A stretch of DNA of 62,229 bases, counting the filler, from Nemertoderma westbladi (lineage: Eukaryota; Animalia; Xenacoelomorpha), in assembly GCA_032718475.1 (NCBI GenBank). It is 3 parts of 3 records of this genome, joined end to end, with 100 filler letters (N's around TTAATTAATTAA, not from the genome) between each part and the next. Parts side by side here need not be neighbours in the genome. Positions count along the whole stretch, not along the records: positions 16,241 to 43,817 come from JAUCBJ010001791.1; positions 43,918 to 62,229 come from JAUCBJ010008350.1; 1 more part is not named here. One strand, given 5' to 3'. Below the pieces are notes generated by a model, which worked only from the letters and a program-made list of their open reading frames with translations, was not told the DNA's origin and did not search any database. Below are positions 1 to 62,229 of the stretch, piece by piece (within the stretch, counting starts at the first letter, position 1; every line of letters starts with the position of its first letter). Made by a program: the position numbers and the translations under genes.

Positions 1-81
1 TAACTGTTTAGAGTATTTTTATATTTTAGAAACTGTGATTTTGTATATTTTATAGACTTAAATCCCATTTTCTGGGAGCGG

Positions 82-1296
82 TGTAAAAGCTTTTGTGGGA
101 TAACTGATACGTTTGCCTTTGCTGGCCAGTTCCCCCCAGTCGCTAGAATACTCTCAAAGGGATTTATAACTAAAATAGTGCAAGCTACCAGCTTATTGGC
201 TGATGTGCTGTACGGAGATATCTGGGCTCAGTTTAATCGGCCAACTAGCTTAGAGAGGTTGCCTTAGCCTTGCTGTCCGTATCGGCCAATAGAATTTGAG
301 TGGGCGTTGATTTCGACCTATCCCAGCGCTACTGAACTGAATTTCCTATCTCACTGCTCATCCTCTGTGTTGGACGGGAGCTTCGGGGAATAAGAGTTTT
401 TGGTATACTCGTATAGTAGTAGTAGTCATATGATTTTATATGATTCTGTTGTTGTGTTCCCATTTTCGCCATAACACCGGCTTTTTGGGAAGAACTCTAG
501 TAAAACTGCTTAAATTATCGAAAGTATAAACTGTTATCGAATCCTCACGAACTAACGAATCTTAACTAATCAATCTTAACTTACTTAACTCACTATTAAT
601 TATATTGTTTGTACTGTTATTTACCGTCAGTTATTAATTGTACCTATTTGTTGATGGAAATATTGTTCTTTGGATAATACGGATAAATCACCCAAATTTC
701 CCAATTTTCTTGATACACTACAGGTTAGAGAGACCGGCTATATATAACAATTGCGATTTATATTAATGTGGTGTGTATTGAATCTAATGTTATTTAGCAG
801 GCCCTACATGAGTCAATTGCTGCTCTCTTTATGTGTGATCAAATATACTGACGGTCGGCAGAATAGTGTGTATGATTGTGATTGGTAACAAAGTATTTCC
901 TAAAGAATACGCTTTATACTTTAATCATAAGCGGTATCGTTGCGTTTTAGTATAAGTCTTAGTTCTGTTTAAATAGATAGAGCGCCACGTCCTAAAGGAA
1001 CTGTTAATATTTCCCGAAAGCCAATAATATCTGTCAGAAATTAATTATTAACGATCTATCGAATAATACAGTAAGTTTACGCTGCAACCTTACACTGCAA
1101 TAATAAAATTTAAGCATCCGAATTCAGCCTCCCGGGTGTAGATCCATCGGGTGAATGATCGCGCATGGGCTGACTTCGGCTAATGTTTTGCGTATTAGCA
1201 TAACATATTGTCTTGTGCTAAAGGTGTTTTTAATTAACTAAAAGACATATAAATTTTGGCAGGTTAAACTGCTAAAGGTCTTCAAAAGCGCGAACA
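82..1296 (+). mobile_element. LTR-like dispersed repeat (TGT...ACA), probable 3' LTR
   Basis: Starts TGTAAAAGC right after a purine-rich GGGAGCGG tract and ends GCGCGAACA. An inverted homolog at 44327-45558 shares both ends. No TSD seen. Confidence 0.5.
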
Positions 1297-1586
1297 TGGC
1301 TAATTTCGTCATTGTAGCTCTGTACTAAAACAGACGCCAAAGGGCATAAGTCTATACATTCGACAATACCTTGAAATAATGCTGGCCTTTTTAGAGTAGT
1401 TCGCCAATCGCCACGCTTCTCAATTCTATTGCGCTATGATATTTACTATTATATTGCTCTTTTTTGCTATCAATAACTATTTAAGTGGTGGCAAAAAAGT
1501 TGACTTTTTCGCTTTCTTATTTGTCTCGCTACGCTTGCTAAATAATATTGCTCGACAAAAAATCATGAGGTTCTTTTTTCTAGAAC

Positions 1587-1700
1587 AAATATTTGGGGTT
1601 TGTCTTTTTGCCGTATGTGTACGTATTTTCAATAGTTCCCGTAGCCTACCGTAGGCTACCGTATGTGGGACGTATTTGCCCGTATTCAGGAAGCAGTAGT
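1587..1700. repeat. Short dispersed repeat, inverted copy at ~9925-10025
   Basis: CAAATATTTGGGGTTTGTCTTTTTGCCGTATGTGTACGTA...CCCGTATTCAGG is the reverse complement of 9930-10025. Confidence 0.75.
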
Positions 1701-2089
1701 CAGTGCACTGCAGCACTACTGCACTATGGCTAAATCTCACGGTACTGTACCTGGCCTATTTATCCATGTTTATAGACCAGTACGTACAGTGCAGGTAAAT
1801 AATACAGCGAGCCGGCTGTACTGTGGTAAGATTATACAGCTCGCGCTTTGTGGGGTGAGCCACGACGTTGCCGGAGCCTTAGTGAACTGACAATGTTAGG
1901 GGTGGGACAATAATGACAAATAGTTGTTGACGCCGCGACGTAGTCTTCGTTACGATTTGACATGCTAATAACTTTGTCGGATTTAACGCTCTGTCGTGTT
2001 GAAAATTTGTTGGCATTATTATAGGACCAAAAGGTGAGATTGTTTAAAAACATTAAGAAACCCAGTTCATCAGTCTCCAACATGTCGCA

Positions 2090-3817
2090 CAACATGGATT
2101 TAGGAAGTCAAGATCAACGATCACACAATTACTTACATTTCTAGACAATGTCTACAAGGGTACGGATAATGGCCAATTGACAGTAGAAGTAATATACAGA
2201 AATTTCCAGAAAGCGTTCGACTCTGTCAGCCACGAATCCGTTCTGCGAAAATTATGGATAATGGGGGTCCGCGGAAATCTCTGGTATATCCTCCGGAGCT
2301 ACCTAGCAGGAAGAACACAGTCAGTAAAAGTCGGAAACGCGAAGTCAACTCCCCGATCTGTCGACAGTGGCATGGCTCAGGGGTCCCTATTGGGACCACT
2401 ATTCTTTGTTGTTGAGAGCAATGATCTCCCAGAAGTTTGTCATGTCAGCATACCATTTCTCCTCGCAGACGATTGCAAATTATTATCAGTATCACATGTC
2501 GATTCCATCATCAACACACAATTAGATATTGACCGACTTGTGACATGGGGTCTCGAGGCTGGACTAGATTTTAATGAACCGAAATGCAAGCAAATAGTCT
2601 TCAAAGGCGACATAGAAGCTCGGTCATTGTACTCAAGGACTATATCTCGAGTCGATACAGAGAAGGATTTAGGAATAACCATAACATCAAATTTATCATG
2701 GACCGCCCACATTAAGGACAAATGCAGTAAAGCAAATAGAACATTATACCTGATCCGAAGAAGCAGTTCTTTTCGCCTACCAGTACAATCCAAGCTAAAC
2801 CTCTATAAATCCATGGTATTGCCAATCTTAACCTATGGGTCGCCTTGTTGGTTTGCCAACAAGACGGACGCACACAAACTCGAGTCCATCCAGCGGAGAG
2901 CAACAATCTGGATTATTGGTAATGACGATCACACCTACAAGGAGAGACTCATAATATTAAACATTCCACCGATCTCATTATACTTACAATTATCCGACCC
3001 AACTAACCTTGTCAAAGATAATAAATAATAAATACGACATTGACTGGTCGCCACATCTAAAGATGAAGCAAACAAACCTCAGAAGAAACACTCGTAGCGC
3101 TAACCGACCCTCGTTTGATCTCACACACCCCCTAAAGTGCATATCAAAGCAAAATTTCTGGTTTCGCGCACCACAATTGGCAAATCAGCTTCCCCTTCAG
3201 ACAGAGTATTTTAATCACGTTGGTTTAAAGGCGCGCCTATTGAATCTGTTCTGGGCCCACTTTCACCAACATTACGATGTTGACATCACTTGCAGTTGGA
3301 AAATTAACTGTGACTGTACACAGATGAACTGCAACCTCCGAATATTGAACCTTAACAACTTACTCACTTGATTTTATTACTTGCTAAAATATTTATATTT
3401 TTATCACCTGCTGTACCTTCTGTTGATGTATATATATTTTCATCACTTGCTCTGTTGCTGTATTTATAATTTTATCACTTCCTGTATATATACCTGCTGT
3501 TGCTGTATATATATTTTGATCACTTGCTGTATATATATTTTTATCACTTGCTGTATATATATTTTTATCACTTGCTGTATATATATTTTTATCACTTGCT
3601 GTATACATATATTTTTTATTTACCAATTTCAGTACGTACATTGCACAACATATGAACAAACAGGATTAAACATAAATATATTTTAATTTTCTCGGATAAC
3701 GAATACTGGATTGTCTTTATTTTAATAGTGCTACTCAGTCTAAATTGTATATTTTTGTTAGTCTCCATTAATTACGTTTTTATTTCAGGGGGCGACCCCT
3801 ACACTATGTGTAAATCC

Positions 3818-3875
<58 letters not shown>
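2090..3875 (+). mobile_element. 5'-truncated CR1/L2-group LINE (RT domain, frameshift near 3000, 3' UTR, (TAA)n tail)
   Basis: In-frame QHGFRKSRST from 2090, then FQKAFDSV, GMAQGSLLGPLFF, LADD and EKDLGITI. C-terminus continues in ORF 3009-3371. (TAA)n at 3820-3875. Confidence 0.9.
3390..3620. repeat. ~24-bp minisatellite (TATATATTTTTATCACTTGCTG) in LINE 3' UTR
   Basis: Direct tandem copies visible; they explain ORFs 3381-3686 and 3393-3659. Confidence 0.85.
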
Positions 3876-3877
<2 letters not shown>

Positions 3878-3899
3878 TCTAAACATTAAATGTCCTCCA

Positions 3900-4505
3900 A
3901 TTTCTTTGCTTTTAATCCGTACAAGCTGAAACTTGGCAGATATTTTTCTAGACCATTAGCTGTGGCATAACAAGTCTGTAGTTCTCTTGTCTTCCACTAG
4001 AAAGCGAAATGCCTGAAAGTGAAAGTATTGACCCATTCCGTTATTTATGATCCATACAAGCTGAAAGTTTTCAGATTTGTGCTAGAACACATCCTGTAGG
4101 CCTATCTCTGTAATCGGTCAGTCTGCAGTTTTACAGTATGTCGCTAGAGGGCGAAATGTAGGATAAGTACTAACCTTCCAGTTCCTTTGATCTTAATCTG
4201 TTTAAAGCTGAATCTTGGCAAATATGTACCAGTGTATGTGCCGCTAGGAGTTGAAATGTCTGAAAGTGAAAACTTTCTCTCATTTGGTTATTTTTTATCC
4301 ATTCAAGCTGATACTTGGCAGACATGCTAGACCGTAGACCATACTGTACATAGGTAGCATCTTTGTTGGGATGGTATTCTCTCGGCAGTTCTCCAGTCTA
4401 CCGCTAGTGGGCTGAAATTAAACATTTTAGATATGAGTGAAATTAAAACGTCAGCCCTTTCGTATTATTGTTTATAATCCATTTACTGATACCTGGCACA
4501 TAGGT
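3900..4505 (+). repeat. Degenerate ~130-140-bp tandem units; related copy at ~57470-58100
   Basis: Recurring AAGCTGAAACTTGGCAGA...CCAGTCT...CTAGAGGGCG motifs at both loci. Confidence 0.6.
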
Positions 4506-4539
4506 CACACCTTGTGTAGTGGTTGCATAGAATTCACAT

Positions 4540-4735
4540 CTCTAGTAGGTCGTGGGTACAATCCACGCATGGGCTAGGGCATTTGTCGTTTCAGTAGGAA
4601 TGCTTTAAAGGAACCAGCCAGGGTGCATATCTGACTTGCATCCTTCAATGAGTACTGGAGTTTCATCTAGGGAGTAAAGTTCTGGGGGGACCGCACTGGA
4701 AATAAGTCGTCAGACTTTGTGCGTAATCCCTGGCC
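4540..4735 (+). mobile_element. Degenerate SINE-like element with an L2-type 3' motif
   Basis: B-box-like GTGGGTACAATCC, CATCCTTCAATGAGTAC core, and a GGACC...TGGAAATAAG motif shared with the LINE 3' end at ~13950-13987. Confidence 0.45.
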
Positions 4736-6540
4736 TAATAGTCGAAGAAAATGTAGGCCTGCTTTTTTACTTTTACATTTACAAATATTCTAGACCTCAG
4801 ACTGAGATTTTGTGAAGTCTTAAAACGATTGCAATTACTCAGTCAGCCTCTATGTGTTATTGAGACTAGGAGACATGTTTACATTTTGCCTATATTTCTT
4901 TCGAGTTGCCACTTAACATAAGTTCAAGTCACGTGCTGCGCTAAGGCCCCACTTCGTGTTATACTAGATTTACATGAATGTGCTTATGTACTAACTATAC
5001 TGTAGTTATTTAAAAAGCACAGTATTATTTTATTTATTAATTGCCGAAACTTCAACACGCGATTTTTAAGTATAACATACCTACAGTAAATGCCATTATT
5101 TGTCGTATTTCTATTTAAAAAGAACATACAATATAGGAGACACCTTAGTGTTAGAAACTAAATCGTCCTTTATCGTCTGCTCGTTCATTACACTGGAGGG
5201 GCAATTCAACTGTCAGCCATCAACGAACAGTATAATAATTATTATGATTATTTCATAATAATTATTATCATTATATTTCATAATAATTATTATCATCATT
5301 TCATAATAATTATTATCATTATTTCATAATAATTATTATCATAATTTCATAATAATTATTATCATTATTTCATAATAATTATTATCATTATATTTCATAA
5401 TAATTATTACCATTATTTTATAATAATTATTATCATTATTTCATAATAATTATTATCATAATTTGATAATAATTATTATCATCATTTCATAATAATTATT
5501 ACCATTATTTTATAATAATTATTATCATTATTTCATAATAATTATTATCATAATTTCATAATAATTATTATTATCATTTCATAATAATTATTACCATTAT
5601 TTTATAATAATTATTATCATTATTTCATAATAATTATTATCATAATTTCATAATAATTATTATCATCATTTCATAATAATTATTATCATTATTTCATAAT
5701 AATTATTATCATTATTTCATAATAATTATTATCATTATTTCATAATAATTATTATCATTATATTTCATAATAATTATTATCATTATATTTCACAATAATT
5801 ATTATCATTATTTCATATTTATTATTATCATAATTTCATAATAATTATTATCATCATTTCATAATAATTATTATGATTATTTCATAATAATTATTATCAT
5901 CATTTCATAATAATTATTATCATTATTTCATAATAATTATTATCATAATTTCATAATAATTATTATCATTATTTCATAATAATTATTATCATTATTTTTC
6001 ATAATAATTATAACCATTATTTTATAATAATTATTATCATTATATTTCATAATAATTATTATCATTATTTTACGGTGGTGAGTTGCGGCCAATTATTGCA
6101 TTTTTTTTTTAAACGTTTAAAAAAAGTTATTTAAGTTTGAAAAAAAAAATTAATGTTTTGCTAAAAAAAATTAATGTTTTGTTAAAAAAAAATAATGTTT
6201 TGATAAAAAAAAATTAATGTTTTGATAAAAAAAAATTAATGTTTTGTTAAAAAAAATAATGTTTTGATAAAAAAAAATTAATGTTTTGATAAAAAAAAAT
6301 TAATGTTTTGTTAAAAAAAATAATGTTTTGATAAAAAAAAAAAATGTTTTGATAAAAAAAAATTAATGTTTTGATAAAAAAAAATTTATATTTTGATAAA
6401 AAAAATCAATGTTTTGTTAAGTAGGCCTACATAGGCTTAGGTACTTCATTCTTGGTTGTTGATTGTGTGCAATACGATTAGACTGTAGTCTTATTGTACG
6501 CGATACCGGTAAGCTATCCGATTAATTATTTCGTACGGAC

Positions 6541-7689
6541 ATGGACAACCGCGTGTTGCTAGAATACTTTAAGAAGGGATTTACATACAAGGAAATCTCT
6601 TGCTTACTGCGTGAAGAGCACTTTGAGGATATTTCTATACGAACAATTCGTCGACGATTGGGCGATATGGAATTGCATAAGAGGTTTCAAATCAAACGGT
6701 TACCCGAAATAGTTAGTGCAATTCTTGCGGAGCCTTCTTCTGGCTATAGACATATGAAGAAAATACTGCTGTTCAAGTATGGCCTCTTTGTCCGTGAGGA
6801 AATTGTGGCCTTCATTCAGAAAGTCTTAAATCCCGACCTAGTAAAACAACGCCTGGGGAATAAACTTGTGAGACGAACCTACATAGCAAAGGGGCCAAAC
6901 TTTATATTCCATATGGACGGATGGGATAAGCTAAAGCCGTTTGGCTTAGCCATCCATGGCTGCATCGACGGTTATAGCCGCAAATTAATTTGGCTGAAGA
7001 GTGCATCCACTAATAATGATCCCTTTATCATAGGTCAATATTTTTTAGAAGTTGTCTGCGCAATGGGGGGCGTGCCAAATTTGATACGTTCAGATCGAGG
7101 AACCGAAAACGTGAATGTGGAAACCATTCAAAGTTTTCTACGCTTTCCACACCGTGACAATTGTGCTTTGACCGGGAAAGTTTTCTTATATGGGAAAAGT
7201 TCCCGAAACCAAAGAATCGAGGCCTGGTGGTCGAAATTTCCCCAACTCGGATTGCAACTTTGGATGGACCATTTCATGGTGCTAGATTACGAGGGATTAA
7301 TTGATACATCTAACGTCCTACATATAGAGATAATACGCTATGTTTACCTGGATTTGCTGCAAAGGACTCTAGAAAATGTGCTCCTGGTATGGAACGCACA
7401 CCGTTTGAGGAAGAGTGGGATTATATCGAAGGGTGGAAAGCCAAGTATACTGTATCTCGACAAACCAAACTATCTTAGACCAGTAGGTGCTTCTTCAATT
7501 GAGCAGGTGAAATGTTTTGCGTATGATGTGCCAAACTGTATAGAATCAGTGAAAAACCTTAGTCATTATTTATTAAATAATGAATTATCATTTAAACAAC
7601 CATCAGAATGTGTAAATCTTGGGGATTGTAAAGCGACGGCGCTGTACTTAATTAATATTATTATGAAGGAAATTGATTCATATATTTAG
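6541..7689 (+). CDS. DDE transposase/integrase (IS3/IS481-like core, N-terminal HTH), 382 aa
   Basis: Uninterrupted ORF with HMDGWDKL (D), IHGCIDGYSR, RSDRGTEN (D) and RNQRIEAWW (E); lies inside the TIRs. Confidence 0.9.
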   Translation: MDNRVLLEYFKKGFTYKEISCLLREEHFEDISIRTIRRRLGDMELHKRFQIKRLPEIVSAILAEPSSGYRHMKKILLFKYGLFVREEIVAFIQKVLNPDLVKQRLGNKLVRRTYIAKGPNFIFHMDGWDKLKPFGLAIHGCIDGYSRKLIWLKSASTNNDPFIIGQYFLEVVCAMGGVPNLIRSDRGTENVNVETIQSFLRFPHRDNCALTGKVFLYGKSSRNQRIEAWWSKFPQLGLQLWMDHFMVLDYEGLIDTSNVLHIEIIRYVYLDLLQRTLENVLLVWNAHRLRKSGIISKGGKPSILYLDKPNYLRPVGASSIEQVKCFAYDVPNCIESVKNLSHYLLNNELSFKQPSECVNLGDCKATALYLINIIMKEIDSYI

Positions 7690-7891
7690 TAAGATACAAA
7701 CACATTTGCATTACTACTGTATGTATTTATTTGAATTGTATTTGAAGTGCATTTTTTGTTCCCCAACTTGTATATAGTTGTCAATAAATAAGTATAGGTA
7801 ACAATTACTGAACATATGATTTATAATTATTAAAAACATTTTAAATGATGGATTAAACCAATTATTAATAATAGACACACAGACAGACAGT

Positions 7892-7996
7892 AAACCCGCA
7901 GAAGTCCCATAACCCGTCTCAATAATCGACGGGAAACCCGCAGAAGTCCCATAACCCGTCTCAATAATCGACGGGAAACCCGCAGAAGTCCCATAA
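7892..7996. repeat. 42-bp tandem repeat (2.5 copies) spanning the ORF2 stop codon
   Basis: AAACCCGCAGAAGTCCCATAACCCGTCTCAATAATCGACGGG starts at 7892, 7934 and (partial) 7976. Confidence 0.95.
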
Positions 7997-8887
7997 TAAG
8001 TTCTCTAAATAGTCTTCTGTCATAGCGAATGAATCAAATAAGACAGAGTTTTCATAATCTGATAATATCCGACAATTATCACAAAATGGTTCATTTCTCG
8101 GCCTGGAGGTACTGCACACTGGACAAATTAACCTTCTTCCACATTCTGTGTTATCATTAGATGATGTTTCAGTGGGAATCTTATCTATACATGTAGCTAC
8201 GGCGACCTCAATAACATCTTGATTTATAGTTGAGTCAATAACATTTTGATCTATAGTTGAGTCTTCAACTACCGATAGCTTACAACATAAAATGTCAATA
8301 CGTGGTACTCCAACAACACAATTTGCAACACAATATTCATCTAAACATTTGTAGCTCTCAATGGAATCGTTATTCGCATCGACTAAAGTGAAATCGTATT
8401 CACTTGGAGCTGAAGGTAATTTCTTCGCTAACAATGTCCTATTTTTCCCATTAGGAAAGAGTTTATCAATGATAAGATTTTTTACACTTATAATGGGTTG
8501 TCGCAATGGTACCATAATCCTAAGTGTAGTTGAGGCACCAAGGGGTTTTTTAATTACCGCAGTGCCCTTACCTGTGTCGACTAAACATTTGAACAGAATG
8601 GCTTTATCTTTTAACTTTGGGCGCCCCCGCTGTAAGGAACGCAACCTTGAACTTCCTGTACCTTTTGCTTTAGATGAATACATAGGCCTAGAGACAGACT
8701 CGTCACAACTAATAAAATTCGAATCTACAGTGTTTTCTGAGGAACCCGAAGGAACCTTTTCTAAGGAACCTGAAGACGTACAACTCGGCATACTTGTCCC
8801 ACCGCGGGTTGGTCTTTCTGTATCGGAAATAAGATTGTTTAGTTCATGCCGTAAGGCAGTATAAAGCCGCCATCGCTCATTATCCAT
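7961..8887 (-). CDS. Second transposon ORF, 308 aa, unknown function, C-terminal CxxC-x8-CxxC zinc ribbon
   Basis: Open from ATG 8887 (MDNERW...); contains CPVC...CDNC; convergent with the transposase inside the TIRs. Confidence 0.65.
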   Translation of the reverse strand: MDNERWRLYTALRHELNNLISDTERPTRGGTSMPSCTSSGSLEKVPSGSSENTVDSNFISCDESVSRPMYSSKAKGTGSSRLRSLQRGRPKLKDKAILFKCLVDTGKGTAVIKKPLGASTTLRIMVPLRQPIISVKNLIIDKLFPNGKNRTLLAKKLPSAPSEYDFTLVDANNDSIESYKCLDEYCVANCVVGVPRIDILCCKLSVVEDSTIDQNVIDSTINQDVIEVAVATCIDKIPTETSSNDNTECGRRLICPVCSTSRPRNEPFCDNCRILSDYENSVLFDSFAMTEDYLENLLWDFCGFPVDY

Positions 8888-10313
8888 GACGCCGCCCAAT
8901 ACTACAATAACATACGTGTAGGCTCTATTGCTATTGATTATACAGTATATATGTACTGATACTGCACTTAAAGTACATATACTGACAGCATGTACCGGTA
9001 TGTAGCGCACTACTTTACTTTACTGCGTTACACTAAACACACCCTCATCCACAGTACAGTTAGCATCAGTGAAAGACTCTTACTCTTGCAGTTGGTGTCA
9101 GGTTTGTATAGTCCAATATGATAATAGGCCTTTCTTCCCTTCCCTACACATACCAACCGTACCGGTATCTACCTACAGCTAATATTATAATACAACACAG
9201 ACTGAAGGGAAGACTGAAAGTGAAAATCTTTCGATAGGCCTTCTGTCTTCACTTCAACAAGCCAGAAGAAAGCGGGAAATTCAAATTATACTTTATAAAA
9301 CATTAATTTTTTTTAGCAAAACATTAATTTTTTTTTAGCAAAACATTAATTTTTTTTAGCAAAACATTAATTTTTTTTTAGCAAAACATTAATTTTTTTT
9401 TAGCAAACCATTAATTTTTTTTAACAAAACATTAACTTTTTTTTAGCAAAACATTAATTTTTTTTAGCAAAACATTAATTTAAACATTATTTTTTTTTTA
9501 CAAACTTAAATAACTTTTTTTAAACGTTTAAAAAAAAAAATGCAATAATTGGCCGCAACTCGCCACCGTATTATTTCGTATTAATTATTATCATCATTTC
9601 ATAATAATTATTATCATTATTATATAATAATTATTATCATTATTTTATAATAATTATTATCATTATTTCATAATAAATATTATCATTATTTCATAATAAT
9701 TATTATCATTAGTTCATAATAATTATTATCATTATTTCATAATAATTATTATCATAATTTCTTAATAATGATAAATAATAAAAAATATCCTTGAAAAAAA
9801 AAATAAAACTCGCAGTGAATTTCCAAACCCCTGGTACCGGGAGCATAGAACACGTCGTATAAAAACACTTAAAACAGGCCATGTTGCCAGGTACAGTACC
9901 GTTAGCGGTAAGCAGTGCACCGATTATGCTTCCTGAATACGGGCAAATACGTCTGACATGCGGTAGGCTACGGGAACTCTTTCAAATACGTACACATACG
10001 GCAAAAAGACAAACCCAAATATTTGACCTGGCAGTAGGATGGTATTTTTTTCGCAAAAAATGTTTTAGAAAAAAATGTGTTCAAGAACCAAAATATACAT
10101 CATAATTGATAGCTAACACGTTTTCTATAACGTTTATAAAAAAGGTAACAGTTCCGTATAGAACTGCATTTTTAATACTTATGTCATTGTTACTATGACA
10201 ACATTGAAGAGTTCTAGAACAATAGAAAAGTATTATATACGATTCTAGAACATAAATAAATTAAAAAAATATAATGTTCTAGAAAGTATAGCTAGTTATT
10301 TTTTTATATTTAA

Positions 10314-11739
10314 CCCTATTAGTACCGGGCTATAAAATGCTGTACAAATACCGGGGGGGGGGGGGGGGTCAAATTGACCTCCCCCCCCCCCCCCTCTAAA
10401 ATCTACAAATATTAACGAAAACGTCTGATTTTTTGTTTGTACGTAGGTATCACTAGTCTGGATCCGACCGAAAAAAAATTTTCGAAAAAATGTACTGGGG
10501 TGGTAATATTGCAGCACCAAAATTACAAGTAGTGCACAATTTTCGCAAAATTTGAAAGTTACATTTTTCGGCTAATTGTTTTTCAATACAGGTTTTCTGG
10601 GACGCAAAATACATTGGAAAATATTTAAAAATGATATGATTACCATAAATGGCTGTTTAGTCCTCTATGCGTAGGAAAAAAATGAAAAAAACAAGGAACT
10701 AGCACTTTTCAGTTAGAACACAAAATTTTTAATTCACTTATACGATGCTATAAATTTACATTTTCAGGTTTTCTAGGGCGCTGATTCTAATGGAATACAT
10801 TTCAAATATGCCAGAACATTGCTACTTGTATTTTTCGGCTTAGTTTGACAAATTTTGGTGCTAGCACCAAATTTCGTACCCATCACCAAAAAGTACAAGT
10901 TTGCGATGTCCACTGCTGTTTTTATTGATTCCATTGAATTCAGAACCCTCATAAACCCGTATAACGTAAGAAACAAGGTGACACAATCAATTGATATATT
11001 TGATGGTTTTCAAAATGTGGTGCTAGCACAACATTTTGCAACCACTTCCGAAAAATACAAGTTTGATATGTCTAGTTCGATAATTATATATTCCATTGAA
11101 TTCAGAACAGCCATAAACCTCTAAAACGCAAGAAATAAATTGTCACAAGCAAATTTATCCATTGAATGGAGTTTCAAAATTTCGTTCTAGCACCAAAATT
11201 TGCACACAGCACTGAAAAATACAAGTTTGATACGCTTGGTGCAACTCGTATATATTCCATCGAAACCAGAACCCCAAAAAACCCCAATTGCGTAAAAAAC
11301 AAGTTTCAAACAATCAATTTACAAAATTGACATATTTCAAAATTTGGCGATGGCACCAAAATTTGGCACCCGCCGAAAAAAACAAGTTTGAAATTTCTAA
11401 ATCAATTTATATGAATTCCATCCAATTGCAAACACCAAAAAACCGGTGTAAATCAAAAATAGAGATGTTACAATTCATATTTAATGAAATGACATTTTCA
11501 AAAAACGTCTCAAAAAAGTGCCAAAAGTAGGGTTAAGAAATGGTGCTATAACTCGAAAACTATCCAATATTTTTGAAAACGATTTTAACTACTAGGAAGA
11601 CAATAGATATTTAGGAAAAGTCATAAAATTTCAGATTCCCAACTGCGTTTGTTTCAGAATTATAATAAAAAAAACCACGGGGGGGGGGTCATATTGACTC
11701 CCACCCCCCCCCCCCCCCCCCCCCCCGGGTTTAATAGGG
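10314..11739. mobile_element. Non-autonomous piggyBac-like element (~1.43 kb)
   Basis: TTAA|CCCTATTAGTACCGGG ... CCCGGGTTTAATAGGG|TTAA; poly-G/GTCA..TTGAC/poly-C palindromes near both ends; internal ~180-bp degenerate repeats; no transposase ORF. Confidence 0.75.
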
Positions 11740-11816
11740 TTAATTAACCTAAGAGAATTAGAATAAATGTTTTGTATGAAAATGTGGCATTGATTTGTTA
11801 TTATCATCTTGTATTA

Positions 11817-13088
11817 TCAATTTGCTGATTTAGGTATTTCTGGCAAGACAGTTGCAACACTGAGAATTGGTTGTTGAAAATCTTTAACGACGATAAAATC
11901 AGACATGATTTTGGATGTACTATGTTGTACGGCCGGTGTTTCGCCGTTTGCCGACAAACTAGGAAGTATTCGAGGTATATTTGTTTTCTTCTTTATGTAA
12001 CTTGGTGCACTTTTCTTAGTGATAGCAGATTGGGTTACCAATGTGGATAGGGTAGACAATGATGATCCTTCTAAGTCTCTTATTGTTAAATTAAGATTCT
12101 TAGAACTGCGTCGCGCCTTTAAACTCTTTAAACTTGGGAATAATTTTTTAAACGAATCATTATTTTCTTGGGATTTTTTCGTTACTTTCGCGTCCACATT
12201 ATTTGGATAAACGTAATTTCCTCCACTAACATCTGCCTCCATATTGTAATTAATTTTTTTCCTCTTCTTTTTACTTTTAATTTTCGAGTTAGGAACTTGT
12301 CTAGAAGTAACCCTAGCATGGGATTTATTGATAACAGTTTCTGTGAGGGATTTACATCTTTTTTTTACAACAATCACAGTTTCTGTGTCGGGATGTAGAG
12401 GGAGAGATTTGGTTTCCCTAACGGGAATATCAGTTTCTGGGGGTGATTTATTTCCCACAGCAACGTTATTAGTTTCTGGGGGTGATTTATTTCCCACAGC
12501 AACGTTATTAGTTTCTGGGGGTGATTTATTTTCCACAGCACCATCTTTAGTTACTGGGGGTGATTTCTTTTCCACAGCAACGTTATTAGTTTCTGGGGGT
12601 GATTTATTTTCCACAGCAACGTTATTAGTTTCTGGGGGTGATTTATTTTCCACTGCACCGTTATCAGTTACAGGGGGTGACACAGCACCATCTTTAGTTT
12701 CTGGGGGTGATTTCTTTTCCACAGCAACGTTATTAGTTTCTGGGGGTGATTTCTTTTCCACAGCAACGTTATTAGTTTCTGGGGGTGATTTATTTTCCAC
12801 TGCAACGTTATTAGTTTCTCGGGGTGATTTGCTTTCCGTAGCAACATTATGAGTATTTGGAGGTAATTTCTTTTCCACAACAACGACCTTAGTTTTCGGT
12901 TTATCAATATTTCCCGGAATCACCTCGGCATTAGTGGCATCAGTTCGATGAATTGGCTTTTTCTCAACAGCCTTTTTAACCTTCTTTTCTTTGTACTCCA
13001 ACTTATTCGGTACCTTGTTCTTTGTTTTCTTTGGATTGCGGTTTGAATCTTTTCTAATTTGTTTCTTGTTTTTACTGCCTTTTGCCAT
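11817..13088 (-). CDS. Lys-rich low-complexity protein with ~10 12-aa repeats (KSPPETNNVAVE), 423 aa, unknown function
   Basis: 1.27-kb ORF in AT-rich DNA from ATG 13088 (MAKGSKNKK), preceded by acceptor-like TTTATTTTGGACAG; 36-bp coding minisatellite at ~12430-12850. Confidence 0.6.
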   Translation of the reverse strand: MAKGSKNKKQIRKDSNRNPKKTKNKVPNKLEYKEKKVKKAVEKKPIHRTDATNAEVIPGNIDKPKTKVVVVEKKLPPNTHNVATESKSPRETNNVAVENKSPPETNNVAVEKKSPPETNNVAVEKKSPPETKDGAVSPPVTDNGAVENKSPPETNNVAVENKSPPETNNVAVEKKSPPVTKDGAVENKSPPETNNVAVGNKSPPETNNVAVGNKSPPETDIPVRETKSLPLHPDTETVIVVKKRCKSLTETVINKSHARVTSRQVPNSKIKSKKKRKKINYNMEADVSGGNYVYPNNVDAKVTKKSQENNDSFKKLFPSLKSLKARRSSKNLNLTIRDLEGSSLSTLSTLVTQSAITKKSAPSYIKKKTNIPRILPSLSANGETPAVQHSTSKIMSDFIVVKDFQQPILSVATVLPEIPKSAN

Positions 13089-13841
13089 GATACCTGTTGA
13101 TCTGTCCAAAATAAATACATACAGAAAGCGACAATAATGTATAATTCATTATATTTCCATAGAACTTGACATACGTACGTACGTATCGTAGTAGTAATAC
13201 AATTTACTGATTAATTAAACATTATTGAAATTAGTTTTGTTTAGCTTTAGGTTTTTAGGTTTTTTTAACATATTTTTGTCTTCAACGTTTCATTATCGCA
13301 TTTCTATTGTAACATTTATTACATTGGGGACCTTGAGGGCCTATTTCTTGGTTTAGCATAGATAATAATTTAATTGAATCTCCAAAATGTTTACTCGGTA
13401 CTGGTTCAGTATGCGTACACCCACCCCCCACCAAATTTTTTATACTAATTAGTTTTTGATAATTTCTTTTTTTGAAATGTTCTAAAACATGTTAGCTATT
13501 TGTTTATAAAATATAATGTTCTAGAACAAACATTTTCATTGTGGAACATCTTTTTAGAAAAAACTAAAGGTTTCTATTAAAATCTTATGTGTCCGTTATA
13601 TCAACAGTATTTATAATTTTTGATGATTCTCTGAAAACTTTATTATCTTAATTATATATACACTTGTGCTACTTTGTGCGTAGAAATCGTTGTGGGGTAC
13701 TATGTAGTACCATAGGCCCTATGTGTCTCAAATTTTAATGTATTAGCTTTTATTATTAGATGGCTTTTATCATCAGGTTTATATTTAACCTTCTGACACT
13801 AAGATGGTAGTTCCTATAGCTAGTAATTGTGATTTTGTGTT

Positions 13842-16140
13842 ATAGATAGATAGATTTATTTATATATTATGCAAACAATAGAAACCAATACATTAACTCA
13901 GTAAAATTATTAATATATAGTAAGTATTGTCCAACATAACATAAAGGATAACCCCTAAAGCTTTGCAGCTTATTTCCAAGGGGGTCCTTCAAGTTACTTG
14001 GTTACCAATACAAACTAAACTAACTAACTGTATATAGAATAATTATATAATTTAAACTAAATAAGATACAAGAAATACAAAATTGAACATTATTACTAAT
14101 TATTGCACATGCACCTATTTAATATTGAACTAAACTAAATACTGCTATATAAGAATTTGCACTGGTCTTGGAGATGGGATTTTACTGCAGACTTAAAGGC
14201 ATGTTCATTTTTAATATTTTTAATGTTATTCGGTAAGGAATTCCAATTCTTTATTCCATTAAAGAAAAACGTTTCGCTTTCAAAGGATATACAATTGGGA
14301 ACATAAAAATTTGATGTGCTGGCTCTGGTGCCGTATGAATGTGTATCACTCAGTTTGGTAAATTTTTGATTTAAGTATTTAGGGCAGTTATCATTGAAAA
14401 CTTTATGTACATGGTTGAGCCGAAGCTGCTTTACTCTACTCTCTATTTGAATTAAACCAGACTGATTAAAATCTTCAGGGGTTAAATGGTGACGTGGTTT
14501 ATAATCATTAATAAAACGTACTACCTTGTTTTGAGCTGTTTGCAACCTATTTTTGAGATTTTTAGTTAAGCCTTCATACCAAGATGAACTTGCATAGTCA
14601 ATATGACATTGAATTAAAGATGAAGAAAGCAACCTACGAGAATTAAAATTTAGGCTATTTTTATGTCGATAAAGAAACTTTAGTCTGCCATTAACTTTTG
14701 CAATAATATTTTTAACAATGCTTTCTCCGGATAAACTACAATCCAATTTGGAGCCTAAATATTTAACTTCTTTTTTATTTTCAATTTTGTGGCCGTTGCT
14801 AATTACTTCAAAGTTTCGGAACTTGTTTAATTTTCTTTTCGAGCCGAATAAAATATTTTCAGTTTTGCCGTAGTGAATTGAAAGCTTATTATCGATGAGC
14901 CATTCGTTGCAGGATTCTAGAACTTTGCCTAGTTTTTCACAAATTGTGTCCGGGTCCCTGTGAGAAAAGATTAATGCACTATCATCAGCGTATAATATTA
15001 GTTTAAAGTCCGGATCTATGCTACTAATCATATCATTTACGTAACATACAAACAGCAACGGCCCTAAGATGCTACCCTGCGGTACTCCACACTTAATTTT
15101 CTGAACTGAGGACTGAGTTTTATTTATATCTACAACTTGACCCCTATCTGATAAGTATGACCTGAACCAATTAATTGAGCCCACACCCATAAGATCTAGT
15201 TTTCCTAGTAATATTTCGTGATCAACCGTGTCAAAGGCCTTCTGTAAATCTAACATTACCATACCGGTATACAATCCCTTCGCGTTGTTACACCTAATAT
15301 TATCCGTCAAATTGATTAGACAACTATCTGTAGAGTAAGATTTACGGAAGCCAGATTGAAATTCGTATATTAAATTGAGTTTGTTAAGATGGAACTCTAG
15401 CTGAGTGTACACTGAACGTTCAAGAATTTTGGATACAATACTTAACACACTAATGGGCCTGTAATTACTGGTTTCTAATTTACTGTTCTTTTTAAATATT
15501 GGAACAACCTTCGCCAATTTAAGATCATCCGGGACTACATTTTCTAAAATTGAGTAGTTAATTATGTAAGTAATAGGAATCTTTAGCACTTCCGCACCAT
15601 CCTTAAGAAACCTTGCTGGAATCTGGTCCAGTCCAGTACTTTTAGATGACGAAATACTGACAAGATTTTTCAATACATAAGCTTCTGAGACAGGCTGTAA
15701 AAATAACTTTGGAGAATTCTTAACCTTTTCCGAGTAAAATTTGTTTAGTATTTCCGAATTTAGACTGTATTTATTTTTAGCAATTGGCAATTTTTGGACA
15801 AGATTCGAGGCTACATTAATGAAATAGTTATTGAATAAATTACTTATATAATCTTAGGCTCATGAATGAGCTCCCCGTTTTCCTGCAAGACTATATTCGA
15901 TTTTGAATTTGTGCTTTTATACCCTAAAGATTTTAATGTCGTCCAAAGTGATTTTGGATTATCCTTATTTTCATCAATTTTGTTGTACAAAAATTCGGAT
16001 TTCGCTTTTTTAATTTCACGCTGTACTAAGTTCCTTAACCTACAGTAATTATTATAATCAGTTAAAATACCATATTTTCTAAATCTATACAATAAGCAAT
16101 CCCTATCCTTTATAACCTTAAGAATATTAGCAGTCATCCA
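13842..16140 (-). mobile_element. L2-group (Crack/Daphne-like) LINE, RT plus 3' end, cut by assembly gap
   Basis: ORF 14135-15790 has NYRPISVL, QSGFR, DLQKAFDTV, GVPQGSILGP and YADD; upstream ORF 15844-16137 is frameshifted. 3' GGACCCCCTTGGAAATAAG motif and AATAAA(TCTA)n tail. Confidence 0.9.
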
Positions 16141-16240
16141 NNNNNNNNNNNNNNNNNNNNNNNNNNNNNNNNNNNNNNNNNNNNTTAATTAATTAANNNN
16201 NNNNNNNNNNNNNNNNNNNNNNNNNNNNNNNNNNNNNNNN
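16141..16240. other. Assembly gap with artificial TTAATTAATTAA linker
   Basis: N44-TTAATTAATTAA-N44, identical to the gap at 43818. Confidence 0.98.
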
Positions 16241-16888
16241 GTCAGATATGAGACCCATCACCCATATCTACTCTGGCGCACATGACCCACCATTGGCTGT
16301 GCAGCTCATCTTCTGGGTCATGCCCTGTACCCCTGCTGCCAGATGCAGGTCGCAGTGAAGTGAGAGTGGACATGAGAACACTCTACTCCTGACCAGCCAT
16401 TGGTATATCTCCATCTGCCTGGCCAGGCCATATACCCCTGCAGCCAAGTATATGGGTCCTTAATCCAGGACTAAGGGTTTCCTTATCCCAGAACGAAGGG
16501 GGTCCTAGTTACAGGACCAGATTTGCTCTAGTAAGGGGGTCTATGCAGCTACAGGTAGCACCTCCTTTACGCTGCATGGAGGTGGCAAGTTTTCTTGATC
16601 AATGACCTAGAATACCTGACCTGACAAAGCTCCTGACCAGGTCTTTGCATTTGGCTTGTCGGTACTTTCGTTGTTCTGTTTTCTATTTTATTATGTTATC
16701 GTTATTGTTCATATTTTAATTGCGTAAATTTTAGATGATTTGACGTCTAATAAAAAATTCAAATTCAAATTCCTACATTACAGCATTAAACTTTATGGTT
16801 TTAATCATTATTATTTCTTGCATGTCAAACTAAATCACCAGGTTCAGCGTACAGGGTGCCATTAATAAGTATTGACATTTGTCTGTAA

Positions 16889-17076
16889 GGCCGCGTTCAC
16901 ACTACCGAGTCAAAGTCAAAAGACAAAATGTAAAAAAAATAACAAGAAATTAATTTTTTTCTAGAACGCCATTATGTATTATATTAGGCCTATAATGTAT
17001 TATTATTTATTATTGCTAGCTAGCTATATTTATTTTCTTTTGACTTTGACTTTGACTCGGTAGTGTGAACGCGGCC
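16889..17076. mobile_element. PIF/Harbinger-like MITE (~190 bp)
   Basis: TIR GGCCGCGTTCACACTACCGAGTCAAAGTCAAA and its reverse complement; flanks TAA/TAT. Confidence 0.7.
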
Positions 17077-17455
17077 TATAGGCGAGTCAATCTAGCCGAA
17101 AAAGGGGGTCAACCCATAACAAATTCGCAATTCGTCCAAACCAGTTTTTTTTAATTCTACATTACCTTGTTAATACCCCCAAAAAAGTCTATAAAAATAT
17201 ATTATGCGGATGACCTTCAATTTCATGTTTATTTCCTTAGCAACATGGATTTTACATAGCAACAAGGGGTCTATTGGTGGGATTTTCTCCAAATTTGGTA
17301 CAGACAAACTTTACTCTAATGATTATCGATTGACAGAAGTATGCACTTCTATATAGTTACCAATTTAGTTTCCAGAGCAACTGTAATTTGCTAGATGCCA
17401 TGATTTGGGATTTGTATCATATATAAAATAACAATATAAAATATATTAAAATATG

Positions 17456-18600
17456 TTAAAAAAAAGGTGTACCCAAGCGGAGAGCTGCTCCCACCCGCAG
17501 CTGCTCATCACTGAGGCGAAGGCCTAGGGATGATACCGGCAGGGCCCTTAGCCAGTCCCCGGCGTGGTCTGCGGCGGCGACTAGGAGACGAGCCTTCTCT
17601 TTTGCTGATGAGGCTTTGGTGATCAGTTCATCCTGTCGTGATGAGCACAGCGGGGCATCCCATCCTTTCTGAATGGCGTGATTGATTGGTACAGGAAAAT
17701 CGGTAGGTAGTAGTTGCTTCGCAGCTATTAGGAGTGGGTTGGGGATGCTGGAGGGAACTGGGTAGTAGGGTGTTAAGCAGTGGGATGCACCCATGGCTGG
17801 AAGCCAGAAAGGCTGGTAAAGCTACGTCGCAGGTGCTTCAAACCCCCAGTCCGCCCAAAGATATTAGAAGGGAAGCCTGGGCCCAAGCAACGCCCCCAAT
17901 CCTAGTGTTGAGCACAATTTGGCAGCACTGCCGAATCTTATCATCTACAGACTTCAATCGAGGCGATCCAAAGGCGGGTGAACACCGCAGCACGTAAATC
18001 AACTTCGGAATGGCAAAGCAAAGTCTGAGTAGGTATAGGGCGTCATGCGCCGATAGAAGGTGGATGCGGTCGGCGAACCTAGAGAGGTCTGATTCCTTCT
18101 CTTCAAGGACCTTCTCCATGGCTGAATCTCCTAGGGGTAATCCAAGCAACAGCGCATCAGAAAAATCGATTGGTTTAATGCCTGGTGTGAATGCATCCAA
18201 CAGAGCTGTTGTCCCTTATTTCAGTTCTAAGGGAAAGTGCTTGCCAAAGATTAACTCACACTTGGATGCCTTGACCATAAGCCCTAGCTTTGCGGCCTCG
18301 TCTATGGCCCTCTTCAGGTCAGAAGCAACAACAGATGGTGTTCCACCCAAGGAACCGTCATCCAGGAACCACACGTTGAGGGGAGATTCTATGCTATCGA
18401 CAAGTTCGATTGTGTCGTTGCTGAAGAACAGAGAGGCTAGTGGGTCTCCCTGTTGCATACCATCATCAGAGGCAATTGTTGTCCCATTGTAGAATAGGAG
18501 AGAGGGTTGCGAATATGACTGATATGCCAGGTTGTATAGTGGTGGGAGGTTAGGACACCGGCAGCATTATTAATGCAGCTGCTTCCAGCATGCCCATTAT
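17456..18600 (-). mobile_element. Degraded CRE-like non-LTR retrotransposon RT fragment
   Basis: Frameshifted pieces QQGDPLASLFF, WFLDDGSLGG, QASL..LGGLG and GDWLRALPVSSLGLRL...LRLG. Confidence 0.75.
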
Positions 18601-19488
18601 AGATAGATAATTGAAACCTGAAAAAGGCGGACAGTCCAATCACTACTAAATAGCATTGCTTTAATACGTTTCTGATTGGTCAGACTATTATCTATGTTTT
18701 TTGTGCATATGTCCAGTCCACCTTTTTCAAACACACATCTTATTCTCAATTATGTAACTAAGAAAGATAAACTTGAAAAAGGTGGACAGACCAATTGCTA
18801 CAAACTGCTTTGCATAATACGTTTCTGATTGGTCTGTCCGTTGTCCATGTTTTCTGCGTCCAGTCCACCCTTTTAAAACACCCTTGGGGTTGGTGGTTTA
18901 TGCAAATGCAGTTTAATTTTTGACCGTTTAATTTTTCTTTCGTTCACAGTAAAAAGACAGTACATATTGTCGGTACTATACTGTAGGTACTGTAACCTGA
19001 GCTACTGTACAGTCATTACGTCAGCAAACGTCATTGGGCAGTTGGGATAGCTTTAATTATGGTAATCTTGTGAAAATTCATAAGAATTCAAATATCGTGC
19101 CATGTGCCATGATTGCTCATATTTTAGGTACTGTAGTGTATTGTTGATATAAATAAATGGACACAAAACGATCATTATTGAATGTGTTGGTTCATATTTA
19201 ATTTCGTTCAGCCACTGTAGTGATTAAAGTTATTACATTATTTTAAAATTTCAAATTGGGGTATTTCACTGGTAATGTCGGCATGTTGTACCTATCTAAA
19301 CATTGTCTCATAGAGTCATAGATTATTACATCATGGGTGAAAACTGAATAAGTTAACGATATGTCAATGTTCAATGTCTTTGGTGAATCTCTTGTTTATG
19401 TCTTCCTGGGGTGAGTCAATGGCCGGAAATGACCGTAAACACAAAATAAATTTTAGTGGGTTTTAAAAATTGGTTCTAAAAAACTAGA

Positions 19489-20106
19489 CCAAGCAGCAGC
19501 TTGGTCTAGTGGTGACATTACTGTGCTTCCGATTAGGGAGCCCGGGTTCGATCCCTAGATGGGGCAGAACTGTTTGGGCACAGTGCTTTAAATACTGCAG
19601 CCTAGTCCAACCCCGGCTTTCATCCTTCAGTGGTCAATAAACAGTCGGGGAGAAGTTCTATTTTCAACTGAGTTGTTCAACTTTATTTTTTAAAATTAAA
19701 CTTTTCTTAAAATTCAACTTTTGGAGTAGCTTTGGAGATACTGAAATATGGCATTGGAATCCATTTTAAAAAAAGTATTCCCGACGGTGAAAGTTTTTAT
19801 TCCATCGGTAATGAAGGTTAATTTTTCGAGTTACGTCAATAAAAACAATAAATACACTCCTTCTGTGACGTCTTGGGACCCTTCTGCGCCTCCTTCAATT
19901 TTAGAGTTGAATTTACAACTTAAAAGTTGAATTTTTAAAAAAAAGTTTTAAATTTCAACACAGTTGAAATTTGACCTTCTCCTCGATTGATAAATGGGAA
20001 CCAAGGCAACTTGGGAAACAGAGTGGAAGGGTTTACTGTGGATGATCACCCATGGTGGTGAACAGGCATTCCTTGGCTTAACGAGCCTAAAAGATTCTCC
20101 CATTCA
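19489..20106 (+). mobile_element. tRNA-derived SINE (Nin/Deu-like core) interrupted by a MITE
   Basis: A box TGGTCTAGTGG, B box GGTTCGATCCC, core CTTTCATCCTTCAGTGGTC-ATAAATGGGAACC. Uninterrupted copy at 35650-35919 (-). Confidence 0.85.
19642..19989. mobile_element. MITE (348 bp) with 5-bp TSD ATAAA
   Basis: Imperfect TIR CAGTCGGGGAGAAGTTC / GACCTTCTCCTCGATTG; the empty site is defined by the SINE copy at 35650-35919. Confidence 0.85.
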
Positions 20107-21511
20107 AAAATTGGTTTAATTTAATTAAAAACATTAAGGGAAAGGAGCAAGCTACAGTGGCGGGGGCGGCTTTCTCTAACCAAAACAATAAACTATACAT
20201 TATTTAACTTGTGGTCAATTTGCGCTGAAGATCACTATTTTCACTTGCCGTCAAAGTGCGCCATTATCTGCCTGGGGTATGTGTGTACATATGTTCTAGA
20301 AGAATACTGTAAACATGGCCTGATCCATCCAGAAGGGGGGGGGGGGGGGGGGGGGGATTGGTTCTGTACCTTTTCACCTTTTCATAAATTTATTGATAAT
20401 AATTTAACATTGAGACGAGATATTAATTCACCGAGATGGGATAATTTTGAGTAATTTTTAAACTAGGCCTATAACAGTATAATACTTTAAATAATAGTGA
20501 AAAATTTATTAAATAGGTTTTTTACTAAATCCTGAAATCTGCTGACTGGCTGACTAATTCTGTAATTAAATTACCAGTAATATTTATTATAAGTTGATAT
20601 TATTAAATTTCTGTAGGCCTACCGGTACCTACTGACCTATATCAGTATATCAGTATATAGGACGAATATATACTGATATTGATATAGGCCTACTGTATAC
20701 AGCACGAAATCAACGCCCGAAAGTTCGAGCCTCGACGTCGATGATTTACTAACATTTTCTTACTGGCATTATTTATTAGGCTAATCAAACACAAACCAAG
20801 CAGCCAAGTCAGCAAGTAGCCTAGGCATACACCATTACGATTACAATCTATTTAGATGCTAATGGTTTCAATAGCAGAATATTGATTTAAAGACTTTTAA
20901 TCTTTAAAATGTATAATAATCTGTAAAGTTGGTGGTCACTTTTCAGACCGTACTAGGGATCGACCGAATTATTCGGTTCGGTACCGGTACCGAATTTTGC
21001 CGAATATGGCAGTCGGTGAGAAGTCAAAAATTGGACTTCAAGTCCAATTTTAGACTTCAAGTCCAATTTTGGACTACAAAGTCCAATATTGGACTTTAGT
21101 ACAACCCCAAGTGTACCCATGCTGCCAACCTGTATATCGGTATTTAAATCAAAACTGCATCCCGTATCAGTACATATATATTACATAATTACAATGCAAC
21201 ATTATTTTAATGATCAAATTAATTATTAGGCCTATATGTATTATAAACAGGGATCGCACACGTACAGTCAGACATCAGTAGTGACAGGCATCATCATTTT
21301 GCGGTAGTGGCATAGCTTTGCGGTAGCCTTACAGCCTTAGCTGTGTATACCGCAGTAGCGTAGTTGAGTTATAGTATAGCTGTATAGTTCATTCATACCC
21401 ATACTGCCATACCTGTGGTATTTTCATATGGCAAAAATAAGACTACTGTAAAGGTAAACTGTAACCTATTATGTTATTGAGTTAATGTTTATTGACTAAT
21501 TGTTTTGATTA

Positions 21512-21961
21512 GGTTCACTGTGTCAAGTACAATGCACACATCCTGACATCTGCAATGCGCCTACAATGCATCTCCAACCAGACACTATATAGTAACATTG
21601 GAGTTGGAGGTGTCTCATTCAGTCATTGGTTCCCCCAAGCTTGACACTAGAACAAAGCCGCCTCCGCTTTGCAGGATATCGCTTTAAGCCGTGAGGACCA
21701 GCCAGTGCACCTCATGGAGTGAATAAGCATGGTGGACAGCCCATGACTTTCTTGAGACGCATCTTTCTTACTGTCTTAAAGGACACTGGCCTTGAAGATG
21801 CGGATGATCTAGCAACTGTCATGGGTGATAAGGCTGTAAGAGTGTAAGGGAGTTGTGGAGGCGCACTTTTGTCAACAAGCCGGCACAGCATTCTTAATAC
21901 ATAATAGGGCCTATATATATAATGCAGCTGCAATGATTCATGCCGATTGTAGTAGTAGTAT
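21512..21961 (+). mobile_element. RTE LINE 3' fragment with many small insertions
   Basis: Aligns to 42845-43216 and 59178-59540; (TAG)n tail. Confidence 0.85.
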
Positions 21962-23751
21962 GTGGTGAGGTTATAGGGCTCCTTCAATTGGTAAAGTCAA
22001 AAGTGGCCGTTTATTGTTTTAGTTAGAAAAGCCTGCCTCTGTAACCTGTTCCTTTCCCTCAATTGGTTTATGATTATGATGTGTGTTACTTGTTACTTCT
22101 GTACTTAATTATTATGTGGAGACCCCAACACGTTAATCAGTTACTAATCCATTTCATTATCCTGTTATCCAGCCGTTTTATAATACCCTTCCTGTTGTAT
22201 GGAAAAATTAGAAGAGATGGTGGTAGCATCAACTCTTGTAGTATTTCTTTCTGATAGGGCTCCCATAGCCTTAGACGAAATCGTAGCTTGTACTGTAGTT
22301 AGCCTTAGCAGCAGCTGCAGTTGGCTAACCTGGCATTGCTACTGTACCAGTATCCACCAAATATAATTTTTAATTAAATATTTGTTGGAGCATAATCTAA
22401 TCTAGTCCTAAAGACACTATAAAGTCCTGGCTCCTGGGTACATAAGGCTGTAAGGTTAGACATAACATGAATGTAAATTGTAAACTAAACAATATGGTAA
22501 AAGTAAAGTACAAAGTACCTAGAATGCTAGAATGTACCATTATATTCTAAGTACAGTACAGTCAGTACACTGAAGAGAAGATACATACAGAGCTGCAAAG
22601 GTAACTTTCCATAACTTAACAGCTGTCTGGCTGTCTCTCATCTGTCATGCTTCATGTACCTTTAAGTTCGATTCTCAATGTCACGTCCAAAATTGGACTT
22701 AAAGTCAAATATTGGACTTTTGTAAAAATTCAAAGCCTTATAAAAAAAGTTCCCCCTGGTGAATTTCAGGTCCCCCTGTTTAAAACTCGTATTTTTTGAT
22801 ATATTTTCGATTAAAGAAAAAAAATCCCGCCCGATCCAATTACCCAAGCACCTGTCGGTTTGTGTCTTTTGTTGTTGGTGGTATGCGAAAGGCAGAAAGG
22901 TGTCGGTGGTTGTCGGTGGCGTATTTAGTCAAACCCATTGCAAATTACTACTGTCAGACGGTCTGACGGTAGACGCAACATCAGAACATATCTGTAAGAA
23001 ATTAAATATAATGAATCCTGGAATCTGATGTATTATTGTATATAGCAGTATACAGTAGGATGGTAGGATAAGACAGTTTGCACTGTTGCAACTGTGGTTT
23101 TTGCCTTATTTTATAATATGTATAACATATGATTATTGATTAGGCCTAATGTTAGGCGAAGTACCGTACTGAGTTCAAATCTCAGTCGCCGACATACTTT
23201 TTTGAAATGACATTTTTAGCACTCAATCGTAACTTTTTTGGTTTTTTAGTGGAATTTCTTAAACTTTAGGCCTACTACATGTGTTGAAAAATTGAAATAG
23301 CACTGGCGTAGAAAAGGTTTGCACCTTAGGCTGTTAGGGTACCACTGCAGCCATTTACTGCTGTCATGCCAGCATACTGCACTGCAGTACTGGTACACAT
23401 ACGGTAGGCTACATACAGTACACACCTCTACCACAGTTAGACAGTTAGGCTAATGAGTTAGGTACTGTAGGTAATTTTTAGCCGTCAGCGTCAGGCCGTT
23501 TGTCTGTCTGTCTGTGATAAATTAATTACTTAAATTTTAAATTGAAAATTCGTAAATCTATAAATTATGAAATTAATTAGACCTACAGTATGATTGATTA
23601 TGAGCGATTAGCGAACGATAACCATAATTTTTTTTTTTTTAAATAAATAATTAAATTTTTGAAAAACTCCGGCTCCGGCTCCGGCCAAATTGTCCAACTC
23701 CGGCTCCGGCCAAATCCCAACTCCGATCGAGCCCTAATCCCTACTATCTGA

Positions 23752-24707
23752 CTATCGGCGGTCTGACGAATCTGTACAAAAAGGTACAAAATAGTACGGT
23801 ATAATATAGTACAAAAGAGTACAAAAGAGTAGGCCTACAATAAAGTGCAAAAATAGTACAAAAGAGTGCAAAAATTGTACAAAAGAGTACAAACGAGTGA
23901 GAAACGCATACAAAACGTGTATACCAGTATAGTCTACACAACACTAAACTTGTATTTGTATATATAAATATAATTAATTGTAAGCAAATGCAACGGGACC
24001 GAAATATGCGCCGCTACAGTGTCAATCACTAGCGGCCTTGGTTCTGTGGTCAGTATGAAATGATTGACAGAACTTTGATTAATGTAGATTTTGACTGGCT
24101 TACAATTAGAAATAGGCTACAGTTCGTATAATACAATATAATGCAATACTATGCAGTGGGTAGATAAAACTCCTATAACTGAGACTCAAAATTTAGGTCA
24201 GTCTTAAAGTACTGAAGTAGCCCATATACTAAAGGATAGACTGTATGCTACCTTACATTACTGCATTATGTAGGCTATATATGTCTGTATGTATGTACGC
24301 CTCTATCTGCAACTCTATTGAGTTCTCCCTTTGCAATTTTGCGGGCTTGGGACCGTATTTTGTGTTTTTTTGATCACAAAAGGCTGCATTAAAACTCATA
24401 AGATTGTATTGTAATAGGGGCCTACTCTCTGACTGCTAGACAGCTAGATCAGCCCCCGCTCAATGCATGGCTCGCCCCACAATCAGACAATGCTTTGTTT
24501 TATTTTGCACATCATGTGCGCCCCTCTAAACGATTTGAACTACACTTGAATACACGTTTTGTAAGCGTTTCTCACTCGTTTGTACTCTTTTGTACTATTA
24601 TTGCACTCTTTTGTACTATTTTTGCACTTTATTGTACTCTTTTGTATTCTTTTGTACTATATTGTACTATTTTGTACTTTTTTGTACAAATTCGTCGGAC
24701 CCACTAT
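23752..24707. mobile_element. Non-autonomous element with ~180-bp inverted arms built of GTACAAAA repeats
   Basis: 23760-23922 is the reverse complement of ~24550-24700. Confidence 0.8.
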
Positions 24708-25790
24708 CGGTGCTGCTTTTTAACCTATAACAGTAGTTCCCTGCCTTGAACTGTTTTGCCTTCCAGCTCCCACACTGTGGTGTGGACAAACCGACAGATT
24801 GAGCATTGAGGTTCCGTACCCACTTTCAACTTTCCACTTTCAATTAATGGATTAGTACGCCTAACTGTTGGTTGACTGTATATAATATAATCTGGTATAT
24901 AAATAACCAACATCATAAATTATTATTGAGGAATGTAGGCCATTTACAATTACAACAATTACTAAATTGTCTTGCTCGCTACGCTCGCAGTCGCAGTTTA
25001 ATCACATCTGTATTTAAAAACATTCGTTTGACCTACTATCTGACTATTACTGTATTACCGTATTACAACTGTATTTAGTGTTTACGTTTCTTCAAAATTT
25101 CCTTGCTCGCTACGCTACGCTCGCATTTCACTGTTTTAATGTTAAAATACTGCAGGCCTATTGCAGTATAAACTGATAAATGATTACAATAATCAGATAA
25201 TTGCAAAATTTCATGGTCAATGGCTGAATGGCAGAATGGTTGGCGCGATTTGAATGTCATGGCTGGCGCGCTTTTCGTTTAACCAGAACCCGTGTGGCGC
25301 GCTTTTTGTCAATATTCCATATAGGACCTTAGCCTAATTTGAGCAAAATCGATGCACTCTCAAAAGTTATTGCAACTTTAGTTCTTACAGGTACAGCAGT
25401 ACCGGTACAGTAGTACTGTAGTGCCGTTATTGTAGCCGATTTTCTCCCTTTCTTTTAGCAGTTTAGTAAAAACTAAATTTTTTGACAAATTTTATACATT
25501 TTAAAATAAAATTGAATATTATGACTTTGGCACTTTAGTCTGTTAGTGTCAAATTTTTCAATATTAGGTAGGCAGGTAGGCCTATTCGGTACCGAATTTG
25601 CCGAATTTTTTTCAAATTAGTTTCGGTTCCGGTTCGGCAAAATTTTAAATTCGGTCGATCCATAGGCCTATACCGTACTGGCCCGTGGCTTCGGCAGTTA
25701 GGCTATTGACAGATTGATGTTTTGAACATTGCTTCATTAAGCTGTTAAGGACGTATTTCAAACTGTCAAATACTGAAAGAGACCCATAGT

Positions 25791-27800
25791 ATGGCTCCCA
25801 AATTGAAAAGTAGCGGTAGCATATTAAAAGGTTGCAAGAAACACCCATCTAATCCCTCCCGCCTTCAGACGCGACGGAACCGGAACCTACGACTCAGTGT
25901 GATCCCGGGCTGCGCCCACGCACTGCCCGACCAGAGACCCGCCGTCGGGGGCTCTGTGCCCAACACCCCCCAGCAGGATTCGCCCTCCAATCCCATGTGT
26001 CTACCCACCGAGTTCCAGCGCCGACTCGCGGTCTGCGAATCCTCGGGATCCAGCTCCGATGGCCCCTCAACCTCCTCCCACTACCCGACGCCTCGCTACG
26101 ATCTACGCGCTCGTCTGCCTCCCTTCACGCCCAACTGTTCCCCTTTACCGTCGAAGAAACGGAAATCCTGCGTCCTCATTTCGGCAGCGCCGAATTCCGT
26201 CAAAACCACCGAATCCAAAGAGAATACCAATGACGGCGCGGGCAGAGCCTACCTTCGCGACGTACTGCCTGACGAACTGTTGCTCCGTATCTGCAGTTTC
26301 CTCACCGAGTTGGATCTATGCCGCCTCTCTTGTGTTTGTCGCCGTTTCTTTATGATAGCTAAAGACCCTTATCTGTGGAAACGGCTGTACCGCTATCTCT
26401 TCGAGCACGACACCCCCCTTGTCATGCCGGAACGGGGTCGGTTTGAATTCCTCGTCGCGCCTTTCTCGATGTCTAAATGGAAGGAAAGTCTGAAACTGCT
26501 ATACCGTGGTGTTCATGTGTCAACGCGTCTACGTGCCGAATCGGGACCGAGTCGACGGATTAAGGCTACCGAATCTATAGAGGCCGCTGTCGCACTCGTG
26601 GAAACTTCCGACTTCCCGTTGGTGTTGGTCCATCCGGGGACCCACCGTGGATGGATCTGTCTGGACGCTCCGGTATGGATAGTCGGCGCGGCTCGCGGGT
26701 CGCCGGACGGGGTGGGTTCGATTCCGGCGGACCCGTACATGCCGTCGCCGACGCCGTGGAATCCAGCGGTACCGCCGGTCGCCGGGTCTCCGTCCCGTGT
26801 GGTCGCGGCACCGCTGAGCGGCTCGGAGCGGATCGCCGACCGCGTGGTCCTCATCAACCGCGCAGAGTCGACCGTGGTCTACTTGGAGGGCTCGTCCGGC
26901 TCCTACCTCGGTTACGTCACCGTCCGCTACGTCCCTCCCACTCCATCCACCAGCCCGCAGTACGGCAGCTGTGTCGAGATCAGCAACGCGTCGCCTCGGA
27001 TCGACCGTTGCGTCATCCGGAGCGGCGCGTCGACGGGCGCGGCGGTGCAGGTCAGCGGCTCTCGCGCCGATCCCGTGGTGTCCCGGTGCTGCGTGAGCGA
27101 GAGCGAAAACTGCGGTATATTCGTGAGCGACAGCGCGACGGGGACTTACACGGACAACGAGATCGGGGGCAATGGGTTGGCGGGGTTCTGGGTGAAGTCC
27201 GGGGCCAACCCTGTGGTTCGACGCGCCCACATCCACCATGGGCGAGACGTGGGCGTCTACTGCTTCGATAACGGTTTTGGGTATTTCCGGGATTGCAACA
27301 TCCATGACAATAGGATAGCCGGTGTCGAGGTGAAGGAGGGCGCGAATCCCTGCGTGATTAACTGCGACCTGCACCACGGGAAGACCGGCGGACTTTACAT
27401 ACACGAACGGGGAAGAGGGGAGTTCATTGCCAACAAATTTTACAACAACACGTTCGCCGGGGTCTGGGTCAGCAAGGAGAGTAATCCCACCATCCGTCAC
27501 AATGAGATCTTCAACGGTCACCAAGGCGGCGTTTACATCTTCGACAGGGGTCGCGGGTTGGTCGAGCACAACGACATTCACGACAACGCTCTGGCCGGGG
27601 TGCAGATCCGCACCGGTTCCGATCCGATCGTCCGACACAATAAGATCCACGACGGGAAACACGGAGGCGTCTACGTGCACGAGAGCGGGCAGGGTTTGCT
27701 CGAAGATAACGAGATCTATGGGAACGAGTTGGCCGGGGTCTGGATAACCACTGGGAGCTCCCCGCAGCTTCGTCGCAACAGGATACACAGCGGGAAACAG
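25791..27800 (+). CDS. FBXO11: F-box only protein 11, coding exon 1 (F-box, CASH/PbH1 beta-helix repeats)
   Basis: F-box LPDELLLRICSFL...LCRLSCVCRRF, serial GxWxK..ANP/IHHG repeats; ends RIHSGKQ at CAG|GTGAGT (phase 0). Confidence 0.95.
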
Positions 27801-30651
27801 GTGAGTACACAGTGGGAAACAGGTGAGTACACAGTGGGAAACAGGTGAGTACACAATGGGAAATAGGTGAGTACACGATGGGAAACAGGTGAGCACACAG
27901 TGGGAAACAAGTGAGTGCGCAGTGGGAAACAGGTGAGTGCGCAGTGGGAAACAGGTGAGTACACAATGGGAAATAGGTGAGTACACGATGGGAAACAGGT
28001 GAGCACACAGTGGGAAACAGGTGAGTGCGCAGTGGGAAACAGGTGAATGCGCAGTGGAAAACAGGTGAATGCGCAGTGGGAAACAGGTGAGTACACAATG
28101 GGAAACAGGTGAGTACCCAGTGGGAAACAGGTGGGTGCGCAGTGGGAAACAGGTGAGTACACTATGGGAAACAGGTGAGCACACAGTGGGAAACAGGTGA
28201 GTGCGCAGTGGGGAACAGGTGAGTACACAGTGGGAAACAGGTGAGTGCGCAGTGGGAAACAGGTGAGTGCATAGTGGGAAACAGGTGAGTGCGCAGTGGG
28301 AAACAGGTGAGTGCGCAGTGGGAAACGGGTGAGTGCACAGTGGGAAACAGGTGAGTGCGCAGTGGGAAACAGGTGAGTACACAATGGGAAATAGGTGAGT
28401 ACACGATGGGAAACAGGTGAGCACACAGTGAGAAACAGGTGAGTGCGCAGTGGGAAACAGGTGAGTTCAAAATGGGAAACAAGTGATTACACAGTGGGAA
28501 ACAGGTGATTACACAATGGGAAATAGGTGAGTACACGATGGGAAACAGGTGAGCATACAGTGGGAAACAGGTGAGTGCGCAGTGTGAAACAAGTGAGTAC
28601 ACAGTGGGAAACAGGTGAGTGCGCAATGGGAAACAGGTGAGTGCACAGTGGGAAACAGGTGAGTGCGCAGTGGGAAACAGGTGAGTACAAAATGGAAAAC
28701 AAGTGAGTACGCGATGGGAAACAGGTGAGTACACAATGGGAAACAGGTGAGTACACAATGGGATACAGGTGAGTACTCAGTGGGAAACTGGTGAGTACAC
28801 AATGAGAAACAGGTGAGTACTCAGTGGGAAACAGGTGAGTACAAAATGGGAAACAGGTGAGAACACAGTGGGAAACAGGTGAGTGCGCAATGGGAAACAG
28901 GTGAGTGCACAGTGGGAAACAGGTGAGCACACAGTGGGAAACAGGTGAGTACACAGTGGGAAATAGGTGAGTGCGCAGTGGGAAACAGGTGAGTGCGCAG
29001 TGGGAAACAAGTGAGTACACAGTGGGAAACAGGTGAGTGCGCAATGGGAAACAGGTGAGTGCACAGTGGGAAACAGGTGAGTGCGCAGTGGGAAACAGGT
29101 GAGTACAAAATGGAAAACAAGTGAGTACGCGATGGGAAACAGGTGAGTACACAATGGGAAACAGGTGAGTACACAATGGGATACAGGTGAGTACTCAGTA
29201 GGAAACTGGTGAGTACACAATGAGAAACAGGTGAGTACTCAGTGGGAAACAGGTGAGTACAAAATGGGAAACAGGTGAGAACACAGTGGGAAACAGGTGA
29301 GTGCGCAATGGGAAACAGGTGAGTGCACAGTGGGAAACAGGTGAGCACACAGTGGGAAACAGGTGAGTACACAGTGGGAAATAGGTGAGTGCGCAGTGGG
29401 AAACATGTGAGTGCGCAGTGGGAAACAGGTGAGTACACAATGGGAAACAGTGAGTACACAGTGGGAAACAGGTGATTACACAATGGGAAATAGGTGAGTA
29501 CACGATGGGAAACAGGTGAGCACACAGTGGGAAACAGATGAGTACACAATGGGAAATAGGTGAGTACACAATGGGAAACAGGTGAGTACACAGTGCGAAA
29601 CTGGCGAGTACATGATAGGAAACAGGTTAGTACACAGTGGGAAACAGGTGATTACACAATGGGAAATAGGTGAGTACACGATGGGAAACAGGTGAGCACA
29701 CAATGGGAAATAGGTGATTACACAATGGGAAGCAGATGAGTACACAATGGGAAACAGGTGAGTCTGCAGTGGGATACAGGTGAGTGCAAAGTGGAGGTGA
29801 GTGCGCAGTGGGAAACAGGTGAGTACACAATGGGAAACAGGTGAGTACACAGTGGGAAACAGGTGAGTACACAATAGGAAATAGGTGAGTACACGATGGG
29901 AAACAGTTGAGTACGCAGTGGGAAACAGGTGAGGGCACAGTGGGAAACAGGTGAGAGCGCAGTGGGAAACAGGTAAGTGCAAAGTGGAGGTGAGTGCGCA
30001 GTGGGAAACAGGTGAGTACACAATGGGAAACAGGTGAGTACTCAGTGGGAAACAGGTGAGTACACAATGGGAAATAGGTGAGTACACGATGGGAAACAGG
30101 TGAGCACACAGTGGGAAACAGGTGAGTGCGCAGTGGGAAACAAGTGAGTACACAGTGGGAAACAGGTGAGTGCGCAATGGGAAACAGGTGAGTGCACAGT
30201 GGGAAACAGGTGAGTGCGCAGTGGGAAACAGGTGAGTACAAAATGGGAAACAAGTGAGTACACGATGGGAAACAGGTGAGTACACAATGGGAAACAGGTG
30301 AGTACACAATGGGATACAGGTGAGTACTAAGTGGGAAACAGGTGAGTACACAATGGGAAACAGGTGAGTACTCAGTGGGAAACAGGTGAGTACACAATGG
30401 GAAACAGGTGAGTACACACACAGTGGGAAACAGGTGAGTACACAGTGGGAAACAAGTGAGTACATGGTGGGAAACAGGTGAGTACACAATGGGAAACAGG
30501 TGAGTACACAATGGGAAACAGGTGATTACACAGTGGGAAACAGGTGAATACAAAATGGGAAACAGGTGAGTACTCAGTGGGAAACAGGTGAGTACTCAGT
30601 GGGAAGCAGGTGACTACACAATGGGAAACAGGTGAGTACACAATGGGAAAC
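27784..30651 (+). repeat. 22-bp satellite (~130 units, TACACAGTGGGAAACAGGTGAG) filling most of the FBXO11 intron (27801-30959)
   Basis: Tandem units directly visible; the first unit overlaps the exon end. Confidence 0.97.
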
Positions 30652-30959
30652 AGACTGGGAGACAGGAAACACTGCTTTTATCTTAGCTTCTCGAAGACCA
30701 CGCTTATACCTGGAGAATTTCTAAATTTTTGCTAGACTACATGTGTACCATTATCGTTTAAATATTGGTATCGGTGCATAAATACATTCTGGTCATAAAC
30801 CTGGAAAGTGCTACTTTTCTCACAATGATGTTTTCATTTTGCCTATCACCTACGTTTTACTTTCGTTTAATTAAGTGTAACATTTCCTCCACTAATTAGT
30901 GGGCGTTAAATATAATATATATCCCATGAAATTCAGACTTATTGGTTTATTTGTATTAG

Positions 30960-31823
30960 GTGGGTGTCTACTTCTATGATAGAGGCCAAGGTGTTCTCGA
31001 AGAGAATGAAATATTCAACCACATATATTCTGGTGTCCAAATCCGAACCGGTTCCAACCCCCACATCCGGAAAAACAAGATATGGGGCGGCCAGAACGGG
31101 GGCATCCTCGTCTATAACGGGGGTCTGGGCGTTATCGAGGCTAATGAGATATTCGATAACGCAATGGCTGGTGTCTGGATCAAAACCGAAAGTAATCCCA
31201 CCCTCAAGAACAATAAGATCCACCACGGACGCGATGGGGGTGTCTGCGTATTCAACAACGGCAAGGGCATCCTCGAGGGCAACGATATCTTCTGCAACTC
31301 GCAAGCCGGAGTTCTTATCAGCATGTCATCGACCCCGTTGCTACGAAACAACCGGATATTCGACGGGTACGCCGCCGGTATCGAGATCACAAATAACGCG
31401 ACTGCCCAACTCTATGGCAACCACGTATACAACAACAAGTTCGCTGGTCTGTGTGTCGCTAGCGGGGTTAAACCGGTCCTTCTTGGGGGCAACATCATTG
31501 ACGGCAACCTGGATTGCATCAGACACACTGTCACCTCGGGCAAGTGTATCAACAGTGTGTCCGTGTACACCAGCTACCCCATGCACGACTTCTACCGGTG
31601 CCACACGTGCAGCGGCGCCAAGGAAAACAATACTATTTGCGTCAACTGTAAAACCCGTTGCCACAGTGGCCACAACGTGGTGTACGTTCGCCACGATAGA
31701 TTCGTATGCCACTGCGGCGATGGCTCCTTGGAGCGCGCGTGCCTCATCACCCACGACATACGGACTAGCACTAACACAGCGTACGAATCGGCTCACCCAG
31801 TAGGCGCCTCTTGTATCTTATAA
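30960..31823 (+). CDS. FBXO11: F-box only protein 11, coding exon 2 (PbH1 repeats, UBR-type zinc finger)
   Basis: Acceptor TTTATTTGTATTAG|GTG; VGVYFYD continues RIHSGKQ in frame; [13 protein letters not shown]...CVNC...CH.GH...HDRFVCHCG. Spliced product 957 aa. Confidence 0.95.
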
Positions 31824-32603
31824 TTACTAAAATTATATATTTTCAAATTAAGCTAACCAATAATCCTCAAACTCTGCGTATTCTCATGCAGTACCTACGT
31901 AAAGCTGTGCAACGGAATGGCCGATTCATCCTACCTTTAAATCTTACGTAAGCTCTGCAACACTTTACCGCCCACGGCTTCTTTAGTATGATCTACCGAT
32001 AGGGCGTGCTGCGAACTGTATATATGTCTACCACATTAGAACTATTCATAATGAATAGATACAAGGCATTATTTATTACTTATCTATGAAAATATTCGTT
32101 TTTTTCTGTGATTAATACGGCGATGAAAAGCGCTTGCTGGCCAAGGATTTACGTTGAGTCGATGGCACACCGGATGTCAGGGTGTCTCTCCGTCCTGCCG
32201 AGGGCCCTTTGGCGTCGTGTGTGAGGTGAACCTGAGCCGTACCATCGGGGAGGTGCGGGTACTGGACTGTTTAACGATAAGGTTGCAGGCCGCGGGTGTC
32301 ACAGATTAACCGGAACTCATCTAATGAGCTCAGAATTCGTGTATATTCTGTAACGTTTAAAATTATTATATTATTGAGATGTAGTTCGTTGTTCGTTCGT
32401 TATTACTTACTATATGTATAGCCGAACATTTATATATTTACTGTATTGGTGCTCAACCACGTATTTATTTATTTGTTTGTTGGTATCGATTGACGATATT
32501 TATGGGACATTAAGAAGACCAAGTCTACCTGCAATACTTTATTTTAGACCTTGTTCCACCCCTACAACTCTGGGTTTATTTTATTTCCTTCTCTCTCTTG
32601 GGA

Positions 32604-35247
32604 GGTCACTGTCACTTTAAAACGGCAAAATTTTAGCAAAATCTTTAATTGTTCATATATTTTGATTGCATGAACGAAATACGATAATTTTGGCTTATTT
32701 TAATTTGTATTTTTACTGTTTATATTAGATCCAGTGTAGATCTTCGGCGCAACTTTAAGCGTTTACGTTTTAGTACGCAGCTCCAGAGATATCCAAGGCA
32801 GACATGTTTTAGTTTTTATATGTTTTGAAGAGACAATATGAAAATTAGGTTCTGGACATAAACACGACTTAAATACATATTTATTTCGTCAATGAAAATA
32901 TGGGTTTTCTCAAAAAATATTACCGAACTTTGAAGGTTCACTGTTACTAGTAAAGTAGGTCTATAGTGGCACAAGTACGAGCCCATTCTGAAGATAATTT
33001 TATGTGCTTTCTATATAACCAATTTATTGATGTGACCACTGACCATATCATTTCCTATGGCGAAGCCATTGCCAAGAATGTAACACCAACTCGGGGAAAA
33101 AACATAAAAATGTAGATCGTAACTCGATTTTCGAGGTGCTATAAAATTGGTAACGTTGACGTGTTTGTATTGAGTCACCACTATTTTAAATACTTCCAAG
33201 GTACTCAACCATAAAATAAATCACATTCGATAAAAATCGACTGTTTGTTCCACGCCGAGCCTTAAATCAGTCGACTTTGGATAAGTTTGTAGACCGCGGA
33301 AAATATAGACTTTGGAAATACTCACAGAAACGTCGCCCAAGATCTACAAAATTTATATCCAAAGTCTAAAATTCAGTTCTAGTTCGGAATACGTTTTATT
33401 CAAAGTCTACAACGACTTATACTTTTCACATGACTTTTCAAGCTCTACAAAACGATAGAATCCTTTTTGGGGTAATTTTAAATTTTGTTATTATGCTCGT
33501 ACACTACTGGCTAACTGCAGTGTTGACAGCGGTGCGTTGAAGATTGCGAAATCACAAAAGTCATCTGTGAGCTATATGAACAACTAAAGTAATGTTAATA
33601 TAACTTTATCTTTCTAATATTTGGGCCTTGTGATATAAAGTGATAAAAAGATGCCAAGAACACGTTTCGTGAAATTAAAAATTGAATTCAAACTTACAAT
33701 CCCGATCGCGATCCCGGCAATCCCGAAATGTCTGATCCCGTTTAAACACTAATATATATATATATACAGACAAACCAAACACGGCTAATGTAAAAGTTAA
33801 AAAAATGTACTAAGGATCAAGAGGGGAAACCAATTTTAACCAAAAAGGTGTAATCGCTTAAAAAAAATGAAATTTGCAACGATGTTTCTCGTGTTGGGTG
33901 GCCTTTGTTTCGAGGATCACAGCACTACAAAGCCAGAACAGATCTCGCTGCTGGACTAAATGCCTAATAATACTTTGGATGTATTTCGGAGTATTCTATA
34001 ACTATAAATTTAGACAATGAAATAAACACGGCGCGATTCATATTCAATATTGGTTTGTAGTTGAGCTGCTCTCTACTTAAAATAATAAATATTCCAGAAC
34101 ATTGAGAAAGACAGCTTCCGGAGCGAGTACCAAAATTGGAATTGCTGTAATTACTAATATACTCTAGTTTGTTCAATTTTTGTTGTAACACTATTCGTTC
34201 AATCCTTTATTAAAGAATTAAGCAACAAGAAAGTACCAATTTAAGAATGAACTTCCCTATTACATGGGAAATATACGTTGGAAAATAAGTTTTTTCCCAA
34301 GAAATAAATAATTATTTTTAAAGTACCGGGCCGCTGCGGGTGGATTGGTAATTTGGATGAGATACCGGGATGGAATTGTTAGAGATAATTATTTCATGTA
34401 CGGAATTATCCAATGAGGAATCATCCGTGGTGGAATGGGGTAGTCGACTCAGAAAATTTTATTCGAGTTTTTGTTGGATTCATTTAAAAGAGCATGTGAA
34501 AAAACCCAAGAGAGCAATTTTACTTAATAATTAATTAATATTGGCTGAGTTATAGCGATTTTAAAACGCAAAATTAGCAACATCGAAAAATCAGGCCGTT
34601 TTAGGAACTTGTGCATTTGGCGTCAGCCATAACACAGCAACATTGTCAAGCGCATTTTGATTGGGTAATATAAAATATAATATCTCAGTAATCTAAAATT
34701 AAACAAATAATTAATGTAGCTAAGTATTTATTTGGATGTGTATTTATGGTGCGTTAAGGGATAGCGGGGCCCATGTGAAGAATACCAGACTTTCTGCCGT
34801 TACATTTTACTTTGCAGTTACCCCCATGTGAAGAAGACTATTCAAAAAAAGTATTCGAAAAAAAATGTCCGTTTCGCCTACCCCCTAACGCTTTAATGTA
34901 GTCAGAGAATCATTGTAGTAACCAACTGTGAAATATAACTTTGACATGAGATTTGTAGACTTTGAATTGATAGTACTGTATATATCCAAAGTCTATAACA
35001 TCAAAATGTAGACTTTGGAATTGAATATCACGTTCTACATAAAAATTTGTAGATTTTAGGTGAAAATTTGAGTTTTTTCTCACTAACTTTCCACAACCTG
35101 AATCAACTTATGTTTTATTATCAGATTCGTTTTCAGCACGAAAAAGCTATCGAATGATATAAGATGGGCCTACTTGCCTATTTCACCAACTTTGTTGAAA
35201 TTTCGCATAAAAGATGCGCTTTTTGCCGCTTTAAAGTGACAGTGACC
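32604..35247. mobile_element. Non-autonomous DNA transposon (~2.6 kb), 4-bp TSD, unclassified
   Basis: TIR GGTCACTGTCACTTTAAAACGGCAAAA / TTTTGCCGCTTTAAAGTGACAGTGACC; TSD GGGA (32600-03, 35248-51). Confidence 0.8.
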
Positions 35248-35649
35248 GGGAGAAATTCGAAAGTTATTCCAATATGCCTCACAAAACGAACTCATCGGTA
35301 AATAGATAACACTGATTATAATAGTAGCTTACCTACCCACACATACCAATTACAATATTTTAAGAATATTGCGTAGGCCCTATTACTTGTGTTGTGTCTG
35401 CTGCAAAAATATAGTTGATATTATTTTCAATATGCATTTTACATTAAATTCATACATTTCATCATCTTATAACTAACAGATTTTAATGTTTTAACTTTAA
35501 GTGCAATTTCCCGCTAATTAAAATATTCCGATCTTTGCGTGTTTAGTTTAGGAACACCTCTTAATAAGTTTGGTCAAATTTTATAAAATTTTAAGTGAGA
35601 CTCTAGAAATATTTAAAACCCTATGTTTGAGAATCTAGAAGAGGTATGA

Positions 35650-35919
35650 ATGATTGGGAGAATCTTTTAGGCTCCTTAAACCAAGGAATGCTAGTTCACC
35701 ACCATGGGGTATCTTCCACAGTAAAAAACCCTTCCACTCTGTTTCCCAAGTTGCCTTGGTTCCCATTTATCGACCACTGAAGGACGAAAGCCAGGGTTGG
35801 GCTAGGCTGCAGCATTTAAAGCACTGTGCCAAAATATTGCTGCCCCCATCTAGGGATCTAACCAGTGGTCCCTAATTGGAAGCCCCGGAATGAGACCACT
35901 AGACGAAACTGCTGCTTGG
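35650..35919 (-). mobile_element. tRNA-derived SINE, full-length copy of the 19489 family
   Basis: Collinear reverse complement of 19489-19641 plus 19990-20106. Confidence 0.85.
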
Positions 35920-38043
35920 TAATATAGAGCATGATTGCCAAATTTCTAGGCAAAAAGCATTAACTACATCCTGAGGTATATATGCACCTATATTAATATA
36001 GAACACGGTGTGTCTCCCCTACGCCCTTAAAATAAGTTAACTTACTTACTGTAGCCTAAATGTAAAATATCTTAATTGCAACTTTAAAGGGGCGGGGGGG
36101 GGGGGGGGGTTGTTTCTGGATTTGATCGAAAATTCATATTGCCAAAATATCAGTTCATATTTCATCTAGAGCATATTTATGAAAATTCCAAATTTGAAAA
36201 CCGTTTAGCAAGATCACTTTACTTCTCGAGATATGGCGGTCTGTCCGTTTGACTGTCGGACGTCGGTCTGTCCTTATAGTATGTCTCCAAAACAATAGAA
36301 AGCATACTATCTGTCTAAAAAATTCCTTTGGGTTTTATTGGTCACCAGTGACTTCGTAATTCAGTTGAAGGTGGCTCTCCTGCTAAGAAATTGAAGCAGA
36401 GTTCTGATGTAAACCTGTTTCTTTAGAGAAGTTGATTTGATTTTATCTAATTCCTTAAATGATTCTACCGCACTCTGTTAAAAGCATACAGTAAGTTATT
36501 GGAAATACTGTACTAAAGATTTTTACTCCTCTTTTATATTATTAAGAACTTGAGTTTAACTTTTAGTACAGAGACCCATTAATTTGTACGCTTTATTTTT
36601 TGTTTGCGATATGATTGGTAAAACACAAGGAAGATTGAATTATAACACAAGTATACCTTTACGTATTTCCAACTTTAACCCATTTTATGTACATTTTTCA
36701 TTACTATTTAAAGTTCCACCTTTTGTAAACTTGAGTATTGTAGATTTCGTTCAGAATTTCATGTGAAGCAAGTTGGTGAAGTGGTCTGGAACGCGGACCG
36801 CCGCTATTGAGGTATTTAACATTTTTCGTTCTTTAAGGCTCTATGGGTCTATGAAATAAATAAAAGTGTTGGGTTATTTCTTCCGAGTAATCATTGCGGC
36901 CACTCTCTGCATTTTGCTGCAACACAGTCTGCATCAAACAAACCACGGTTTTACTTTGTGTCATTGGTTTGCGTATTGGGATTTCCTAAACAGTAGCGTA
37001 ATTGTCGGCGACAATGAGACTGTAATTATTATACCTTCATCAGTGACAATGTGACCCTGGGGTTACGTATTGTTGGAGTACCTGAAATGAGAGTGAGTGA
37101 GGGTACCGGCTTCCATGGTCTATCCTGCACTTGTGTATCCTACTAATAATGTGCTGCTTGGAGTCGTAGGCCTACGGCTTAGGGGGGTGACCCCCTCGCA
37201 AAAATCTAGAGCAAAGTTTAATGGGGATTTCAAATAGTTATCGTGGAATATGTCTGCCAATCTGTCTGTCAAAATGTACGACAGACAACCCACAGACGGA
37301 CAGACTACATTCCACCAAATATTTAAACTGACATCAAAGATGAAATCAGCCATGGCCTATTAAATAGGTCATGAATCAGCGACCCTGAACCACCATAATT
37401 ATAGTTTTAGCTCGGTGGTCTTCCTTTATGTCAGACACTATTAACCCAACCAGACCCCATACAGGTAGTTTTGCGCGGGAAGGTTTGAACTTTCGAAGGC
37501 AATTATATCAAAATGACATTTTTGTACTCCTTCGCCATTTCATAACCGTTTTTTGCAATTTTTGCTTCATATGAAAGGTAATTTCCGTTTTTTTTTTACA
37601 AAATTGCCAATTATTATCATAAATAGAAAACGAAAATACAAAAAGTGGTCGAAAAATATGATGAAATTGAACATGCTGGTTCTAAAAATACGATATCGGA
37701 TAAAAACAATAACATTTTTCAAACACAATGGACACATGTACAAAATAAGAAAAAACCGTGGGGAGGGGGGATACCCCCCTAAAGCCTTCTCCGTTATTGT
37801 AAGAACCGCATCACTTCAGGGGTTTGAGGCTCATTGCTGCTAACCACCACTAGGTAGTTAGTTTTATGAGTTTAACTTTGGATTCACCAAGGCATTGAGT
37901 CCCCATCCTTCCTTTGGGTGCTTTATAGCACGTTGGACGTAAGAGTAATAACCGCAAATATCGAGAGAGCCCTCCGTGAGTTTCTAATCAGATAGTACCC
38001 AATATCAGAAATGAAAAACAAAGCAACCACACGGGGGTAGGTG

Positions 38044-38240
38044 CAAAACGCGGATCCGGATTCCAAAATTATCAATTAAGGGAAAGGAGCAGATAACAGT
38101 GGCACGTTATTTTAACCAAAACAATAAACTAAAGTCAATAGAACAGGTTATAGTTTTATTTTTGGGAGTTATAAAAATGTAAAAAAAATCGACTTCCGTA
38201 GGGACAATGTTAAATGTAGAATCCGGATCCGCGTTTTACT
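38044..38240. repeat. Short inverted-repeat element (MITE-like)
   Basis: AAAACGCGGATCCGGATTC ... GAATCCGGATCCGCGTTTT. Confidence 0.55.
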
Positions 38241-38937
38241 CTGACTCATTATTGCTTTTCGACATCATTTTCATACCCTACCCATTATTACATTCCACGA
38301 CATTTACCTACACTCGCCTTCACTTACTGCCTATTAATCACCGTCACTCCCTCACTAAGATAATCAATCTTACTGCGCTCAACTCCCACCCGACCCAGAG
38401 TGCCACTGGCCGCGACTTCATCATGTAAGAGATGTCTAATAAAAGTATATTTATTGAACTGTGTCATAAAGAAGTCTGCCAAAAAGATTCTCCAAAAAAA
38501 ATGTTATATTTTGCATTTCTGACTTGTAAAATGAGATACAGTGAGTTTGAGATAACTCTGTCAGTAACAACCTGTTAACACTTAATTATTATTTTCTCCG
38601 AGACGAGATAGAGAAATTAATCAGCCGTATTAGGATTTGAGCCCCCCCCCCCCCCCCCCCCCCCTCACCCCACCCAAAATCTCATTAAAAACATATTAAT
38701 TAATAAGAAAACGAAATTAAAATGATAATATTATTATTTACGATAACGATACATAAACCTCTGTATTATTCGCAATTCTAACTAGGAAACAACGTACCGG
38801 TATCCAACCGTACAATGTGCTATAAATGTAACACGCCTAACTCACTAACTATACTCTACATGAACAAAATAAGTCGTTTTAAATATGTATCGAATATAAC
38901 TAATAATACAAAATTCTTAGCTAAATCTCGTGGTATA

Positions 38938-39176
38938 TCACAGTTTTTTGGGCGGTATACTGGGTCTGAAGTCTGATGGTGTTGAATCTGAGGGTTTCTG
39001 GAATATAATTTTGCGGGTTTTGAGGGGCTGCCACTTATTTTTAGACAACCAGAAGGCTAGTAATGTAATTGTACCGGTCACGATGAGGGCTTTATATCCA
39101 ATGATTTTCCTATCATCGTGCTCTGGTTCAGCACACCAGCGCAGGAAAGTAACAACATCCTTCGCACATTGGCTGG
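38938..39176 (-). CDS. CYC1: Cytochrome c1, last coding exon (C-terminal TM anchor); acceptor may alternatively be at 39198
   Basis: Manual translation SQCAKDVVTFLRWCAEPEHDDRKIIGYKALIVTGTITLLAFWLSKNKWQPLKTRKIIFQKP...PKKL* matches the cytochrome c1 C-terminus (SQ.AKDV.TFLRW..EPEHD.RK..G.K...KW..LK.RK). Upstream exons were not found in the window. Confidence 0.9.
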
Positions 39177-39363
39177 CTGTAACGGGAAAAATACAAACCT
39201 ATAAGAAGTGGTTGTCATTGATACTCTAATTAATCTAATACATTTTGTATAATTTCTTAGATAAGACCCGGTTAAACTTGGGGTTACAGTAGGGTTCAAA
39301 TAATGCTTGAATTATTTATGGTCTATACCTGACCAACAAAACCTAACCCCAAAAACACGCTCG

Positions 39364-42300
39364 TTAACTTACCGGTGTCCCGAACTGGTTAACTTACCGA
39401 TGTCCCAACCGGGTTAACTTACTGGTGTCCCAAACTGGTTAACTTACCGGTGTCCCGAACTAGTTAACTTACCGGTGTCCCGAACTGGTTAACTTACCGA
39501 TGTCCCAAACAGGTTAACTTACCGATGTCCCGAACTGGTTAACTTACCGGTGTCCCAAACTGGTTAACTTACCGGTGTCCCGAACTAGTTAACTTACCGG
39601 TTTCCCGAACTGGTTAACTTACCGATGTCCCAAACAGGTTAACTTACCGATGTCACAAACAGGTTAACTTACCAATGTCCCGAACTGGTTAACTTACCGG
39701 TGTCCCAAACTGGTTAACTTTCCGGTGTCCCAAACTAGTTAACTTACCGGTGACCCAAACTGGTTAACTTACCGGTGTCCCGAACTAGTTAACTTACCGA
39801 TGTCCCGACCAGGTTAACTTACCGGTGTCCCAAACTGGTTAACTTACCGGTGTCCCGAACTAGTTAACTTACCGGTGTCCCGAACTGGTTAACTTACCAA
39901 TGTCATAAACAGGTTAACTTACCGATGTCCCGAACTGGTTAACTTACCGGTGTCCCAAACTGGTTAACTTACCGATGTCCCGATCTGGTTAACTTACCGG
40001 TGTCCCAAACTGGCTAACTTACCGGTGTCCCGAACTAGTTAACTTACCGGTGTCCCGAACTGGTTAACTTATCGATGTCCCAAACAGGTTAACTTACCGA
40101 TGTCCCGAACCCGAACTAGTTAACTTACCGGTGTCCCGACCTGGTTAACTTACCGGTGTCCCGCACTGGTTAACTTTCCGGTGTCCCGAATTGGTTAACT
40201 TAACGGTGTCCCGCACTGGTTAACTTACCGGTGTCCCAAACAGGTTAACTTACCGGTGTCCCGACCTGGTTAACTTACCGATGTCCCGAACTAGTTAACT
40301 TACCGATGTCCGAACTGGTTAACTTACCAATCTCCCAAACTGGTTAACTTACCGGTGTCCCAAACTGGTTAACTTTCCGGTGTCCCGAACTAGTTAACTT
40401 ACCGGTGTCCCGAACTGGTTAACTTACCGATGTCCCAAACAGGTTAACTTACCGATGTCCCGAACTAGTTTACTTCCCGGTGTCCCAAACTGGTTAACTT
40501 ACCGGTGTCCCGTATGGTTAACTTACCGGTGTCCCAAACTGGTTAACTTACCGGTGTCCCATATGGTTAACTTAACGGTGTCCCATATGGTTAACTTACC
40601 GGTGTCCCGAACTGGTTAACTTACCGGTGTCCCGTATGGTTACTTACCAATGTCCCGACCTGGTTAACTTACCTGTGTCCCGCACTGGTTAACTTACCGA
40701 TGTCCCGACCTGGTTAACTTACCGGTGTCCCGCACTGGTTAACTTACCGATGTCCCAAACAGGTTAACTTACCGATGTCCCGAACTGGTTAACTTACCGA
40801 TGTCCCGACCTGGTTAACTTACCGGTGTCCCGCACTGGTTAACTTTCCGGTGTCCCGAACTAGTTAACTTACCGGTGTCCCGAACTGGTTAACTTACCGA
40901 TGTCCCAAACAGGTTAACTTACCGATGTCCCGAACTAGTTAACTTGCCGGTGTCCCGACCTGGTTACTTACCGGTGTCCCGCACTGGTTAACTTTCCGGT
41001 GTCCCGAACTAGTTATCTTATCGGTGTCCCAAACTGATTAACTTATCGGTGTCCCGACCTGGTTACCTTACCGGTGTCCCACACTGGTTAACTTTCCGGT
41101 GTCCCGAATTGGTTAACTTACCGGTGTCCCGCAGCGGTTAACTTACCGGTGTCCCAAACAGGTTAACTTACCGGTGTCCCGACTTGGTTAACTTACCGAT
41201 GTCCCGAACTAGTTAACTTACCGGTGTCCCGAACTGGTTAACTTACCGATGTCCCAAACAGGTTAACTTACCGATGTCCCGAACTAGTTAACTTACCGGT
41301 GTCCCGACCTGGCTACTTACCGGTGTCCCGCACTGGTTAACTTTCCGGTGTCCCGAACTAGTTATCTTATCGGTGTCCCAAACTGGTTAACTTACCGGTG
41401 TCCCGACCTGGTTACTTTACCGGTGTCCCACACTGGTTAACTTTCCGGTGTCCCGAATTGGTTAACTTACCGGTGTCCCGCAGTGGTTAACTTACCGGTG
41501 TCCCAAACAGGTTAACTTACCGGTGTCCCGCCTTGGTTAACCTACCGATGTGCCGAACTGGTTAACTTTCCGGTGTCCCGAACTAGTTAACTTACCGGTG
41601 TCCCGAACTGGTTAACTTACCGATGTCCCAAACAGGTTAACTTACGGATGTCCTGAACTAGTTAACTTACCGGTCTCCCGACCTGGTAAACTTACCTGTG
41701 TCCCGCACTGGTTAACTTACCGATGTCCCGACCTGGTTAACTTACCGGTGTCCCGCACTTGTTAACTTACCAGTGTCCCGCACTGGTTAACTTACCGGTG
41801 TCCCGACCTGGTTAACTTACCGGTGTCCCGCACTGGTTAACTTACTGGTGTCCCACACTGGTTAACTTACCGATGTCCCGTATTGTTAACTTACCGGTGT
41901 CCCGAACAGGTTAACTTACCGGTGTCCGAACTGGTTAACTTACCGGTGTCCCGTTTGGTTAACTTACCGATGTCCCGAACTGGTTAACTTACCGGTGTCA
42001 GAACTGGTTAACTTACCGGTGTCCCGAACTGGTTAACTTACCAGTGTCCCGTATGGTTAACTTACCGGTGTCCAAACTGGTTAACTTACCGGTGTCCCAA
42101 ACTGGTTAACTTACCGGTGTCCCAAACAGGTTAACTTACCGGTGTCTCTAACTGGTAAACTTCCGAGGCCCCGACCTGGTTAACTTAATTTGTGTCTACT
42201 GTTGATGGTGACACAGAACCATTTGAAGTATCCTCCAGGGAGACACTCTTGCGCCATTCTTGTTCATAATTGTGGTTGACTATGTTCTACGCATGTCCTT

Positions 42301-43817
42301 AGATCATCATAATGATGATGGAGTGATGATAACTCCACCTACTGGCTCCAGAAGTCGAGGAAATACTGCCATGCACCTAACTGATCTAGACTTTGCTGAT
42401 GACTTAGGAGTACTCTCAGAATCACTAGAGGGATCCCAACGGCTCCTCAGCTCATTAGAACATGCTGCTTCTAGTGTTGGTCTTTTTATTAACTCCAAAA
42501 AGACCAAAATTTGATAGTTAACCTTGAAAGTCCTCAGCAAGTCTCTGACCGGATGAGCATAAGCTCAAAGGATGGTATGCTTGAGCATGTGGATGACTTC
42601 TGTTACCTGGGATCATGGATCCGGAAGTCAGGTGAGGACCTTCGAATATGTAAGGCAAATGCATGGGCAGCCTTGAATAGGCTTTCCAGGATTTGGAAGT
42701 CCCCGAGAATTCATCGGAAACTTAAGGTCCGATTATTTAGAGCAGCAGTAGTTCCAGTACTCCTCTATGGGAGTCCATGCTGGGCTCTAACTACTGAGGA
42801 CACCAAATCTCTGGATGGCACATTCACAAGAATGCTACGCCGGGTTCATTGTGTCAAGTACAATGCACACATCTCCAACCAGACAGACACTATATAATAT
42901 TGGAGGTGTCTCATTGGTTCCCCCAAGCTTGACACTAGAACAAAGCCGCCTCCGCTTTGCAGGACATTGCTTTCGCCGTGAGGACCAGCCAGTACATAAT
43001 ATTGTGCTTTGGCAGCCTCATGGAGTGAATAAACATGGACAGCCCATGACTTTCTTGAGACGCATCTTAAAGGACACTGGCCTTGAAGATGCGTACGATC
43101 TAGCAAATGTCATGGGTGATAGGGAGTTGTGGCGGCGCAATTTTGTCGACAAGCCGGCACAGCATTCTTAAAAATGCAGCTGCAATGCAGCATGCCGAGC
43201 CGATCCTAGTAGTAGTCCCGCACTGGTTAACTTACCGGTGTCCCACACTGGTTAACTTACCGGTGTCCCACACTGGTTAACTTACTGATGTCCCGACCTA
43301 GTAACTTACCGGTGTCCCAAACTGGTTAACTTAACGGTGTCCCGAACTGGTTAACTTACCGTGTCCTGAACTGGTTAACTTACCGTGTCCCGAACTGGTT
43401 AACTTACCGTGTCCTGAACTGGTTAACTTATCGGTGTCCCGAACTGGTTAACTTACCGTGTCCCGAACTGGTTAACTTACCGTGTCCTGAACTGGTTAAC
43501 TTATCGGTGTCCCGAACTGGTTAACTTACTCGTGTTCCGAACTGGTTAACTTACCGGTGTCCCAAACTGGTTAACTTACTGATGTCCCGACCTAGTAACT
43601 TACCGGTGTCCCAAACTGGTTAACTTAACGGTGTCCCGAACTGGTTAACTTACCGTGTCCCGAACTGGTTAACTTACCGTGTCCTGAACTGGTTAACTTA
43701 ACGGTGTCCCGAACTGGTTAACTTACCGGTGTCCCAAACTGGTTAACTTAACGGTGTCCCGAACTGGTTAACTTACCGTGTCCCGAACTGGTTAACTTAC
43801 CGTGTCCTGAACTGGTT
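39364..43817 (-). repeat. 25-bp satellite (+ strand GGTTAACTTACCGGTGTCCCGAACT), interrupted by an RTE, runs into the gap
   Basis: Tandem units directly visible; each carries GGGACACCG|GTAAGT on the minus strand. Confidence 0.97.
42188..43216 (+). mobile_element. 5'-truncated RTE-clade LINE inserted in the satellite
   Basis: LAPFLFIIVVDYVLR, DLDFADDL, VDDFCYLGSW, LLYGSPCW, RLRFAGHCFR; frameshifts; (TAG)n tail. Confidence 0.9.
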
Positions 43818-43917
43818 NNNNNNNNNNNNNNNNNNNNNNNNNNNNNNNNNNNNNNNNNNNNTTAATTAATTAANNNNNNNNNNNNNNNNNNNNNNNNNNN
43901 NNNNNNNNNNNNNNNNN
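43818..43917. other. Assembly gap with artificial TTAATTAATTAA linker
   Basis: N44-TTAATTAATTAA-N44. Confidence 0.98.
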
Positions 43918-44326
43918 CCGACAGCAGCTCAGCCTACAATTATTTGAACAATCTGAGCAGACTTACACGTCTTCAGCTCAATATTAACTTACTAGGAAAT
44001 AAAACCGACAGAAATAAGTAAGCTCCAAAAGAAACAAGGGGTGTACAGTCCCTAATCTCTTAAACAGCCTACCGGTATACAATGATCAAAATCGAATAAT
44101 ACTAAATGTACTTGTACAGCAGTACCGGTACCGGTGATGACAGTTAGGCCTACTGACCTACAGAAGCACCGGTTCAGTTTTACCAGTCACTACGGTATTT
44201 TGCAACCTTATTGCCTACTGCAATAAGATTATAAACTGTTACTGTTCGACAGAACAGTATTAAACTGTATTTAATGCTTACACTTGCAACCTTATTGCCT
44301 ACTGCAATAAGATTAATAACTGTTAC

Positions 44327-45558
44327 TGTTCGCGCTTTTGAAGACCTTTAGCAGTTTAACCTGCCAAAATTTATATGTCTTTTAGTTAATTAACACACCT
44401 TTAGCATACGACAATATTTTATGCTAATAAACAAAACATTAGCCGAAGCCAGCCCATGCGCGATCATTCACCCGATGGATCTACACCCGGGAGGCTGAAT
44501 TCGGATGCTTAGATTTTATTATTGCAGTGTAAGGTTGCAGTGTAAGCCTACTGTATTATTCGATTGATCGCTAATATGTAATTTCTGACAGATATTATTA
44601 ACTTTCGGGAAATATTAACAGTTCCTTTAGGACGTGGCGCTCTATCTATTTAAACAGAGCTAGGACTTATACTAAACGCAACGATAAGGCTTATGATTAA
44701 AGTATAAGTCGCATTCTTTAGGAAATGCTTTGTTACCAGTCACATCACACTCACAATCATGCACACTATTCTGCCGACCGTCAGTATATTTGATCACACA
44801 TAAAGAGAACAGCAATTGACTCAGGTAGTGTCTACTAAATAACATTAGATTCAATACACACCACATTGATATAAATCGCAATTGTTATATATAGCCCGCC
44901 TCTCTAACCTGTAGTGTATCAAGAAAATTGGGAATTTTGGGTGATTTATCCGTATTCTCCAAAGAGCAATATTTCCATCAACAAATAGATACAATTAATA
45001 ACTGACGGTAAATAGCAGTACAAACAATATGATTAGTGCAGTTAAATTAAGTGAGGTAACACAGCCGCCGGTAACAGTTATACTTTCTATAATCTAAGCA
45101 GTTTACTAGAGTTCTTACAGCCGGTGTTTCTGGCTTAGACAGCAATAACAACAAAGTATCAAGTAAAAACAGTAAGACTGAACACTCTCCTTATGATCGG
45201 CTGAAAAGCTACACGTCGACAGGAAAAATCGCTCTGATTGGCTCAAGCCAAACAAAGAACCATGCATCCAATGGCTGTTTCCATGTCAGCAACCAGCTGT
45301 TAGATGTCGTAATATGAATCATCACGGCTAAGCTGTGAAAGGTAGTTGGTGCATTACAGGTTTTTTGCCTTACCATGTCCGCTAAAACACGTATATAGCA
45401 GAATGACTTTTATGTCCGTTAAAACACCTGTAACGGTACCTTGCGGGCGAGGGGAATATATATACCATTAGAGAACCTTTTTAGAGTATTCCAGCGCCTG
45501 GGGGGAAACTGGATTGCGAAGCAAAAGGGGCCAGTTATATCCCACAGAAGCTTTTACA
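44327..45558 (-). mobile_element. LTR-like dispersed repeat, inverted homolog of 82-1296
   Basis: High similarity over ~44327-45125 and ~45470-45558; same TGT/ACA termini. Confidence 0.55.
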
Positions 45559-45563
45559 ACTTG

Positions 45564-46108
45564 TTTACTACATATAAAATAATTTGCAGGTCCTTTAATT
45601 CTAATTATATCGTATGTTTTGTGATGGCTTTCAAATTGTATTTTTGGATATTGGATATTGTTTTGGTTTTTCTCCGTATTACAAAGCAAGCAAGTAAACA
45701 GTCGGCCGGAGGCTCCTCTTTCGATATCTGTTACCTGCCGGAAGTTGGTGGGCGCTACTCCTATCCAAGTTTTACTGCCCATAATTCTACTCCGGTTCTC
45801 ATTTTATCGACCCCCATGGGATGAAATGCAGAGTGGAACCTAGAGCGGGATTCGAACCTACAACCATGACTTACTATAGACTTTATAGTAGGTCATGCTA
45901 CAACAAATATATTGCAGGACCATCACTCAACCAACTGGGACAAATATTCTAAGTAATATTTTTGGGTATAATAAATATAGAATAATGTAGATATTGTTGT
46001 TCTAGAATACTTTTTGTATGTGGGAAGAATAAATTAATTTGGAATACTGTAAATTTCACATTTGGCTCTGTAAAGATAACAATTAATACATGCTCTTGAA
46101 AGCATAAT
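45564..46108. repeat. ~550-bp local duplication, copy 1, containing a tRNA-derived SINE (- strand, ~45683-45942)
   Basis: Near-identical to 47633-48178; minus-strand B box GGTTCGAATCCC and core CATTTCATCCCATGGGGGTCGATAAAATGAGAACC. Confidence 0.9.
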
Positions 46109-46224
46109 CGCATTGTGTAGCATTGTGTCGCCTTTGTAGCGTTTTGCTACGTACCGTAGATGGTTTCAATTGATGTATGAATTCGCCGAGATGGTACTCT
46201 ATTTCCACCCCCCCCCCCCCCCTT

Positions 46225-46320
46225 ATTTCCCAATGACAGCAACCATTACTGCTGGTATTCCATAAGCTCTTAGGATTTCCAGCATCTTCCCTCTATGGAT
46301 GAGTCGAATGAAACTCTGGG
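46225..46320 (-). mobile_element. Degraded RTE RT fragment
   Basis: Minus-strand SIHRGKMLEILRAYGIP motif. Confidence 0.6.
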
Positions 46321-47632
46321 CTAATGTTATTTTAGGCGCCCTTTGGAACAACTTTTCCGTCCAGATACCTTATTTACAGATTAGTATGTTTGTATAATTC
46401 CAGAAAGTAACTACATAGAACTCTACCGTCGCACTCAACATTGGAACCTGGCTTCTACTGATTGAGTAAAGAAAAGGGTTGGTTAATTACGCAATGTTTA
46501 CCCTTGGGTGCTAGAGTGGCTCCATCACTGCCTTAGGGGAAACGGCCAAGAAAGTGGAGCCTTCCTGGTCTGGTTGCTTATTGTGTTTCTTGGATCACGT
46601 TCACTAATGAGTGTAATTTTTACTGTAGAGCAAATGATAATCATCTCTACTGGGAACACAACCTGCACGTTATACTGTAGAATAGGAATACCAAAGAACT
46701 ATTCGATCGTTTTCGCACCCCCTATGACATGTAGTACAGTATATACGTTTCCATTACCACAACAGGTTTATTTTATGTAATCTTATATCCATCGATAAAG
46801 AATTACACGCCTACCCTACATGATAATAACAACATCCTGTTACATCCCACAGTATATAGTGTATACGTTTATAATATTATGTTATAGGTCAGAAATATAG
46901 TGAGTGCTGTTAAGTCTTCATGTTTAAAATTTGTGTACTTGTGTGTCTTAAATGTAAAATAATGTAGTGTTACTTTACATTATTACAGATGAGTATTCAT
47001 AATTCATCAGTATAACTTCAAGATATTTATCTAGAGTTCATGATAAACAAATTACGCCATGTAAAACACAGCGATTTTGGAAGATGTTTTTAATTTGAAA
47101 CTCCAAAAAAATGTTTTGAGTCTAAAAGACACTCATCTCACTCATCATGAGTCATTTTTTAAATATAATTCTATATCCTAGCCGATTATAGCCTAACATA
47201 CTGAATAAAACTCAGCATCGCTATGGAGGTATGCGCTGCCACTTCACTAATAGCCTTCCTTGCATTCATTGTAACCCAGATTACCAGAACGACGCAGGTG
47301 ACTTGCCAAGATGAGCGCACCATTTCACAAATAATTGGGGAAAATGAGTTTTTGAACAAAAACGATCACGAAGTAAATGTAGGAACCCCAATGAACGATT
47401 GCGATATCCATATTGAAATACCATTTTATAAAGCAACATATCAAAATAGTTACTAGACCCTATTATATGATATTATAATATTCTAGAATATTAAATAACC
47501 TGTGGATACCATCAGCGCTATATATTTAAATTTATGTCATGGAAATTACATTGAAATTTGATTCGAACATTTACTTTTTTTGTTTACAAATTTGACAAAA
47601 AATTTACTTATTACATGCAACTTCATCACTTA

Positions 47633-48178
47633 TTTACTACATATAAAATAATTTGCAGGTCCTTTAATTCTAATTAATTATATCGTATGTTTTGTGATGG
47701 CTTTCAAATTGTATTTTTGGATATTGGATATTGTTTTGGTTTTTCTCCGTATTACAAAGCAAGCAAGTAAACAGTCGGCCGGAGGCTCCTCTTTCGATAT
47801 CTGTTACCTGCCGGAAGTTGGTGGGCGCTACTCCTATCCAAGTTTTAATGCCCATAATTCTACTCCGGTTCTCATTTTATCGACCCCCATGGGATGAAAT
47901 GCAGAGTGGAACCTAGAGCGGGATTCGAACCTACAACCATGACCTACTATAGACTTTATAGAAGGTCATGCTACAACAAATATATATTGCAGGACCATGA
48001 CTCAACCAACTGAGACAAATATTATAACTAATATTTTTGGGTATAATAAATATAGAATAATGTAGATATTGTTGTTCTAGAATACTTTTTGTATGTGGGA
48101 AGAATAAATTTATTTGGAATACTGTAAATTTCACATTTGGCTCTGTAAAGATAACAATACATGCTCTTGAAAGCATAA
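47633..48178. repeat. ~550-bp local duplication, copy 2
   Basis: Direct repeat of 45564-46108. Confidence 0.9.
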
Positions 48179-48605
48179 TTTAATGACGTGATGAAAGTGA
48201 TTAAATATAAATATCACTAATTATTACAGTCCTTAAAAATATTATTATAAGAACAATATCAACACAAAGAAACACATTAACACAGATATTAACAACTATT
48301 TATTTTACAATTAGAAAGTAACATATTTATGTACGACTTTTTAATTAGAAATTTGAGGTAAAATTTGCACCAAATGTCCAATCAAATGATACGTGAGTTA
48401 ATATATGGTAGATACACTTTGTGATTGTAGATGATAATTAAATAATTAATCGATGTCAATTAAATAATTAAATCGTTATTTCTTTAAACTAATTCTAGAA
48501 CTACGTTTACCAACTAAAAAAACAAATTAAATATAAACACAGTAATAATAATAATAATAATAATTAAATGGTGCACTACATACACACTACACAAGTACAC
48601 ACTAC

Positions 48606-49423
48606 ATAGTTTCACCTCCCGACCACTGACTGGGTGAGCCAGAATTTTTATTTTTGCTTTCAATCTTTAGCTACAAGCGTTTAAAAAAGTGTCTCCAGCG
48701 ATATTATACCAGTTACACCGCAGTTATTCTTCTACAGTACCTTATAGCTGTTTGTTGGTACCAATGCAAAGCTGGCCCTGCATGAATTTCAAATATGTAA
48801 CACAATTTGAATTTCGTTGAAAAATAGCTGAGATATGGGCGTTCAAATGTTGCATGGTTTTGCACCGGCGTGAGGCAATATTATTCTATTTAATAAATAC
48901 ATCATAATCTGGAATATTTTGTTTATCCAAATACGTAGCTGGGCAACAATGCATTACATCTTTAATCATACTATTATGTAGCTATTCACACATTTAAAAA
49001 ATGTTCCAGAATATGGTTTATTTATTAATAGAATAAAATAGCCTCGCGCCGGTGCAAAACCATGCAACATTTGAACGTTCATATCTCAGCTATTTTTCAA
49101 CGAAATTCAAATTGTGTTACATATTTGGAATCCTTGCATGACCAGCTTTCCATTGGTACCAACAAACAGATATAAGGTAGAAGAATAACTGCGGTGTAAC
49201 TGGTGTAATATCGCTGGAGACACTTTTTTTAAACGCTTGTAGCTAAAGATTGAAAGCAAATATAAAAATTCTGGCTCACCCAGTCAGTGGTCGGGAGGTG
49301 AAACTATCTCTGTTTCAAATTTCATGCAATCTCATTAAGATTTGTAGAAAAATTAGGTGGTGGGGGGGTGGGGGCGGGGGGGGTGTCACTGAATTACGAC
49401 ACTATATTCTGGGACATGGTGTA
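48606..49423. mobile_element. Foldback MITE with ~290-bp inverted arms, left end truncated
   Basis: 48606-48898 is the reverse complement of ~49017-49307; right terminus GGGACATGGTGTA; related pieces at ~58910-59050 and ~59960-60171. Confidence 0.85.
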
Positions 49424-50685
49424 AGGTAGAAGAATAAATGATAAAAAACTAATAATACTATATATTGAAGTTGAAGTAAACGAATAAACAATGTCAGAGA
49501 ATCATTAATTATTTATTAAAGAATTATTGATTGTTAAATAACTCCAATATATATATATGTTTTGGATATTAGTCATCATAACAATATATTATTTCTACAT
49601 TAGTTTGCTAAACTCATTCTTAGGATGAAACATTGTTTAACCCAATTCAAGAAAATCGACAAAAGTAGGCCTTCATCTTTCAAAATAGTGCCGGTATCTA
49701 TCAATTTATGTACAGTATAAAAGATAAAAGGAATTATTATATTTTATACTACTTGTCGGAGTTCGCTTGACCTAGTAGTAGTATAAAAGATAATATTAAA
49801 ATATATAAAACTATTACCTGCACTATTACATGTACAATATTTTAATGTTTTACATATTGAAAGGAGAAAAAGAGTAGGTCTACTGTACTTTTTCCCGGGG
49901 AAGAAGTGTGACCCATAGGATTGCATTGATTTTACTTTTTTCCCGGCGAAAAATTAGAGTAAAATATAATATTTTTGGTAAAATTTCCTAAATTGTATTA
50001 CATTGGTTGAAAGAGCATCGAAGTAGAAAAGGTTTGCAAGTAATTTGAGCAAAATCCATTCTCACACTCAAACGTTATTGCAACTTTAGTGTCTACGCGG
50101 CGTTCACTAAAACGGAACTCAATGTTCGGGCCAGTTCTATCTGTATCATTCAAGACTTTTATTTCATTTAAATAGGAATATTTATCATTTTAAATCGATA
50201 TAATGTGATTTTGAATGACTTTGGAAACAAAGTATATTTTTTAATTTCAATATCATTTACAAATTTTTCCTAGTACCTCAAATTATAAATATAATTAATA
50301 ACATAATTTTATTGTTACATTTAGCGATATGGCACTATAGTATTTTTAGACACCCTATTCGCTCGTATCGTGTACCCCCAATCGGGTCAAACGGCTAAAA
50401 GTGCTACTTTTCACAAAGTAGCACTTTATATCGCAGTTACTGTAGTAGTAGTAGTGACGGTTATGCGGCCTATAATTGTCCAGCCTATAATATTTAACTT
50501 TTGAATTATTTACATAATCAAATTAAAGACAAATAATTGTATAATATTGAAACTAGTGGAGCCCTTTTTAGTATAAACTTACCTTGCCTTAAGGTATTTT
50601 TGTAAACAGTACATAATATTTTACAACAAATTACGTTTGCAAAATTTCAAGAACAGTAAACAAGTTACCTAATATCACATCCAAA

Positions 50686-52419
50686 ATGGGCGAGGTGCGC
50701 CTGCAAGACCTGGGTATTATTAAAGGTCTTGACGAAATTGAATCGTTTGTAAACGACGACAAATCCTCTCGGTTCGACATCGTGTGGGAGTACGTTGGTG
50801 GATTCGGACCATTCCAATGGATTTACGTCTGGTTCGGTTTTGCCTTTTTCTGCGCCAGTATTTCCTCTTTACTGATGATGGAGTTGGTGTTTTTCGGAAT
50901 GCACACAGGAATGTCTTGTCGTCTGCCTCCGCATCCAGACATTACTGAAGAAAACAAACATCTTTTTGAGGTAGGACTTTTACCGCCCGGTGAGTATCCT
51001 GGTATGCCGTCGTTTTGTGGCATTTACGATAGAACCTGGACTGTGATCAACGAATCCTACATAGATTTCAGCAAAGGTACTGACGTATTGGAGTGCCCTC
51101 ATGGGTGGAACTACGATAAATCGGTGTACGCGGACACATTGGTAATGCACTACGATTGGGCATGTAGTAAAATGGGCAAATACGGTGTCTCAGTGACAAC
51201 CAACATCTTGGCAACAATTCCCGGGACGCTCATGTTTGGATTAATCGCAGGACGCTTCGGACGCCGACCTTGCATATTCTTGTCCACGTTGCTACACGCT
51301 CTTAGCTACTACATGCTCTACATAAAACCCGGGAATATGGTTTTCTTTATTTGCAACCGCTTCGTTATGGGTTTCACCTATGCCGGGATTTACAACATCG
51401 GGGCCGTGATGTGCGGAGAGTTGCTGGGTCCGAAACATCGTGATGCTGTAATCCTGTCCATGCAAGCGTTCTACGGAGTTGGCATGATGTACGGCACACT
51501 GTGCTTCTACATATTCCGTAAGGAGAGCTGGCGTTGGTACCACTTTTCCCAGGCGTTGATACCCACTCTCTACGTGTTTTACTATTTTTTCGCACCGGAA
51601 TCACCGAGATGGCTTTGTACACGGGGCAGGTACGCCGAGGCCAAGAAGCAACTACAACGGATAGCTAGATTTAACAAAGGAACTTTGCCGCCAGACATCG
51701 ACGAGATTATGAGGTTAGAAAAAGAACATAGTAAAAAACTGGATAACGAGGGGATGGACATAATGGAAACCAAGTATAATCGCGACTTCTTTCGTTGGGG
51801 GAATCTTAAGAAGACGCTCCTTTTTAGGGTGCTGATGAATTTCGAAGTTGTAAAACGGAATGTTATTGTAAATATAACATTTCTAACCTTGGGAGTTACG
51901 TGGTTTGGGATGCTTCTGGGGGTAAGGGCGCTCCCCACTGATTTCTTTGTAACAAATGTCATTTCCGGTTGCACTGAGATCTTAGCAACTATTGTGGGGT
52001 ATCTAATGAGCCACTTTCTCGGCAGAAAACCATCAATGATCTCTATTCTGCTCTTCACAGGAACTTTGTGTTGTCTCACAGCTTTCACGCCGAATAGTTG
52101 GGCTAATGGGTGGGTTAAAACAGCGGCTTCTATGACAGGAAAAACTGGTATAGCAGCAAGTTGGGCACTAAATATTAGTTATGCTGTGGAGCTATACCCA
52201 ACTGAAGCGCGATCCCAACTTTTAGCATTGAACGTTGTATTTATGTTGACCGGTGGGTCTACAGTTCCCAAGCTAACATGGAAGCCCAAATGGATAATGC
52301 TGATGTACTCAATAATGTGTTGGGTATCAGGGTTGCTATATCTATTCGTACCTGAAACTCGTAATAGGCCAATGCCAGATCTGGTACGTAACATTGTCAG
52401 GGCTAACCCTGTTGCCTGA
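50686..52419 (+). CDS. SLC22-family (organic cation transporter-like) MFS transporter, 577 aa, intronless
   Basis: VGGFGPFQW, Cys-rich loop CPHGWNYD...YDWAC, GRFGRRP, PESPRWL, ELYPTEARS, PETRNRPMPD. Confidence 0.93.
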   Translation: MGEVRLQDLGIIKGLDEIESFVNDDKSSRFDIVWEYVGGFGPFQWIYVWFGFAFFCASISSLLMMELVFFGMHTGMSCRLPPHPDITEENKHLFEVGLLPPGEYPGMPSFCGIYDRTWTVINESYIDFSKGTDVLECPHGWNYDKSVYADTLVMHYDWACSKMGKYGVSVTTNILATIPGTLMFGLIAGRFGRRPCIFLSTLLHALSYYMLYIKPGNMVFFICNRFVMGFTYAGIYNIGAVMCGELLGPKHRDAVILSMQAFYGVGMMYGTLCFYIFRKESWRWYHFSQALIPTLYVFYYFFAPESPRWLCTRGRYAEAKKQLQRIARFNKGTLPPDIDEIMRLEKEHSKKLDNEGMDIMETKYNRDFFRWGNLKKTLLFRVLMNFEVVKRNVIVNITFLTLGVTWFGMLLGVRALPTDFFVTNVISGCTEILATIVGYLMSHFLGRKPSMISILLFTGTLCCLTAFTPNSWANGWVKTAASMTGKTGIAASWALNISYAVELYPTEARSQLLALNVVFMLTGGSTVPKLTWKPKWIMLMYSIMCWVSGLLYLFVPETRNRPMPDLVRNIVRANPVA

Positions 52420-55400
52420 CCAATAGTTTCCTCTCAATGGGCGAACCGGTTTGCCTGACCAATAGTTCCCTCTCAATGGGCGAACCGGTTTGCATGACCA
52501 ATAGTTTCCTCTCAATGGGCGAACCGGTTTGTCTGACCAATAGTTTCTTCTCAATGGGCGAACCAGTTTGTCTGACCAATAGTTAACTCTCAATGGGCGA
52601 ACCGGTTTGTCTGACCAATAGTTTCCTCTCAATGGGCGAACCGGTTTGCATGACCAATAGTTTCCTCTCAATGGGCGAACCGGTTTCTCTGACCAATAGT
52701 TTCTTCTCAATGGGCGAACCAGTTTGTCTGACCAATAGTTAACTCTCAATGGGCGAACCGGTTTGTCTGACCAATAGTTTCCTCTCAATGGGCGAACCGG
52801 TTTGTCTGACCAATAGTTTCTTCTCAATGGGCGAACCAGTTTGTCTGACCAATAGTTAACTCTCAATGGGCGAACCGGTTTGTCTGCCCAATAGTTGGCT
52901 CTCAATGGGCGAACCGGTTTGCCTGACCAATAGTTTCCTCTCAATGGGCGACCGGTTTGCAAGACCAATAGTTAACTCTGAATGGGCGAACCGGTTTGTC
53001 TGCCCAATAGTTGGTTCTCAATGGGCGAACCGGTTTGTCTGACCAATAGTTTCCTCTCAATGGGCTAACCGTTTTGTCTGCCCAATAGTTGGTTCTCAAT
53101 GGGCGAACCGGTTTGTCTGACCAATAGTTTCCTCTCAATGGGCGAACCGTTTTGTCTGCCCAATAGTTGGCTCTCAATTGGCGAACCGGTTTGTCTGACC
53201 AATAGTTAACTCTCAATGGGCGAACCGGTTTGTCTGACCAATAGTTTCCTCTCAATGGGCGAACCGGTTTGTCTGCCCAATAGTTGGCTCTCAATAGGCG
53301 AACCGGTTTGTCTGACCAATAGTTTCCTCTCAATGGGCGAACCGGTTTGTCTGACCAATAGTTTCCTCGCACTGGGCAAACCGGTTTGTCTGCCCAATAG
53401 TTGGTTCTCAATGGGCGAACCGGTTTGTCTGACCAATAGTTTCCTCTCAATGGGCGAACCGTTTTGTCTGCCCAATAGTTGGTTCTCAATGGGCGAACCG
53501 GTTTGCCTGACCAATAGTTTCTTCTCAATGGGCGAACCAGTTTGTCTGACCAATAGTTAACTCTCAATGGGCGAACCGGTTTGTCTGACCAATAGTTTCC
53601 TCTCAATGGGCGAACCGGTTTGTCTGACCAATAGTTTCCTCTCAATGGGCGAACCGGTTTGTCTGACCAATAGTTGGCTCTCAATGGGCGAACCGGTTTG
53701 TCTGACCAATAGTTTCCTCTCAATGGGCGAACCGGTTTGTCTGCCCAATAGTTGGTTCTCAATGGGCGAACCGGTTTGTCTGACCAATAGTTTCCTCTCA
53801 ATGGGCGAACCGGTTTGTCTGCCCAATAGTTGGTTCTCAATGGGCGAACCGGTTTGTCTGACCAATAGTTTCCTCTCAATGGGCGAACCGGTTTGCCTGA
53901 CCAATAGTTTCCTCTCAATGGGCGAATCGGTTTGTCTGACCAATAGTTGGCTCTCAATGGACGAACCGGATTGTCTGACCAATAGTTGCCTATCAATGGG
54001 CGAACCGGTTTGTCTCACCAATAGTTTCCTCTCAATGGGCGAACCGGTTTGTCTGACCAATAGTTTCCTCTCAATGGGCGAACCGGATTGTCTGACCAAT
54101 AGTTTCCTCTCAGTGGACGAACCGGATTGTCTGACCAATAGTTGTCTATCAATGGGCGAACCGGTTTGTCTCACCAATAGTTTCCTCTCAATGGGCGAAT
54201 CGTTTTTCCTGATCAAATAGTTGCCTATCAATTGGCGAACCGGTTTGTCTGACCAATAGTTTACTCTCAATGGGCGAACCGGTTTGTCTCACCAATAGTT
54301 TCCTCTCAATGGGCAAACCGTTTTGTCTGACCAATAGTTGGCTCTCAATGGGCGAACCGGTTTGTCTCACCAATAGTTTCCTCTCAATGGGCAAACCGTT
54401 TTGTCTGACCAATAGTTGGCTCTCAATGGGCGAACCGGTGTGTCTGACCAATAGTTTCCTCTCAATGGGCGAACCGGTTTGTCTGACCAATAGTTTCCTC
54501 TCAATGGGCGAACCGGTTTGTCTGACCAATAGTTTCCTCTCAATGGGCGAACCGGTTTGTCTAACCAATAGTTTCCTCTCAATGGGCGAACCGGATTGTC
54601 TGACCAATAGTTGCCTATCAATGGGCGAACCGGTTTGTCTGACCAATAGTTTACTCTCAATGGGCGAACCGGTTTGTCTCACCAATAGTTTCCTCTCAAT
54701 GGGCAAACCGTTTTGTCTGACCAATAGTTGGCTCTCAATGGGCGAACCGGTGTGTCTGACCAATAGTTTCCTCTCAATGGGCGAACCGGTTTGTCTGACC
54801 AATAGTTTCCTCTCAATGGGCGAACCGGTTTGTCTGACCAATAGTTTCCTCTCAATGGGCGAACCGGTTTGTCTAACCAATAGTTTCCTCTCAATGGGCG
54901 AACCGGATTGTCTGACCAATAGTTGCCTATCAATGGGCGAACCGGTTTGTCTGACCAATAGTTTCCTCTCAATGGACGAACCGGATTGTCTGACCAATAG
55001 TTGCCTATCAATGGGCGAACCGGTTTGTCTCACCAATAGTTTCCTCTCAATGGGCGAATCGTTTTTCCTGATCAAATAGTTGCCTATCAATTGGCGAACC
55101 GGTTTGTCTGACCAATAGTTTCCTCTCAATGGGCGAACCGGTTTGTCTGACCAATAGTTTCCTCTCAATGGGCGAACCGGTTTGCCTGACCAATAGTTGG
55201 CTCTCAATGGGCGAACCGGTTTGTCTGACCAATAGTTTCCTCTCAATGGGCGAACCGGTTTGTCCGACCAATAGTTTCTTCTCAATGGGCGAACCAGTTT
55301 GTCTGACCAATAGTTGGCTCTCAATGGGCGAACCGGTTTGTCTGACCAATAGTTGGCTCTCAATGGGCGAACCGGTTTGTCTGACCAATAGTTTCCTCTC

Positions 55401-55913
55401 AATGGGCGAACCGGTTTGTCTGACCAATAGTTGGCTCTCAATGGACGAACCGGATTGTCTGACCAATAGTTGCCTATCAATGGGCGAACCGGTTTGTCTC
55501 ACCAATAGTTTCCTCTCAATGGGCGAATCGTTTTTCCTGATCAAATAGTTGCCTATCAATTGGCGAACCGGTTTGTCTGACCAATAGTTTCCTCTCAATG
55601 GGCGAACCGGTTTGTCTGACCAATAGTTTCCTCTCAATGGACGAACCGGATTGTCTGACCAATAGTTGCCTATCAATGGGCGAACCGGTTTGTCTCACCA
55701 ATAGTTTCCTCTCAATGGGCGAATCGTTTTTCCTGATCAAATAGTTGCCTATCAATTGGCGAACCGGTTTGTCTGACCAATAGTTTCCTCTCAATGGGCG
55801 AACCGGTTTGTCTGACCAATAGTTTCCTATCAATTGGCGAACCGGTTTGTCTGACCAATAGTTTCCTATCAATTGGCGAACCGGTTTGCCTGATTAAATA
55901 GTTTCCTCTCAAT
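52400..55913 (+). repeat. 39-bp satellite (~90 units, GGGCGAACCGGTTTGTCTGACCAATAGTTTCCTCTCAAT) starting at the SLC22 stop codon
   Basis: Tandem units directly visible; the first unit is the last ~20 nt of the CDS plus 19 nt after the stop. Confidence 0.97.
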
Positions 55914-56127
55914 AACATTTAATGTGTATTCTTATTGATAATGAGCTCGGACTAAAGTAATCATTATTTACTAGTTTTTTTTTGTAAATATAATAATTAC
56001 CAATACGAAATAATACCAGGTGTTTATGAATTGTACTACAATATGGTTCCAGATAGTGCATTCACCTTTCACTAGTTTGAGGGTATTTTTATGTTGCTGA
56101 TGTAAAGTGGTACGGTTTTGAGGGTAA

Positions 56128-56215
56128 TGGAGGATCTAGGGAGTTATGGCGGTGCAACTTTGTTGATAAGCCGGCATAGCATTCTTAAGGCGCGCTGCAT
56201 TGGGCTTGCCAATAG
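56128..56215 (+). mobile_element. Short RTE 3' fragment
   Basis: TAGGGAGTTATGGCGGTGCAACTTTGTTGATAAGCCGGCATAGCATTCTTAA matches the RTE 3' end. Confidence 0.7.
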
Positions 56216-57638
56216 TATTTAGTTAGTGGTTCGGTTTTGTATTAATCATACTTGGTGCAGCGGATGTAACGTTATGTTTGTGTAATTACTGTATGCTACA
56301 TTTTCACGTTAGGGCTAATATGTGTCAGTTACTGTTTATCGTTTTTCTTTCCATAATTATTATTAATCTGCTATTCTGATTTCTAAGTTTTATGTGCAAA
56401 TTGCTGTGTATGTAAATTTGTTGTTTGTATAATTATACTACATTTTGACGTACTTTTAAGTTATGCTAGCGCAGTATGAGTTAGTTAGAATGTATATAAC
56501 GTTTTTATTTGCATAATTGTGCAATATTCTGATATATTTTAAGTTGTATGTGCTGATGTGATGTGCTTGTAAAGTTATTTTTTGTTACTCAAAAAAAGTG
56601 GAAAACCAAATCATTTGTTTAGTTTTATATTTCTGCCGAACTTTATGTTACAACACTACTTGTATCAACAACTTTCCATTCAGTGGGCACTGCTGGAGAA
56701 GTAAACATGAGATCATATTGAACATGTATCCTTTTTTTAATGCACTCTGCTGTACTGCAAAAATCACGGTAAGGATCAACAGTCTGCAGTCTTCCGACCT
56801 AATTAGCAAACTTATATACCTTATCCGAAGTAACTTACGATCTCGACCACCAAGCCCTGTTTCACAATTAATTTCTGACAGTATTTCGGTAGTCTTCAAT
56901 GCAAAAGTCGATTCAAAGTCAAGGCGTAATCAATCAAGATATTATTTTACCAAATTAACAAAATAATTGAATCCATCACCCCAGTATTAGTAGGTATATT
57001 TTATATAACGTTGTATGTTTGTAATTTTAGCCCGATCTCCAATATCCATTGTTAGGTGCTAAATTAGGACCTGGAACGAACATGAGGTACTTCGCGAACC
57101 GCCTTATCGCGCCCATCATCAACGCCTCAAGGCCATTATTCTTGTATCCCATAACATTGGCTTATATAGGCATTGCGAACAAAAATAACATTTTAATTAG
57201 AGAATTGTAATTTTATTATGAGGGGGGGGGTTGTGGTGGTGGGGGTTGTGGTGGTGGGTGGGCAATAGTTCATTGTTGTCAGCACGTTATGATTTTGATG
57301 TCAAGATTTGCATAACTTCGGGTTAGGCATCAGATCTAGCACCGGTACATATCTAGATATGTTCTGAGTACATCTCTGAGATGTTCATCAGTTCAATAAT
57401 CTCCCGTTCTAGAGGGCTACATGCATCTACATTACGTATCCTCCCAGTTCATTTGCTGTTAATCCGCTCTAGTTACATACTTGGCTGATAGGTCCTAGTA
57501 CCATATGGCTGATGTGTTGCTAAAGAGTATCAGTATCTAGGAAATTCTCCAGTCTGCCGCTAGTAGGGCTTTTAGTCTAAAAGCGTTAAATACTTCTCCC
57601 AAATTCGCTAACTTATGATCCCTTCAACCTGAAACTTG

Positions 57639-58007
57639 TCAGATATGTACTAGAACTTATCAGATATGTACTAGAACTTATCAAATATGTACTAGAACAT
57701 ATGAGATATGTACTAGAACATATGAGATATGTACTAGAACATATCAGATATGTACTAGAACATATCAGATATGTACTAGAACATATCAGATATGTACTAG
57801 AACATATCAGATATGTACTAGAACATATCAGATATGTACTAGAACATATCAGATATGTACTAGAACATATGAGATATGTACTAGAACATATCAGATATGT
57901 ACTAGAACATATCAGATATGTACTAGAACATATCAGATATGTACTAGAACATATCAGATATGTACTAGAACATATCAGATATGTACTAGAACATATCAGA
58001 TATGTAC
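57639..58007. repeat. 21-bp minisatellite (TCAGATATGTACTAGAACATA, ~17 units)
   Basis: Near-perfect tandem copies embedded in a copy of the 3900-4505 repeat family. Confidence 0.95.
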
Positions 58008-59073
58008 CGGTACCATAACATAGTCTACCTCTTTGTGTGAATGGTAATCGGTCCGTATTTTCTCCAGTCTGCCACTAGAGGGCGATGTGTCTTACAGTGA
58101 TAAATTCCCCCTCCTTAAAATCTTAATTTCTGTTTAAGGGGGGGTGGGGGGGGGGGGGGGGGTACACCATTTTGGTCCAAAATATGTCGAAATGTTTTTT
58201 ATGGTCTATTATAATGTCCCATTGAATGGTGTTTCAAAATCTGAAAACCGCTATTTAATAAGCTCTTTTAGTTTTCAAGTTATAACAATTTCCATTTAGG
58301 GAATCCTATTGAAATTACTATTACTATGTATAAACGAAAGGTCGATTATCTCCAAATATTTTTTTTATGAAATTGTCAACTTCAAAACCCTACTACTTCT
58401 ACAATTTTTGAGCAATGACTCTGCAACTTTCTGTGGGTGTCTAGATAGCCACCCTGCATAAAAGTATCAGACAACTCTTCGAAATATTTTGTTAATAAAA
58501 TTTAATGCTATTGATAACAAACCTAAAAATTTAGCATAAATTTGCAGCGCCAACTAGCGGTGCAGAATTAATTTCACAAAATTTAGTTATGTTAAAAAAA
58601 AAGTCAAAAAAGTTATGTTGCCCCATCTTTGTTCTATCATATAAAAAACTTTCATGTGATTAGATTCAAAACTGTAAAAGCCTTAGGGTTTTAAGCGCAA
58701 CCAAGTTTTTATTATTGTTAACAAGTATTAACTAATATTAAATAGCGAAAAAAAATATTCTGACCTGTCATGTAGAATAGCATTTAGGCACCTATATTCC
58801 AAATCATATCCTAAACCAAACAATTTTGAAACGCTGAGAGTGATAAATCTAGTTGTCCGTAAATGGTGTTTCAGATGGTGTTTCTTAGGCCTCTACCTAA
58901 GAGAAAAAGCCTTTTTGTTGGTACCAATGTGGATGGAAAGCTGGATTCCGTGAAAACTTGGAATCAAAAAATACATACAACTATCGAACGCCCATAACTC
59001 AGCTATTTCCCAAGAAAATTCTACATATTATTATTCGGAATCCTTGCATTGCCACTACTACTAATACTACTAT

Positions 59074-59548
59074 AGCAGCAGTAGTTCCACTACTCCTCTA
59101 TGGGAGTCCATGCTGGGCTCTAACTGCTGAGGACACCAAATCTCTGGATGGCACATTCACAAGAATGCTACGCCGTGTTCATTGTGTCAAGTACAATGCA
59201 CACATATCCAACCAGACACTATATAACATTGGAGGTGTCTCATTGGTTCCCCCAAGCTTGACACTAGAACAAAATCGCCTCCGCTTTGCAGGACATTGCT
59301 TTCGCCGTGAGGACCAGCCAGTGCATAATCTTGTACTTTGGCAGCCTCATGGAGTGAATAAGCATGGTGGACAGCCCATGACTTTCTTGAGACGCATCTT
59401 AAAGGACACTGGCCTTGAAGATGCGGATGATCTAGCAAATGTCATGGGTGATAGGGAGTTGTGGCGGTGCAATTTTGTCGATAAGCCGGCACAGCATTCT
59501 TAAAAATGCAGCTGCAATGCAGCATGCCGATCCCAGTACTGCTACTAT
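59074..59548 (+). mobile_element. 5'-truncated RTE LINE copy
   Basis: Near-identical to 42740-43200. Confidence 0.9.
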
Positions 59549-59654
59549 AATCGGCCTGCTACATTAAAACTGCACACTAGGATGCTTGCTGGCTTAACAA
59601 AAGTGTTTTGTCACCACCATGCAATCCACAATTGACAAGTCCAATTCACCGTGG

Positions 59655-59908
59655 ATCAAGAATGCTATGTCGGCTCATCAACAAAGTTGCACAGCCACAA
59701 CTCCCTATCCCCATGACTTTCGCGAGATCATCCGCATCTTCAAGGCATGTGTCCTTTAGGAGGCGTGTCACGAATGTCATAGGCTGTCCACCATGCTTAT
59801 TTTCTCCATGGGGCTGCTAAAGCAAAAGATTGTGCACAGGCTGATCCTCACGGCGAAAACCGTGCCCTGCAAAGCGGAGGCGAGTTTGTTTAAGTGTCAA
59901 GCTTGGAG
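59655..59908 (-). mobile_element. Older inverted RTE 3' fragment
   Basis: Diverged reverse complement of the same RTE 3' end. Confidence 0.75.
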
Positions 59909-60652
59909 ATGAGTGCATTGAACTTGACCAGATTTATTTCCAGTTTTCCGTCGGAGACTAACTGTGGGGTAACTGGTGAAATATCCTTTTTTAAACGCTT
60001 CTAGGTAAAGATTGAACGCAAAAATATACATTCTGGCTCACCCCGGAAGGAGAAGAGAAGTGAAACTATCGGTTTCAAATTTCATGCAAAGTCAATATAA
60101 TTTGGCACAGAATTATCCAGAATTAGGTCCATGCCACAGAATTATGACACTATATTCCGGGGCATGGTGTAAGCGACATGCTACATTGCAGGTGCGCATT
60201 GAGATTGCTATGCCGTCTTAACCCGGCTCAACAACGTTCCCCTTGACTGCCCAGTATGGCCCATGACTCGGTATGGTAGAATTTGTTTCTTTGTTAACAA
60301 ATAATGTTTTGTAGCACAAGTTCCTCAGTTTGTTGCGTACCGGAAGGCTATACTGAAACATATCTTCAGATTTCGCTTTCAAAGGCCAACTTTTCTATAA
60401 TCCAATTTCAAAGGGTCCCTCCAAAAAAAAAAAAAAACCAGTCCACCAATCGCTAAAAGGAGCACATTAAATGAAAAGTGTAAGGTATTAATGTAAGTCA
60501 CCATTAAATAAGGGTGACTGACTATAATGTTGTTTAGGATTTAATATAACCCCTAATTAAAAAATAAGAGTTTAACTTTCGTTGGGCACAGCTTTGCAAA
60601 GTCGGCAATGGCGTCTTGTGGGATCGAACTTGTGACCTCCGGGCTGGAAGTC

Positions 60653-61030
60653 TTGAAATTGAAATTGAAATTGTTTAATTGACATCAAATAAGTAAAGTA
60701 AATCTGCATAATTAAACATTACCGGAAGGAACAAGATAATCCATTATACAGTAGTTATGGTGAGTGTGAGTCTAGATGATGTCGGGGATAGCCCCAAGAG
60801 ACATGGTCTCGTTTTCATGGGGGTCCCCTTAAGGCGAGGAGGTTATCGGTATGGTCGGTGTGGTAATTGTCTGTCGGTAGTGGTAAATGTGTGGTTAGTA
60901 GGCGTGTGTAAAATGGAGTAGGAATGTGTTCGAGGGGAGTGGTCGGAGTAATATAACATTTAGTAGAGAGCTGTGGGGGATTGTAGTATGGTCGGTGTGG
61001 TATTGATTGGCATCGCAGAGTATCAGAAAT
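60653..61030 (-). mobile_element. 3' end of an L2-type LINE abutting a tRNA-like SINE head fragment (60609-60652)
   Basis: Minus strand GGACCCCCATGAAAACGAGA...CTCTTGGGGCTATCC motif and (ATTTCA)n tail; adjacent AAGTTCGATCCCAC B-box fragment. Confidence 0.5.
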
Positions 61031-61111
61031 ACACAATCATCGATATAAAGATTACACGAAGTTACATACGAAATAAAATAAATGAGTTAGATTCGGTTTG
61101 AATTCGTACCT

Positions 61112-61440
61112 ACTAGATTACACGGATTTAAATTGAAAATTACAATAGATTAATTATGATACAGATTACACGGATTACTAGATTACACAGATTACTAGAT
61201 TACACGGATTTAAATAAAAATTGCAATAGATTAATTATGATACAGATTACACGGATTACTAGATTACACGGATTACTACATTACCCAGATTACTAGATTA
61301 CTAGATTACACGGATTTAAATAAAAATTACAATAGATTAATTATGATACAGATTACACGGATTACTAGATTACACAGATTACTAGATTACACGGATTTAA
61401 ATAAAAATTACAATAGATTAATTATGAACGATTTAAATTC
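61112..61440. repeat. Compound tandem repeat (GATTACACGGATTACTA units within larger ~80-105-bp units)
   Basis: Directly visible tandem copies. Confidence 0.85.
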
Positions 61441-62229
61441 GTACTTACTGTACGAATTTAATTATCCATTCCCAGCAACAATCAAAATATTAACGAAATT
61501 ATTACCCGAAATGTGTAGGGAAATACACAGTAAAAGGACGTACATTAAAATAAATATGTTAATGGAGATAAAATAGAATAAGGTTCTGAATAAGGTTCTT
61601 ACATACAGTACTATACAGTTACTCCATTATTAATCCAAGACGGTTGTTCATTAAGGCCATTCGTTGAAGAAGTCTTACCATTCAGCCAGCGGCTCAGGTA
61701 AAAAGGGACGCAGCAAAATTCGCCCGCGAGAAAGAATGGCCCGCGTGCAATCTTCGCCCTCAAAATGAGTGTTAACAACCTCGTTTATTGTTTTGGTTAG
61801 AAAATTTCGACTCTGTAACCTATCGTGTCTGTAACCTAGGCTCCTTTCCCCCAATCGGGCGAAGGTTGGACGCGGGCGAAGTTTCCACCTAACCGGTAAA
61901 GGGTGGACCTGGAAATACTACCTGTTACCTCGAATGTCCGCAATTTACCTTGTATGTCCGTATTTACGTCCTCACTTAAGTATAAAACCACTCATTCACC
62001 CAAAACAACCAATAATAAATTTATTAAATACGAGTGAAAGCGTTGTTTAGAAAATTATATCTCCTTAAAATAAGGGTGACTATTAATGTTGTTTAGTAAT
62101 TAAAAGGGGTATTTAATAAGGGCGATCTTGCTGATAAATTTCGGTTTCCCTTAATTAGTTAGTTAGTAATTTAGCAGTTACTGCTAGCGAAAAAATATGG
62201 TAATATCGTTTTCTATGCATTTATGTATG

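What the first reader, a model, noticed from the sequence alone, without database searches (positions are those of the whole stretch)
27784..55913. Every large satellite here is an amplified gene-processing signal (two splice donors, one stop codon)
Seen: the three multi-kb arrays have unrelated units (22, 25, 39 bp). Two demonstrably begin across the end of a coding segment and extend 3' (FBXO11 exon/5' splice site; SLC22 last codons/TGA). The third carries a consensus donor in the sense of CYC1. A small fourth case (42 bp) spans the stop of the transposon ORF2. The stop-spanning units are multiples of 3 and the donor-spanning ones are not (n is tiny). Inference: either a mechanism preferentially seeds tandem amplification at exon 3' boundaries, or such duplications are the ones that survive selection because the first copy keeps the gene intact. 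Either would make gene-specific 'junction satellites' a genome-wide feature that inflates introns and UTRs. I do not recognise this as a described class but cannot search.
Basis: partly seen in the sequence, partly recalled or inferred. Interest (0 to 1): 0.85.

Follow-up and report, generated by a model that had tools for sequence, protein, structure and literature searches.

The report
Satellites grown from coding-sequence edges
In an animal, three multi-kilobase repeats are head-to-tail copies of their genes' own coding edges (one splice signal, likely a second, and one stop codon); this is a large version of the "mirage" repeats known from lancelets and humans, and the stop-codon case suggests that the coding edge, not splicing itself, likely decides where they survive.

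Summary
All three arrays over 1 kb have unrelated units. FBXO11: 131 x 22 bp, 17 exon bases plus GTGAG, filling 90% of an intron whose position is shared with other organisms; only the first of 115 donors gives an intact protein. SLC22-like gene (coding sequence without introns): 90 x 39 bp, in register 17 coding bases + TGA + 19 downstream bases. CYC1: about 138 x 25 bp reading G-T-P then GTAAGT; its upstream exon lies beyond a gap, so the junction is inferred. Chance placement is unlikely (about 2e-4, post hoc).

The class is already described: lancelet "mirage" minisatellites and human F7/CBS/PDGF donor-spanning VNTRs. This scan has noted the splice-site form many times on other DNA of this genome (unchecked notes). 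What this window adds is a kilobase array across a stop codon, which I did not find in print. The multiple-of-3 rule is not supported. Likely mechanism: local duplication favoured in coding DNA, survival only when the extra copies fall outside the reading frame, then growth by block duplication. No RNA, reads or whole genome were available.

The parts
25791..27800 (+). FBXO11 coding exon 1 (670 codons; F-box and beta-helix)
   Evidence: Pfam; named homologs about 63-71% identical over residues 440-670; tblastn
27784..30653 (+). Donor-spanning array, 131 x 22 bp: last 17 exon bases + GTGAG; first copy is the gene's own exon end
   Evidence: 115 GTRAG donors, only the first gives an intact frame
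30654..30959 (+). Non-repetitive rest of the FBXO11 intron with acceptor
30960..31823 (+). FBXO11 coding exon 2 (beta-helix, UBR zinc finger, stop)
38938..39198 (-). Last coding exon of cytochrome c1 (CYC1); acceptor either before 39176 (phase 1) or before 39198 (phase 0)
   Evidence: Pfam PF02167 E 7e-14; PDB E 4e-21; acceptors listed
39363..42187 (-). CYC1 intron array, part 1: 113 x 25 bp; unit reads G-T-P codons then GTAAGT
42188..43214 (+). 5'-truncated LINE (reverse transcriptase) piece inserted into the array
   Evidence: RVT_1; 95% identical to the copy at 59071-59530
43215..43817 (-). CYC1 intron array, part 2: 25 copies, runs into the gap; the genic first copy is missing
50686..52419 (+). 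SLC22-like organic cation transporter, one uninterrupted reading frame of 577 codons
52400..55913 (+). Stop-spanning array, 90 x 39 bp: 17 coding bases + TGA + 19 downstream bases
7892..7996 (-). 2.5 x 42 bp repeat over the stop of the transposon's second ORF; the half that holds the stop is a small hairpin

Best explanation
The three arrays are tandem copies of short pieces that straddle the 3' edge of a coding sequence (shown for FBXO11 and the SLC22-like gene, likely for CYC1), and they likely arise because short duplications are seeded or grow preferentially in coding DNA and survive only where the extra copies fall outside the reading frame. Step 1 (inferred): a 22-39 bp piece is duplicated in place. 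Step 2 (shown by frame for FBXO11, inferred for the RNA): the first copy keeps the exon end and donor, or the stop, so the protein is unchanged and the spare donors are likely ignored, as in human F7. Step 3 (shown as pattern, mechanism inferred): the array grows by copying blocks of units, through unequal exchange or slippage. Step 4 (shown): the intron swells about tenfold or more. Duplications wholly inside exons would be purged unless they are in frame in a tolerant protein. No function of the arrays is needed.
For: FBXO11: the join at the first donor gives the residues found in 119 of 119 homologs examined, so the exon part of the unit is old coding sequence. 114 of 115 GTRAG donors break the frame or meet a stop. 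The intron position is shared by 23 of 80 related loci (38 contiguous, 19 without the motif), and none of the 15 with a visible donor repeats it within 400 bases. SLC22-like: whole number of units, and the genic allele at unit position 16 is kept in copies 2, 3 and the last (13 of 87 anchored copies). CYC1: the pattern G-T-P codons + GT occurs in 9e-5 of random 25-mers of the window, and homologs read DGTPAT-x-x-Q just there. Block duplications: exact internal repeats of 205 bp at offset 418, 311 bp at offset 312 and 107 bp at offset 470. Arrays are 48-50% GC like the exons (45-60%), not like the flanks (34-37%). The stop case lies in a reading frame without introns. An in-frame 39-bp coding repeat survives at 12428-12885. 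First-donor use is in print for F7 (PMC1557585).
Against: No RNA or reads were seen, so splicing at the first donor and the 3' UTR of the SLC22-like gene are untested. There is only one large stop case. Its first copy differs from the array consensus at 5 of 39 positions, all in the coding part, and it begins about where family similarity of the tail ends, so the frame may have run into an existing array that supplied the stop. In the 42-bp case the stop lies in a hairpin half-unit and the array ends before it, so that stop may also have come with the repeat. The CYC1 join is unresolved: a phase-0 donor fits only the 39198 acceptor, with five extra residues. The GC match follows from exon origin and does not show a GC-driven cause. 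The seeding bias itself was not measured. Unchecked scan notes on this genome are almost all about splice sites; a search for 'stop' returned 3 notes, none titled as a stop-spanning array.
Confidence: 0.55

Rival explanations
1. Splicing-coupled seeding: pausing, R-loops or repair at splice junctions seed the duplications, and the stop-codon arrays are coincidences or arrays that supplied the stop.
For: Both introns visible in the window open with such an array (one inferred). Unchecked scan notes list many donor and acceptor arrays in this genome and none titled as stop-spanning. The origin of the SLC22-like stop is not proven.
Against: The largest array here spans a stop in a reading frame without introns, in whole-unit register. 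Donor columns are no better conserved among FBXO11 copies (92-99%) than most other columns. Splice sites outnumber stops in most genes, so more splice cases are expected under either model.
Confidence: 0.22
2. Pure survival filter plus ascertainment: duplications arise anywhere, and junction cases are simply the ones a reader notices.
For: 21 of 25 merged TRF arrays are neither on a listed boundary nor the main CYC1 array, so small arrays do arise elsewhere. The window was selected for the pattern.
Against: All 3 arrays over 1 kb are at coding edges, although non-coding DNA is most of the window and tolerates arrays. Random placement gives 1.7e-4 for at least 2 of 3.
Confidence: 0.1
3. The arrays are kept for a function, such as tuning splicing, sending mis-spliced RNA to decay, or acting as 3' UTR elements.
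For: Most copies keep a donor (115 GTRAG in 131 FBXO11 copies; 104 GGTAAGT in about 138 CYC1 copies). Some human cases use the nearest pseudo-sites (6-16, CBS; PMC1557585 introduction).
Against: No extra conservation of the donor columns. The units are unrelated. None of 15 orthologous donors in other organisms carries such a repeat. A LINE piece interrupts one array.
Confidence: 0.07
4. Assembly artefact, or insertion of a dispersed satellite or transposon-borne repeat.
For: No reads could be checked. The CYC1 array ends at a gap. Privacy of the units was tested only inside the window.
Against: 56, 63 and 39 distinct unit variants with nested block duplications. A LINE sits inside one array, with different variants on its two sides. 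The FBXO11 unit encodes residues conserved in 119 of 119 homologs.
Confidence: 0.06

Closest known systems
Lancelet 'mirage' minisatellites (Adh3, globins BflGb6/BflGb9, troponin C, PGBD5). Seen: matching passages of PMC3087553 and PMC3902484; the original Adh3 paper PMC117041 was not held and is known only through these.
   Same: Locus-specific tandem repeats whose unit spans an exon-intron boundary and repeats the splice signal; unit sizes of 10-160 bp include 22 and 25 bp.
   Different: Reported globin and PGBD5 mirages have 2-7 units, here 90-138 units over 2.9-3.5 kb. One array here spans a stop codon, not a splice site. Normal splicing and length instability were reported there and are untested here.
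Human donor-spanning VNTRs: F7 intron 7 (37 bp x 5-9), and 6-16, CBS intron 13, LAMIN B2 and PDGF intron 4 as cited there. Seen: PMC1557585 abstract, introduction and discussion.
   Same: The first monomer holds the exon end and the real donor; later copies are pseudo-donors; the most upstream donor is the one that gives the protein.
   Different: At most about 25 pseudo-sites there, over 100 here. In humans these are scattered cases, here all three kilobase arrays of the window.
Intron gain by tandem duplication of an AG|GT site (Rogers model, as summarised in PMC3087553)
   Same: The FBXO11 junction is CAG|GT, and the unit resembles the sequence across the spliced junction.
   Different: The FBXO11 intron position is shared with 23 of 80 related loci, so the array did not create the intron.

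Membership tests
Mirage / junction-spanning minisatellite | First unit spans an exon-intron boundary (FBXO11 array) | tested here: met
   17 exon bases + GTGAG; junction fixed by 119 of 119 homologs
Mirage / junction-spanning minisatellite | First unit spans an exon-intron boundary (CYC1 array) | tested here: inconclusive
   Unit reads G-T-P + GTAAGT, but the upstream exon is not in the window
Mirage / junction-spanning minisatellite | First unit spans an exon-intron boundary (SLC22-like array) | tested here: not met
   It spans a stop codon of an uninterrupted frame; it is built like a mirage but is not one by definition
Mirage / junction-spanning minisatellite | Splice signal repeated in the copies | tested here: met
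   115 GTRAG in the FBXO11 array; 104 GGTAAGT in the CYC1 array
Mirage / junction-spanning minisatellite | Minisatellite-sized unit (about 10-160 bp) | tested here: met
   22, 25 and 39 bp; range from PMC3087553
Mirage / junction-spanning minisatellite | Unit private to its locus | tested here: inconclusive
   No other match in the 62-kb window; no genome held
Mirage / junction-spanning minisatellite | mRNA spliced at the genic site, no aberrant transcripts | not testable with these tools
   No RNA holder listed; only the frame argument
Mirage / junction-spanning minisatellite | Length polymorphism or somatic instability | not testable with these tools
   One assembly, no reads
Intron gained by tandem duplication (Rogers model) | Intron position is new to the lineage | tested here: not met
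   Same phase-0 intron in 23 of 80 related FBXO11 loci

The most novel reading that the evidence does not exclude
This animal has a mutational process that turns any edge of coding sequence, including stop codons of genes without introns, into a kilobase-scale private satellite, and this process is a main driver of intron and 3' UTR length in its genome. The SLC22-like array would be the first described stop-codon counterpart of a mirage and would show that the spliceosome is not the seeding agent.
Probability: 0.35. Interest if true: 0.7.

Novelty: new variant of a known kind. Interest (0 to 1): 0.45.

Why it matters
How mirage repeats arise is stated to be unclear in the lancelet work (PMC3087553). 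A genome where they reach 100 copies and more, and where one spans a stop codon, makes the question testable: counting arrays per donor, acceptor, start and stop separates splice-coupled seeding from a coding-edge survival rule. Introns with over 100 near-identical donors are also a natural test of first-donor choice. In practice such arrays break assemblies inside genes (CYC1 here) and can mislead gene prediction.

Tried and rejected
Whole-genome test: no genome held. RNA: no RNA holder listed for window 25790-27790, so no reads were laid. CYC1 upstream exon: not found by motif scan or by tblastn with a bacterial cytochrome c1; protein search for longer relatives found none and the genome-contig scan found none. 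Intron gain by the FBXO11 array: rejected. A shared hairpin cause: rejected, with folding z-scores from -2.07 to 0.25 over 7 strands. Multiple-of-3 rule: 2 of 2 and 2 of 2 here (about 0.05 by simple arithmetic, post hoc), contradicted by published 60, 81 and 108 bp splice-site units. Gradient of similarity to the genic copy: flat for FBXO11 (0.84-0.85), slight for the SLC22-like array (0.84 to 0.80, indels not corrected). A paper search for a human FBXO11 exon boundary using a recalled variant name gave nothing useful. Literature searches: 1 paper; 2; 17; 11; 3; 1; 31. From listings and the passages read, none reports a stop-spanning array or a genome-wide count. Passages of two acoelomorph genome papers (PMC9911081, PMC10565955), PMC12783039, PMC10078293 and PMC3152781 did not describe it. 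Their supplements were not read, and most subscription papers are not in the library. The host lineage was not established: FBXO11 exon 2 is 57-67% identical to 114 homologs with no close one.
Full report
Observation. TRF finds three arrays over 1 kb: 27784-30653 (22 bp), 39363-43817 (25 bp, in two parts) and 52412-55913 (39 bp), plus a 2.5-copy 42-bp repeat at 7892-7996. Merged, the window holds 25 arrays. Three overlap a listed coding boundary directly, and the CYC1 array is a fourth by inference. The three large units share at most 6 bases and have no other match in the window at up to 25% mismatch. Two 100-base spacers (44 N, 12 bases, 44 N) at 16141 and 43818 look like artificial joins between contigs; this is my inference.

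FBXO11. Exon 1 (25791-27800) and exon 2 (30960-31823) carry F-box, beta-helix and UBR domains. Joined at the first donor they give the junction residues found in 119 of 119 homologs examined. The array has 131 copies, 56 distinct variants and 91% mean identity to its consensus. The first copy is the last 17 exon bases plus GTGAG and differs from the consensus at one synonymous position. Of 115 GTRAG donors in the array region, only the first gives an intact reading frame. The array fills 2853 of 3159 intron bases. Of 80 related loci, 23 have an intron at the same phase-0 position, 38 are contiguous (these include likely transcript assemblies, which I did not separate) and 19 lack the motif. 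None of the 15 with a visible donor repeats it within 400 bases. So the intron is old, the exon sequence is old, and the array was copied from them.

SLC22-like gene. One frame of 577 codons (50686-52419) matches organic cation transporters. Read in register from 52400, the array is 90 whole units of 17 coding bases, TGA and 19 downstream bases, ending at 55913. The tail after the PET motif is 22 residues, at the short end of the 20-87 seen in 27 of 30 homologs that have the motif. The genic copy differs from the consensus at 5 positions, all coding. One of these alleles is kept in copies 2, 3 and the last (13 of 87 anchored copies), which fits growth from the genic copy but does not prove it. 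The unit has stops in two of three forward frames, so a frame running into an older array cannot be excluded.

CYC1. The last exon (minus strand, stop at 38938) matches cytochrome c1. The array has 113 + 25 copies, is split by a LINE piece 95% identical to another copy in the window, and runs into the gap. The upstream exon is not in the window. The unit reads G-T-P codons followed by GTAAGT in gene sense. Homologs have DGTPAT just before the residues of the last exon, and this pattern occurs in 9e-5 of random 25-mers of the window. The exact join is open: a phase-0 donor fits the acceptor before 39198 with five extra residues, while the acceptor before 39176 needs a phase-1 donor.

The 42-bp case is weaker. 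It has 2.5 identical copies, the stop sits in a half-unit that folds as a 6-bp hairpin, and the array ends before that half. The stop may have arrived with the repeat.

Chance. With 14 coding boundaries in 52 kb of non-array sequence, the chance that at least 2 of 3 seed units cover one is 1.7e-4. This is post hoc, and the window was chosen for the pattern. Artefact is unlikely: the arrays have many variants and exact internal block repeats of 205, 107 and 311 bases. No reads could be checked.

Mechanism. A survival filter explains the direction: extra copies lie outside the frame and the first copy keeps the gene. It does not explain why no kilobase array here comes from ordinary non-coding DNA, which is most of the window and tolerates repeats. 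I therefore infer a bias in seeding or growth towards coding DNA, followed by the filter and by block-wise growth. The stop-codon array in a frame without introns argues that splicing is not required, but it is one case. Folding shows no common hairpin, and donor positions are no better conserved than most other unit positions, so I see no sign of function.

Known kinds. Tandem repeats whose unit spans an exon-intron boundary are described as mirages in lancelets (PMC3087553 and PMC3902484, passages read) and in human F7, 6-16, CBS, LAMIN B2 and PDGF (PMC1557585, abstract, introduction and discussion read). In F7 only the most upstream donor is used. The FBXO11 array meets the sequence definition, the CYC1 array likely does, and the SLC22-like array does not because it spans a stop. 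Published splice-site units of 60, 81 and 108 bp contradict the multiple-of-3 rule. My searches showed no stop-spanning array and no genome-wide count; the library lacks most subscription papers.

Other windows. The scan's notes on this genome describe many donor and acceptor arrays, some with RNA showing first-donor use, and one suggests an acoel host. These are unchecked and I tested none. A search for 'stop' returned 3 notes, none titled as a stop-spanning array, and a word search of all notes returned none.

Verdict. Real and beyond chance in the window; a known class at larger scale, with one new kind of edge. New variant of a known kind, interest 0.45.

Noticed in passing
window 5232-9769: A transposon-like element with an integrase-core ORF (6526-7689, Pfam rva_4) and a convergent second ORF, framed by long inverted ends that contain AT-rich 23-bp and 21/22-bp arrays. 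These arrays are not at coding edges.
   Followed up: partly
window 11817-13145 (minus): A 442-codon ORF with an in-frame 39-bp coding repeat (12 copies) and no convincing Pfam family.
   Followed up: no
window 39176-39198 (minus): The bases just upstream of the likelier CYC1 acceptor read in frame as P-V-T, matching conserved P-A-T, while the array unit reads G-T-P-V. Both ends of the intron thus resemble the same coding stretch; unexplained.
   Followed up: partly
window 25791-31823 and 50686-52419: Very few introns: FBXO11 has one coding intron and the SLC22-like gene none; coding DNA is 45-60% GC against 34-37% flanks.
   Followed up: no
window 57341-58013: A 21-bp array (17.6 copies) with an inverted partial copy about 250 bases upstream and a related single match at 4071; likely part of a dispersed element.
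   Followed up: partly
window 3372-3616: A degenerate 24-bp repeat starts right after the stop of a LINE ORF (2961-3371); possibly an ordinary LINE tail.
   Followed up: no
window 16141-16240 and 43818-43917: Identical 100-base spacers (44 N, an AT-only 12-mer, 44 N), likely artificial joins between contigs.
   Followed up: partly
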